The notes under the pieces are model-generated. The model saw nothing but the letters and a program-made list of their open reading frames with translations. It was not told where the DNA came from and did not search any database. Positions 1 through 64,000 of a stretch of 64,000 nucleotides of DNA are shown one piece after another. The translations under genes were made by a program, and so were the position numbers. This DNA is from Macrostomum hystrix. Its lineage: Eukaryota; Animalia; Platyhelminthes. Positions within the stretch are counted from its first letter, which is position 1; every line of letters begins with the position of its first letter. The stretch is taken from assembly GCA_950097015.1 (NCBI GenBank), contig CATNEN010000039.1:4216001-4280000 (forward strand), read 5' to 3'.

Positions 1-1293
1 TGACAACTCGCCCAGAACAGGGTCAGTAACGCGTATAGCAGCCACGTGAGTGCAGCAGAGCGCTCACTCTCCGGGGCATCCCCAGAACCAGGCGTCGCAG
101 AAAATCTTGCGGTAGTTGTTGCCATGCAGTAGACAGTGATTCGCGCAGTTGGGCAACATTTTGCGGCGGATTGTCGCGCCGAATCGAGCGCTTCAAGTAA
201 TCCCAAACGTGCTCTATGGGATTCATGTCCGGTGATCGGGACGGCCAGCGCAAGGTTCGCAGGTGCAGCAGCTCCTTCAGATGCGCCACAGCGGCTGCGC
301 GATGCGGTGGGGCGTTGTCGTCTTGGAGGACGCAGTTCCCCACGCCACCACATGAAGCATCAATGAAGGGCAGCAGGCGCGTCTGTAGAAGGTTGGCGTA
401 CGACTCGGCAGTCACAGTCGCATCCAGGAACACGAGCTCCGTCTTCGCGTGCATTGTGATGCCTGCCCACACGTGAATAGAAGCTGACTGGCTCTCAGAG
501 TTTTGCACGTGCTGCGGCAGCATCTCCTGGCGCGGCTGGCGCCACACGCGAATGCGGCCGTCGGCACGGAACAATCGAAAGCGGCTCTCATCTGTGAAAA
601 TCACTCGCCGCCACTGCTGCTGCCTCCAGTGGACCCTTTGCATTGCCCATTGTTCCCTGCTGGCCACATGGGTTGGGGTCAGGCGTGACCGTTTGCGCAT
701 CTTACGGGATCGCAGCCCCGACTCCCGCAATCGTCGTCGGATGGTTTGGGCGCTCAGGACATTCCCTCGCCTGCTTCTTTCAGCCCACATCAGCCGTAGC
801 AGGGTGGCTGGCAATGTGGGGCTTCCCTTTACCATTCGCAGCAATCGCCGGTCCGCCCTCCTAGTTGTACTGCGCATATTGAGCCGCAGGCCGCGCGTGG
901 CGTGCGCCACGCTGCCCGTTTCTCTGCACTTGATCTGCAGTTTGCGGATTGCTGTGTGTGACCGCCCAATTTGGCGAGCAACAGCTCGGATGGACATCCC
1001 AGCGTCCAGCATGCCAATGGCGCGCGCTCGTTCCAGGTCGGTCATTTGGCGAACCATTGCGTTCGGTTGCGAACGTGGATTTTAGACTCCTGTATAAGAT
1101 GCTGCTGTCTGCTCCATGTGACTGTTTCCTTCGACTTGTCTGGCGTCTATGACCCAAGTTTTTGAATTCTATGGCCCAAGTGCGTGTTGACGAAATCATC
1201 AATCGTCTATGGCACAAGTCATGGCAACCAGTTTTGAAACTCTAAATATACAACTTGCGCGAGGGTGGAAACTTTTCAATGTTGCTGAGTGTA
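1..1293 (-). mobile_element. Tc1/mariner DNA transposon; one end in the window, the other beyond the window start
   Basis: On the minus strand the element begins TA|CACTCAGCAACATTGAAAAGTTTCCACC (1293-1263), a Tc1-like terminus with TA target, upstream of the transposase. The partner TIR is outside the window. Confidence 0.75.
23..1057 (-). CDS. Tc1-family transposase (DD34E), apparently intact
   Basis: 344-aa ORF with N-terminal HTH (GMSIRAVARQIGRS) and catalytic motifs IFTDES, LQDDNAPPH and WPSRSPDMNPIE; 34 residues between the second D and the E. Confidence 0.95.
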   Translation of the reverse strand: MVRQMTDLERARAIGMLDAGMSIRAVARQIGRSHTAIRKLQIKCRETGSVAHATRGLRLNMRSTTRRADRRLLRMVKGSPTLPATLLRLMWAERSRRGNVLSAQTIRRRLRESGLRSRKMRKRSRLTPTHVASREQWAMQRVHWRQQQWRRVIFTDESRFRLFRADGRIRVWRQPRQEMLPQHVQNSESQSASIHVWAGITMHAKTELVFLDATVTAESYANLLQTRLLPFIDASCGGVGNCVLQDDNAPPHRAAAVAHLKELLHLRTLRWPSRSPDMNPIEHVWDYLKRSIRRDNPPQNVAQLRESLSTAWQQLPQDFLRRLVLGMPRRVSALLHSRGCYTRY

Positions 1294-1502
1294 TTTACAT
1301 ACATAACATATTGATAATGGTCTACGGCCTTTGTTGAAAGCTAAATGCTTAGTTAAACAAAAAATCCTTCTTTATATTAATACCTACTTTTGGTGCTTAA
1401 TAATACTCAGCTTGCTCTATGGCAATTATGTACTTTGTTGTTTCGCAGTTCAAAGCAACTTGTTGTTCGGATGTGAGGTTTGCATGGACTGTACTCAATG
1501 CT

Positions 1503-1690
1503 TGTAGCCTGTGGAGCGACTGAACTCGATGGTTCGACCGAGAGATCCGAAGTTCGAATCTAAGCCAAAATGAGACACTTAATAACCCTTCAGTTCACCC
1601 GGATATTAAATTGGTTTCGGGAATTTGCTGGGTATGAATCTCGTTGTGGCGATCCCCCAGTCCATGGACTGAACAGCTGTACGCAGCCTT
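1503..1690 (+). mobile_element. Degenerate SINE family 1 copy
   Basis: tRNA-like head (tgtagcctg...gttcgaatc) plus cttcagttcaccc and ccagtccatggactgaacagctgta, shared with the copies at 4.83 and 52.3 kb. Confidence 0.65.
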
Positions 1691-2050
1691 AACAGTAGAA
1701 AGACCACGCTATCCCCCTGGGGTAATACTACGCGCTTTTTCAAATGCCCACTGCCTACCTGATGATAATTAAATATATCATCAATAAAATTTAGTCAAAA
1801 AACATCGCCTAAATGGTTACACGATGAATGATTATAATTACACGATGAAATTTTGTTAGCAGTATTTTTTACCTACATTGATGGCTTTTGCCACCGGACA
1901 CACCGACGAGAGCATTGAATATCACGACAATGCGGATGTTATGTGGTTAGAGTGGAAAATTTTAACCCACGTTCTGGAATTTCATGGAAATTAGTTGAAT
2001 ATTTTGAGAAATTCATATAAAAGAATGCTGGTATTTAAAATACCCCTTTC
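1689..2050. mobile_element. Non-autonomous DNA element (TTAA-flanked, piggyBac-like MITE), copy 1
   Basis: Starts ttaacagtagaaagaccac, ends gtatttaaaatacccc; internal cacaccgac...ttgaatatc is shared with 35161-35600 and 41808-42340. Confidence 0.55.
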
Positions 2051-2098
2051 AATAGCATGATGTGACTGCCATGTCCTCCTCCTCTGCCCCGCCCGCAG

Positions 2099-5000
2099 TC
2101 TGGCCTGTGGAAGTCGGAGAAGGTCACCTACTGGCACCCGGAGACCGGGCGCAGCTGCGATGCCCAGCTGGACCTAGTGGCGTCATCTGGCGGCTCCAAC
2201 GCGGAGCTTGTCCTCACCCTGAGCCGGCCGCCACAGCGACTGTCCAGCAGGTCGCCGGCGCAGCGGCGAATCGAGCGACGCCTGCCGCTCCGCTCCGTCA
2301 CCTGCGTGGCCCAGCTGGCCAATCGGCCGGCCTGCCTGGCAATCTACGCCGAGACCTCTCACCTGGCCCTGCAGGTGACCTGCGCCACTGACCGCGACTG
2401 CGCCGATTGGCTGGCCGCCCTGCGACTACTCCTTCGCTCCCAGAGCCGTCGTCGGCTGCGTCGGCGCCAGCAGCAGAGGCAAATTAACGCCCTCGCCAGC
2501 CTGCAGCCGACTAGCGTTCGTATTGGCGCCTGCCTCCTAGTGCTGACTGTGCGCGGCAATGTGCTCGTCAGCGATGATGACAACAGTCCGGACGACTCCG
2601 ACACCAATGACACTGCGGTGAAGGATGACGCCGGACTTGACGATGCTGACGGCAACTCTGACGCCTCCGCCCTGTGCGACTTCTCGGTGTGTCGTCGGTG
2701 CTGGCGTCAAATTGGCGGCCACTTCATGCAACTGTGCGCCTGCCGATCCGTGCTGTGGGCCCTCACTGGCGATGGCAGGCCGTTTCTGTACGCGCCTGAG
2801 GTCGGTGACGCAGGCGAGGTGATCGACAGGTATTTATATACTGTTTACTTGTATTAGTGCGCAGTAGGTTTGGTAGTATAAATTGGGGTGGTGGGTGCTT
2901 GTTGAAAGCCATTGTACATTGGGGTGGTGGTTGCTTGCTGATAGCCAGTGTACATTGGGGTGGTGGGTGCTTGCTGCTAGCCAGTGTACATTGGGGTGGT
3001 GGTTGCTTGCTGATAGCCAGTGTACATTGGGGTGGTGGGTGCTTGCTGCTAGCCAGTGTACATTGGGACGCCTCTTTCTACCCTCGCAGGCAGGTCTGCT
3101 GCGCCTTCGAGTACCAGCACTGGCGGCCGCTGTCTGGCTACACGGATCGCGGCTTCCTGCACCAGTCGCCAGATCAGCCGGGTGCGACGTCGGCGGCGAC
3201 TGGCGGCGGCAGCGCACGTTGGAGCGACGCCCTGCCCAAGGAGGCCCTGCTGGGCGCCGGCTGCGAAGCCAACTGGTCCTGGGAGACGGACTGGGCAGTG
3301 AGAATATCGTCCGATGACACGGACGAGCAGGGCTGGCAGTATGCCAGGGACTTTAAGGGCCCCTACTGCAAGGTGCGTGTGCTCTCCTACTTGTTTGAAT
3401 GACTTTATGGCATTCCTTTCTTTTGGAACGAATCAGTTTTTCTCCTCTTTTTTACCAGTCTAAGCGGTGGAACAGCGGCTTGCGTCGCCGTAAATGGACT
3501 CGAACCTACGTCGTGTTTGACAGCGGTCCCTGGCGCCCCATCCCCGGCACAGTGGCCCTGAGGCAGGTCTCGCTAGCACCAGACTCCTCAGCCGCCTACG
3601 CGGTTGCCTACAATGGCCAGCTGCTGTACAGAGCGGGCTTTGATCCCGGATCTAACCCAGTAGGCGATCGCTGGTCCCTAATTGCCAGCGAGGTGAGGCT
3701 GAGACTTCATTTTCACCTGGTTTTGTGGGCAGAGTATCTGAAGAAGCTGAATGTAGAAGTGGCCAGACTAGACAACTTAGTAACTCGCGTTGGGTGCTTG
3801 CTGATGGCCAGTGTACATTGGGGTGGTGGGTGCTTGCTGATTGCCAGTGTACATTGGGCTGGTAGGTGCTTGCTGATGGCCAGTGTACATTGGGGTGGTG
3901 GGTGCTTGCTGATGGCCAGTGTACATTGGGGTGGTGGGTGCTTGCTGATTGCCAGTGTACATTGGGGTGGTGAGTGCTTGTTGATGGCCAGTGTACATTG
4001 GGCTGGTGGGTGCTTGCTAATTGCCAGTGTACATTGGGCTGGTGGGTGCTTGTTGATGGCCAGTGTACATTGGGGTGGTGAGTGCTTGCTGATGGCCAGT
4101 GTACATTGGGGTGGTGGGTGCTTGTTGATTGCCAGTGTACATTGGGCTGGTGGGTGCAACTGTCAGTTTCAACATTAAAGTCTGTCGTTTAACAGTATTT
4201 TTCAAGATAACTGACAGTTACACGGGTCAGTCGTTAGTTTTTGTGGCAGTTAATCTGGTAAATTAGTAGTTAATATTATATTTTAGCTTCGCCTGCAGTT
4301 GAACAGGCGGCCAGTAGCAATAATTTCAGAAACGGCAAGTGTTATTAATTAGATATTTTGATACGTTTATGTACTTTATCCTCTGGTTTGCACTGCTCCA
4401 ATTCTCAAGGTGCCCCTGATTGGCTGCTCCGCCGGCTCTGGTTGGCGGCTCTACGCAGTCGGGGCCGACGGGCGCTGCTATTCCCGGCTGGGCCTGACGC
4501 CCGACCAGCCGCTAGGCTGCAGCTGGTCCATCGTAGGCCAGCCTGAGGACGGCTCCAGGCTCACTCAGGTTGCAAAATATTGAGACTGCTGTTTTTCAGT
4601 CTTCTATGCTACTGACTGTAATGCTACTACAAGTAGTGTTAAAAGTGTGTTAAATGCTTTGGTAAATCCCGTCAAAGGGGGTCGATTCTGACCCACGAGG
4701 GCCAACCCTCAAGGCACGGACAGTCAGAGTGTACACTGAATGGCTAAGGGAAAGTCAGGGCAGATGTACACCCAGTCAGAGTGACTCTTACTCGTAGAAA
4801 CTTATAAATGTTCCCTGACTCCTGCTACAAGAGGGGGTTGTAGCCTACTGGTTAGAGCGTCAAAAGCGACTTGAAAGACAGGGGTTCGATTCCCGACTAC
4901 ACATGACCACTTTGTCATTTAGCAAGTCACTTAACTCTGCATTGCTTCAGTTCACCCAGCTGTTAAACATGTACCGGTGCTGGGTTAATTGATTTAGGAG

Positions 5001-5774
5001 GTTAGCGTCCCGCCAGTCCATGGACTGAACAGCTGTACCCTGCCTTCAGATGCGCTGCGCAACAGCTGCGGCTGTGCTGTCGGCTGCACATCTGGCCCGA
5101 TTAGGGCAGGTGTAATCAACTATTCCATCTAGTAATTACTACTCACTATCCTCCACTCTCCTGCAACTAACATGAAGATAAGATACAGGAGACACGAGAA
5201 AGGAGAGTTGACGCACGAGAGAGATAAGATAAAACAAGGCACATGAGAGTTAAGACACGGGACAGATGAGTCACGAGAGAGATGAGGCACAGGAGAAATG
5301 AGATACGGGAGAGATGAGGCACAGTAGAGATGAGACTGCGGAGAGAATTTAAGAGGGGTCTTTTGGGCCGGAGTCAAGTCCGTGCGAGCGTATCTGGCCG
5401 TAGTTTGCCGACCCATAGGCGGTATTTTAAGTGAGTTGCGCATGACCAGGCGCCAACCTCGTTTCACCCGCTCTGGCCAGGTGTCCGCCGATCGGCGCGA
5501 GCTCTGGGCTGTCGACGAATCCGGCTGCCTCTACCGGAGACGCAACGTTCGGCCCAAGGAGTTTCCAGACGGCACCGACTGGGAGCTGGTTTGCCGCGGC
5601 GTCTCCAGCGTTAGCGTCGCCTCCGGTCGCGTCTGCGCCGTCCTGCTGGAGTCACGCGACTTCGCCCTGCGCGTCGGCATGTGCCGGGAGTCGCCCTGCG
5701 GCACCGGCTGGGATCTGGGGCTCGCCGGCCTCTGCCAGTCCGCCTGCATTCGGGGCTTGGCCAGCAGGCGCTGA
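2099..5774 (+). CDS. TECPR1: Tectonin beta-propeller repeat-containing protein 1, 3' exons (2099-2829, 3090-3372, 3459-3692, 4410-4568, 5481-5774)
   Basis: GT-AG exons join in phase. PH-like segment (LQVTCATDRDCADWLAALR), dysferlin domain (FEYQHWRPLSGY...WSWETDW...GWQYARDF...LRRRKWTR) and tectonin repeats (AVAYNGQLLYRAG...GDRW; LWAVDESGCLYRR...GTDW). 5' exons lie outside the window. Confidence 0.88.
2884..3066. repeat. 36-bp intronic minisatellite (tgcttgctgatagccagtgtacattggggtggtggg), about 5 units
   Basis: Direct tandem repeats within a TECPR1 intron. Confidence 0.95.
3791..4157. repeat. Same 36-bp minisatellite, about 10 units
   Basis: Same unit as 2884-3066, in a later TECPR1 intron. 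Confidence 0.95.
4833..5125 (+). mobile_element. tRNA-derived SINE family 1, full length, with CORE-like central domain
   Basis: Pol III A box (tagcctactgg) and B box (ggttcgattccc), CORE/MIR-like gcaagtcacttaactct...cttcagtt, and 3' tail gggcaggtgtaatcaa; further copies at 1.5, 46.7, 52.3 and 61.2 kb. Confidence 0.8.
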
Positions 5775-6442
5775 GGCCCAGCTTTAACACCCTTTAAACC
5801 GATATGTATCGAAAAAGTTAAAATTTGTGTGGCCTACTGGTCAGTGCTTGTTTCTCTCTGTCAATATTATCTTTTTTTGCACATCGCCATTGTTATATTG
5901 CTAATCAAATATTCTAACTATTAATTTGTTGTAAGTGTAAATTATTGTCAATCTGCCAAAGTTTCATATTGTTTAAAGAAAATATTGCTCATGCGCGTAT
6001 TAGCTACTTGTTTATCTAAGTAGCTCTACTGGTTTGGACACCCGCGGACACGCCTGTGCTTTACAGTTTCAGAAAGGCAGTCTCTATAGACGATAGTTTA
6101 TGGCCACACACCAACAATACCTCCAAGTTTTTGTATATATTTGATCACATTCTTCCGCCTTTTCATAGATCTTATATATATGCTACTAGCATATGGAATA
6201 TAAATAATGAACAAATTCCTGTTTTATAACCGGCGAAAACCAGCTATTTTTTTACTTCTTGGTGACTGCGATTTCTGTGCATAATTACTACCATATTATT
6301 CCGAAAATTCGTTTTTGAGTTCCACTTAACTCTGCAAAAGCTGCCTGTGAAAATATATTTTTGCTTTTTTAGTCGCCCATGTATATTTGATTGATCAGCA
6401 AACTTCTGTACCCTGCGGACCGTCTTAATTGGATAAAGATGA

Positions 6443-6890
6443 AACGCGGGAGAGTTGGGACAATTGGTGGATGAAACGCGGGAGAGATGGGACAATGGGT
6501 GGATAAGACGTGGGAGAGATGAGACATGGGAGAGATGAGACGTGGGAGAGATGAGACAATGGGTGGATAAGACGTGGGAGAGATGAGACATGGGAGAGAT
6601 GAGACGTGGGAGAGATGAGACATAGGAGAGATGAGACAATGGGTGGATAAGACGTGGGAGAGATGAGACAATGGGTGGATAAGACGTGGGAGAGATGGGA
6701 CAATGGGTGGATAAGACGTGGGAGAGATGAGACAATGGGTGGATAAGACGTGGGAGAGATGAGACAATGGGTGGATAAGACGTGGGAGAGATGAGACGTG
6801 CGAGAGATGAGACATAGGAGAGATTTTAAGAGGGGCCTGTTGGGTTGGAGTCAAAGCCGTGCGAGCGTTTCTGGCCGTAGTTTGCCGACC
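6443..6890. repeat. GA-rich compound minisatellite (gacgtgggagagatgagacaatgggtggataa) followed by a 65-bp conserved tail
   Basis: Tandem repeats at 6443-6823; the tail 6826-6890 matches 5348-5414, which also follows a degenerate GA-rich tract. Confidence 0.85.
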
Positions 6891-7880
6891 CTTGCCTTGG
6901 GAATTTTTCAGCAGGTTTTCTTACTTTTAAGAATCGTCTTTCTTCTTTCGATTGGTTACTACAAACATGCCGAATACCCATAAACACTAGTATTATCTGT
7001 TTGATTCTATAGTGGTGCAGGCTGCTATGTTATTCCTGTTTTTTAGTAGATATACTTCATTTTCGTCTGAGCCAAAAATACACTTGATGCAATCTGAGCG
7101 GCCCGTAACTAGAATATTCGGGCTTGTTCTAATTCTGTTTATTAGTCTTGCTGCTTTTCCTGATTTTCGTAAATCACTAGTATAAAAATCACAATATTTT
7201 CAATTGTGTCTACTTAGTTTGTCAGTTAGTAGTGTAGTTCGTATATGGGAAGTTAAACAGTATGAACAGAAAAAAATAAAATGAGTTACATTTTCTAGAT
7301 TGGTCTCTAGCACTATTGAGTGTACATTCAGCTTACACTGGCTAGAAGCGCCTAGTCTTGAATGAATGTACATGTGAATGTGGTGTGCCTGCCCCAAGAG
7401 CCATAGTTAGCTGGCTCACCCAAACGCCATATAGGGTTGCTGTTTTAGGCAGTGTTTTATACAGCCTATGCGTCCCTATACTTCAAATTAGACTATGGAA
7501 TTGAAGAATATACAGTCTCGTGACTGCTTTTTACTTTGCGACATTGTCTCGCGACTATTCTATTGCTGCACCCAGCTTTTTCTACGCCTCCAAGATTATT
7601 TTACGCTCGCTAACTCGCTCACAAATTTGCTAGCTTTATAATTTAACTAATGCGAGCAGTTCAGGTTAGCTGGCTCACACTTTATGGTTATTGGCCTAGT
7701 TTGAGCATTTTAATTTTCAAAGTCCCATCTATGGTCAAGCTAGTGGTAAGCATGCGTGTTTGTATTGGCAAAATTTCCACACTTTCCTACTTCCCTACTT
7801 AAAAAAACTTTTATGTTATGAAGTAGTAAAATTTATCTATCTTTATAATATTTTATATTGATCTTTCATTGTCCTGTTGA

Positions 7881-9200
7881 TCTCCCATTCTCTACCCTCT
7901 CTGTCTACTTTTATACTATCCTCTGCTGTCTACTCCCATTCTCTACCCTCTCTGTCTACTTTTATACTATCCTCTGCTGTCTACTCCCACTCTCTACCCT
8001 CTCTGTCTACTTTTATACTATCCTCTGCTGTCTACTCCCATTCTCTACCCTCTCTGTCTACTTTTATACTATCCTCTGCTGTCTACTCCCACTCTCTACC
8101 CTCTCTGTCTACTTTTATACTATCCTCTGCTGTCTACTCCCATTCTCTACCCTCTCTGTCTACTTTTATACTATCATCTGCTGTCTACTCCCACTCTCTA
8201 CCCTCTCTGTCTACTTTTATACTATCCTCTGCTGTCTACTCCCATTCTATACTCAATCCTCTGCTGTCTACTCCCATTCTATACTCAATCCTCTGCTGTC
8301 TACTCCCATTCTATACTCAATCCTCTGCTGTCTACTCCCATTCTATACTCAATCCTCTGCTGTCTACTCCCATTCGATACTCAATCCTCTGCTGTCTACT
8401 CCCATTCTATACTCAATCCTCTGCTGTCTACTCCCATTCTATACTCAATCCTCTGCTGTCTACTCCCATTCTATACTCAATCCTCTGCTGTCTACTCACA
8501 TTCGATACTCAATCCTCTGCTGTCTACTTCCATTCTATACTCAATCCTCTGCTGTCTACTCACATTCGATACTCAATCCTCTGCTGTCTACTCACATTCT
8601 ATACTCAATCCTCTGCTGTCTACTCCCATTCTATACTCAATCCTCTGCTGTCTAATGCCATTCTATACTCAATCCTCTGCTATCAACTTCCATTCGATAC
8701 TCAATCCTCTGCTGTCTACTCCCATTCTATACTCAATCCTCTGCTGTCTACTCCCATTCTATACTCAATCCTCTGCTATCAACTTCCATTCGATACTCAA
8801 TCCTCTGCTGTCTACTCCCATTCTATACTCAATCCTCTGCTGTCTACTCCCATTCTATTCTCAATCCTCTGCTGTCTAATGCCATTCTATACTCAATCCT
8901 CTGCTGTCTACTCCCATTCTATACTCAATCCTCTGCTGTCTACTCCATTCTATACTCAATCCTCTGCTGTCTACTCACATTCTATACTCAATCCTCTGCT
9001 GTCTACTCCCATTCTATACTCAATCCTCTGCTGACTAATGCCATTCTATACTCAATCCTCTGCTATCAACTTCCATTCGATACTCAATCCTCTGCTGTCT
9101 ACTCCCATTCTATACTCAATCCTCTGCTGTCTACTCCCATTCTATTCTCAATCCTCTGCTGTCTACTCCCATTCTATACTCAATCCTCTGCTGTCTACTT
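7881..9200. repeat. Compound satellite: 51-bp units, then 32-bp units (ctcccattctatactcaatcctctgctgtcta)
   Basis: Periodicity read directly; the ORF translations repeat every 17 and 32 aa. Confidence 0.95.
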
Positions 9201-9303
9201 CTAACCTCTAAGCCATCTCCCCCATCTCCCTCCCAGTCTCCTTTTCGCACACTCGTATTTTCACACAGCAAATTTGCTCCGAAATCGTTACAGCCAATCA
9301 GAG

Positions 9304-10302
9304 ATGCCGCGCGTGAAGTTCTATGGCCGAATGGCGCCGCCAATTCTAACTGGCAAATTCTTCTCCGAGCTGGCCATGCAGCTGAAGGATCTGGGAGTCG
9401 GGCGCTGTTTCTATAGACTGAATCACGCGGCAAGGTACAAGGAGCCGTGCTACTGCGTCCCAAACAGAGTCGAGCCGGCCCTCGGTGACGCCTCGCGTCG
9501 TCGCTGCCGCGTCTGGGGCACGGAGATCTTCCGCGGCCGCCTGATGCCAACTACCGAGGGTGAGGATAGGCTGATCCCGGGCACTCACCTGCCCGACTGG
9601 GTGCTGGTGCCGCGCGATCAGGAGGCCGAGTTTAAATCGCGCAGCTTCGACCCGGTGCCGGTGCAGTTGATTGAATCGGTGTGCCGATTCCCGCCTGCGA
9701 TCGAGGCGCACCTGATCCGCCAGCATCCGGATCAATTCAGCGAGTTGGCTCCGCCGCTAATGTGGCTGCGGCCCAAGTGGGATCCGTACAGCTTCCAGGT
9801 GAGGCTTACACTTTGGATCGGTCGTTAGAGGGTGGGTGGCACACTGATATGCCTGACAGGCACACAGATACTGTACACAGGCATACCGTTCAACAGGCAC
9901 ACGGATGCCGTACGCAGGCACACAGATACCGTACACAGCCACACAGATACCGTACACAGGCACACAGATACCGTACACAGGCACACAGATACCGTACACA
10001 GCCACACAGATACCGTACACAGCCACACAGATACCGTACACAGGCATGCCGTACATAGAATTTGCTTGATCGCCCCGCAGGAGCCGCGAGTCCCAACGCC
10101 GGATGAGCAGGCGCGGATCTGGCCGCCCTACGCTGAGCAGCTGGAGCAGCTTGGCCCGCAGCGCAAGAAGGTGTTCAAGTCCACCTATACTCTGCCTAAA
10201 CGGGCTGACACTCCATTGCTCAACTGGAAGGTTGCGCTCAAACCGGAGCTGCCGCATGATTACAATGACGAGCCCGACTTTGAGTACAAACTGAAGGAGT
10301 AG
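9304..10302 (+). CDS. MRPS34: Mitochondrial ribosomal protein S34 (mS34); exons 9304-9798 and 10081-10302
   Basis: MPRVKFYGR...GKFFSELAMQLKDLGVGRCFYR...RYKEPCY...WGTEIFRG...PDWVLVP matches invertebrate mS34 motifs; phase-0 GT-AG intron; AATAAA near 10423. Confidence 0.88.
9855..10055. repeat. 21-bp minisatellite (cacacagataccgtacacagg) in the MRPS34 intron
   Basis: Direct tandem repeats. Confidence 0.9.
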
Positions 10303-10666
10303 AGATTCTGCAAATTTTATCCAACTGCTCAATGACTTGATGCATGCTGAGAATGAGCCGAAACAGTTAATCTGTGAAATATTCGGCACGCATTTTATTA
10401 AAAATTAGCTAGCATTGTTAGGAATAAAGAAGATTTGCAACCACTTTTGTCTAAGCCCTATTAGCTTTGTACTTGGCTTAGCCCAGAACTTGTTAGCTTA
10501 TGCGTGATTTATTTTTTATCACAGTTTTTTGTAGTTTTATTAATAATAAGAGCAGAATAATCTCCATGCTAGTTGCATATTGGGCTAAGACTAAGATTAC
10601 GCTCCAAAGTACAGGCATTGTGTAGTTATTTGTAACCACGCACAACGCACAAGTCCATTGTTTCAG

Positions 10667-13600
10667 TCCGAACCAGCTGCTGAGAGGGCTTCATTGGTGG
10701 ACCTGCAGCCAGTGAGGCGGCAGTCAGCTGTTGTTTTGTGCGTCAACCAGGAATTTCAACAGCGGGTTCTATCAATCCTGAGTGATAACAACTGCGATGT
10801 AGTTCCTGATCAGACGCCTGAAGCTGTTGAGGCAGCTGATCGAGCTGTCATGGTGGTTCCAGTCGGATTGCCTTATCAACAGACTGATCGGTACACATCG
10901 ATCGTGGCGGTAAGAGTTATTTTACCATCTTTAAGTTTGTTCGAATTTTCGCTAAATTCAAAACGATGCTTTTTTCAGAGGGCAATCGAGTGCAACAGGG
11001 GCATCCTAATCGTTGAAGAAAAAGCTCGTGCTGCAGAGCGTTTGTTTGAGAGGCTTGGAAGATGTGATTCAGTCAAGCGAGCTCTGGCTGTGAATATAGA
11101 CATGGAGTTGCAAAGTTGGCTAAAGAATGGTGAGGCTTGTCCTTCCAGTTTGATCATTTTTTATATTAGTGCAAGTTTATTGACAGAAAACTGCTGCTTC
11201 GCCCACTTCAGAGCTGCTGTTCGTTCTACCCGTTGGCGACTCCGGGGCCACCGAAAGCCAGAGGACAAATTTCGAAAAGCTGATCAGCACCCTGTTGCGT
11301 TCCGGCTACCGACTGCGCCTAAGGCAGCCTCATAAATTCGAATGGAACGAAATTTCTGACAATATGGCCGAGTGTGACAAAGTGATCACTGTTTACTTTA
11401 GGCCACCAGGAAAAATCTCAAGCCACGCTCGTGGTCACCTCTACCAGATGGCTTTCGACCGGATGATTGCTATAAGAAAAGCGATCATGTGCATTGTAAA
11501 GATGTACGCCTCATATAGTGGCAGCGATGAAGACAGTGTGCTCGAAAATCACCGAATTCTAAATTTCGTTCACACTGTTGAATCTTCCGACATATCGCAA
11601 ATGCTGGCATCTGTCAACTCATGGCTCACGGAAGAGAAAATTGCAAGAGTCAGTAAGAGCATGGTCTTTGACAGTCTTGGAAATGGGCTGGCTTGGCAGT
11701 ATGCAACTGGATTTCTAGCCTACATCTTGCCTAATATCAACAGAGTAATAAGCAGAGAAATTATCGATTCTGATGGCCTCGTTAAAGCCGATCAGCTCAG
11801 ACAATATGGTCTCCAGGATATTAATCCTAAAAATATTTTCGTACTGAAGAAGTATTTTGTTCTCCTGAAAGAGACTGACATTGACTGCGACCGGCATGTA
11901 AATCCGAATCCATCGGAACTATTTCCCAACTGTCGCAAAATTGATCGTGTACGCCCAGCAACAGACCTGAGCCAGGGTGCTAGCCTGTCTCCTGGTACTG
12001 AAAATGTTTCCGCTGTGCAAGCTGATTCACACCAGCCCACCGAGTGCGCTAATCAATGTCTACTACTGACATTTGAAAGTCCTGGGTATCCTAAGATGAT
12101 TCCGCTTTACTTAGTCGAATTGGATCAGGAAATAGTGATCTCTTCTTTGGAAGGTAAAACGGAGCGGTACACCCATGTTATTATCTTGGGCGGCTTCGCA
12201 CCTCCTGTCACTGTCATTCGCGAGCTTCGCAGACCTAAAGAGTTGGATATCACGGAAGATATGCTGCACAATGCGTACACACTCTTTAAAGAAGAATTGC
12301 AGTTTATTTTAAACCACCCGAAGGCAAATAATTTACTGGCAAAGTTTGGCTCGGTTGATGTTTCACTCGAAGCCCCTGCCAATCCTGATAAGGCGGCGTG
12401 CATCATCGAATGGAAAACAACTGGAACCGAAGAGGAATGGCACCAACTGTTTTTGTCTCGCATCAAGGAGGAGATTTTCAATGACCGATGCAACGAGCCA
12501 ATAAGATCAATTGATGAACTTGTCCACAATGACGTTTTGGTTGTTAAGTTTTCAAAATCCGTTGAAGATCTCCATGATGCTGTAGTTGAAAGGCTTGAGC
12601 GCGAAGGCTTCAGTGTGGAAAATTTTCAACTTTTAAACAAAACTTTCGCGCAAGTGCTTGTCAGGTGTCAAAGAATGGTACTATTTGCATCTCTTGAGGA
12701 TTTAGAGAATTTCCAGCGTGACTACAACAGCTACGACTTTAAGGATTCTCGCCATAACTACTTGCTTAGAGACATCACGTCTGCTGTGACCTACGTATGT
12801 TTAGTCGTCGATCGCTTTAATTTATTTTATAATATTACTTTTTTATGAATATATATATTCATACATTATATTAATATACAGTATTATTGATTTAAAGTTT
12901 TATCATTTTAACTCTCTGTATTTTAGATTCACATGCGACAAGAGTACAATCTGGTTGTTGTCGTTATCACCCAAGAAGTGCAAAAAGACATTTACAGTGT
13001 TCTACCACCGGCGCTTAAGATTCTTCCCGAAAACAATGTTGTTTCAATTGTGAACCTTAGTGCCGACAGATTAGATGACATTCAATACGCCTCTACGGAG
13101 GGAGAAACGAGACATTCTTCTTTTAGCGATCTTATTCGTCGTCTTGGTAAATAAAATTTGACGATGAATAAAAAATCACAATTGGGTAAAATAGTGGAAA
13201 CCGACGGCAATTGAAACGCTTATTCATCTCGCCTTCTATTTTGTAGACCTAAGAGAGCGCTGCATTCAGGTGGACGAAAACCTGCCACTCATGTCTATGG
13301 CCTATGCCATGGCTGCCAATTCATGCTTTGGCTTCGTGCACCACCTCGTCCAGTGTAAGTATATCTGTGTTTTCTCATGTCACTTGACTTGACTGCTGAA
13401 TAATAGAATATTTTCATTATCAATATTGAATACAGGTGAGAAGGCCGGTAATTTGCCGTTCGAGTTGCCATACAAGTACGTGGTGCCTCGCAGTGCGCGT
13501 TATCCCGACTTGAAAAAGTTGCATCACGAGCTTGGCGAGCTGGGTGTTAGCTTTAAAGAGAAGATGTTCCGCAGTGACCAACGGAATTACAGGTTCAGCT

Positions 13601-13935
13601 TGTACACACGGGTGCAAAATTCTGTGGCCACCGAAGTGGCATTCGAAGTTCCCCCGTGTGTGCTGAACCTGCGCAAGCAAGCCAAGTGCGGCCTGGGCGG
13701 CCTTCGACGCACCAAGCTGAGGCAGAACCTCAACGAGTACATAATGGCCTTCCAGACGATGTTGGCTTGCATGAACTGGCAGCACTACGTTAAGGTATTG
13801 GACTGGGCGGACGATAAGTTTCAACCCGATGCGTGGCGCGATCCGACACGCGAGTACGCAGAGAGCCTCCTAAACTTGATCTTCTCTAATGAAGGAAATA
13901 TGCACACCAGTTCTTCTGATCTAGGCCTGGCTTAG
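10667..13935 (+). CDS. Gene A: TIR-TIR-STING-TIR-STING protein, about 930 aa (exons 10667-10909, 10979-11129, 11212-12794, 12927-13146, 13247-13354, 13436-13935); start codon not located
   Basis: Exons join in phase. STING-1: GNGLAWQYATGFLAYILPNI (human STING [20 protein letters not shown]), KKYFVLL, GGFAPPVTVIREL, TLFKEELQFIL. STING-2: AYAMAANSCFGF, YVVPRSARYPD, DQRNYRFSLY, VAFEVPPCVLNL. Three alpha/beta TIR-like segments; these are less certain than the STING calls. Confidence 0.8.
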
Positions 13936-16624
13936 CAGTACATCGGTATATGCTTAACTTGCATTGAGAAAATACTGGCTCCTTTGCTGAATCCAAAGTC
14001 TGTTTTAGCCTATTTGCTCTAACTCATCGTTTTCTTGGCCAACTTCAATTGCTTCTTCCGTGTTTCGGATTTGAGCTCTAATAATATCCATTTTCAATAT
14101 ATGCTCTTTCTTTATTTTAAATGACTAAGTAAGTTTTTCCAAAGGTGTTAATTGCCGTATCATTATAAGTAATCGCCCTTTTTGGTCATAGCTTCGATGT
14201 CATTGAGCCTATTTCTCATTCCATCTTTGCGCTCATTCAGATCTGGCTCGCTTGCGAATGAAATTTACGAGTAATATCATTAGCTAATTAGCCAATCTGC
14301 GTCAGGTACTCGCAAGATTTTCGTAACGATATGTATTGCTTATCTCTGCTCATTCAACTAATACTCTGAGTCCACATATGCAGCAGCTAAGTAAGATTAT
14401 CTCCAATCCCTTACTTTGTCTGCTCCAATAATTTAATTCCATAAAAATATAATATCACACAAGCGTTCACATCACGTAGGTACACCTACTCAAACACACC
14501 TCTGCTGTTCCATATTGGGCATATTTAGCTTTTACTTACCTCTCCTCGGGGTGTTGCACTGCTTTATATCAATATTGTTTGACAGTTTTACTTTATTTAA
14601 TTGCTAATTTAATTTGAAAGCTAAGAAAATTGAAGCGCTTTCCTAAGTGTAATCAATTTCTGCTTTATAGCCATGCTTTGCAGCCATTGTCCTGTACGGA
14701 AATTTATATTTTAACTTGTTAATTCCTCCTGCTATGCTAGGCTTTTCAAATTTTCTGCGCAGTCCTGCTGTTAGTCGAGTCTTTTCCCGCTCTTGTGTTA
14801 AATCATTTCTCAAGTCAGACCTGCCAAATTATTGTTTATTTTATTACCTGCTTATGGTACACAAACTTGTAATTTATTTCATTATTAAATTGAAGTTTTT
14901 CTAGAAGCCGCTATTTTCATTACCTAACCACAATTATGACTTGCTGATTGAGTGATTGTTTGTGTAAAACAATGTCTCTAGCCATCGGTGTCTAACAATG
15001 CTTTTCGCCGGTGTTACCTGCGAATATAGACTACTTTTAGTTGTTATAGTACCTTCTGAACTAACCTATTTTTCTAGATTGTTTTCGTTTCCTTTCTTGA
15101 TTCACATATTGGCTAAAATGCGGGCGTTGTTTTTGATTTGATGTGGTTCCATAATATTTGTGTATTGTTTCATTAGAATGATCATTAAATAAAATATATA
15201 AGTATCCTCGAGGCTACTTCAGGCGTACTCAGTGGCTTTTTCCACGATGCTAGGTGATTCTATAACTCTTTGTTTATATACATTGTTGTTGTTTTAAGTT
15301 ATAAGGGCCTTCAGTTTTACGCCCGTGTTTCAGTGGCAGCTATCAGAATTTCCGATAGGCCCGATCGAGTTGGCATAATTTGTTTATCGGTGAATCGTAT
15401 CAGTTCAGTGTTGAACCTACTTTTAATCTGCTCTTAAAATATAGACTTAAGGCTTGTTCACACTGCTGTAGTGTTGTAAGCATATTTTGTTGTTATTTCT
15501 GTCTTATAGTTTAGCGTAGAGCGCGTGTTCCGGCTATTTTTAGAACAGTAGAAATAATTAAAGTTGAGAAATTCACGCCTAGCCGGTCCGGGCCAGCCAG
15601 GTGGGCAGACGCCAACCACCCCATCAACTCTATCCCTGGGCTGGAGGCCCGGCCAATCAGATTGCGATCCGGCCTCGTTGAATTTCTACCCCGGCGCCCT
15701 AAGGCTTTAGAAAGTTGTCGCAGGTCTACAGGCTCAAGCTGCCAGCCACCCCCGCCCTAATCAGGGGTCAGTTCGGTCTCTTTTTACAGTTTTCAATTGC
15801 CCGAGTATAAGTCTAGTTTTATACTGACTGACTGACTCGAATTTAAGTCTGGATTCAAGCCTTCGTAAGTCTGAGCGGCGAGTAAAATAATTTACGAGTA
15901 AAAAATGTTACTTAATCTGGGAGATCGCAATTGTGAGCATCAACATAAACTCTTGAACTCATCATCAATATTCATCACCGCTGCTACTATTGAACCGCTT
16001 GGTAGTACACCGACCCCGGTGAGTAGGCAATTAGTAGCTAGCTTTAAATCCTCTTGATGCTCTAAGTAGGTTTATCTAGGCCTTTTGTCAAATATTACAC
16101 TGCGTACAAATGACTTGTTTTTGTGTACAACTTATGCTAAAAGGAACGGTTAATGAGTCATCTAAACAGTGTGAACGAGCCGAGTCCACGAATGCAAGCT
16201 AGTAGTCGCACGCAAGTCTATATCGGTCTCATTGTTTGCGCTTGGCACATTTTCCTTTTATTTCTATGGCATAGCTCTGAAGCTGTTGTTAATATCAAAC
16301 AGACTCGTGCTTTCTTAAGAAGCGCTTGCAAACTATAACAGATTTACAAGTATAATACGTAGCAGCCAATTGAAAAGCTCGCTTTTTGAAGCTCGGCTGT
16401 GGTCCAAATGGCAATCCAAGCGCTTTCAACTGCAGCCGCGGTTGCAGCTGTGTCTGTTTCTACTCTGCCTTGCTAGCTGAAACAGCTTGCTAAAATCTAA
16501 TCTTAACCTGCTGTCGCTGCGCCGCCAATGCACATAACATATTTAGTTTATACATTCCCTGCACTTCTGCAAAATCAAGTTTCACCTGACTGTATACTGT
16601 AGTTTAGCGGCACCCGAGCCTGAC

Positions 16625-18558
16625 GTGAACTGACTAACTAATAACTGTACTGTGAACTGACTAACTAATAACTGTGTACTGTGAACTGACTAACTAATAA
16701 CTGTACTGTGAACTGACTAACTAATAACTGTGTACTGTGAACTGACTAACTAATAACTGTACTGTGAACTGACTAACTAATAACTGTGTACTGTGAACTG
16801 ACTAACTAATAACTGTACTGTGAACTGACTAACTAATAACTGTGTACTGTGAACTGACTAACTAATAACTGTACTGTGAACTGACTAACTAATAACTGTG
16901 TACTGTGAACTGACTAACTAATAACTGTGTACTGTGAACTGACTAACTAATAACTGTGTACTGTGAACTGACTAACTAATAACTGTGTACTGTGAACTGA
17001 CTAACTAATAACTGTGTACTGTGAACTGACTAACTAATAACTGTGTACTGTGAACTGACCAACTAATAACTGTACTGTGAACTGACTAACTAATAACTGT
17101 GTACTGTGAACTGACCAACTAATAACTGTGTACTGTGAACTGACTAACTAATAACTGTACTGTGAACTGACCAACTAATAACTGTACTGTGAACTGACCA
17201 ACTAATAACTGTACTGTGAACTGACTAACTAATAACTGTACTGTGAACTGACTAACTAATAACTGTGTACTGTGAACTGACCAACTAATAACTGTGTACT
17301 GTGAACTGACTAACTAATAACTGTACTGTGAACTGACCAACTAATAACTGTGTACTGTGAACTGACCAACTAATAACTGTGTACTGTGAACTGACCAACT
17401 AATAACTGTGTACTGTGAACTGACCAACTAATAACTGTGTACTGTGAACTGACCAACTAATAACTGTGTACTGTGAACTGACCAACTAATAACTGTGTAC
17501 TGTGAACTGACTAACTAATAACTGTGTACTGTGAACTGACCAACTAATAACTGTACTGTGAACTGACCAACTAATAACTGTGTACTGTGAACTGACCAAC
17601 TAATAACTGTACTGTGAACTGACCAACTAATAACTGTGTACTGTGAACTGACCAACTAATAACTGTGTACTGTGAACTGACTAACTAATAACTGTACTGT
17701 GAACTGACCAACTAATAACTGTACTGTGAACTGACCAACTAATAACTGTGTACTGTGAACTGACTAACTAATAACTGTGTACTGTGAACTGACTAACTAA
17801 TAACTGTACTGTGAACTGACTAACTAATAACTGTACTGTGAACTGACCAACTAATAACTGTACTGTGAACTGACCAACTAATAACTGTACTGTGAACTGA
17901 CCAACTAATAACTGTACTGTGAACTGACCAACTAATAACTGTACTGTGAACTGACTAACTAATAACTGTGTACTGTGAACTGACTAACTAATAACTGTAC
18001 TGTGAACTGACTAACTAATAACTGTACTGTGAACTGACTAACTAATAACTGTACTGTGAACTGACCAACTAATAACTGTACTGTGAACTGACCAACTAAT
18101 AACTGTACTGTGAACTGACCAACTAATAACTGTACTGTGAACTGACCAACTAATAACTGTACTGTGAACTGACCAACTAATAACTGTACTGTGAACTGAC
18201 CAACTAATAACTGTACTGTGAACTGACCAACTAATAACTGTACTGTGAACTGACCAACTAATAACTGTACTGTGAACTGACTAACTAATAACTGTACTGT
18301 GAACTGACCAACTAATAACTGTACTGTGAACTGACTAACTAATAACTGTGTACTGTGAACTGACTAACTAATAACTGTACTGTGAACTGACTAACTAATA
18401 ACTGTACTGTGAACTGACTAACTAATAACTGTACTGTGAACTGACCAACTAATAACTGTACTGTGAACTGACCAACTAATAACTGTGTACTGTGAACTGA
18501 CTAACTAATAACTGTACTGTGAACTGACTAACTAATAACTGTACTGTGAACTGACTAA
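16625..18558. repeat. 27/29-bp satellite (gtgaactgacYaactaataactg[tg]tact), about 70 units
   Basis: Direct tandem repeats with a TG indel and a T/C variant. Confidence 0.97.
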
Positions 18559-18987
18559 AGTCGTGTCCCGTGCAGTTCTTATTTTGATCTTACAAATGAG
18601 CAAACAAATGACGGACAAAGCTGACTTTCTCGTCGCAGATGCAAGTCCAAAGCATGGTCACAAGAACCTCAGTGAGCATTCTAAGAATTCCCGCACGTGG
18701 AAGTTACACATCTTTCTACCTTGTCGAAGCCTTTACTCTATCTCAAGCGAAACAAAAAATTTTATAGTCAATAGTAGCTTCTCGTGCTTGATCAATCGAT
18801 TAGTTAAGAGCGAACAACTCGAACAAGCTTATTTCTGATATCAAGCAATCTGATTTCTGATTTCAAGCAATGTGGGGCACCTGCAGTTTCAAAATTTAAA
18901 GGCTGCGTGACTGATGAGTATTCGTTTCAACAGTGTGCCTTTTGTCATAACCAGCAAGCAATATGGTACAGGTATACTTGTATGAAT

Positions 18988-19320
18988 CAGGGGTCGGTGG
19001 CAGAAGCGGCTAACGCATTTGCCTCGCGCACCAAGGTCCCTAGGCTCGATTCCACGGCGAGGCCGCATTCATTTCGGGCCCAGCTGTGGAGAGAAGGCAT
19101 TGGGGGCTTATCGTGCAATTAACGCTCTTTGAGGGCAAACCTCCAAGGACACAGTGAAAGTGTTTACTGTCTGACGATGAGTGAAAAAGTGCCTGCGTAC
19201 AGTATCTGTGTGCGTATGTGCTCAGGAGTCAGCGAAATGGGCAAAATTGCCTCCTCGCTGGTTGTTGGTCACTAAATTATGTGCCACTGCCCGCAGCCCT
19301 CCAGCAATTGTTATTGTTAC
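18988..19320 (+). mobile_element. tRNA-derived SINE family 2
   Basis: ggggtcggtggcag head, B-box-like ctcgattcc, and body shared with 19.9-20.2, 53.1, 54.3 and 61.4 kb; ends in tta repeats. Confidence 0.8.
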
Positions 19321-19849
19321 TATTAATATAACTATTGCTTGCATGAATTATTGTATGAAATATACCATGATTTGTTAGAATCTAGACCAATTTAATGAAC
19401 ATTTTGTTTCACTACAGCCAAGATGCTCCTACTTCTACCTGTGATAAAATGTGGAGTTCCTGTATGGATTTTTAATTCCCGACCCAATGCCGTCGCTTCC
19501 ATGCTTACAACTTTTATTGAAGCGAGTCGTACCAGGTTTCCAACCTTGAGCAGCCGCTAAGAATAACAGCCTAACAGGGCTGCCCGGGCTGGGTCTGTAT
19601 TGACCCGGGGCGCATCCGTGGAACTGCCGTGGATATTCAGTGGAATTCACGTGTTTAGTTCGCTAATAAGGCTAGCGAATGATTCTGCTAGCTTTGCCGC
19701 GGTTTTCTAAAAAAATATTTTAGCTGCGCATGTCATACAGCGTCCCGACTCCTGACACTGTCGGTTTCATTGAAGATTCTTGTCACAAGCGTTTTAGCAA
19801 AAATTTTACTGAACTCTATAGGCTTAAAATGGTAAGCGTGGCCCATATA

Positions 19850-20220
19850 TAATAATAATAATAATAGTAATTGCAGGAGGGCTGCGGGCAATGGCACATC
19901 ATTTGGTGACACTAGACCCTCGGCCAGCGAGGAGGCAATTCTGCCCATTTCGCTGACTCCTGAGCACACACGCACACAGATACTTTACACAGGCACACAC
20001 TCACACAGGTGTGTACATCTGCCATGACTTTCTCATTGTCAGGCAGTGTACACTTCACTGTGCCTTGGAAGTTGGCCCTCAAGGGCGTAAATTGCACGAC
20101 AAGCCCCCAAGCCTTCTCTCCCGCGGCTGCGCCCCAAATAAATGTGGCCTCGCCGTGGAATCGAACTAAGGGACCGTGGTGCGAGAGGCGAACGCGATAA
20201 CCGCTCTGCCACCGACCCCC
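19850..20220 (-). mobile_element. tRNA-derived SINE family 2, full length
   Basis: Reverse complement reads ggggtcggtggcagagcggtta...gttcgattcc...gcccgcagccctcctgcaatt(att)n. Confidence 0.85.
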
Positions 20221-20888
20221 CATTCTGACCCATGCTTTCAAGATTAAGTAAATCAGAAAATCAGATTTAATGATCTAGTTCATTTTATTTACGAACAAAG
20301 TTTTTTGTTCAGTTTCTGTTGCTCGTATACCGTCCGAGAAGTGAATTCTATCGATAATGAAAGGCAGGGTAGTTGAAGAACTCGGTCGTGCAGTATTCGA
20401 AGTACAAGGTTCTTTGCTCCTGAATACTCATGCAGTTCGCGGAATATTTCAGTCGCTAATATTGCCGTTATTCTTAGTAGATAATGGCTTAATGGTTGAT
20501 TGGTGCAACAAAATTATTGGTGCAGGCCAAATGTCTATGGCCCACGGCGCAACCACCCCCAGCCGAAACACGCACCAATGGCAAAGTGACAGCGACAGCG
20601 ATTGGCCAGTTCAATCTAGACTTAGAAGTTTTTCAAACGTCTTTGACAAATACTGGATCGATAACAATCTCTTCCAACCCGTTCCTTTAATACAGGAGCT
20701 AATAACGGAAGCTGCAGATCTGTGCCTTGGACAAACACGCTCGAAATGTGTAAAAAGTACACACTCAACACAATTGTGATTTGACAACCGGCTTGACAAC
20801 TCGCTTTAACTATGAATTTATACTACTACGATATGTACATATGTAATGTTTACAATACAAGCATTTTTACGTTTTTAGTATTTTGTGG

Positions 20889-23800
20889 CTGAGAATGGCA
20901 GACTGAGAATGGTAGACTGAGAATTGTAGACTGAGAATGGTAGACTGAGAATAGTAGACTGAGAATGGTAGACTGAGAATAGTAGACTGAGAATAGTAGA
21001 CTGAGAATAGTAGACTGAGAATGGTAGACTGAGAACGGAAGACTGAGAATTGTAGACTGAGAATTGTAGACTGAGAATAGTAGTCTGAGAATAGTAGACT
21101 GAGAATGGTAGACTGAGAACGGAAGACTGAGAATTGTAGACTGAGAATTGTAGACTGAGAATGGTAGACTGATAATGGTAGACTGAGAATGGTAGACTGA
21201 GAATAGTAGACTGAGAATGGTAGACTGAGAATAGTAGACTGAGAATGGTAGACTGAGAATGGTAGACTGAGAATGGTAGACTGAGAATTGTAGACTGAGA
21301 ATAGTAGACTGAGAATGGTAGACTGAGAATAGTAGACTGAGAATGGTAGACTGAGAATAGTAGACTGAGAATGGTAGACTGAGAATGGTAGACTGAGAAA
21401 AGTAGACTGAGAATGGTAGACTGAGAATGGTAGACTGAGAATGGTAGACTAAGAATAGTAGACTGAGAATGGTAGACTGAGAATGGTAGACTGAGAATGG
21501 TAGACTGAGAATAGTAGACTGAGAATGGTAGACTGAGAATAGTAGACTGAGAATAGTAGACTGAGAATGGTAGACTGAGAATGGTAGACTGAGAATGGTA
21601 GACTGAGAATGGTAGACTGAGAATGGTAGACTGAGAATGGTAGACTGAGAACGGAAGCCTGAGAATTGTAGACTGAGAATTGTAGACTGAGAATTGTAGT
21701 CTGAGAATAGTAGACTGAGAATGGTAGACTGAGAACGGAAGACTGAGAATTGTAGACTGAGAATTGTAGACTGAGAATGGTAGACTGATAATGGTAGACT
21801 GAGAATGGTAGACTGAGAATGGTAGACTGAGAATGGTAGACTGAGAATGGTAGACTGAGAATGGTAGACTGAGAATGGTAGACTGAGAATTGTAGAATGA
21901 GAATAGTAGACTGAGAATAGTAGACTGAGAATAGTAGACTGAGAATGGTAGACTGAGAACGGAAGACTGAGAATTGTAGACGGAGAATTGTAGACTGAGA
22001 ATAGTAGTCTGAGAATGGTAGACTGAGAATGGTAGACTGAGAATGGTAGACTCAGAATGGTAGACTGAGAATAGTAGACTGAGAATGGTAGACTGAGAAT
22101 GGTAGACTGAGAATGGTAGACTGAGAATGGTAGACTGATAATGGTAGACTGAGAATGGTAGACTGAGAATAGTAGACTGAGAATGGTAGACTGAGAATAG
22201 TAGACTGAGAATGGTAGACTGAGAATGGTAGACTGAGAATGGTAGACTGAGAATAGTAGACTGAGAATGGTAGACTGAGAATGGTAGACTGAGAATGGTA
22301 GACTGAGAATGGTAGACTGAGAATGGTAGACTGAGAATGGTAGACTGAGAATTGTAGACTGAGAATTGTAGACTGAGAATAGTAGTCTGAGAATAGTAGA
22401 CTGAGAATGGTAGACTGAGAATGGTAGACTGAGAATAGTAGACTGAGAATGGTAGGCTGAGAATAGTAGACTGAGAATAGTAGACTGAGAATGGTAGACT
22501 GAGAATAGAAGACTGAGAATGGTAGACTGAGAATGGTAGACTGAGAATTGTAGACTGAGAATAGTAGACTGAGAATGGTAGACTGAGAATAGTAGACTGA
22601 GAATAGTAGACTGAGAATAGTAGACTGAGAACGGTAGACTGAGAATAGTAGACTGAGAATGGTAGACTGATAATGGTAGACTGAGAATGGTAGACTGAGA
22701 ATAGTAGACTGAGAATGGTAGACTGAGAATGGTAGACTGAGAATAGTAGACTGAGAATAGTAGACTGAGAATGGTAGACTGAGAACGGAAGACTGAGAAT
22801 TGTAGACTGAGAATTGTAGACTGAGAATAGTAGTCTGAGAATAGTAGACTGAGAATGGTAGACTGAGAACGGAAGACTGAGAATTGTAGACTGAGACTTG
22901 TAGACTGAGAACGGTAGACTGAGAATAGTAGACTGAGAATGGTAGACTGATAATGGTAGACTGAGAATGGTAGACTGAGAATAGTAGACTGAGAATGGTA
23001 GACTGAGAATGGTAGACTGAGAATAGTAGACTGAGAATAGTAGACTGAGAATGGTAGACTGAGAACGGAAGACTGAGAATTGTAGACTGAGAATTGTAGA
23101 CTGAGAATAGTAGTCTGAGAATAGTAGACTGAGAATGGTAGACTGAGAACGGAAGACTGAGAATTGTAGACTGAGACTTGTAGACTGAGAATGGTAGACT
23201 GATAATGGTAGACTGAGAATGGTAGACTGAGAATAGTAGACTGAGAATGGTAGACTGAGAATAGTAGACTGAGAATGGTAGACTGAGAATGGTAGACTGA
23301 GAATGGTAGACTGAGAATAGTAGACTGAGAATGGTAGACTGAGAATGGTAGACTGAGAATGGTAGACTGAGAATAGTAGACTGAGAATGGTAGACTGAGA
23401 ATGGTAGACTGAGAATGGTAGACTGAGAATAGTAGACTGTTCTCAGTCTGAGAATGGTAGAAAAGTAGACTGAGAATGGTAGACTGAGAATAGTAGACTG
23501 AGAATGGTAGACTGAGAATAGTAGACTGAGAATAGTAGACTGAGAATAGTAGACTGAGAATGGTAGACTGAGAACGGTAGACTGAGACTTGTAGACTGAG
23601 AATGGTAGACTGATAATGGTAGACTGAGAATGGTAGACTGAGAATAGTAGACTGAGAATGGTAGACTGAGAATAGTAGACTGAGAATGGTAGACTGAGAA
23701 TGGTAGACTGAGAATGGTAGACTGAGAATAGTAGACTGAGAATGGTAGACTGAGAATGGTAGACTGAGAATGGTAGACTGAGAATAGTAGACTGAGAATG

Positions 23801-26800
23801 GTAGACTGAGAATAGTAGACTGAGAATGGTAGACTGAGAATAGTAGACTGTTCTCAGTCTGAGAATGGTAGAAAAGTAGACTGAGAATGGTAGACTGAGA
23901 ATAGTAGACTGAGAATGGTAGACTGAGAATAGTAGACTGAGAATAGTAGACTGAGAATAGTAGACTGAGAATGGTAGACTGAGAACGGAAGACTGAGAAT
24001 TGTAGACTGAGAATTGTAGACTGAGAATAGTAGTCTGAGAATAGTAGACTGAGAATGGTAGACTGAGAACGGAAGACTGAGAATTGTAGACTGAGACTTG
24101 TAGACTGAGAATGGTAGACTGATAATGGTAGACTGAGAATGGTAGACTGAGAATAGTAGACTGAGAATGGTAGACTGAGAATAGTAGACTGAGAATGGTA
24201 GACTGAGAATGGTAGACTGAGAATGGTAGACTGAGAATGGTAGACTGAGAATAGTAGACTGAGAATGGTAGACTGAGAATGGTAGACTGAGAATGGTAGA
24301 CTGAGAATAGTAGACTGAGAATGGTAGACTGAGAATAGTAGACTGAGAATGGTAGACTGAGAATAGTAGACTGAGAAAAGTAGACTGAGAATGGTAGACT
24401 GAGAATGGTAGACTGAGAATAGTAGACTGAGAAAAGTAGACTGAGAATGGTAGACTGAGAATGGTAGACTGAGAATGGTAGACTGAGAATAGTAGACTGA
24501 GAATGGTAGACTGAGAATGGTAGACTGAGAATGGTAGACTGAGAATAGTAGACTGAGAATGGTAGACTGAGAATAGTAGACTGAGAATGGTAGACTGAGA
24601 ATAGTAGACTGTTCTCAGTCTGAGAATGGTAGAAAAGTAGACTGAGAATGGTAGACTGAGAATAGTAGACTGAGAATGGTAGACTGAGAATAGTAGACTG
24701 AGAATAGTAGACTGAGAATAGTAGACTGAGAATGGTAGACTGAGAACGGAAGACTGAGAATTGTAGACTGAGAATTGTAGACTGAGAATAGTAGTCTGAG
24801 AATAGTAGACTGAGAATGGTAGACTGAGAACGGAAGACTGAGAATTGTAGACTGAGACTTGTAGACTGAGAATGGTAGACTGATAATGGTAGACTGAGAA
24901 TGGTAGACTGAGAATAGTAGACTGAGAATGGTAGACTGAGAATAGTAGACTGAGAATGGTAGACTGAGAATGGTAGACTGAGAATGGTAGACTGAGAATA
25001 GTAGACTGAGAATGGTAGACTGAGAATGGTAGACTGAGAATGGTAGACTGAGAATAGTAGACTGAGAACGGTAGACTGAGAATAGTAGACTGAGAATGGT
25101 AGACTGATAATGGTAGACTGAGAATGGTAGACTGAGAATAGTAGACTGAGAATGGTAGACTGAGAATGGTAGACTGAGAATAGTAGACTGAGAATAGTAG
25201 ACTGAGAATGGTAGACTGAGAACGGAAGACTGAGAATTGTAGACTGAGAATTGTAGACTGAGAATAGTAGTCTGAGAATAGTAGACTGAGAATGGTAGAC
25301 TGAGAACGGAAGACTGAGAATTGTAGACTGAGACTTGTAGACTGAGAATGGTAGACTGATAATGGTAGACTGAGAATGGTAGACTGAGAATAGTAGACTG
25401 AGAATGGTAGACTGAGAATAGTAGACTGAGAATGGTAGACTGAGAATGGTAGACTGAGAATGGTAGACTGAGAATAGTAGACTGAGAATGGTAGACTGAG
25501 AATGGTAGACTGAGAATGGTAGACTGAGAATAGTAGACTGAGAAAAGTAGACTGAGAATGGTAGACTGAGAATGGTAGACTGAGAATGGTAGACTGAGAA
25601 TAGTAGACTGAGAAAAGTGGACTGAGAATGGTAGACTGAGAATGGTAGACTGAGAATTGTAGACTGAGAATAGTAGACTGAGAATGGTAGACTGAGAATA
25701 GTAGACTGAGAATGGTAGACTGAGAATGGTAGACTGAGAATGGTAGACTGAGAATGGTAGACTGAGAATGGTAGACTGAGAATGGTAGACTGAGAATGGT
25801 AGACTGAGAATGGTAGACTGAGAATAGTAGACTGAGAAAAGTAGACTGAGAATGGTAGACTGAGAATGGTAGACTGAGAATGGTAGACTAAGAATAGTAG
25901 ACTGAGAATGGTAGACTGAGAATGGTAGACTGAGAATGGTAGACTGAGAATAGTAGACTGAGAATGGTAGACTGAGAATAGTAGACTGAGAATAGTAGAC
26001 TGAGAATGGTAGACTGAGAATGGTAGACTGAGAATGGTAGACTGAGAATGGTAGACTGAGAATGGTAGACTGAGAATGGTAGACTGAGAACGGAAGCCTG
26101 AGAATTGTAGACTGAGAATTGTAGACTGAGAATTGTAGTCTGAGAATAGTAGACTGAGAATGGTAGACTGAGAACGGAAGACTGAGAATTGTAGACTGAG
26201 AATTGTAGACTGAGAATGGTAGACTGATAATGGTAGACTGAGAATGGTAGACTGAGAATGGTAGACTGAGAATGGTAGACTGAGAATGGTAGACTGAGAA
26301 TGGTAGACTGAGAATGGTAGACTGAGAATTGTAGAATGAGAATAGTAGACTGAGAATAGTAGACTGAGAATAGTAGACTGAGAATGGTAGACTGAGAACG
26401 GAAGACTGAGAATTGTAGACGGAGAATTGTAGACTGAGAATAGTAGTCTGAGAATGGTAGACTGAGAATGGTAGACTGAGAATGGTAGACTCAGAATGGT
26501 AGACTGAGAATAGTAGACTGAGAATGGTAGACTGAGAATGGTAGACTGAGAATGGTAGACTGAGAATGGTAGACTGATAATGGTAGACTGAGAATGGTAG
26601 ACTGAGAATAGTAGACTGAGAATGGTAGACTGAGAATAGTAGACTGAGAATGGTAGACTGAGAATGGTAGACTGAGAATGGTAGACTGAGAATAGTAGAC
26701 TGAGAATGGTAGACTGAGAATGGTAGACTGAGAATGGTAGACTGAGAATGGTAGACTGAGAATGGTAGACTGAGAATGGTAGACTGAGAATTGTAGACTG

Positions 26801-29800
26801 AGAATTGTAGACTGAGAATAGTAGTCTGAGAATAGTAGACTGAGAATGGTAGACTGAGAATGGTAGACTGAGAATAGTAGACTGAGAATGGTAGGCTGAG
26901 AATAGTAGACTGAGAATAGTAGACTGAGAATGGTAGACTGAGAATAGAAGACTGAGAATGGTAGACTGAGAATGGTAGACTGAGAATTGTAGACTGAGAA
27001 TAGTAGACTGAGAATGGTAGACTGAGAATAGTAGACTGAGAATAGTAGACTGAGAATAGTAGACTGAGAACGGTAGACTGAGAATAGTAGACTGAGAATG
27101 GTAGACTGATAATGGTAGACTGAGAATGGTAGACTGAGAATGGTAGACTGAGAATGGTAGACTGAGAATGGTAGACTGAGAATAGTAGACTGAGAATAGT
27201 AGACTGAGAATGGTAGACTGAGAACGGAAGACTGAGAATTGTAGACTGAGAATTGTAGACTGAGAATAGTAGTCTGAGAATAGTAGACTGAGAATGGTAG
27301 ACTGAGAACGGAAGACTGAGAATTGTAGACTGAGACTTGTAGACTGAGAACGGTAGACTGAGAATAGTAGACTGAGAATGGTAGACTGATAATGGTAGAC
27401 TGAGAATGGTAGACTGAGAATAGTAGACTGAGAATGGTAGACTGAGAATGGTAGACTGAGAATAGTAGACTGAGAATAGTAGACTGAGAATGGTAGACTG
27501 AGAACGGAAGACTGAGAATTGTAGACTGAGAATTGTAGACTGAGAATAGTAGTCTGAGAATAGTAGACTGAGAATGGTAGACTGAGAACGGAAGACTGAG
27601 AATTGTAGACTGAGACTTGTAGACTGAGAATGGTAGACTGATAATGGTAGACTGAGAATGGTAGACTGAGAATAGTAGACTGAGAATGGTAGACTGAGAA
27701 TAGTAGACTGAGAATGGTAGACTGAGAATGGTAGACTGAGAATGGTAGACTGAGAATAGTAGACTGAGAATGGTAGACTGAGAATGGTAGACTGAGAATG
27801 GTAGACTGAGAATAGTAGACTGAGAATGGTAGACTGAGAATAGTAGACTGAGAATGGTAGACTGAGAATAGTAGACTGTTCTCAGTCTGAGAATGGTAGA
27901 AAAGTAGACTGAGAATGGTAGACTGAGAATAGTAGACTGAGAATGGTAGACTGAGAATAGTAGACTGAGAATAGTAGACTGAGAATAGTAGACTGAGAAT
28001 GGTAGACTGAGAACGGTAGACTGAGACTTGTAGACTGAGAATGGTAGACTGATAATGGTAGACTGAGAATGGTAGACTGAGAATAGTAGACTGAGAATGG
28101 TAGACTGAGAATAGTAGACTGAGAATGGTAGACTGAGAATGGTAGACTGAGAATGGTAGACTGAGAATAGTAGACTGAGAATGGTAGACTGAGAATGGTA
28201 GACTGAGAATGGTAGACTGAGAATAGTAGACTGAGAATGGTAGACTGAGAATAGTAGACTGAGAATGGTAGACTGAGAATAGTAGACTGTTCTCAGTCTG
28301 AGAATGGTAGAAAAGTAGACTGAGAATGGTAGACTGAGAATAGTAGACTGAGAATGGTAGACTGAGAATAGTAGACTGAGAATAGTAGACTGAGAATAGT
28401 AGACTGAGAATGGTAGACTGAGAACGGAAGACTGAGAATTGTAGACTGAGAATTGTAGACTGAGAATAGTAGTCTGAGAATAGTAGACTGAGAATGGTAG
28501 ACTGAGAACGGAAGACTGAGAATTGTAGACTGAGACTTGTAGACTGAGAATGGTAGACTGAGAATGGTAGACTGAGAATAGTAGACTGAGAATGGTAGAC
28601 TGAGAATAGTAGACTGAGAATGGTAGACTGAGAATGGTAGACTGAGAATGGTAGACTGAGAATAGTAGACTGAGAATGGTAGACTGAGAATGGTAGACTG
28701 AGAATGGTAGACTGAGAATAGTAGACTGAGAATGGTAGACTGAGAATAGTAGACTGAGAATGGTAGACTGAGAATAGTAGACTGTTCTCAGTCTGAGAAT
28801 GGTAGAAAAGTAGACTGAGAATGGTAGACTGAGAATAGTAGACTGAGAATGGTAGACTGAGAATAGTAGACTGAGAATAGTAGACTGAGAATAGTAGACT
28901 GAGAATGGTAGACTGAGAACGGAAGACTGAGAATTGTAGACTGAGAATTGTAGACTGAGAATAGTAGTCTGAGAATAGTAGACTGAGAATGGTAGACTGA
29001 GAACGGAAGACTGAGAATTGTAGACTGAGACTTGTAGACTGAGAATGGTAGACTGATAATGGTAGACTGAGAATGGTAGACTGAGAATAGTAGACTGAGA
29101 ATGGTAGACTGAGAATAGTAGACTGAGAATAGTAGACTGAGAATGGTAGACTGAGAATGGTAGACTGAGAATGGTAGACTGAGAATAGTAGACTGAGAAT
29201 GGTAGACTGAGAATAGTAGACTGAGAATGGTAGACTGAGAATAGTAGACTGAGAAAAGTAGACTGAGAATGGTAGACTGAGAATGGTAGACTGAGAATAG
29301 TAGACTGAGAAAAGTAGACTGAGAATGGTAGACTGAGAATGGTAGACTGAGAATGGTAGACTGAGAATAGTAGACTGAGAATGGTAGACTGAGAATGGTA
29401 GACTGAGAATGGTAGACTGAGAATAGTAGACTGAGAATGGTAGACTGAGAATAGTAGACTGAGAATGGTAGACTGAGAATAGTAGACTGTTCTCAGTCTG
29501 AGAATGGTAGAAAAGTAGACTGAGAATGGTAGACTGAGAATAGTAGACTGAGAATGGTAGACTGAGAATAGTAGACTGAGAATAGTAGACTGAGAATAGT
29601 AGACTGAGAATGGTAGACTGAGAACGGAAGACTGAGAATTGTAGACTGAGAATTGTAGACTGAGAATAGTAGTCTGAGAATAGTAGACTGAGAATGGTAG
29701 ACTGAGAACGGAAGACTGAGAATTGTAGACTGAGACTTGTAGACTGAGAATAGTAGACTGATAATGGTAGACTGAGAATGGTAGACTGAGAATAGTAGAC

Positions 29801-30650
29801 TGAGAATGGTAGACTGAGAATAGTAGACTGAGAATGGTAGACTGAGAATGGTAGACTGAGAATGGTAGACTGAGAATAGTAGACTGAGAATGGTAGACTG
29901 AGAATGGTAGACTGAGAATGGTAGACTGAGAATAGTAGACTGAGAATGGTAGACTGAGAATAGTAGACTGAGAATGGTAGACTGAGAATAGTAGACTGAG
30001 AAAAGTAGACTGAGAATGGTAGACTGAGAATGGTAGACTGAGAATAGTAGACTGAGAAAAGTAGACTGAGAATGGTAGACTGAGAATGGTAGACTGAGAA
30101 TGGTAGACTGAGAATAGTAGACTGAGAATGGCAGACTGAGAATAGTAGACTGAGAACGGTAGACTGAGAATAGTAGACTGAGAATGGTAGACTGAGAATA
30201 GTAGACTGAGAATAGTAGACTGAGAATAGTAGACTGAGAATGGTAGACTGAGAACGGAAGACTGAGAATTGTAGACTGAGAATTGTAGACTGAGAATAGT
30301 AGTCTGAGAATAGTAGACTGAGAATGGTAGACTGAGAACGGAAGACTGAGAATTGTAGACTGAGACTTGTAGACTGAGAATGGTAGACTGATAATGGTAG
30401 ACTGAGAATGGTAGACTGAGAATAGTAGACTGAGAATGGTAGACTGAGAATAGTAGACTGAGAATGGTAGACTGAGAATGGTAGACTGAGAATGGCAGAC
30501 TGAGAATGGTAGACTGAGAATGGCAGACTGAGAATAGTAGACTGAGAATGGTAGACTGAGAATGGCAGACTGATAATGGTAGACTGAGAATGGTAGACTG
30601 AGAATAGTAGACTGAGAAGTCTACTATTCTCAGTACCATTATCAGTAGAC
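20889..30650. repeat. 9.7-kb satellite of 14-bp units (gactgagaatRgta) with higher-order repeats
   Basis: Roughly 690 units with recurring variant units and inverted units. Confidence 0.98.
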
Positions 30651-32372
30651 TAGTTATTAAGTTATTATTTGTGAGTAATGACGATGGGGCATTGCATAAA
30701 AAATAACTTTGAGCTGAGGAAGTTTATCTTATTTTTTTGAAATTTAGGAACACGCATGAGTTTCACTTGTGAGCGCTGGAAAAGTAGTTAAGGATGATTA
30801 CATCATGCGACTAAACAGGATAGAAGCCCCGTAGTTCTATGTGTTTTATCTACTTATATGACTACATATAGTATTTGTAGACATTCGGCGTCTATAGTAA
30901 CTCATCTATATGCCCTGACTGCATGTGTATACAGTCAGACAAAAACAAAACCTTTTTCGCTATTTTGTGGCTCATTGTGTGGTTCTAAATCTCGTGTTAT
31001 ACACTAGTAGGTATACTAAATGCTAAGTAAACCTATGCATACAAAAGCATTACTTGGCACATATGAGAGTATAATAAATCACTTAAAAGCAATTTTCTTT
31101 GCATTTTATTCATTCCGATTCTATTTCACTTTAATTTTTCCATTCTTTTTTGCTAAGAATTTGCTAAGAATCACTATAGGAAATATTATATGGTATATTA
31201 TGTTGACAGGAAATTAATAGATATAAATATAGAAGAATAGACAGAATGGACAGCCATACCAGGTGTACTAGATGTTCTGCCTAGATGTTTTAACTAATGC
31301 AACTAAGCATTGAATGTCATGTTCATAAACAAAAATTGTTTCCCATCGTGGAACGGAATTCGAACTCGCGACTTCTCTGTCATATTGGCCAGGTGGGCCA
31401 CAAGTTACACTGAAACTAATCCACAGCTTGTGACGATTAATTATGGACTTCAAATCGATGCACTGCGTTAAAAAAACTTGAGTTTAAATGGGTTTTGACA
31501 TTCTGACAAATTATGACATCTTTATTAAGCTATTAGTTTTATTTTAAAAATGTATTGGCTACTACTTTAAGTAACATTTATTGCGTGGAAAAATCGTAGA
31601 AAGATTTGGTTCCATATTCCGCTATATGACGGATTTTCCATGGCAGAGCCGTGCCATGCATGTGACGCATGCTTAACTGCTAAAAATAGCAATGATCAAA
31701 TCTCCAACTGGAAATAGAAGTCTGAACTTCTATTGTGGGCTGTATCAAAGCACTCCAAACGGCTGTCTTTTCCACGGATCTGCCACGGGGAGTCAGCGGA
31801 TTTCTCGCTGCTGGTCCATCGAAATACCGCAATAGTAAGCTGGCGGGCTCATTTCTTTCGCGCGCGCTTGTACCACACCCGACCCCCGACCTGCGTTTGC
31901 CAGTTTGTGCTGCAAAAAATCGTCCAGCGGTCCTTACTATTCCATACGATCGATACAGGTACGCATGAAACTTAAAATATTTAATTTCTTGACGTTCTAA
32001 TGCCCTTTTATAATTGTATCCTGAAATACTGACCGTCAATTTTTAAAAGCAATGCTGAATTAGTGGCTGAAGCGTACAACTTCATGAATAATCAGGCTCT
32101 AATATGTAGCTTATAATGAAACTACTTACCTTGTCGTCTTTTATACAAAATAAACTATAAACATTTTAGGAATCAATTGCATTTCGTCAGCGAGGGTCAA
32201 TATAAATAGTGGCAGAAATACTAAAATTCTGCGATGCAAGACTTCGCTACTAGAAGTAGTGCTGAGCTAACCCTTCAATATTTAACACATTTTTAATCTA
32301 GTAAGTATATTCTGTTTTGTTACGATAATGCATCAAGCTTATTTAATACAAAACTGTTTTATTTGAAGGAAT

Positions 32373-34379
32373 ATGCTTCTCGTGATTATCATTGGAGCCA
32401 TCAGTCAAGGAATTTGGCCTTGGGAACGATTGCGCAAAATTCTGGACGAGGTATTCGATGAAGTCTCAATCGTAAATACCGGCCAGGGCGTTGACTTTGG
32501 CGAACTGAAGCAGCAGATAGCAGCCTGCGATGCCATCTTAGTGCTCGAAAATGAGGCACCCAAAGCAGTATTGCCAAAAGATGTACTCAGCACACTTCAA
32601 GGGTTGATTGTGACAAAGGTGAGTTTTTTACTATGTATTTTACAATGAGCGCGGCCAAGAATCATAATCAGCTAATCCAGTCTGTCAGACATAGATAAAA
32701 AATTTATGGCAACATTATGGCAACGAAAATGTATTTCAGTGCTTCGAAAATCGAAAGCGAGTCGCACACATACTGAAAAATAACATCGAAGATCAAGTCG
32801 GTACGAGCTGGATAAAAAGCAACCGAGCAAGGAAGGTTTTTTGGTTCTACTACTTGAAAACGACTCCTGAAGATGCATTGATGCCTCAGTTAGAGAAAAA
32901 TAAATCTGGTAAAGGTCTTACCTGTCCTAAAATATTCCAGCATGTTTGTTTTCATCTTTTTATAAAAACAGCGCAGTAAAAGGCCTTCCACAAACTTGCT
33001 TTTCAGTGAAAAAATTTAGCAGTCCAGGAGAGAGCTTCGCGTGGCAGCTTGCCGCTGGGTTTCTGTCCTACATTCTGCCTAATTTGAGAGGCCATATTCG
33101 GGCTTCACTCTTCGACCAAAGCGGCTGCATCAGACAAGATTTGCTGACCGAGTTCAGAGTCACGGGCATTGACCCGACCAGAATTCTCGTCGTTCCGAGG
33201 TTCCTGCTGGTGCTCGATGAGCGCATTGTGCTCGGTCAGCAGTCGGTGTCCAGCATGTGTCCGCAACACCTGTTTCCCGGCTGCTCAAAGATCTGCAGCG
33301 CATCCACTGAGCTGAGCCTCGAGTTCGACAGTCCTGGATACAAGAAGCGAGTGCCAGCATACCTGATGCAGCTCGAGCAGCCCCTCACAAAGGGTCAGTC
33401 GACATTCACACACGCTGTGATCTTCGGCGGCTATGCTGCACCGATGTTCGTCATGCAGAAGCTGAGCATGAGCGATGAAGAGAAGAAGCAGATGTTTGAG
33501 CAGTTCAGAGATGAGCTCAGCTTCATTCAGCATCACCCGAGAGCGAATGCGATTCTGAGAGAGCTCAGCGACTGCAGCTCAGATGGCGTCAGCGAGTCGG
33601 AGCCGAGTGCACTTCACGTGATCGACATGAAGGAGGAAGACTCGCTGAGGTCTTCCATCGTTGCTAGCATTGAGGACTTTCTGCTTTTTGATGACTGGAC
33701 TCTCGTTTCAGAAAATGAGAATGGTTCAAGCCTAACAACACCTGGAGACGAGGTTCCATTTATGTCCATGGCTTTTGCGATGGCTGCGAACGTGTGGTTT
33801 GGATTTGCTCAGCTTGTCAGTGATTGTAAGTTCATATTGTGGCTTTATAATTGTTGATTGCTTTCTTCTTATCAGCAGACAGCCTTTATCATTCGGAGCC
33901 AAACTCACTTTATTGTAGACCTTTCGCAACTATCCACTGATGGGGAGCAGATGCCGTTCGACCTGCCGTACTTCTTCGTGATCCCGAGGAGCGGTCGCTT
34001 CCCTGACGAGTCGAAGCTGCTCAGCCGGTTCGCCGAGGTCGGAGCTCAATCGAGTGTGCAGGAGTTTCGAGCAGCCAGCGGCAGACGCTACAGCTTCCGA
34101 GTGCACGAGTGGAGGTCGCGCACGATCGCATTCGAGATTCCGCCGTGTGTGCTCGGGCTTCGAAGGCAGGCGGAGTGCGGCGTCGGTGGAATCGACGCAG
34201 GAGACCTGCCGACTCACCTTGCCGAGTTCCGAGACGCTCTCAGCAAGCTCGCTGCAGACGGTGGAGACCGATTCCGGGTGGTCGAGTGGGATGACGTCAC
34301 TGGCTTTGAAGAATTATCATGCATAGATAATAAATTTGCAGTGAATCTTCTTGACTTTTTGGATTTCAAATGCTACTGA
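32373..34379 (+). CDS. Gene B: TIR-STING-STING protein, 564 aa (exons 32373-32618, 32740-32908, 33007-33825, 33919-34379)
   Basis: Exons sum to 1695 nt in frame. TIR-like N-terminus (LLVIII...ELKQQIAACDAILVLE); STING-1 GESFAWQLAAGFLSYILPNL...GYKKRV...GGYAAP...EQFRDELSFI; STING-2 AFAMAANVWFGF...FVIPRSGRFPD...GRRYSF...AFEIPPCVLGL. Confidence 0.82.
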
Positions 34380-35160
34380 TCACAATTGATTAACGCAAAA
34401 GTTCCGGCTGAAATAAATAATATATTCAGCAACGCGTTGAGACGTTTACAAGAAGCGGGATTGTTCGGGCCTTAGCTGCGGGGTGGCTCAGCTTGACCCC
34501 GGATCGATGTGTTGCAATCGTCGGCATACAAGGCCGATTAGTTACCGACTTTTGTCTGGGAGCGATGATCTAGCACCTAGACCTAGGGTCAAAGAGTCTG
34601 TGTGAATTAGGTTTCAATATTCGATCGCAAGTTAATTATGTTGCGCTTGATTCTAAAGCCCTTTGCATAAACAGTGCTTAGTACAGTGTGAGCACTTGTA
34701 ATTATTTATTTGATATGTACATTAAATCAACATAAGCATTGAATTTGATTTTATAATTGCATGTGCCAAGAATTCTCCATGGCGGAAACCAAAAAATGAA
34801 ATATAAGGCATTTAAAACAAACTACGAGTAGTTTGTGTTTAAAAAACGTAATTGCTTCTATGCAGTCTGGAGTGTTTCGCTGAAGTAGGGCTCCTGTTGA
34901 AGGAAAAGCCATGGAAAAGCCTCGGAAATACCTTCGGAATTTATTCGTTAAAAATAGCTGAAGACATGCGCTTCTAAGCTATGACGAGCTACAGGTACGA
35001 TCGTTCTACAGTATCCTCGGAATTGTTATATATGTTATTTATGCTATGGACTGGCATATTGAGCGTGTATTAGCCGTCTTTCTTGATGCAAATTAAATGC
35101 GCTAATCAACGCAGAACTTGTTTCATATTTTATTCAAGAAGATGCATGGCTTTTTAGTCC

Positions 35161-35600
35161 TTAAACAGAAGAAAGACTACTGGGGTATTTCAAATACCCA
35201 CATTCATATTTTCTCTGTATCTCTCAAAATATTCAACCAATCGCCATGAAAATCCAGAACACAGACTAAAATTTTCCTCTCTATCCGATAAAACAATATC
35301 CAGAATCACAAAACATCGGCATCGTCGAGATATTCAATGATTCTCGTCGGGGTATCTGGAGGCAAACACCACCAATAAAGCCATGTTTTTCTACTCACAA
35401 AATTTCATCATATAACCATGTCGGTAGATAAAATAGATTCTTTTTTAATATTACACTATTGAACCAACATGAATTCACCATAGAGGTTTACAAGGAGCAA
35501 TGTTAGTTGTCCTTGTCACCAAGGTCTTCGACAAGAATCGCAGGATGTCTCGACGATGTTGACGTCGGACGGCTTTGAAAGTCAGTTCATCGTAAAGGGC
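35161..35600. mobile_element. TTAA-flanked MITE family, copy 2
   Basis: Starts ttaaacagaagaaagactactggggtatttcaaataccc; internal catcggcatcgtcgagatattcaa is the reverse complement of sequence in the 41.8-42.3 kb copy. Confidence 0.55.
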
Positions 35601-36788
35601 GGAAAGTTTTGATACAAATGGTGGACTTTCACGAAGATCGGTCATCCAGTTTGGGAGCTATCGTGAATTAGGCAGTGGGTAGTTGAAATACTCCTTGCCC
35701 CCTGTCTTTCCCAAGAGAAAAATCGAGCGGTCTTTCTCCTGTTAAGCAGGCGCAAAGTTCCAGTTAGCCCGAAAATGCATGCATGCGCCCTATACCATAG
35801 TAACCTTTGACTGCACAGTAAAGCAGCTACTCTTAGAGTATGAAGTTTCTTGGAAACAAGCAAACTACAATAACCTTCTGTACTGCGATGATCTTGTCAT
35901 ATTTGACCAGGACGGATAACCCAGAACTGCAACATTATATTGACTCGATAAGGTTTCAGAATTCTGTCCACAAAACAACCTTGAAAAAAAGTTTTTCAAA
36001 AAGCCACATCAACCCATCTTCTACTGAGGATGTCAAAGATAGTGAGCAAAGTAGTGCAGAAATTCAGAAAAAACATAAAGAACTAAATGCCGTTTGGGAT
36101 ACATTTGGGATACATCTGCAGAATTAACTGGAATACTACATCCAGGATCCTAAAACATTCATTCGTTATATGCGTTTCCAGGAATTTATTATTGCATATC
36201 AATCTGACGCAAAATATCTACTGCGTTTGTACGTCCCTCTATAATTAAAGACTCTGTTATATATGTACTTTAAACAGTTCATACTACGGTTGACAGGCAG
36301 TAGCAAGGCGGCACATAAAATTGCTTCACAACGCTTTTGGCTTAACTGGTTGAAACTGCCGTCTGACTAGGAACTTTCTTCGAAAAGCGTGTAATTATGC
36401 CGGAAATTCCATGGAAATGCCATGCAGCATAATTGCTCACTTTATTTAGAAACACACGCGCTAGTGAGTCACTTGCTGCCCTAGTCCGACAGGCCCATTG
36501 TCTTTCTTTCCTTCCCACAGATAGCACTCATTCTGAGCAGGCTAAGCAAAAGGCCAAACCACGGAATTTCCACGGATTTTTCGTTGAATTTCTTCCAGAG
36601 AGGCGATGTCGTACTGAAGGTCGAAGGCAGAAAAACTAAATGCGAGTGTATACTTACAGGCAATTCATGATTTAGACTGTTTTTTGGTGACTAAACCACT
36701 TTTTTATTTTCTGTGCGACCCCTCTAGAATCATAAGTGGAAACAGTCGTAACTTTCTGGAACTACTCGAAATCCTCTGAGGTGAAGCA

Positions 36789-38785
36789 ATGTCCGAAAGA
36801 GTTATGAACGTCGATTTGTTAGCCATCGGTTCGGCGGGAGAAGCAGCGATTCACACAATGGAATTCATTGAGCTTTCCATGAAGGAGTTCGACCTGAATA
36901 TTATTGAACTATCACCAAGCAGCCTAGTCAACATAGAAGAATGCGAGCTACTCAGGGAGTTGCTGCCAACAAGCGACTGTGCAGTTGTCCTTCTACTCAA
37001 CGAGCCAGTACAAGAACCAATGCGGCTGAGACTATTAGCATATCTGCATGAAGTAGCCATCAGAATAGTAAGTTTTATACAATATATCTATTGCAACAGC
37101 TTTTATACACAAATTTGACATCACACAATCTTCTCTAAAACAACAGTGCCCAAATAAGCGAAGACCTGGACTTCATGTAATAAAAAACTTCACTTGCAAC
37201 GCCAAAGTCGGAAAAATCTTCCAAATTGATGAGCAACAGCGGCAGTGTTTTCACTTCTGGGATTTCAAAATAACACCAGTGGAAGAATTCGCTGGGCATT
37301 TACGAACATCAATACAAAGTATGTTTGAATTTCATATACTTGTACCTTTCAGTGTGCCCTTTTTTCCGACAACGATTGACTATTTTACTGGTAAAAACGA
37401 TACTTTTAGAAGTTAGAAGTCCCAGCACTCATGGAGAGAGCTTCGCGTGGCAGCTTGCAGCTGGGTTTCTGTCCTACATTCTGCCTAATTTGAGAGGCCA
37501 GATTCGGGCTTCACTCTTCGACCAAAGCGGCTGCATCAGACAAGATTTGCTGACCGAGTTCAGAGTCACGGGCATTGACCCGACCAGAATTCTCGTCGTT
37601 CCGAGGTTCCTGCTGGTGCTCGATGAGCGCATTGTGCTCGGTCAGCAGTCGGTGTCCAGCATGTGTCCGCAACACCTGTTTCCCGGCTGCTCAAAGATCT
37701 GCAGCGCATCCACTGAGCTGAGCCTCGAGTTCGACAGTCCTGGATACAAGAAGCGAGTGCCAGCATACCTGATGCAGCTCGAGCAGCCCCTCACAAAGGG
37801 TCAGTCGACATTCACACACGCTGTGATCTTCGGCGGCTATGCTGCACCGATGTTCGTCATGCAGAAGCTGAGCATGAGCGATGAAGAGAAGAAGCAGATG
37901 TTTGAGCAGTTCAGAGATGAGCTCAGCTTCATTCAGCATCACCCGAGAGCGAATGCGATTCTGAGAGAGCTCAGCGACTGCAGCTCAGATGGCGTCAGCG
38001 AGTCGGAGCCGAGTGCACTTCACGTGATCGACATGAAGGAGGAAGACTCGCTGAGGTCTTCCATCGTTGCTAGCATTGAGGACTTTCTGCTTTTTGATGA
38101 CTGGAGCTTGGTTTCAGGTGTCATAGAGCAGTTGTGCGAGCTGTCATTCGATTTTCCTGTCAAGTCGACGGCCTTTGCCTTGGCTGCGAACGTGTGGTTT
38201 GGATTTGCTCAGCTTGTCAGTGATTGTAAGTTCATATTGTGGCTTTTTAATTGTTAATTGCTTTCTTCTTATCAGCAGACAGCCTTTATCATTCGGAGCC
38301 AAACTCACTTTATTGTAGACCTTTCGCAACTATCCACTGATGGGGAGCAGATGCCGTTCGACCTGCCGTACTTCTTCGTGATCCCGAGGAGCGGTCGCTT
38401 CCCTGACGAGTCGAAGCTGCTCAGCCGGTTCGCCGAGGTCGGAGCTCAGTCGAGTGTGCAGGAGTTTCGAGCAGCCAGCGGCAGACGCTACAGCTTCCGA
38501 GTGCACGAGTGGAGGTCGCGCAGGATCGCATTCGAGATTCCGCCGTGTGTGCTCGGGCTTCGAAGGCAGGCGGAGTGCGGCGTCGGTGGAATCGACGCAG
38601 GAGACCTGCCGACTCACCTTGCCGAGCTCCGAGACGCTCTCAGCAAGCTCGCTGCAGACGGTGGAGACCGATTCCGGGTGGTCGAGTGGGATGACGTCAC
38701 TGGCTTTGAACAGCTTCTGTGGACTGATCCGACTAGTGGTTACTGTTTGAGTCTATTGGACTTTTTGGAAACCCGTTTTTTCTGA
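36789..38785 (+). CDS. Gene C: TIR-STING-STING protein, 577 aa (exons 36789-37067, 37147-37318, 37410-38225, 38319-38785)
   Basis: Exons sum to 1734 nt in frame; intron phases match gene B. STING cores are nearly identical to gene B; the TIR-like N-terminus is divergent (VDLLAIG...ELLPTSDCAVVLLL...YLHEVAIR). Confidence 0.82.
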
Positions 38786-40149
38786 ATACGTTTGTGCATC
38801 TTTGTAAATCGTCTTGGTCGATTCCTTTGTTAATTTTTAATTGCAAGTCATTCAGACTTTAGAAATTTGTTAATTCATGTGCCGTTGTTTGCTATTTAGT
38901 GCTTGAATTAGCTTGTTTTTAAATCGTTTCATTCTTACGATATTTAACGTACACGAACTCGTGCATACTATGTACGACCGTTAGTATTGATCTGAGCATT
39001 ATTTTTTGTCCGTATAGACACGCAAATAACATAGTGTTGAACTTTGCTAAAAAATCATACAGCTTTACTTTGTATATTTGATGCGTTCTTAAATTCACTA
39101 CGAAATGCTTGTATCTCTGCTAGATCTGGCTTATAGAAATGCTACTTAGTTTCTGATGTTGTTTATGTTAAATAAAAACATTTCATCAAACTAAGTGCTG
39201 CTTAAAGGAAAAATATTATTTTTTCAAAATGGAAAGGTTAGCTCGTAAATAGGGCATGCTTTTCTATGAGTATAGTGATTCACGTAGACGTGCATAGCGC
39301 TTGTCGCGGCCGTACCGCTGTGAAAATTCTGTGAAAGACCCGTGGAATTTCCGCGGCACTTCCAAATGGCCGACTGTTATCACTCAGACAAAATAAAAAA
39401 AAACATTTTGCTTCGTAAAAATTACGAAGCTTTTGTCGCCGGCAGAAGAAAAAAACAATTGGAGGAGCATGGATTTTTATAAATTGGCTCGTCCAGAGCT
39501 GAACTGAGTCGTGTTGAAGTTCAGCATTCCATGTAGTACATGGCTGATGTTCGTTAATTTATTCTTATCGTGTCTAATGCGATTGTGAGACTAATGATCA
39601 ATAAACAAAATTAAAATAAATATTAATTACTCATGAAGCTTTATAATATTCGTTGAAGCAACATGTTTTGCTGGATATGTTAAAAGAACAGCATTGGATC
39701 TTCTTTGAATAAAAATTTATCAACATTTTAATGTGAAAAAACGTGCAAAGTTTCTATCTCACTAGTGCCTTTTCTCGTGAAAATCTGCCTTAAATAAATT
39801 TTCCAAGAAACGAAGAGTCCCGTCCATCTTCTTCTAGTGGTCCTTAAAACTGAAGTGTACAATGAAGCACAACACTTGCGAAGCTCAAACCACTTCCCCT
39901 CTAGGATTGAAAGCCTTTTTCGCGCAATATCTATCGAAACTTGACGCACAAAATAACAGTATCATCAAACAGGGTGATAAAAATTTGGCGGCCTTCGCTG
40001 TTTGGCCGATCTTCTCGGCAGCCTGGGAGCAGCTGGTCAGTTACGGCTTCGGTGTCATTCGGGCCATCGTCGCCGTTCAGCTGCAGCTGCTCCCAGGCGT
40101 CGGGCGCAACAGGGTATGCGGCCAGTCCGCAGCGTCGTGCACCTGCTCG

Positions 40150-41700
40150 TGATCAGGTACCCCTGGCTACGGCTGGGGGGAAAGGTGACACCCTGTGACC
40201 TTAACAAGGTACGCAGCTGGACTGCGGGTCTGGCGCTGCTTTCTGTGGCTCTCTAAGGCCCAAGGTCTCGCCGTGCCGAGGGGCGCTTGGCCGGGGAGTA
40301 GTCCGGTCGTTAGCGGCTTCTTTTTCTTATTTCTTTTTATCTTGTGAGTCACCGCTCCTCCCGCTTTCAGCGATGGCTTCTTCCACCTATTTTATTAAAT
40401 ATAATGAAACCGTGAACCCCCGGTTGCTCCGGCCGCTTCCAACCGCGCCAACGTCGCCCCATCGGGTGCTACCGGACCTGCTGCCGCCCCATCTGACGGC
40501 AGATCCGTCTCTGGGCCTCTAGACATCCGGTCCAAAGAAGCCCGTCACGGTCGCAACCAACGTCGCAATGAGCGGCGACGGCGGCAACGTGGGAGGGAGG
40601 CCGCGGGTCGGCAGCCCGCGGAGGTGGTGCCTCAAGTGGGCGAAGGTGCGGTTGGGCCGAAAGGAGCCACCGCTACCCCAGCCCCTCGGGAAACCGCCTC
40701 CGCTGGGTCACCACCCGGCGAGCCCATCGTCAGCGCGGCTGGGCCATCTGGAGCCGCCGCACATGCAACGGTGGCGAGCGAGGCTCCGGCCATCCAGCCA
40801 TCTACCGAACTCAAGGCGTCCTACGCCTCCAAGGCCAGCGCCATGCTCCAACCCGCGGTCATTGTTTTTGCGGAAGAGCAAGACCTCACGGCCGAGCAGC
40901 TCGACAGTGCCTGGCGCACAATCGATGCTTCGCTCATCGACCAGTTTCTGACAGGCCGCCCTGTGAGTGTGGACAAGTCAGCTAAGACGGACGGCTGCAT
41001 CTTCATCTGTTGCAACTCGAAGGAGAGCAGCCGAGCTCTACGCGAGCTTCTGCCACAGCTAAAGTGGCCTAGGAAGCTCGGCAAGCTTACCTTTGCCAAC
41101 GCCAAAAGACCGAGCGCGTCCGCGTTTGGATTCCGAATGGCAGTGCCATCAAATCTGGGGATCAGCTTAGGCAGATTCGGCTGAAGCTGCACCCTGACCT
41201 TGAGGCCAACGGGCTCCTCCACCATGCCTCCTCCCGCAAGGAGAAAGGGTTCACGGTGATCCTGGGGCTCTCGAATGCGTGGACCAAGCGCTTGCCGCCA
41301 AAGTTCGTCATTCACCTTGGACTTACTCGGCTGACCATCCTCCGCTGAGAGTAGCTGAAAGCTGACGAAGCCAAGCAAGCCAAAACTCCTGAGTCCGGAT
41401 CCGGGGCGCAAGATCCTCCGGCAAAGAAGCAGAGTTAAACGGTGGATCCCCAAGTAGCTCGCGCTGCCGAATCCGGACCTCGTGACCGCAGGCCTGCCAG
41501 GTCCACCCGGAGATCTGGGCTGGTCCAGTGTAGCTGGTTTCAGTCGTCCTGACTCTCGGCCACCACCGTCGCCGGCATATCGCCCGTAGTTTGGTTCCAA
41601 CGCTCCACCAGGCCGTTGCCGCTGGGTTGAAAGGGCTGTATTTAGCTGACGCCAGTAGGTGTACAAGAGAACGTCGCCGTTTTTATTCCGCACGACAATC
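40150..41700 (+). mobile_element. 5' part of a decayed non-LTR retrotransposon (GC-rich 5' UTR and frameshifted ORF1, DUF4780-like; R1/LOA-type)
   Basis: GC-rich island; ORF 40624-41184 has LDSAWRTIDASL...DGCIFICCNSKESSRALRELL, resembling R1/LOA ORF1; frame is broken on both sides. Confidence 0.55.
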
Positions 41701-41807
41701 AGATTGTTGGCCCATGGCGAACTAGATGGATCGATGATGTCATACTGGCCGATCTTCAGTATTTTCAGGCCCTTTCAACTGTAATTTATAGTTTAGATTT
41801 TCGTTTA

Positions 41808-42340
41808 ATAACAGTAGGAAGACCACAGGGTACTTCAAATACCCACTAACTATTTCACGATTTTCGCAAAAGTCCACCATAAAGATCGAGATTGTCCGCC
41901 CAAAACAATGAACTAACTTTTAATGACGTCCAACGTCAGATCGTCGAGATATTCAGCGATTCAGTCAAATACCCTGGTGACAAGGACAAATAGCATTGCT
42001 ATGTATCTTTGCCGAATCCATATTTGTTCAAAGGCCTATAAATTTCTGTCAACAATAAAGGCTAACATGGTTAGATGATGACCTTTTCGAGAGCAGAAAA
42101 TTTTTGCTTAAATTGGCGGTTATTGCCACCATACACACCGACAAGAATCGTTGAATATCTTGGCGATGCCGATGTTTTGTGACTCTGGAAGTGCTAAAAA
42201 TTGTATATCGTGTTCTGGATTTTTATGGCGATTTGTTTAATATTTTGGGTCACACAAAAAATAAGAATGTACTTTCCGTGGTCTTTCACATGTTAACAAA
42301 AGGTATTTGAAACACCTTCCGTGGTCTTTCTTATGTTAAC
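41808..42340. mobile_element. TTAA-flanked MITE family, copy 3, both termini visible
   Basis: Left taacagtaggaagaccacagggtacttcaaatacc and right ggtatttgaaacacc...gtggtctttcttatgttaa are inverted partners. Confidence 0.65.
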
Positions 42341-42681
42341 AAAGGTCTTTGAAAAAAGTTCCACATTCTTCTGGGACATACCCAAAGTAGCGGCAGGCTA
42401 GCATTATTTGCATTTCTGCATTTTCTGCAGCCAGACTTTCCTCTGTCGCAGGCGAGCGTTGTGCACATGCCGCTCGATGCGATGAAGAATGCCGCATCTG
42501 CTTCCGTTGCAGCAACTGCAAGGCACTCCATTTCCGTCCTCACCTTACTCGAGGCCACTTGTCGATACTCGCCGATGTCATCTCGCTGCAGCCTCCAGTC
42601 AGACGCCAAGCAAAGAAGAACACGGCTGGCAACTGCCAGAAGCAACGCACAGCTTCGCGTCATGCCTTCGCGTCGCGTCAT
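42331..42681 (-). CDS. Small secreted Cys-rich PAN/apple-like protein; 3' end runs into the MITE
   Basis: Hydrophobic signal-like N-terminus (CALLLAVASRVLLCLA) then RTEMECLAVA...AAFF...GMCTTLAC. Similarity is weak. Confidence 0.4.
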   Translation of the reverse strand: MTRREGMTRSCALLLAVASRVLLCLASDWRLQRDDIGEYRQVASSKVRTEMECLAVAATEADAAFFIASSGMCTTLACDRGKSGCRKCRNANNASLPLLWVCPRRMWNFFQRPLLT

Positions 42682-43129
42682 ACAAAAATAATTGCCAGAA
42701 ATCTTCCAAATTTTCTGCAGCGCCTCGACTCTTTAGATATAGTGCGGGCTGCATCCTAAAATCTAGCATTCAAATCCATTGTTTCATTTTCTTTAAGTTT
42801 TGCAAGGGAGCCACAATTACGAGAATTACGAGACAAACACGCAGGTGTCCATAATAAATACCAAAGGTTCCAACAATACAGCTCTAAAACCACTGGAGGG
42901 AGAGGAAACTGCTTGTTAACGCTGAATAAAGAATTATATTTACCTCAGGGAATTTAGAATTTTTCGCATTTGCTGCGTTATAATTCGGAATTTTAAAAAA
43001 TGCAAGCCTAGCAACAATGCAAGCTTATAAGGAGCTAAATAAACACAGAATACTGTGTGTTGGAAATGCACGCACGGAAAGACACTTCATGCATTCCCAA
43101 TGAGTTAACTCTCATGGCATGAGTTGCAA

Positions 43130-43760
43130 GCTAAAGTTGAGCAAGAACCCGCGCCTTTAATTGCCATTCGGCCCTACCAAAGAAGCTGGTCCAATTAAGC
43201 ATATGCCTAAAAGGTGCATTTTTAAGGGAAACGATGTTCTTCATGCCATCTTGGAGGCGCTGGAAATTGGCACTCTTTCGGTCTTCCTGGACATCGAGGG
43301 AGCCTTCAAAAACATGTTGCTCGAAGCTCTCGGCAGAGCCAAAGTGGCCAGTGGCCAGGCCGATGCACCCGCCTTGCACACGCACCTAGCATGATCCAGA
43401 ACCCTTGTCCTGGCGCACCTGAACGGTTGCTGGCGTTAAAACACCGGAAAAGTGAACCAACACACTCACGTTTCACGTGAAACGTGAGTGCAGAACTGTC
43501 GCCAGTCCGAAAATGCGGGCCATGGTCCCATCTCACTCCATCCAACAGCCGGCGTACGTGCAGTTTTTTAGGTTCAATCCAGACCTCACAGAGTCAACAG
43601 TGCCACTTCAGCGCAACGGCTGTTTCTCCCGTCACCGGCGCAAGGACTTCTAAACTACAAGGACTATTATCATACTGTACAAGGCCCTTTTTTTCTGGAC
43701 GGAAAGGGAATAAAAAACGGTGCGTACTCTCCCTGGGACCCAAGATGGTCGGGTGTCAAG
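43130..43760 (+). pseudogene. Reverse transcriptase and C-terminal remnants of a non-LTR retrotransposon
   Basis: RT motif SVFLDIEGAF, then a decayed C-terminus (LAHLNGCW...SPVRKCG) with stops and deletions. Confidence 0.65.
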
Positions 43761-45256
43761 TTGCAGAGCGATTCGAGCGATTACAAATCAAATGATGTTG
43801 TTCGAGAATCGGTGGGCATTCCATTGCGGATCCGAATTCGTCCCTTCGGGCTGTCACAACTTGCAGTGTCGGTGGAAAGTTTACAGAAGACTTATTGTGA
43901 CCCATCTTGTCGCATAAACTACGTCTGGCTCTGGTTTGTTTTATTTTTATTATATTTTTAGATATTTTGTGGATTTTAATCATATTAGCGTAGAAGTAAT
44001 TGAGGATTTAAATCTGCCGTCGACGTTGGCAGACAGCACGAAGCTTGGACGCAAGTCTTTCTCGTCGATAGAAGCACTTTTCGTCACCGCGGCTTCTTTA
44101 TTGCCATGGATTCAGTTTTTGCATTTCGAGCACTGTGGCGGGGCACTAATGCACTATATGACCACCGTTCGCCTCAGATTAGCCACAGTTCGATAGCCGA
44201 GTTAGATTTTTGACTGTGTTGTTGAATTTGTCTAGCTAAATATATGTAAATCATAATTTTAATGTTAATATTGTCATCTATATTCTATTAGTTTGATTTG
44301 TTTCTTAATGTTTTGTTTTACTTAATGAAACGCTTATTATAAGAAACAGAACTTGTATTAATTTTCGAATTCCTGTTTGATCTTTATACCGAAATTAACT
44401 TTTTTATCACATGCAGATGCAATTACAGTATATTCAGATTCAAGTCGAAGTATAAAGTGAGGCTGAGATCGATTGAAATTGGTGTGCGTATTTAGGAAAC
44501 AAATATAGCTAAATTTAGAATTTTTACAAGTCTAAATAATGAATATTTTAACACGCTTGAAATCTCAAATTCCGAATAAGAAAACTTTTCAACAAGCCAA
44601 ATGTATGGATATGTTACTGGGCCTTTGGAATCTTCCAACTTGGAGTTGCTGTTGGGAGTGAATTCTAGTCGTTTGGGTAATAGACACGTTGGTAACAACC
44701 AATTCGGTAACAAATGATCTGATCGGGTCTGATCTAGTTTATAGGCCCCTATTGTCTTTTTATGTCACAAATTCTAAATGTGGCAGTAGTTTTGTGTTAT
44801 TTTTTTTAATTCAGCTGCATAATTTTTGTCTTAGTATTTTTTATAAAATGGAGACTGTAAAGTAATAAAAAAGCATGGAGGTGTACCATATATGCATAGA
44901 AATATATACATTTACTTTAAGTCTGAACTGTGATATAATAGCAAATAGGCCTAGCTATAATAAATGTGACCTTTGAATTTTATTGCATTTGAAATCAAGT
45001 ATTGATTCAAGTATAAAAAATTAAATAACTATAAATGTAGAGTAGATCTTCTTTGTTTCTTAATATTCTAAGTATTTATTGTGCATTGCTCTATATTTTA
45101 GTTTAAATAGTCTAAAATTTTATGGCTAGCCAATCAAATTTTAGTTGGCAATTTGAGATGTGACCACATTTCACTATGGTTAAACATTTGGAATAATATG
45201 CTGTTTAACATGTGGCAAGTCACATATTATGTCTATAATACTACAGAAGAGATAAT

Positions 45257-46017
45257 AGCAATATTGGGCGATTTTCCTCTTTCGTTCGTCAAATTATTTT
45301 TTCGACAGAAACAAGTTGTGACTACTGAGTAATGTCAGAAAACGACAGTAATGGGATGCTGGGACTTAAATTTTTCTCGGAAAGTTGGATGGAGTTGTTT
45401 AACTAAAGACAAACGGTAATGGTAAATGACATGTAATGACAGTAAATGACAACAATAGGGCACTGCGTCCCGTAGCTTGCTCTGGCATACAGAGAGTCTC
45501 ACAAAGTCCAATATGGTTCAACTGGAGCCCCAGCAGTTCACAGTTCACAGGGGGTAATAGTGCGCAATCCAAAAGAGAATGTTTCCGAACACGTTCTCGT
45601 TGGCCAGCTCGCGCATCGTAAAGCTTATGTCGCACAGCTCCAGCAAGGGACGCAGTTGTCCAGGAGGGACGATGAATGTAGGTGCCGCTGGGCGCCCAGC
45701 CATGTTGCAGTTCGAGTAAAATTTAATAAAATTTAACAAGTGAAGACTCAATGCGATAAGTCAAAGCTCATGCGAGAGTGGGAAGGGGAGCAAGGAGCGA
45801 GTGCAAGCTGCTGCCTATACTCTGCCACGAACCAAGTAGGTGAGTAGTGCCATAGACATGTGTCAGCAGCAACCCCATGTCCTTTCCACTACTGCCACAT
45901 CATTTTTTCAATAGGCACAATTTCAAATGCTGCCACGTCACTTTTTCGCGTCTACGCACCGATTCAAATCGAAAAAATAATTTAACGAACAAAAGAGGAA
46001 AATCGCCCAATATTGCT
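45257..46017. mobile_element. MITE of about 760 bp with about 48-bp terminal inverted repeats
   Basis: agcaatattgggcgattttcctctttcgttcgtcaaattattttttcga at 45257 pairs with tcgaaaaaataatttaacgaacaaaagaggaaaatcgcccaatattgct ending at 46017. Confidence 0.8.
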
Positions 46018-46605
46018 GTTTGTTTTGTGTATTTTTTTAGTTTGAATTAGTGTTTATATGTCATGTAGAGTCTGAATTAAAGCCAACTATGGGCCTGGTC
46101 ATGCCACATCATTTTTTAAATGGCCAGAAACAAGGCCAAAATCGCCCAGCTGGGCGCCCAGCCATGTTGCAGTTCGAGTAAAATTTAATAAAATTTAACA
46201 AGTGAAGACTCAATGCGATAAGTCAAAGCTCATGCGAGAGTGGGAAGGGGAGCAAGGAGCGAGTGCAAGCTGCTGCCTATACTCTGCCACGAACCAAGTA
46301 GGTGAGTAGTGCCATAGACATGTGTCAGCAGCAACCCCATGTCCTTTCCACTACTGCCACATCATTTTTTCAATAGGCACAATTTCAAATGCTGCCACGT
46401 CACTTTTTCGCGTCTACGCACCGATTCAAATCGAAAAAATAATTTAACGAACAAAAGAGGAAAATCGCCCAATATTGCTGTTTGTTTTGTGTATTTTTTT
46501 AGTTTGAATTAGTGTTTATATGTCATGTAGAGTCTGAATTAAAGCCAACTATGGGCCTGGTCATGCCACATCATTTTTTAAATGGCCAGAAACAAGGCCA
46601 AAATC
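45687..46605. repeat. Tandem duplication of 457 bp (45687-46143 and 46149-46605)
   Basis: The two copies appear identical by eye, offset 462 bp. Confidence 0.9.
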
Positions 46606-46684
46606 AAAATATTTTTATAACTTGAGAAAAGCCAGCCACCATTTTATGGCCATAGTTCTGGCCAGCTTGGAGAATTGAAGGTAG

Positions 46685-46805
46685 ATGTGGCGTCCCCATA
46701 GTCCATGGACTGAACAGCTATATGCAGCCTTCAGTTTCACCACACAATGTGCTGTCGGCTGCATATCTAACCCTATTGGGGCAGGTGTAATAAATTAATT
46801 ATTAA
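46685..46805 (+). mobile_element. SINE family 1, 3' fragment
   Basis: agtccatggactgaacagct...gtgctgtcggctgca...ggggcaggtgtaat. Confidence 0.7.
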
Positions 46806-49184
46806 CTATCTGGCCATATAAAAATAACATGGCATGACTATAAGCTGTCTCCAATTCAAACTATATGGTTTTGGCATAAGCAGATAATGTGGCATGACTA
46901 GTTAGATCAAATTCCAACTCTAATGAGGCATGTAGGCACCAATTCAAACTTAAAATAGTTACAATAAACAAACTGCAATATTGCCAAGAAAATAACATGC
47001 ACAAATCTATAAATTGTATTTATAACATAAAAATATCATTTTTTTGAATTTTTACTAAGTTATTGACATGCCCTAGTAGCTATAAAAAATTGGCTCAAAA
47101 AAGCACCACGCCAAGCTAACAACAGTTTTTTGCTATGTATGTATCCCTGCAAGAAAAATGTCAAATGTTCTAGAAAAATGTTCTACGCCAAGCCATGTTG
47201 CCTAATTGTGTGCCAAGTCAAACCAAAAAAAAAATTTGCTAGACATGTGTCCACAAAAATAAAGTTTTTTCCTATAGGGTAAAGTATCACTCAATAGTTT
47301 AAAATAATTTGGGTTACATTTAATACTATAATTATTAGATCATAACAATCAGTCATTAATCATTTGATTACCAAATTACCAAATCATGTGATTACTATGA
47401 GTTGTATTACCAAAGTGGCTCTGTGGCTATTAGCAAAATGGATTGTATTTTTGGTTGGGTGGAGCACAAAACTTTTGGCATTGTGGTTGGTTAGCAAATA
47501 ATTTAATATCATTGTTTTTACTACCTGCAGTATTCTGTCTTCTGATTTCATGGTACAATTAGCTCATTGCTATCACAAATTGCTAATGCTTGATTGCTTC
47601 AGAAAAAAATTTTTTCACACTGGTATTGCCATATTGCCTTTGTTGGAGTATAAGCTGCTAGCTTTGTACATTTGTATGTGAATATAGCATAGCAAGCTGC
47701 ATCTGCACCTTGATGTGTTTTGCTGGAGGAAAAATTTGCACCTAATGCCTATGCAAATTTAGGCCTATTCTAGGCCAACAATCTATAAATGAAAGAATCC
47801 ATATTAGTATCTGTCAGCTTATTAAAAAAACTTTGTTGTTGTGGAATTAGCATCTCATCTTTCAAATGCAAAACCTTGACATTACATTCATAAGCAATTT
47901 ATTTTCATCTGCAACATGCATTATTTGTAAGTTTTTTATGAAAAAATGTGTAGATTTGTTTACTTATTTGGTATTCAAATTTCTATAACAAATCCATTAT
48001 CCATACAAATACCTTATAATAAAAAATTCCCAAATACCAATTTCAAATATCAAATCTCAATCAGGTATCTTTGATTAGAAATTATGCCATTAGATGATTA
48101 TATTTCCTTCCCTATTTTACATTTGCAAATGGCTTCTGCCAATCCAGCACTTTGCCACTATGGTCATAGCAGCTAGTCCATAAATTCTGAAAGTTTTGCA
48201 ATATTATTACAGCATAGATTCATCTTTGCACATAATTATGAATGACCAGTTTTTTAATCCAATATTTCCTGTCCATTTTTATAGCATGTCAAAAATTGGA
48301 AAAATGACACAGTTCACTTTTTAAGCAAATATTTTATCAAAGTTTTAGACTGTTGACTGTATAGGCTCTCTGAATCATACACTTAGGTCATGGCTCATGT
48401 TATGACTACTTCCATGGGTGATCTGTATTACAGTGCAACATGAGTTTCACTATTTCTTAAAGTAAAAGCTGTCTTAATTTTCTTTTGGAATAAAATGCCA
48501 TTCTAGGTTACCAATCCATTTATTATGTAGTTATTATTAAGGCACCTTACCTAAGGTACTCAACAAACTGAGCTAGGACCAATTGCTGCACAAATTGGAA
48601 ATAATAAGCAATCCAATTATTCCAGCATCACAGAAAGCCACAGAAGAGAAAGTCTTATTGTCAGAGCAGCAATATGATCATAAAATCTATACCCATGGCA
48701 CCTCCTTTTAGAGTCATAGTAGATTTTAGTATTCTAACAAAACATAGTGAGTGCTATTCAATACAATATCAACTGTACACTAAGGTCAGATACACATTGA
48801 TTTTTCCAGTGTTTTTTCATGATCAAGTGACATGAAGCACACAATATTGGTCTTATTGGAGAATGCTGAAAGTTTCAGTTTTTACGCCCCTATGTTTACT
48901 ACTTTTGCTAGCGAAATTTTTTCTGTGAGGCCCGCTGACAATATGATTGTTAAAACTGATAGGGTGACTTTATAACTTTAAGGATTCTAGGCAAGAGACA
49001 ACAGCTTGGTGGAAAATAAGAAACCATGAAAAAACCAACTTTAAAGACTATTGTAATCTGTTTCAATGTGGTTCTAAAAAATTAGTGCATGATTATAAAA
49101 CATAATAAAATAAGTTAAACCATCTCATAAACATTGCTGTCAGTTTCAGCAGCCGCAACCGGCGTTAACAGTGAAAAATTTGTC

Positions 49185-52100
49185 ATGTCTGGAGGCCAGC
49201 AGCTTTCAAGCCTGCGTGACGGCATCAAATCCGGTCTGATCGATGTGCCGATGGGCAGTGCCCTGCTGCTAGACGGAGTCGCCTCGCAGCCGCCTGATCA
49301 AACCGAGAGCCGGCGCGACCTCCTGGCCATTATTGAACTGCGACGGAAGACTCGCCAGATTCAGGTTAGTCCTTGACCAATCAGGATTTAAGACGCCAGG
49401 ACGACTAGCTGTGGACCAATCAGTATCAGTTAGGGTTCGGGTTGAGTGCAGCTGTGGACCAATACAGTATCAGTTAGGGTTCGGGTTGAGTGCAGCTGTG
49501 GACCAATCAGTATCAGTTAGGGTTCGGGTTGAGTGCAGACCGGGGGAGTGTAACTGGATGTCTTCTACCACCAACATTTTTAAAGGTGTCAACCGACGAT
49601 CGGGAAGTTCGCGCCTACCTGCGCCAGCTGGGCGAGCCGATCTGCCTATTCGGCGAAGATGCCGCCGATCGTCGCGAGCGTCTGAAGACTCTGATTGTGC
49701 TGCACGGCGAGTCAGCGATACGGAAACGCCCCGACGGATCTTCGGATGCCGCTGCTGCTGGCTCGGATGCCGGCACTCCGGCGTCGTCCACTGCCGCTGG
49801 CGGGCAGGCAATCAACAAGGAGCTGTGGTATCACGAGGGACCAGAAGCTCTGCAGGTGTGTTGCCTTTGTTGGCCCGGCTGGCTTGTAATCCCGATATCG
49901 GTCTTTAGCACAATTTAGTTTTCCAATAGAATTTCCTCCTCAGTGCCTACTATGAGTACACGATCTGAGTTAAAGATGCGCGCTGGTAAAAAAAAATCGT
50001 AGGCCTAGCCAGAAACTTACGAAGCCTTTTTAGGGTGGTTGCTAATCAGTCGGAGTTGCTATGAGAGTCCTGTTTTATTTGTTGAGTTATTACATCAAAA
50101 TTCTTTTTCTAAATGACATCATTACCACAAATGGCCTTCAATAGAAGTATGTCAGTTTGAGGTGTGCGCCTCGTTTGTATTGCATCATGCCAGATGAGTA
50201 TCGAGCGTGGCAAAGTATTAAGTGATTTAGATGATTATCAGTTTCTTCAGCTGAGTATCCGGTCCTTCAGCTGAGTATCCGGTCCTTCAGCTGAGTATCC
50301 GGTCCTTCAGCTGAGTATCCGGTCCTTCAGCTGAGTATCCGGTCCTTCAGCTGAGTATCCGGTCCTTCAGCTGAGTATCAAGTCCTTCAGCTGAGTAAGT
50401 ATCCGGTCCTTCAGCTGAGTATCCGGTCCTTCAGCTGAGTATCCGGTCCTTCAGCTGAGTATCAGGTCCTTCAGCTGAGTATCCGGTCCTTCAGCTGAGT
50501 ATCCGGTCCTTCAGCTGAGTATCGGTCCTTCAGCTGAGTATCCGGTCCTTCAGCTGAGTATCAAGTCCTTCAGCTGAGTATCAAGTCCTTCAGCTGAGTA
50601 AGTATCCGGTCCTTCAGCTGAGTATCCGGTCCTTCAGCTGAGTATCCGGTCCTTCAGCTGAGTATCCGGTCCTTCAGCTGAGTATCCGGTCCTTCAGCTG
50701 AGTATCAGGTCCATTGTGAGTATCAGGTCCATTGTGAGTATCAGGTCCATTGTGAGTATCAGGTCCATTGTGAGTATCAGGTCCATTGTGAGTATCAGGT
50801 CCATTGTGAGCATCAGGTGCAGTAAGAGTATCAAGTCCAATTAGAGTGTCAGGTCCATTAAAGTGTAACCATTAAGTTTTTTTACAGCTCAGCATCATTA
50901 TACTTCCAGGCTCTAGTGAGTGTGCGCTGGCTCGTTTGTCAATCTTCAGACGTCTCTGATAATTCACTAGGCTGTATACTCAATTGCGAATTTTGGGTTT
51001 CGAGTCTTGTCTTCACGTCTAATTGACATCCTCATTCTAGTCAATTTTACTTAGCTTTAGCTGTAATTTCAAAAGCTAATTGACTAGGCTGATGCTTCCG
51101 GATTCAGCAGTTTTATTGGCTTTTAAGCGTGAGACTGAGTCTATATATTTGCGGCTCCATTATCTCCAAGTCTACTGCCGAACTCAACCAATGGCTCACT
51201 GGCGAAGCCTGGTCTGTTTGGCGATCTGCTTTCGCCAAGTCTTAACTATTAACGGCACTGGCTGCATCTCTCTGACGCCAGCGAAGTGGTGCGTAAGATT
51301 TCGAGCTTCTGCTGTAAACTTCTGCGATGCGATGCGCATCTGTCACGCTCTCGGCGAGGAGATGATCTCAGCCTGAACCAAATAACATTTACACTGCCTG
51401 ATAACGGCCTGCTTTACTACTGGATAGGCCTGACTGATGCGCTTGTAGAGCGAGGCAAAAACAAGGACGGCTGGTTGTGGATTAAAGACGGCAATAAGAC
51501 TTCTGTTAATAGTACCTTGTTCGAACCTAGTGAGCCTGATGATCGGTATAACGAAGACTGCGTTGCAGCTTCAATTAAGCAAAGAGGTCTTGTAGATATT
51601 TCCTGCGCTAAAGCCTACACAATGATTGCCACACTCTGCTATACAGATTCCAACGTCTCTGTGCTACCTAAGCCAGTGACACCGGGATCCTTTGTGGCCT
51701 ACAACCTTGACCGGATTAACACTGTGACTCAGCCTGACACTGGCTGCTGGTTTGAAGCCTCGTCTCCATCAATTACAGATCGTTTCCAATGCTTGATTAG
51801 TTGCGCCAATTTCAGCTACGACTGCGTCGGATTCTTGTGGCACCCGGTCGCGCTGACTTGCATTCAGCTGCGCTACTTTGACGCCGCTGTCAACCTGACA
51901 AATGCCGATGGCAGCTGGGAGAAGTACTTGAGATCGGCTGCCAACTGATGGACACTGATGCATTAGACACGCGAAAACATTTCCGAGAGTAAATCTGCGT
52001 ATTTGAAACTGGAAAGATAAATACGGGAACAAATTTGTTATCTAATGGACAATTTCCCCGTAATGCTAAAAACAAGCCAGAAGGTCTGTTTACTTCTCTG

Positions 52101-55100
52101 TCTTCTGTCAGCTTCGTCGCTATCCCTTTTCTGTTGTCTCACCGTGAGAAACTGTCTATCCTGAGCAAATATACTCAAATATATCCTGAAAAAAACGGAT
52201 TTTCCAAGCTGGCTGAATACCTAGTCTCAGTCTGTTTTCTACCCATGTTTAACTGCAGATCTCCAAAGCCCAATAAAATACGTGAAATCTAATAATAATA
52301 ATAATAATAATAATTGATTACACCTGCCCCAATTGGGTCAGATGTGCAGCCGCAGCTAATGCGCGGCGCATCTGAAGGCTGCGTACAGCTGTTCAGTCCA
52401 TGGACTGGGGGGACGCCACACCCACCTTCAATTATCCCAGCTGATGCTGGTACCCATTTAACAGCTGGGTGAACTGAAGCAATGCAGAGTTAAGTGTCTT
52501 GCTAAAGGACGCAAATTGTTCCAGTGGAGTAGGGAATCGAACCCCCGACCTTTAAGTCGTGAGTCCGACGCCCTAACCACTTGGCTACAACCTCTACCTC
52601 TACTAGTAGAGGTTGTGAAATCTAAAAGCACTAAAATTCGGCATTTTATCACGCTTTAAAGCCGGACCCTACAAAACATCTTGACAAGAGCTATAAGAAG
52701 CAAAATGGAGTACTGTTAGAAATTTTACTTGGCAAGTGACATCCTTGACATCTCCCTAAAATTAAAAGTAAGTGATCTCACATTTTAAAAGCAAATTAAA
52801 ATGCTTCATATAAAAGCTTCTCTAATGTAAAGCTAATCTTCTCTAATGATTCTATCAGGAACTCTTGCCTAACTGCTTGTACTTAGGATTATTACGGATA
52901 GGTCCATTTATTGGGGCTGACGGTGCCAAGTCTTGTAATAAAATTCTTGCAGCTTCAAATTTCCTTCTAGAAGCATCCAGGAAACTACGAGTAATTGCAG
53001 TTTTTCGCGGCTAAGCGTTGAAATAACTCAAAAGAACGCACTGAAACTTACAACTGCAACAACAGTTCATCTTAGGGGTTAGTGGCAGAGCGGTCTTACG
53101 CGTTTACCTGTCGCACCAAGGTCCCTGAGCTTAATTCCTTGGCGAGGCCACATTTATTTAGGGCGCAGCCGCGGAAAAAGCTTGGGGGCTTGTCGTACAA
53201 TTTACGCGCTTGAGGGCCAACCTCCAAGGCACCAGGTAGATGTACACACCTGTGTAAGCGTCTGTGCTCAGAAATTAGTGAAATAGGCAGAAATTATTAT
53301 ATTTGATAACAGTCTATCTACTTATTTACTAAAAAATAAAAAACTATGTACGATGCTGTGCTCGTAAGTGTGATGTGGGTAGTCGATGTCACCTGCATCC
53401 CTCCGTCCTTCCACAGACTGCCAGACAGTGGCTAGCCGAGTATTCCTTGCCGAGAGCGCGCGCCCGCCTTGATGCCGCTAGAGCCTACTACCAGAACATG
53501 CCGCCTGCCGTGCGTCAGGCGCGCCACCTGGAGTGGCAGAACACTCTGCGCACCTTCGCCATTCAGGCCAGCCAGATTGGCGACACCCGGCCGCTCAGCT
53601 ACTGCCAGGTGTCGCCCTGCGGCGCCAAGCTGGCCGTCAGTAGCTGGTCCGGCCTTTGCCAGGTGTGGAACCTGCCTGACTGCGAGCTGGCTCTGACTCT
53701 GCGCGGTCACAAGACTAATGCCAGCTGTGTGGCGTGGCACCCGAAGGCCACGACCGCCGAGGCTGGACCCGTCGCTCTGGCGTCCAGCTCATTAGACGGA
53801 GCCGTCAAGCTGTGGTCATTGGAGAGTGAATCTCCTTACGCTGAGCTAGACGGACACGAGCCTTATAGGTTAGGATTATATTTTTTATGTACTCCGTACC
53901 CTAATATACGACACCAACAGGATTGTAAAAAATATAACATGCGATAGAGACGTATAATTGGTTCGGATATTTTCAGTTCGGCCAGATATTCAGCCTATCT
54001 AATCGGTGGCAGAATATCCGGTCGTTTCTCCGGAATGTGACGCAAAGTTTACATCCGGGTGATTCATTCGGATAATTGGATCTTTTTATCCGCACGAACC
54101 ATCCGGATTTGTAGCTGAAATCCGGTCATATAGGTGGATATTAATCCAGATCTATTGTCCGGAAAATAAGGTAAAATCCGACCGATTCATTTGGATATTA
54201 AGAAAGTTTTGTCCTGACGAAACAACCGGATGTCACGGGGCAATGGCACAATCATTTGATGACAGTAGACCCGCAGCCAGCGAGGAGGCAATTCCGCTGA
54301 CTTTTGAGCACACACGCATGCAGATGCCGTACGCAGGCGCAACTGTGTTCAATCTGCTCCGACTTTCTCATCATCAGGCAGTGTACACCCTCACTGTGCC
54401 TTGGAGGTTGGCCCTTAAGGGCGTAAATTGCAAGACAAGCCTTCTCTGCGGAATCGAGCTCAGGGTCCTTAGTGTTAGACCGCTCTGCCAATCACTCCCA
54501 CGCTCGTGTGCAAAGCTTATGGTCCCACCTCAAGCCTATGCCCCATAATCCCTTCATGCCAACCGCAGAGTGAGCCGCCTGGCCTGGCATCCCTCCGGCC
54601 GCTTCCTTGGCACCTGCGTGTTCGATTATTCCTGGCGTCTCTGGGATCTGGAAGCCGGCGACGAGATTCTTCATCAGGAGGGCCACAGCCGCGAAGTGTA
54701 CGACATCGCCTTCCACCCGGACGGCAGTCTGGCCCTCACGGGCGGTCTGGACAGCTTCGGTCGCGTCTGGGACCTCCGGACGGGCCGTTGCGTCATGCTC
54801 CTTGAAGGCCACCAGCGCAGCGTCCTGTCCGTGGCCTTCGCGCCTAACGGGCACCACATGGCGACTGGCTCCGAGGACAATGGCGCCAAGGTGTGGGATT
54901 TGCGCAAGCAGGTGTGCCTCTACACTGTGCCTGCTCACACCAATAACGTTAGCAAGGTACGGCTCATTTTGAAATTGCTTGCATCTGGGGTTGAGACGGT
55001 TGCTTAATGGAATAGTACAATGAATTATTAATGGGAATGTGCACAAGATTAATGTAATATTCTGCAAAAGATCAATGGAATTATGTACAGAATTAATGGC

Positions 55101-56150
55101 AAATTGTACACAATTTAAAGAGTGTATAGAAAATCCACTGCACAGTATTGATGGCAGTGTGTCCAATATGAATGGCAGTGTGTACAATATGATTATGAAT
55201 GGCAGTGTGTGCAATATGTTTGCAATTTGAATGGCAGTGTGTACAATATGATTATGAATGGCAGTGTGTGCATATGTTTGCAATTTGAATGGCAGTGTGT
55301 ACAATATGATTATGAATGGCAGTGTGTGCAATATGTTTGCAATTTGAATGGCAGTGTGGAGAATATGAATGGTAGTATGTGCAATATGAATGGCAGTATG
55401 TACAGTATGAATGGCAGTATGTACAATATGAATGGCAGTTATGTACAGTATGAATGGCAGTTATGTACAGTATGAATGGCAGTTATGTACAGTATGAATG
55501 GCAGTGTGTACAATATGAATGGCAGTTTATACAATATGAATGGCAGTGTGTACAATATGAATGGCAGTTATGTACAATATGAATGGCAGTGTGTACAATA
55601 TGAATGGCAGTGTGTACAATATGAATGGCAGTGTGTACAATATGAATGGCAGTTTATACAATATGAATGGCAGTGTGTACAATATGAATGGCAGTTATGT
55701 ACAATATGAATGGCAGTTATGTACAGTATGAATGGCAGTATGTACAATATGAATGGCAGTATGTACAATATGAATGGCAGTATGTGCAATATGAATGGCA
55801 GTATGTACAATATGAATGGCAGTATGTACAATATGAATGACAGTGTGGACAATATCGATTGGTGTGTTTACAATAGCAATAGCCCTCAACAATGAGCCTA
55901 ATGTCACATTCAACGCATCCTCAAACAGGTGGTGTTCCAGCCATCCACCAGTGGCGTGTCGCACTTCCTGCTCACTGCCTCCTACGATGGCAGCGCTCGA
56001 CTCTGGAGCCACCCGAACTGGACGCCCATCCACCAGCTGAGCGGTCACGAGTCCAAGCTGATGTGCGCGGATGTTGCTCCGGACAGCAGTTTTATTGTCA
56101 CCTGCGGCTTTGATCGCACCTTTAAACTCTGGTCGGCGCAGCCACTTTAG
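49185..56150 (+). CDS. PRPF4: U4/U6 snRNP protein Prp4 (exons 49185-49364, 49586-49855, 53417-53868, 54569-54956, 55929-56150)
   Basis: SFM motif [52 protein letters not shown], and WD40 repeats ([25 protein letters not shown]); all exons join in phase. Confidence 0.95.
49408..49537. repeat. 43-bp repeat x3 containing ttagggttcgggtt, in PRPF4 intron 1
   Basis: Direct tandem repeats. Confidence 0.85.
50245..50860. repeat. 20-bp minisatellite (cttcagctgagtatccggtc) grading into 18-bp units (ccattgtgagtatcaggt)
   Basis: Direct tandem repeats in PRPF4 intron 2. Confidence 0.95.
51191..51948 (+). pseudogene. Intronless secreted C-type lectin + PAN/apple-like gene nested in PRPF4 intron 2, with one frameshift near 51371
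   Basis: Signal-like [27 protein letters not shown]; after a frame change YWIGLTD...GWLW...EPSEPDD...EDCV...LVDISC (CTLD), then FQCLISC...CVGFLW...TC (PAN-like). Confidence 0.75.
52290..52600 (-). mobile_element. SINE family 1, full length with (taa)n tail
   Basis: Reverse-complement homologue of 4833-5125 with A and B boxes (gtagccaagtgg, ggttcgattccc). Confidence 0.85.
53074..53300 (+). mobile_element. SINE family 2, internally deleted copy
   Basis: ggggttagtggcagagcgg...cttgggggcttgtcgt...gagggccaacctccaaggcac. Confidence 0.75.
54236..54495 (-). mobile_element. SINE family 2 copy
   Basis: Matches 19880-20215 (cagcgaggaggcaatt, caggcagtgtacac, ccgctctgcca). Confidence 0.75.
55150..55855. 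repeat. 21-bp minisatellite (atgaatggcagtgtgtacaat) in PRPF4 intron 4
   Basis: Direct tandem repeats. Confidence 0.95.
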
Positions 56151-56845
56151 TTCCTCTAGCACAATTGTCTTTTAGAATTATTAAGTGGCATCGGAATTGG
56201 CAGTCTAGCTCGCATTTTGGCATTGCTTATTTCGTTCTTATTTGCTGCTTTTTTCACACTCTCACCTGTCTTGGTTTGCTGTTCATTCATTAACATTGTA
56301 TATTGATTAGGTTGCAACGGTCTAATCAAGCAAATAAACAATTTCTGTAGTAAAATAGATTTGTGTTTGTCTTTTTCAATCAATTTTATTTATTTCCCTT
56401 GTTCGTACTATAAATGGTCTAGGAGTTTTCTAGAAACTAAAATGAGCTTGTATAAAAACTAGTTTTTGAGCAGAGCTTGTTATTTAGGTTAAAATAGTTG
56501 CTTCTCGAATTAGATCATAAAACTAAAACCAATTAGGCAAGCTATTGTAAATTGTACAGCTATTTCCATGTCTATCCGAGTGTATATACATGTATCTATC
56601 CATTTATATATCTATTTTCTACTGTAAGCTGGGAAGCTTAAAAACCGTTTAACTTTGTCCTAGTTCGCATTTTTCTGACCTATACGATTAAATGTTCTGC
56701 TAAAAAGTACACACTACCCGAGCTAGGGGACCCACCCAATATTTTCCACCTGTGTGCTGCTATTAATTTCTACAGCTGGGTGTAGGGAAGCAATGGGGAA
56801 TTGAGTGCCTTGCTCAAGGGCAAGCCCAAATAGTACGTCCCATTT

Positions 56846-57571
56846 GGTTGTCAATCACTATTGGTTTTGACAATCAATATGAGAAGATGGACAATCGAAA
56901 TGAAGACAGCCATAGATCTGGATGCAGCAGCTCAGCTCAGCTTCGCAGCAGCTGCGGCTTAGGCCACAGACTTTTGATGATCGAAATGAGAATTGGACAA
57001 TCAAACTGGCAACGGGAGCAGTATGCACGTTTATTTGAACGAAAATTTAACATTTAAATTTTAACAGCAGCATGGGTTCAGAACTCCTGTAGAATTCTGT
57101 CCACAGTTCTGTACGAGATGTCCAGTTTGTCGGGGAAATGGTTGTTGACCCGCTGTGCCGTCTCGCTCAGGGTGAGGAACGGGTTGCGGTTCACCTCTGC
57201 TTCCAGAAATTCACGAATCTCCTCATCCACCTTGCACCTTGCTTCTTTTCGGCCTCCACGAGGCATACCGTCCATCCTTCCCTCATTCCTGTACAGCCTC
57301 ACGATGCGATGAGCAGTTGAATTTGACAGCTGAAGGATTATTGCTGCGTCCTTGACCGGTGTGCCATTCTATTCTTTCCTCCATGGTGCTGCCTCGCTAC
57401 ACTAACCGAGCGTTGCCATTTTGATTGTCCATCATTTCGATCGTCAAAAGTCTGTGGCCTAAGCCGCAGCTGCTGCGAAGCTGAGCTGAGCTGCTGCATG
57501 CAGATCTATGGCTGTCTTCATTTTGATTGTCCATCTTCTCATATTGATTGTCAAAACCAATACTGACAACT
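56846..57571 (-). mobile_element. Internally deleted Tc1/IS630-type element with about 165-bp TIRs and a transposase HTH remnant
   Basis: 56846-57015 and 57410-57571 are near-perfect inverted repeats. The interior (minus strand) encodes VKDAAIILQLSNSTAHRIVRLY...RGG...NPFLTLSE...ISYRTVDRIL; no DDE domain. Confidence 0.85.
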
Positions 57572-57814
57572 AGGGATTGCCAAAATTTTACTTGTGCTGC
57601 TAACAGATACACTACTACCAGATGATTCGGAGTCAGAATTTCATTTCTACCTTTAGAAATTTGAGCTAGGTAAAGCTTACCTTAATTATCGAATCGGTCG
57701 GAATATTCCTAGTCGGGCCAAGTTTAATCGTTAACTTGAAGCGGATCTAAGAGAGCTTAGTGTGCTGTGGGTGCCGACTGAAATACTCAGGTGCCGTGAA
57801 ATTCGCAATATTCA

Positions 57815-59547
57815 GTCTAAGAAGTCTGCGCCGGACCAGGCGGCCCAGCTGGCGTTGTCTTGCGATGCAGCAGCAGCGAAGCAGCAGATTTTGCGGCAAC
57901 GAGTCGAGCGAAAGGCCGAACAGGTGCGCAGTCTCCTGGACGCTTCTAAGGCCTACGAGAGCCGCCAGAGCGCCATTGACGCCTACTTCAATCGGCTGCT
58001 GGCAGGTCTTGAAGATCAGGCCAGTCGAAGTACAAATGGCATCCAAATGGACGCCAAACTCAAAGCGGCCACTGCCCGACTGATGAAATGCTTGAAGCTG
58101 CACTGGAGGGCTGCAGGATCTGCTTCTGAAGATCGCGCGCTGCCATCGCTGAGCTGCAGCAGCGCCGCACTGGTTCCCGCGGCCGGTGGCGGCTTCTCTC
58201 TGGTCAGCGTTGGCAGCAGCAGGACCAGCACGGCCGGCCAGTCGTCTTCTATGTCTAAGACAGCCTCGTCGACGAGGACCTCGTCAGTTTCCACGGATTC
58301 CATGGCGAATCAGTCGATACCGTCGCCCAAATCGGTACCTTTGCGGTCGCCGATCATTTCTGCAACTCGTCTGGCCTCCAAATACTACACTCTAGAAGCT
58401 GCGGGCGGCGGTAGTGAGCCAACAATTCGTTTAGTCACCTACAGCCTAGCGGACGGGGCAGCTAAAATTGTTAGCGAATTCTGCCTTAAAGACAAAGTGG
58501 CGTTGCCCGTCAGGGTGACAGCGTGCGCGAAATCTGACCGCTTGATCATTGCTGACACCGGCTTGAAAAGGATCGCCTACACCAAATCCAATGGCGAGGT
58601 CACTGCTGTGGTTGGCATCCTGCCTGGCCTGATTGACGCTGTCAGCACAGGAAAGCTGCTGATCATCTGCTCAGAGCCAGATCGCATGCATGCCTCACCT
58701 GTGGGCAAAGGCAGCGGTCTTGTCAGGTACGAGTTGAAGACAATCAAGCATAGTGGCGTAGATGTGCGGCCGCACCTGAAATTATTCATTAATCAATTTT
58801 AGTTAATTTCTGGGTGATTTCCATGATTATTTCGCCCGTAAATTCTTGGCCTCGAAATGGAAAATTTGTGTCCTTTATCTACGCGTCGATTTCACAGAGG
58901 TGCGTCTGCTGCAAATGCAACGTCAAATTAGAGTTTTTTAATTCTGTACGATAGATTATCCTTGTTATTATAGGCCTTCCTCTGTCCTCCTGCCCTTTCC
59001 TCTACCTCTGGCCACTCTCTGAATAGATGTTGACTAGATATCTCAGCAACAGTTAATCATTCAGGAATTTAAAAAATCCATCGGCAGGTGCACTTTTCAA
59101 ACCGACGCACCGAAGCTGCCGCAGCGACTAGCGTGGTGCCAGGAGACCAATTCGCTGTTGATTGTCGACAGGGTTGGAGGCCAACGTTCGTCCTCTTATC
59201 TGCTGCGCGCCTACCAGATGTCGAAAGAGTTGTGGCAGCTGCGGCCAGCCAGTTTGCGTCAGTCCGGCGTGCCGCTGGAGTCCAGCACTGTGCCAGCTGT
59301 GCTCACAAGTCCCAACGGTGAGCTGGTTGTGGCCCTGTACTGGCAGGCGCAGGTTGTTGTTAGTTGGCTGCCAGTGAGAGCGGCGGCTCTGTCGGATGCG
59401 CTGTGCCAGGTTCGCCTGACAACAATGCTCAGCTTGCCAGCTGACTTGAGCTTCGTTGGCGAGGACTGCGAGGATGATGGCGGCAACTCGACGGTGGCAT
59501 TGTGGGACCGGCTAGGCTCTGTTATCTTTGTTGATAGGCCAGTGTGA
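57815..59547 (+). CDS. Coiled-coil + Ser-rich linker + NHL-like beta-propeller protein (exons about 57815-58726 and 59088-59547); 5' end unresolved
   Basis: Heptad segment (AIDAYFNRLLAGLEDQ) and propeller-like blades (DRLIIADTGLKRI; RLAWCQETNSLLIVD); the phase-2 intron joins in frame. Confidence 0.6.
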
Positions 59548-60281
59548 GTCGTGTCCGCAATATTACACTGTTTATCCCTTAGAGAATGTCAAGGACCACT
59601 ATAATTGGATGGGCGAGGAAACTACGTTTCTTAGAAACGTTTAGGAGGCAGGTTTTTTTCGGAAAAATTATACTTTGGAGATGAAATATATTTACTTTTA
59701 CATTGAAGGTAAAACTACTGAGATATTTTGCCGCCCGTCTTTAAACCAAGCGGGAACCCCTGACAATTATTGCGCTACACCCTAACAAAGCAACGTAAGC
59801 ACACGAAACCCAAGAACACGGGCCAACTTTTTGTTACGCATCTTCGGTACATTTGGGTGACGTGCTGATAAAGTTTGAAGGCCTGACAACGGCAAGGCCA
59901 CGCTAAGCGCAGTGCAAATTCGTGTATTGGGGGTGTATGAAATACTGCACAAGTTCTTATGGGAAAAATAATATATTCGGCCTGAACCCTTAAATATCTT
60001 GACGGTCTGAAGGACTGGCGACTACTTCTTGTTCCAGAAGATGTGCAACAAAAAGTTGTTCTGTGCTCTCGAGTTTCGTGTGCTTGCGTTGCTGCGTTCG
60101 GGTGCACCATCAATAACTGTCTAATTTTCTTTGCCCCCGTGGTAGTTAAAAGTTAATATTTTTTTCACAAATAAGGTTTAAAAGAAATCGATAAAGCTTG
60201 AAAGGGAAATATCCTTTCTTGGAAGTGTTGTTACAACTTACAAGCGATGCTCTAGTTCAGCAGGCCTTTCTATCTCTGCAG

Positions 60282-62838
60282 GAACTCATCAGCTGTTCCA
60301 GCCCAACCAGCGACTACGAAACACAAGGCAAAACCTGCTTCCACCACTGCACCTGCAGCTGCAATCGCAACAATCGCCGTGACTTCTGATGATGTTTCTT
60401 CAATTCATCGCAGTAATGAGCGTGGCGGAAATCGCTGCAGCTACTGCCACCAGGCCTTCATAGATCCGCGTCGAATGCCCTGCTGTGGTGGGGACTTCTG
60501 CGCGCCCTGCTTAGTGGCACTGCTGGATGCTCGAACCCGCGACCTTATCTGTCCATGCTGCAGCCTTTCCAACGGCGCTTTGGAGCCGCTGTTTTTACCG
60601 AGGTCGCATCAAGCACCAGATTTACGTCATCAGGATGATGCCGATTGCATCACTAGCCTGCGCCTCTCGGGCCTGTTCGTCCCGATGACGGCTAAATCCA
60701 GCCCTGATGTACTTATTAGTCATATCAATGTTACACCGGCTGCACATCAGATGTCATCGTCTGTTAGTGCCCCATCGTCGCAGCGAACTGCCCTCGCTAA
60801 TGTGAGTTGACTGTTTAGAATTCAAAGTTATAGATAGTAGTATATATATGATAGTTAAAAGCATTGTTTCGATGAGAACTCCAAACTAAAAAACAAAGCG
60901 TAAAATTAAAATTTTCTCCTAGCTTGCTCATTGCGTGGAAACCAACAGTCCTTAAAAAGCTTTCTAATTGTTGAAGCTGTTGAAACACGGAACAAAAAAC
61001 TCGTTCAAAGGACAGAGCTAATCTTAACGACAAATATAACATAATCAAGAATGGGGTGGGTGACAAGCAGAAGGGTAGAGCGTACATATAGGTAGGAGAA
61101 TAAAGTGCAGACTGACCGCGACTTTCAAGACAGAAAACATAACTTCACAACAAGCATAGCCTTGGTCCAGATGTAACAGCCAAACGCACAGCCGCAGCGT
61201 CTGTGCTGCGCTTCGAATGGCTGTGTACATTTATTCAGTCTATGGACTTAAGAAGGGGGCGCCACACCCACCAAAATCTCTGTGAGTGGATTATGGTATG
61301 CATTATAAAGCTAGATGAACAGAATCACTAAAGAATTTAGTTTTGCGTGTACTTAAATAGGGAAATTGGTTAGGGAAGTTACCCTATAAAATTTTGCAGG
61401 GGGGGCTGTGGCCACTGGCACGTCTTTTGGTGGTAGTAGACCCGCAACCAGTGTGGAGGCTGTACTGCCCATTTCGCTGACTCCTGAACACATGAACGCA
61501 CACAGTTACCGTACGCAGGCAGACACTCACAGGGGTGTACATCTGTTATGAATATTTCGTCGTCATACAGTGTACACTCTCACTGTGCCCTGGAGGTTGG
61601 ACCTCAAGCGCGTAAATTGCACGACAAGCCCCCAAGCCTTTTCTCCGTGGCTGCGCCCTAAATGAATGTGGTCTGCCCGCGGAATCGAGCTCAGGGACCA
61701 GGTGCAAGTCGGTGTGTGTGGCAGATGAGTTGTCTTTTCACAACGCTTTTTCACTTAACTCCCTGTTATCTTTACCTTTCTCTTTCAACTTCATCGCCAG
61801 CGCTCCAATTCAATCGTTGAGTTGCCTGCCGTTGCTCCGCCCGCCACCGGCAACAAGGCTGCAAACGGCTACCGGCGTTTTCGCACCGCCCACGGCGATA
61901 CACCCCTATCGATCGCCTGCTTTGACAACCGGTTCTACGTTGTTGAGCAGGATTCAGATCAGAACCGTGGATTAACAACTGCTGATGGCGCTTCTGGACG
62001 CCTGCGCTGCTACGACATCGTCAGCGGCCAGCGTCAGCAGCTGCAGAAAGACTTGGCCCAGCTAGCCGACATTCATCGAGTTCAAGTGACCAAAATCGGC
62101 GACTTTGGTCTTCTACTGGTGGTTCAACGCTGCGCCAACAGTCTTCGAGCTTACAAACTGCCGCACGGCAGTCTATTGTGGAAGCTCGACAGTGTCGACA
62201 CAGTTCCAGAACCGACTGACGCTGCTGCGTGGAAAAGTAACCATAGACTGGCAGTCTGTGTAGCGTGCCCAACAGCCGATTGTGTTCTGCTGGCGGCTTG
62301 TGGGCCGGACTTGACACCAGCGTGCTGGCGCAAACAGACTGGCTCCTCTGCTGGGTTCAAGCAGCCCGCTAGCTTGGCCTGGTGCGAATCTGCCAGCTTG
62401 ATGGCGGTGGCCTCTTTAACTGATGCAGCCACCCCTGGCGTTATCGTTCTCTGCGGCGTCGATTGCAGTGCTCGAGGAGAGCCTCTGTCTCTTACTCCGA
62501 TTAGGCGACTGACGTTCAACGCGTTGAAATCTTCTGGAATCCCTGACCAGCCATCCGCGACAATCTTTACTAGGCTGATGACCGCCTATCGGAATGGCGA
62601 TCTCCTTGTGCCCGCATTGCGTTTTCACGATGAAGCCTGTACTTTGCTGCACATTAGAATCACCAGCACTAACTCATCTACTGTCAGCATTGTCAAGGAC
62701 GCAAGCTTTGTGATTGGCTCAGTGACTTACCCGGCTGCCCTGTGCGCCAGCTCGCCTGCAGATGGCCATCAGGGAATTGTTGCACTCTGCGATGCCGCTG
62801 ATTCAACTGTGTTGGTCGTTGAGGGTAAAGACTGCTAA
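60282..62838 (+). CDS. RING finger + beta-propeller (NHL-like) protein (exons about 60282-60801 and 61801-62838); start not located
   Basis: CSYC-x11-CCGGDFCAPC-x13-CPCC RING; phase-0 splice to an exon with blade repeats (PLSIACFDNRFYVVE, PTDAAAW, FKQPASLAW, YPAALCA). Confidence 0.7.
61415..61725 (-). mobile_element. SINE family 2 copy in the RING-gene intron
   Basis: gtagacccgc...cccatttcgctgactcctga...cgtaaattgcacgacaagcccccaagcc matches the other copies. Confidence 0.75.
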
Positions 62839-63684
62839 AGCGAAAGTGCAGAGGCCGCTGATTCAACAGTGTTGGTAATTGGGGGTCCGGACTGCTATTG
62901 TGAGTTTCATTTTCATTTTCATATCTGTTTTTCATTCTCCGATGCCGATATAATTTTTCCTATTCTGAACGTGTATTTTCCATAAATTGTTTTCAACGTT
63001 GTCGTACGAATTTGGCTATTATTCCATAGCATTGAAGCCCTCTATTTTTTCAGTTCATTTTCTGATATAATTTTTACGTTTATTGGTGGTAGTTATTTAC
63101 AATTCTATATTGAACTTTAATTTAAAAATAGATTTCTTGCAAAAACAATTGCCTTACCAAATCACTGTTTCCTTTACTTTCATTACTTTGTCCGCATTGC
63201 ATTTTCAATATGTAACAATATATAACACTTCTAAAGCTTTCAAATTGCCCGTCGTTTTATAGTAGCTCGTACTGCCTTCATACTCTAGGCTTCGTACTGG
63301 TCTCGTATTGTTGTTAGTTGTCATCTATTTTCCATTAATAAAGTTTGTATTTCTAAATATACTCGTTGTTGTTCCACCTAGTGGGAAAGCATAGTTCTCT
63401 TAAAATAAAAAAGTAAAAGCGTGAGATGCAGCATTTTCTTGTGTCATGCATTTAACATGTTTAGTACTTGGACTAGTGTACAATCCCTAGTTTCTTGGTT
63501 TTTCAGAACTCGTCTTCCATACTAGACAGGTTAAAGAATTGTTACTATTTAAATTTAGTAGATATAAAAATATATAATTTAGCTTCCTTGCATTTCTTCT
63601 TTATTTAGGCTGCGTACGCTTTAGTTTAGGTGTAATAATCCTTCAAGAGTTACGTTTCGGCACCTACATACTACACTGTTTCAG

Positions 63685-64000
63685 TCCGGTGCCTCAGACC
63701 GGCAGAAAGCGCGCCAAGCGCTTCAACTGGATGTCCAGCGAAAGTTGGACGCCGCCAAGTCACTGCTGACGTTTATGGGGCCTGAGCCCTCGCCGCCCGA
63801 CGACTTGTTTGACCACCTGATTTTGGCTCTCGAGCGACGTCGGGCTGCTGTTAATTTAGAGCTGAAAAGCTGGCAGCAGAGACGGAACCGACTGCGGGAA
63901 GCTGTGCTGCAGGCCTCTGAAGCTGAGCAGTCAACCTGTTCGATCGCTCAGCTTGCATCTATTGAAGCAGGGCTAGGTGCTACTATTAACGAAGTAGTTA
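63685..64000 (+). CDS. Exon of a further TRIM-like coiled-coil protein, running off the window
   Basis: Open frame after ttcag: ALQLDVQRKLDAAKSLL...LFDHLILALERRRAAVNLEL, resembling the 57.8-kb exon. Confidence 0.5.

Follow-up and report, generated by a model that had tools for sequence, protein, structure and literature searches.

Three intact spliced genes of the flatworm Macrostomum hystrix encode soluble proteins in which two domains, modeled with the STING ligand-binding fold, follow one another in a single chain, in agreement with the original prediction of three two-STING paralogues. The genes lie on the + strand at 10667-13935, 32373-34379 and 36789-38785 (genes 1, 2 and 3) of the 64,000-nucleotide stretch of DNA that was analyzed, hereafter the window, and the two regions of each were recognized from fold searches on gene 1 exon f and on the relative P0002, together with exon alignments. 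The reading that we favor, with about even confidence, is that they belong to a membrane-free cytosolic family built as alpha/beta domain(s)-STING1-(linker or further alpha/beta domain)-STING2, comprising approximately 13 genes and so far found in Macrostomum only, whose members act as single-chain pseudo-heterodimer messenger sensors. Searches and structure predictions took single window exons and the full-length relatives P0001 and P0002 as proxies, exons being joined for frame checks; P0002 is a named M. lignano protein, and P0001 is a relative by similarity only. All exons of the three genes are open, and their lengths add up to whole codons. The features of gene 1 (934 codons) are as follows.

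10667-10909, + strand: exon a, encoding the opening portion of N-terminal alpha/beta domain 1; it begins directly after the acceptor (cag/TCC).
10979-11129, + strand: exon b, remainder of N-terminal alpha/beta domain 1; joints 10908>10978 and 11128>11211, GT..AG, in 3 runs.
11212-12794, + strand: exon c, a stop-free frame that covers alpha/beta domain 2, STING1 and the opening of the middle alpha/beta domain.
12927-13146, + strand: exon d, with the latter half of the (possibly TIR-like) alpha/beta domain that separates STING1 from STING2; joints 12794>12927 and 13145>13246, in 3 runs.
13247-13354, + strand: exon e, which codes for a linker plus the STING2 first helix (LPLMSMAYAMAANSCFGFVHHLV, LPLMSMAYAMAANSCFGFV) and is spliced on both sides in 3 runs.
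13436-13935, + strand: exon f, the rest of STING2, from the beta core and the lid (RNYRF, with R-x-Y) to the helices, the tail and the stop codon.

A single spliced mRNA of gene 1 covers both STING domains, so the halves are not separate genes: a 5.2-kb contig in each of three public RNA runs (X4, X5 and X6) has all five GT..AG introns, including that at 10910-10978, removed exactly and with 0 mismatches. An in-frame stop lies at 10592 and the sole in-frame ATG, at 10850, falls inside exon a, so that the 5' start of the gene model is provisional. Within exon c, alpha/beta domain 2 occupies approximately 11212-11650 and STING1 approximately 11652-12419, with its first helix at 11679-11726; approximately 12480-12794 belongs to the middle alpha/beta domain, which begins here. 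The resulting domain order is alpha/beta, alpha/beta, STING1, alpha/beta, STING2, with an extra domain of ~190 residues between the two STING domains. Related proteins follow the gene along its length: exon b aligns with P0001 residues 3-127, exons c and e are 66% and 83% identical to P0001, respectively, and exon d can be aligned to both P0001 and P0003. The motif strings quoted in the original prediction are all present in + strand translations, and each domain is complete, although its motif-by-motif comparison mixed the two domains of gene 1: GLAWQYATGFLAYILP and LFKEELQFIL belong to STING1 (ORF 11295-12848), YVVPRSARYPD, RNYRFSLY and FEVPPCVLNL belong to STING2 (ORF 13426-13935), and FAWQLAAGFLSYILP is found in genes 2 and 3.

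The other two genes are predicted models; the four exons of gene 2 sum to 1695 nt (~564-565 codons) and those of gene 3 to 1734 nt (~577-578 codons).

32373-32618, + strand: gene 2 exon 1, an open frame that begins with the ATG, encodes the opening portion of the N-terminal alpha/beta domain and is followed by a GTGAGT donor.
32740-32908, + strand: gene 2 exon 2, remainder of the N-terminal domain, predicted from frame, AG acceptor and GT donor.
33007-33825, + strand: gene 2 exon 3, STING1, variable linker and first helix of STING2; 67% identity to P0002.
33919-34379, + strand: gene 2 exon 4, the core and tail of STING2 up to the stop; 66% identity to P0002.
36789-37067, + strand: gene 3 exon 1, an open frame with a GTAAGT donor, in which the ATG leads into an N-terminal domain differing from that of gene 2.
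37147-37318, + strand: gene 3 exon 2, encoding CPNKRRPGLHVIKN..., a predicted model, stop-free and with frame-keeping splice sites.
37410-38225, + strand: gene 3 exon 3, STING1 and the linker, ending with the first helix of STING2.
38319-38785, + strand: gene 3 exon 4, the STING2 core with its tail and the stop.

Exon 1 of gene 2 is 39-40% identical to residues 1-63 of P0004 and P0006, the open frame of its exon 2 (CFENRKRVAHILKNN...) parallels P0004 CLNKRRKVLHVVKNN, and the codon at the junction into exon 4, TAC (Y), agrees with the P0002 sequence '...LSDY'. Both genes have a short linker of ~25 residues and no domain between the STINGs, and the first helix of STING2 is encoded at the end of exon 3, compared with a separate small exon in gene 1. 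DNA comparison of gene 3 exon 1 with gene 2 shows no similarity in the N-terminal part; the shared block, 37424-38710 in gene 3 and 33018-34310 in gene 2, is 96% identical. Differences within it are concentrated in the linker, the most variable part (46 in 134 nt), compared with 5 in 673 nt for STING1 and 3 in 390 nt for STING2, after which the tails have diverged; outside the linker they are too few for dN/dS.

Sequence methods almost fail to detect STING in the proteins of the window. The Pfam STING_LBD profile (PF15009) matches only the first helix of gene 1, at 13.8 bits (E 0.039) against a gathering cut-off of 27 bits, and finds no match in the exons of genes 2 and 3; the relative P0001 reaches 18.5 bits, also below the cut-off. 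A phmmer search with the 517-aa exon of gene 1 against 1.84 billion representatives returned three matches only, two of them named M. lignano proteins and the third P0001. A profile built from the STING1 copies of the family matches STING among the PDB sequences at E 1.2e-4. The fold of STING1 was read on P0002, which is 66-67% identical to genes 2 and 3, and not on the window's own chain: the model of residues 157-381 superposes on Nematostella STING (PDB 5cfp) with Z 15.8, an rmsd of 2.5 Å and 167 of 181 residues, anemone and human STINGs score Z 15.8-14, and all top matches are STING. The first-helix motif G-x-x-AW-x5-FL-x4-P is kept, with its residues invariant in all eight copies, as are Y146, Y153, A183 and P185. 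In the same alignment the G-F-L position of STING1 is aromatic (F), the lid position lacks an Arg, and there are long insertions, e.g., ~35 extra residues in gene 1.

In the case of STING2, the AlphaFold2 model of gene 1 exon f (pLDDT 81, pTM 0.75) retrieves STING for all top Foldseek matches (best E 2.5e-6). An unbiased VIA-align comparison of the model of 13438-13932 with 48,161 PDB chains gives STING for the best 15 (Z 11.7-6.5), the next fold scoring 4.5. In the whole-chain model of P0002 (pTM 0.62), the helix at 409-434, equivalent to the exon e helix of gene 1, belongs to a domain whose match to bacterial STING begins at residue 407, and STING2 with this first helix (407-578) scores Z 11.4-10.5 against bacterial STING. 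The 12 STING2 copies show no variation at R49, Y51, F69 or P72 and at least 90% conservation at E70; the model places R-x-Y in the beta2-beta3 hairpin and F-E-x-P on the next strand. These motifs may be likened to human R238/Y240 and E260/P264, a motif-level reading and not a residue-level superposition. The profile of the 12 copies found no STING among the PDB sequences, comparing the STING1 and STING2 profiles by hhalign gave no significant score (E 0.089), and a protein-atlas search with P0002 405-582 gave no usable match. Because profiles link STING2 neither to STING nor to STING1, its identity rests on predicted structure, made with a 12-sequence alignment. The profile check stays below threshold, while fold searches return STING for both domains. 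With nothing but STING heading these searches, and with the modeled splicing of gene 1 reproduced exactly, the double-STING observation is far beyond chance.

Membrane helices were sought by Kyte-Doolittle hydropathy, and the best 19-residue mean is at most 1.4 in every window exon, with no segment long enough, in accordance with the expected lack of a transmembrane segment; the N-terminal four-helix membrane domain of animal STING is likewise absent from the window exons by this measure. The corresponding means in the relatives are 1.15-1.29 for P0001 and P0002 and 1.49 for P0003. The N-terminal region is instead modeled as an alpha/beta fold ahead of STING: residues 12-152 of P0002 form five strands alternating with five helices, at a pLDDT of only 55-67. 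The best match is the RPS4 TIR domain (PDB 4c6t; Z 11.4, 128 of 141 residues), in a tie with decarboxylase wing domains (Z 11.4 and 11.2) and a receiver domain (10.7); other TIRs score 9.4-9.7. Pfam (E up to 1) and PADLOC searches of the window exons and relatives returned no TIR-type family, nor any other family. The proposed TIR fusion thus holds as far as an alpha/beta domain before STING; TIR itself is a tentative label, since flavodoxin-like folds of other kinds tie with it in the fold search and TIR profiles find nothing.

The genome holds ~13 genes of the double-STING type, and a genome-wide search with PF15009 for canonical STING retrieved only one sub-threshold member of this family (best 25.6 bits, cut-off 27). 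The search for cGAS-like receptors suggested earlier was productive: the Mab-21_C profile (PF20266) identifies 103 loci, all six of those sampled keep the GS...DxD...D nucleotidyltransferase motifs, and the loci are candidate, cGAS-like makers of the ligand. The single genomic match to PF03281 (Mab-21) is the MAB21L1 orthologue (5eog, E 2.8e-174) and not a cGLR; reading it as 'no cGLR' is ruled out by the 103 PF20266 loci. The SMODS profile (PF18144) found none in the genome. One Mab-21_C protein, L017, was discarded as a representative of the large family, as it has no clear GS/DxD motif and only one paralogue.

From these elements we infer an intramolecular STING1:STING2 pseudo-dimer. The two domains of one chain would pair via their first helices, forming a pseudo-heterodimer with one lopsided nucleotide pocket and taking over the job normally done by a STING homodimer. 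The ligand would be a messenger of the cyclic di-nucleotide type, supplied by the large cGAS-like family of the genome or of bacterial origin, and its binding would close the STING2 lid and drive oligomerization, gathering the N-terminal alpha/beta (TIR-like) domains as output. Output through ligand-driven filament formation is a model borrowed from bacterial CBASS TIR-STING. Complex prediction of P0002 STING1 (155-385) against STING2 (405-560) gave an ipSAE of 0.00, in a run folded without alignment in which the partner's own fold was uncertain, and so speaks neither for nor against the pairing. More tentatively, the family may form part of a private cGLR-STING system of Macrostomum, in a phylum reportedly without STING, in which a canonical R-x-Y half (STING2) and an altered half (STING1) make an asymmetric pseudo-heterodimer that recognizes an asymmetric messenger from the 100-plus cGAS-like enzymes and signals through clustered TIR-like output.

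A rather doubtful alternative is that the domains pair between chains (STING1-STING1, STING2-STING2, or head to tail), each chain bridging two dimers to yield chains or filaments whose growth is controlled by ordinary symmetric pockets. Solved STINGs are all symmetric homodimers that signal by side-by-side oligomers, according to PDB titles and a passage of PMC9402430; the domain separating the STINGs of gene 1 means that no short linker forces close intramolecular pairing there, and the variability of the linker between genes 2 and 3 points the same way. However, the short linker of these two genes would permit intramolecular pairing, and STING1 and STING2 have diverged past profile recognition and carry different lids, as expected of complementary halves and less so of domains with their own symmetric pockets.

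We consider it unlikely that STING2 alone is the working ligand sensor, with STING1 a degenerate copy serving as scaffold or autoinhibitory decoy. Such a division of labor would fit the retention of R-x-Y and F-E-x-P in STING2 and the missing lid Arg and long insertions of STING1, but it is STING1 that most resembles canonical STING, through its first helix, and its near-identity between genes 2 and 3 together with four further invariant residues indicates constraint, not decay. A role for the STING fold outside nucleotide-messenger immunity, e.g., structural or developmental, is more improbable still: sequence similarity to STING is marginal, but the ligand-contact-like motifs are invariant, the family has expanded in clusters whose linkers, tails and N-domains are mosaic and change fast, as is usual for immune gene families, and the same genome contains a very large cGAS-like family.

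The single-chain build favored here is already known, at the level of architecture, from a listing in a 2024 paper (PMC11103948) of oyster proteins with two STING and two TIR domains, and the flatworm genes may be regarded as a variant of that kind. Gene 1 resembles these proteins in being soluble, with two STINGs per chain, each behind an alpha/beta region (TIR in the oyster proteins), and the oyster proteins are likewise uncharacterized. Their STING domains are seen by standard profiles, whereas the flatworm ones fall under the Pfam cut-off; genes 2 and 3 do not have the middle domain, and gene 1 has an extra N-terminal one. With the whole P0002 model as query, Foldseek ranks C. gigas TIR-STING first (PDB 6wt6/6wt7; E 1.6e-7, ~400 columns); this protein too is cytosolic and has an alpha/beta domain N-terminal to a STING ligand-binding domain, but with one STING per chain, a between-chain dimer and a TIR recognizable by sequence. 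Bacterial CBASS TIR-STING (PDB 7un8, 9lmq) shares the soluble alpha/beta-STING build and a compact STING2-like domain (Z 10.5-11.4); it differs in its one STING per chain and proven NADase TIR, and sequence similarity of the flatworm proteins to it is undetectable (PADLOC blank). In the case of animal transmembrane STING (human, Nematostella, coral and Drosophila), STING1 superposes with Z 13-15.8 and the first-helix motif is common, while the flatworm proteins have two domains per chain, no transmembrane domain and no recognizable C-terminal TBK1 tail.

Both cGAS and STING are described as missing from planarians in a passage of PMC13563047, and a statement in PMC9980059 gives most platyhelminths no cGLR beyond Mab-21. 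An early-branching free-living flatworm nevertheless carries ~13 STING-fold genes missed by standard profiles, beside a very large cGAS-like family, and the 'loss' of STING in flatworms may thus be partly a detection problem, or a later loss within the phylum. Macrostomum is a transgenic and RNAi model, which makes the pathway testable. A single-chain STING, if true, would have a set stoichiometry of one pocket per chain and leave the halves free to evolve apart; it would be a natural protein-engineering case and a direct means of asking how the asymmetry of a pocket determines its ligand.

Three paralogous genes (genes 1, 2 and 3), all with introns, lie within 10667-38785 on the plus strand. 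For gene 1, splice sites were first read from the sequence, after which contigs from four public runs were aligned to 10150-14150; the exon structures given for genes 2 and 3 are predictions based on sequence and on alignment with relatives.

Exons of the three genes (window coordinates).
10667-10909, plus strand, gene 1 exon a, sequence then RNA contigs
10979-11129, plus strand, gene 1 exon b, sequence then RNA contigs
11212-12794, plus strand, gene 1 exon c, sequence then RNA contigs
12927-13146, plus strand, gene 1 exon d, sequence then RNA contigs
13247-13354, plus strand, gene 1 exon e, sequence then RNA contigs
13436-13935, plus strand, gene 1 exon f (STING2 core), sequence then RNA contigs
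32373-32618, 32740-32908, 33007-33825, 33919-34379, plus strand, gene 2, model, 564 codons
36789-37067, 37147-37318, 37410-38225, 38319-38785, plus strand, gene 3, model, 577 codons

The six exons of gene 1 total 2805 nt (934 codons plus a stop), and none contains an in-frame stop. Public RNA runs X4, X5 and X6, from one study and one organism, each yielded one contig of ~5.2 kb from which exactly the five GT..AG introns of gene 1 are absent, with zero mismatches. Because an intron-free contig is RNA-derived, gene 1 is expressed; both of its STING-like halves reside on a single mRNA, which removes for this gene the case that they are separate genes. At the 5′ end, the reading frame is closed by a stop at 10592 and its sole in-frame ATG is at 10850. 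Since homology to P0001, the relative of gene 1, begins directly after the acceptor cag/TCC at 10666/10667, and Macrostomum spliced leaders reportedly end in ATG (PMC10468722), the start codon at 10667 would be donated by a spliced leader. Upstream of the frame, RNA-derived contigs run unspliced over >1.1 kb (10150-10666 region), which reflects either trans-splicing of gene 1, with this stretch as its outron, or an extended 5′ leader. The close relatives are hypothetical or domain-named only, all uncharacterised, and those with a named source are all from Macrostomum lignano (60-80 % identity), which points to a Macrostomum-type flatworm other than M. lignano as the host.

The STING identity of the two domains in each chain (STING1 and STING2) is barely visible to sequence methods and was decided by structure prediction. 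Pfam STING_LBD, the ligand-binding domain profile, reaches the first helix of gene 1 below threshold (13.8 bits, cut-off 27), whereas genes 2 and 3 gave no match to it. A STING1 profile built from 8 copies of the same genome matched PDB STING sequences at E 1.2e-4, in the first helix only; a STING2 profile (12 copies) found no STING match among PDB sequences, and the two profiles did not recognize each other. As a proxy for STING1, we modeled P0002 from M. lignano (582 aa), which shares 66-67 % identity with genes 2 and 3 of the window (alignment of 12 rows; pLDDT 68.6, pTM 0.62). The top Foldseek matches of this model are all STING, the best being oyster TIR-STING 6wt7 (E 1.6e-7), and VIA-align superposed residues 157-381 on Nematostella STING with Z 15.8 and an rmsd of 2.5 A over 167/181 residues. 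In the case of STING2, the window-encoded exon f of gene 1 (13438-13932, without the first helix) gave a model with pLDDT 81 and pTM 0.75. In an unbiased alignment against 48,161 PDB representatives, ranks 1-15 are all STING chains (Z 11.7 to 6.5), from coral, fly, human, oyster, choanoflagellate and bacteria, and the next fold scores 4.5; Foldseek agrees. P0002 residues 407-578, comprising STING2 with its first helix, align to bacterial STINGs at Z 10.5-11.4. Since the models of STING1 and STING2 both align to STING, each chain carries two complete STING-fold domains, bearing out the original prediction.

The two domains are unequal halves, since STING2 retains the R-x-Y and F-E-x-P motifs whereas the aligned STING1 copies have no Arg at the lid position. 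R49, Y51, F69 and P72 do not vary across the 12 STING2 copies, and at least 90 % of them keep E70 (exon f numbering). In the exon f model, R49 and Y51 lie in the β2-β3 hairpin, and F-E-x-P ends the following strand; we take these, by motif only, to occupy the places of R238/Y240 in the lid and E260/P264 of human STING. STING1 instead keeps the first-helix motif G-x-x-AW-x5-FL-x4-P, together with a number of Tyr, Ala and Pro positions. The likeliest reading is that the STING folds of a chain would pair as an intramolecular pseudo-dimer with one pocket, a plausible but unproven mechanism supported by the inequality of the halves, by the shortness of the linker in genes 2 and 3, and by the whole-chain pTM of the P0002 model. 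The main rival explanation is that STING domains pair between chains rather than within one.

The proteins had been described as soluble, and hydropathy agrees: no 19-residue window in the window exons, P0001 or P0002 reaches the value required for a membrane helix. As to the proposed TIR fusion, the domain preceding STING1 in the P0002 model alternates five strands with five helices (pLDDT only 55-67), and its best structural match is the plant TIR 4c6t (Z 11.4, 128/141 residues). However, decarboxylase wing domains (Z 11.4, 11.2) and a receiver domain (Z 10.7) score as well or nearly as well, B12-binding domains and GTPases reach Z of about 10 and other TIRs 9.4-9.7, and TIR profiles in Pfam or PADLOC gave no match. 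Three such α/β regions occur in gene 1, two preceding STING1 and a third separating it from STING2, and genes 2 and 3 have one each. The flanking domains are thus best described as predicted TIR-like α/β domains, their closer assignment being not settled.

A family profile search of the genome (220 Mb, 42 pieces) returned about 13 genes, every one matching in STING1 as well as in STING2.

Double-STING family genes by profile search.
Window, three genes; same piece, 15 Mb away, one gene
Piece C2, 8967264-9105032 (8.97-9.10 Mb), cluster of about eight genes
Piece C38, one gene; piece C7, one gene

No canonical STING was found in the genome with PF15009; the C2 gene at 9104355-9105032 comes nearest, with a Pfam STING_LBD score of 25.6 bits where the cut-off is 27. 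At the DNA level, genes 2 and 3 (33018-34310 and 37424-38710) are 96 % identical over a 1.3-kb stretch that includes the intron. Their STING cores and the intervening intron are about 99 % identical (5/673 nt differ in STING1, 2/96 in the intron and 3/390 in STING2), with the differences clustering in the C-terminal tail and the inter-domain linker (33691-33824; 46/134 nt). Their N-terminal exons could not be aligned. This mosaic points to either gene conversion acting on the cores or fast divergence elsewhere in the two genes.

The double-STING locus in the window is unusually satellite-rich. The gap between genes 1 and 2 holds a 9.7-kb array (20889-30618) in which a 14-bp unit (CTGAGAATGGTAGA) is repeated about 700 times; the array has a GC skew of about +0.6, and its minus strand reads as a spurious ORF of 1382 aa. 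Arrays of a 27/56-bp unit (x 35-70; 16625-18558) and a 32/64-bp unit (x 18-30; 7882-9199) flank the genes.

Candidate cGAS-like receptors, a possible source of ligand for the double-STING proteins, are abundant in the same genome. PF20266 (Mab-21_C) detects 103 loci above cut-off, which the PF03281 core model misses; the single PF03281 match is the orthologue of MAB21L1, a developmental gene (L001, G000:C24:4851713-4855261, ORF 1153-2508 on the minus strand; PDB 5eog, E 2.8e-174), with an N-terminal extension rich in Gly/Gln. Six PF20266 loci were sampled: L023 (G000:C9:1137900-1141300), L022, L024, L025, L026 and L027. In all six, an upstream exon encodes (V/I/T)GS(F/Y)x(D/E)G(W/C)(G/A)N ... 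(S/A)D(I/M)D, the next exon carries P(S/A)(V/I/M)D in five loci and PAQD in the sixth, and about 300 aa of helical sequence extend the C-terminus. Judged by sequence, these motifs make up the GS, DxD, D signature of active cGAS-type enzymes. Relatives of these loci in M. lignano are annotated as Mab-21 domain proteins, in some cases with ankyrin repeats. Locus L017 (G000:C10:2410700-2413500, ORF 686-2182 on the minus strand) encodes a single-exon 498-aa Mab-21_C protein with no clear GS/DxD motif, weak likeness to MiD51 and one paralogue only; it appears to be a separate branch and is probably non-catalytic.

Planarians reportedly lack cGAS and STING (PMC13563047), and most platyhelminths reportedly lack cGLRs except Mab-21 (PMC9980059). 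Our literature search returned nothing on STING in Macrostomum or on a characterized single-chain double STING. Solved TIR-STING structures with a single STING domain, from oyster and bacteria, are among the PDB matches, and oyster proteins with a doubled STING build, as in the flatworm family, are already listed. The family is real, a very diverged form of the soluble α/β-STING kind. From the window come three of its members, contig-level proof of splicing for gene 1, an unbiased test of fold for a STING2 domain encoded here, and the mosaic formed by genes 2 and 3.

Follow-up and report, generated by a model that had tools for sequence, protein, structure and literature searches.

Results

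Three genes with two STING domains each

The window, a stretch of 64,000 nucleotides from the genome of Macrostomum hystrix, carries on its forward strand three neighbouring genes, A, B and C, each predicted from alignments and models to encode a soluble protein with two STING-fold domains, STING-1 and STING-2. Gene A (10666..13935) is expressed. Spliced RNA contigs from four runs of one study showed six exons (10666-10908, 10978-11128, 11211-12794, 12927-13145, 13246-13354 and 13436-13935, the last ending with the stop codon and followed by the 3' UTR), with GT..AG at all five joints. A leader of 24 nt is joined at 10666 and gives the AT of an ATG; counted from the first internal Met, the spliced open reading frame has 873 aa, and about 934 aa if it starts at the leader ATG.

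The STING-1 domain of A (11670..12482) was located with an AF2 model, Foldseek, VIA and hhalign. It contains helix a1, GNGLAWQYATGFLAYILP (11679-11732), the lid GYPKMIPLY (12084-12110), the stretch HVIILGGFAPP (12174-12206), in which G corresponds to human E260 and P to T263, a last strand (12393-12413) and a last helix (12438-12482). Directly before the lid strand, alignment and pLDDT mark an insertion of about 34 residues (11952..12053), which is confined to the A lineage (just A in the paralogue alignment, and also M. lignano P0003) and is predicted to be disordered (AF2 pLDDT <50, model residues 95-128). Between the two STING halves lies a middle domain (12534..13145), possibly TIR-like as judged from language-model look-alikes, which crosses the intron at 12795-12926. 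The first helix of STING-2, MSMAYAMAANSCFGFVHHLVQ, was identified by hhalign on an exon of its own with a phase 1 end (13291..13354; joint 13354/13436 in the RNA contigs), with MSMAYAMAAN... encoded by 13291-13353. The STING-2 body (13436..13932; AF2, Foldseek and VIA) carries R-N-Y at 13582-13590, FEVPP at 13642-13656 and a last helix at 13855-13884.

In gene B, sequence comparison placed STING-1 and the first helix of STING-2 (33762-33824), with a short linker between them, on one exon (32946..33825), with STING-1 helix a1 at 33027-33080, the lid GYKKRVPAY at 33336-33362 and HAVIFGGYAAP at 33411-33443. A predicted intron (33826-33918; predicted donor GATT/GTAAGT) separates this exon from the STING-2 body (33919..34379), with GRRY at 34080-34091 and FEIPP at 34131-34145. 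The predicted junction, ...LVSD-Y-LSQL..., agrees with that of the annotated M. lignano protein P0001 (...PLSDYMQQL...). Gene C has likewise an exon for STING-1 and the STING-2 first helix (37325..38225; a1 37433-37486, lid 37742-37768, E260/T263 stretch 37817-37849, STING-2 first helix 38162-38224), a predicted intron (38226-38318) and a STING-2 body (38319..38785; GRRY 38480-38491, FEIPP 38531-38545). In A, B (33027-34145) and C (37433-38545) the motifs lie exactly where the preliminary description had put them. The middle domain is absent from B and C, in which about 15-20 residues lead from the last helix of STING-1 to the first helix of STING-2, as in P0001; because the linker is short, the two halves of B and C are at high local concentration. 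A repeat search of the window between 10 and 40 kb was dominated by a 14-nt microsatellite.

The STING fold in both halves

Searches and folds used single exons or open reading frames, and the spliced models of A, B and C were put together for local alignment only. The model of A STING-1 (AF2 pLDDT 67) retrieved only STING among its top 50 Foldseek matches, and VIA superposed 149 aa on human residues 153-307 with a Z of 9.4. The A STING-2 body (AF2 pLDDT 77) also had STING as its only Foldseek matches (E 2e-6), with a VIA Z of 11.5 over 134 aa; its model, folded exon by exon, starts at about human residue 173 and is without its first helix. When the profiles of the two halves were compared with canonical STING domains by hhalign, STING-1 matched with a probability of 99% (E 1e-17) and STING-2 with a probability of 93% (E 4e-8). 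A HMMER profile of STING-1 also matched PDB STING sequences (E 9e-5), and that of the STING-2 last exon found no STING match among PDB sequences. Linking STING-2 to canonical STING thus needed both the addition of its first helix and a profile-profile comparison. The canonical reference P0008 could be aligned to human and anemone STING. The profiles of STING-1 and STING-2 showed no significant similarity to each other in hhalign, and the two are connected only via canonical STING and via the fold.

This relationship lies below the Pfam cut-off of 27 bits for STING_LBD (PF15009): the A open reading frame scored 13.8 bits, P0003 18.5 bits and the best match in the genome 25.6 bits, and P0001 and P0002 gave zero Pfam STING matches. 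The 517-aa A open reading frame had no match at E<=1e-3 in a search for homologous proteins; its relatives were recovered by exhaustive profile search. No transmembrane-like segment was found in A, whose maximum 19-residue hydropathy (KD19) was 1.28 compared with 1.87 in the canonical control P0008, and the M. lignano orthologues reached 1.15-1.49. By hydropathy, then, A does not have the four-helix N-terminal membrane domain of canonical metazoan TM-STING.

The two halves differ at ligand-contact positions

The lid Arg and lid aromatic (R238 and Y240) have been termed universal in STING (PMC9980059). In STING-2, hhalign placed R at R238, Y at Y240, E at E260, P at T263, AMAAN at GLAWS and G-F at G166-Y167. 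In an alignment of 12 paralogues the lid R and Y were among just 10 invariant columns, and Glu was present in 11 of the 12 and in M. lignano P0001-P0003. R-x-Y is invariant in the paralogues, and in one instance M. lignano has F in place of the Y. STING-2 begins with a helix that is truncated and degenerate (AMAAN). The same hhalign and 12-paralogue alignments bore out the preliminary description of this half, which had R238-x-Y240 and E260 kept, T263 replaced by P and the first helix degenerate.

STING-1 has a canonical G-x-A-W...G-F first helix, and in high-confidence hhalign columns it has G at E260, P (A) or A (B and C) at T263 and F at Y167. Every STING-1, in the 12 paralogues as in the three orthologues, had Phe at Y167, and so did each of the 11 STING-2 first helices that were recovered (8 of the 12 paralogues and three orthologues); the alignments thus agree with the earlier assignment of F to this position in both halves. 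The STING-1 lid stretch, from a G234-like Gly to a Y245-like Tyr, is 3 residues below the canonical length, and R-x-Y was found in the A, B and C STING-1 lid in no alignment register. Its own conservation across the 12 paralogues is considerable: K/R is conserved, two Tyr are invariant, LFPxC in and around the lid is invariant, and so is a His motif. The residue at the position earlier taken for R238 is variable (M, R, Q, Y or T).

The register of the STING-1 lid differed by method in five automated alignments. HMMER and hhalign with all paralogues placed Y240 at the invariant Tyr of the STING-1 G-Y, and MAFFT with all domains placed it at the second invariant Tyr of the lid. When only clade II STING-1 was used, MAFFT put R238 at the conserved K/R and Y240 at V/I/M, and hhalign had Y240 deleted. 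Of the preliminary description of STING-1, the LAW/FAW helix, the change of E260 to G and of T263 to P/A, and the shortened lid stood; the replacement of Y240 by P was not reproduced, the lid register being method-dependent. We also tried to set this register from the symmetry of the AF2 hairpin and rejected the approach as unreliable, since real STINGs differ in hairpin length by as much as 9 residues.

The asymmetry is conserved in two old lineages

The Macrostomum genome has about 12 double-STING genes that are expressed or intact. The split between the halves, first described for A compared with B and C, extends to another two paralogues and to three orthologues in M. lignano. It does not extend unchanged to a second clade (clade II; the C2-array and C7 paralogues), whose STING-1 retains Asp at the E260 position, Ser at the T263 position and a K-V-F string. 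As judged from the alignments, the loss on the STING-1 side is not family-wide, and the asymmetry is milder in this clade.

In a tree of the domains, STING-1 and STING-2 each formed a separate clade with 100/100 support, with stem lengths of 2.3 and 2.6 substitutions per site, and the pairs A-P0003, B-P0001 and D-P0002 recurred in both halves. Each of the 12 paralogues and three orthologues has a single STING-1 and a single STING-2, and the halves co-diverge. The residue asymmetry is conserved across species and among paralogues of 26-39% identity. The two halves have therefore been under different constraints for long, as had been proposed.

Possible TIR-like modules and candidate synthases

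The proteins of A, B and C appear to be built as (TIR-like)-STING-1-(TIR-like, absent in B and C)-STING-2. The part of P0003 that is orthologous to the A middle domain had language-model look-alikes in TIR_2/SEFIR clusters (0.76-0.77), and the putative TIR-type modules of the flatworm had Atlas scores of 0.77-0.86. Pfam gave no match on these modules, and we treat their TIR-like identity as a lead only.

We also examined the genome for possible synthases of a nucleotide messenger. Mab-21_C gave 131 matches, of which about 100 exceeded the Pfam cut-off; most of the open frames that contain them are about 400-600 aa long. The best solved relatives of the family were MiD51. The sole member inspected by eye, L030, we take to have no canonical acidic pair at the cGAS catalytic motif. 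A PF03281 search of the genome returned a single hit, presumably a developmental MAB21L-like gene, and a search for the SMODS domain found none. Most flatworms are reported to have no cGLRs (PMC9980059), and planarians to have neither cGAS nor STING, as is the case in Schmidtea (PMC13563047).

Discussion

Tandem STING proteins are already on record for oysters and are also found in scallop and Capitella. The spiralian tandem arrangement, (TIR-)STING-(TIR-)STING, is matched by A in its two STING folds and its solubility, and the TIR part is a lead. Like gene A, the scallop protein P0009 is soluble and has two STING domains with a TIR between them (Pfam TIR_2, 363-475), in the same module order. 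Its halves, however, both pass Pfam and are near-symmetric, each with a G-x-A-W helix, Arg, Phe at Y240 and Glu, whereas the flatworm halves are far more diverged, their losses are complementary and their TIR-like modules are Pfam-negative. In Capitella teleta, P0007 (ELT98160) has two STING domains joined by a link of about 20 residues, and among single matches of the STING-2 profile of the flatworm it ranked first (probability 68%, E 5e-5). It resembles the flatworm proteins in that one domain has a first helix that is degenerate, of AMAA type with G-F, as well as Gly/Ala at E260/T263. In P0007, though, the degenerate helix and the loss of Glu are both in the first domain and the second is fully canonical, while in the flatworm each half bears part of the losses and the AMAA-type domain is the second one. 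The AMAA-type domains of the two animals may be kin, which the tree supports weakly (63/89).

Each flatworm half shares its fold with canonical animal STING (human, anemone and coral; e.g. 4KSY, 5CFQ and 8GJZ), and STING-2 also shares the stacking aromatic, the lid Arg/Tyr and the Glu. Canonical STING is membrane-anchored, each chain has a single domain, and two identical chains form a pocket with two-fold symmetry, whereas the flatworm proteins have no membrane segment, two unlike domains per chain and a STING-2 helix a1 without its second half. With the TIR-STING proteins of bacteria and oysters they have in common a soluble STING with a TIR-type module, and ligand-driven assembly is likely; those proteins differ in having a single STING domain, forming homodimers and carrying a proven TIR, that of the flatworm being putative.

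To our knowledge, all STING pockets studied to date have two-fold symmetry, since each is made of two identical chains. 2'3'-cGAMP, the main animal STING ligand, is itself asymmetric. An asymmetric pocket is possible only if STING-1 pairs with STING-2, and we infer that they share one within a single chain. The explanation that we favor, and to which we give an even chance, is that old, unlike STING halves pair in this way to form one lopsided pocket, with a nucleotide driving assembly of the TIR-like modules. The halves would pair as the protomers do in a STING dimer, STING-2 alone would supply the canonical base and phosphate contacts, and STING-1 would contribute the helix-a1 floor together with the Lys/Arg and Tyr conserved in its own lid. 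When a nucleotide messenger binds, the lid would close and the TIR-like modules would assemble; this messenger could be endogenous, possibly a product of the Mab-21_C family, or a cyclic dinucleotide from bacteria. A complex prediction for P0001 residues 150-392 and 398-582 with 2'3'-cGAMP gave an ipSAE of 0.00 in two runs, in which the partner's own fold was uncertain, and it counts neither for nor against such pairing. STING-1, which has conserved lid residues of its own, may also by itself bind something. We consider it a tentative possibility that the protein is a half-site pseudo-heterodimer, in which STING-2 would read one nucleotide with its Arg/Tyr/Glu and STING-1 the other with its K/R and two Tyr; the messenger to which such a receptor responds selectively would be asymmetric or non-canonical and come from members of the Mab-21_C family, and the clades (G/A and D/S) would read different messengers.

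Pairing could instead be homotypic, each half joining its counterpart on another chain (1-1 and 2-2). The pockets would then be symmetric and chains or filaments might form, with a near-canonical cyclic-dinucleotide site at 2-2 and a different or empty one at 1-1. Because STING-2 alone holds all of the universal contacts (F167, R238, Y240 and E260), a symmetric 2-2 pocket would be complete, and STING-1 retains the canonical dimer helix including its Trp. In A and most paralogues a whole domain separates the halves, which are thus not forced together, and filaments are known from TIR-STING proteins (PMC9402430). We nevertheless regard homotypic pairing as rather unlikely: the halves are only about 15-20 residues apart in B, C and M. 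lignano P0001, and the constant presence of one half of each type, co-diverging with the other, is expected if the two are mutually needed.

The residues of STING-1 bear on whether this half touches a ligand at all. With G at E260, P/A at T263 and a variable residue at the presumed R238 position, STING-1 of A, B and C could be a non-binding scaffold or pseudo-receptor half that provides only a partner helix, leaving the ligand to STING-2 alone. Its base-stacking Phe is retained, however, as are the lid K/R and two Tyr, the LFPxC and His motifs in 12 paralogues, and D/S in clade II; this conservation exceeds the need of a passive partner, and we find the scaffold reading improbable. These proteins could also be nucleotide receptors no longer, their STING folds having become modules for protein interaction or assembly in a flatworm lineage that has lost cGAS-type signalling. 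The lone MAB21L-like PF03281 hit, the lack of a SMODS domain in the genome search and the sub-threshold Pfam scores of both halves are in its favor, as is the absence of cGAS and STING from Schmidtea (PMC13563047). But the STING-2 Arg/Tyr/Glu and the Phe of both halves are fixed at 26-38% overall identity, for which a ligand is the most ready explanation, more than 100 Mab-21_C open reading frames are present in the genome, and bacterial cyclic dinucleotides need no host synthase. We therefore rate the loss of receptor function as very improbable.

If single-chain pairing of unlike halves is true, these genes provide a natural one-chain receptor that shows the effect of lifting the symmetry constraint, and a ready-made scaffold to recognise asymmetric ligands. 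For flatworm immunity, Macrostomum, an early-branching flatworm, combines its double-STING family with a very large Mab-21_C family, despite the reported absence of cGAS and STING from planarians (PMC13563047).

Structure of the three double-STING genes

Three paralogous genes with introns, all on the + strand, lie in the 64-kb window of this 220-Mb flatworm (eukaryotic) assembly: A (10666-13935), B (about 32373-34379) and C (about 36789-38785). Each encodes a first and a second STING domain (STING-1 and STING-2). Spliced RNA contigs resolved gene A; they come from a single study (four runs) and contain five GT..AG joints, giving exons at 10666-10908, 10978-11128, 11211-12794, 12927-13145, 13246-13354 and from 13436 onwards. 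Counted from the first internal Met, the spliced ORF encodes 873 aa; with the leader ATG this rises to about 934 aa. In two runs a 24-nt sequence absent from the window, CTGCGAAGACTCAATTTATTGCAT, ending in TTGCAT, was joined at acceptor 10666 and completed that ATG; in the other two the contig ran on unspliced upstream of 10666. We take this leader to resemble the Macrostomum spliced leader, and the start codon of gene A looks to be supplied by spliced-leader trans-splicing. No membrane segment was found in the gene A protein by hydropathy. Just upstream of gene A, at 7858-10100, there are two tandem-repeat blocks whose ORF translations contain HSLPSLSTFILSSAVYS-type and HRYRTQ-type units.

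Genes B and C are predicted to contain an intron of 93 nt in phase 1 (33826-33918 and 38226-38318, both +), and the predicted junction peptide agrees with an annotated Macrostomum lignano relative, P0001. In B (33444-33761) and C (37850-38161) the entire domain found between the STING halves of A and most other paralogues is missing; the halves are joined within one exon, with only about 15-20 residues between them in proteins of this type. Just before the lid strand, STING-1 of gene A has an extra stretch of about 34 residues (11952-12053) that is predicted to be disordered; this insertion is common to A and M. lignano P0003 and absent from the other 11 paralogues.

Both halves are STING domains

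Pfam STING_LBD alone barely detected the domain (E 0.039, 25 residues), and apart from this family the genome has no Pfam-grade STING. We collected 12 family loci in the genome, each carrying a single exon for STING-1 and a single exon for STING-2, and built a by-reference alignment for each half. The STING-1 profile matched STING chains among PDB sequences (E 9e-5, mostly helix a1), and the STING-2 last-exon profile matched none. AF2 models (pLDDT 67 for STING-1, 77 for the STING-2 last exon) were compared using Foldseek, which returned E-values of 1.6e-4 and 2e-6, respectively, with STING throughout among the matches listed. VIA-align matched STING-1 to human residues 153-307 (Z 9.4, 149 aa) and the STING-2 last exon over 134 aa (Z 11.5). 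The latter model begins at about human residue 173, which places the intron at the helix a1 kink, with the preceding exon encoding the first half of the helix.

The halves differ at predicted ligand-contact positions

Both halves were aligned by local hhalign to a canonical set, referenced to P0008, a single-domain STING whose alignments to the anemone and human proteins reach E 1e-38 to 1e-32. When its first helix was included, STING-2 aligned over 162 columns (probability 93%, E 4e-8), placing R-N-Y at R238-x-Y240, the E of FEVPP at E260, its second P at T263, AMAAN at GLAWS and G-F at G166-Y167. STING-1 (probability 99%, E 1e-17) placed, with high column confidence, G175 at E260, P178 (A in B/C) at T263 and G-F at G166-Y167. 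The preliminary description had arrived at these same assignments by eye, including the degenerate STING-2 helix and Phe at Y167 in both halves. The STING-2 alignment has just 10 invariant columns, R and Y among them, and E hardly varies; by our rough estimate, the three named contact positions would fall into these classes by chance with a probability below 1e-3. In the STING-1 alignment, six of 20 invariant columns fall within the 18-residue helix a1.

In a domain tree, STING-1 formed one clade and STING-2 another (100/100 support each, long stems of 2.3 and 2.6 substitutions per site), and the cross-species pairs A-P0003, B-P0001 and D-P0002 recurred in both; the halves were therefore already unlike before the family expanded and have travelled together since. 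Clade I (A, B, C, a gene at 19.16 Mb on contig C39, a gene on C38, and M. lignano P0001-P0003) carries Q, G and A/P at S162, E260 and T263 of STING-1, respectively; clade II (an array on contig C2 and a gene on C7) has N, D and S at these positions. STING-2 is similar across both clades, with N at S162, F at Y167, the R, Y and E, and P, T, G or A at T263. The claim that distant paralogues share the split was borne out for A vs. B/C (A and B share 36% identity in either half); in its strong form, the asymmetry is a clade I feature. In one C2-array member (L024, C2:9059352-9062678), the conserved Glu of STING-2 is Met and G166 of the helix is Asp; it is possibly a decaying copy. Elsewhere on C2 (8.967 Mb, L014/L015), STING-1 is divided between two frames.

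Sequence cannot fix where the STING-1 lid (G-Y-P-K-M-I-P-L-Y in A) sits on human numbering; the register shifts with the method. With all paralogues, HMMER and hhalign put the first invariant Tyr at Y240 and a Pro at R238, and MAFFT on all domains put M/R at R238 and the second invariant Tyr at Y240, with a two-residue insertion. With clade II only, MAFFT gave the conserved K/R at R238 and V/I/M at Y240, and hhalign gave the residue following that K/R at R238 and deleted three residues including Y240. The replacement of Y240 by Pro, as first proposed, appeared in none of these alignments. Some indirect support for that register comes from clade II, which reads K-V-F, near R-V-Y, at the proposed lid positions, and these covary between clades with D/S vs. 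G/A at E260/T263. Whatever the register, STING-1 of A, B and C lacks R-x-Y, the segment from Gly to the Y245-like Tyr is three residues below canonical length, and one basic residue and two Tyr are kept in 12/12 paralogues.

A putative lopsided pocket

The most economical reading of these sequences is a putative intramolecular pseudo-dimer with one lopsided pocket. Every family member retains exactly one half of each type, and this, together with the co-divergence of the halves and the short B/C linker, indirectly points to their pairing with each other. Homotypic pairing, STING-1 with STING-1 and STING-2 with STING-2, is rather unlikely, though the strongest of the alternatives. A passive STING-1 half fits poorly with the basic residue and two Tyr kept throughout, and seems less probable still. 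Least likely is a loss of ligand binding, which the invariant R and Y of STING-2 argue against. A pseudo-dimer of unlike halves would offer a natural test of STING without two-fold symmetry, and it would belong to a phylum regarded as having largely lost the pathway; planarians are reported to lack cGAS and STING (PMC13563047).

Relatives and candidate synthases

An exhaustive profile search recovered full-length M. lignano proteins P0001 (B/C-like), P0002 and P0003 (A-like); P0003 and P0001 lie on one 454-kb contig, and one M. lignano relative already carries the STING label in UniProt. It also recovered tandem-STING proteins from scallop (P0009), Capitella (P0007), an octocoral (P0004, partial record) and a metagenome (P0005), and single canonical STINGs (P0006, P0008, P0010). 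Tandem STING is already known from scallop, Capitella and oysters, where two-domain single chains have been listed (PMC11103948); in the literature searched, coverage of which was incomplete, no paper discussing unequal pocket residues in such proteins was found. The first domain of Capitella teleta P0007 (ELT98160), which the STING-2 profile matches better than any other single sequence, has a first helix (G-Y-A-M-A-A...F-G-F) very like that of flatworm STING-2 (A-Y-A-M-A-A-N...F-G-F), a hint that an AMAA-type STING lineage is older than the flatworm-annelid split; however, this domain comes first in Capitella and second in the flatworm. The N-terminal and between-halves regions had no Pfam match; protein language-model scores of 0.77-0.86 mark them as TIR-like, which serves as a lead only; scallop P0009 has a Pfam TIR at the position matching the between-halves region.

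Most flatworms are reported to lack cGLRs (PMC9980059). The genome has no SMODS domain and a single PF03281 match. By our own comparison, that match reads as a developmental MAB21L-type gene. Pfam Mab-21_C gave 131 genome-wide matches, of which about 100 pass the cut-off; they lie in open frames free of stops and mostly about 400-600 aa long, for example at C1:12.72-12.82 Mb and, some 270 kb upstream of the window, at C39:3939417-3948277. Mab-21_C was the sole domain in 3/3 members checked, and the N-terminal cores have diverged too far to match PF03281. The nearest solved relatives of one member, L030, are MiD51 and, weakly, a cGLR; no canonical acidic pair was evident in L030, the sole member read by eye. 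The set is a very large cGAS/MiD51-superfamily expansion, and its members are possible synthases.

Other features of the window

Across 20763-30650 a 14-nt unit is repeated head to tail about 684 times (about 9.6 kb), and this array is strongly skewed between strands (GC skew about 0.6). A 1382-aa ORF at 26491-30639 (-) was rejected as a gene, being an artefact of this repeat. The window also contains a Tc1/mariner-type transposase ORF (23-1057, -; DDE_3 and HTH_Tnp_Tc3_2) and an ORF with a C-type lectin domain (51286-51948, +).
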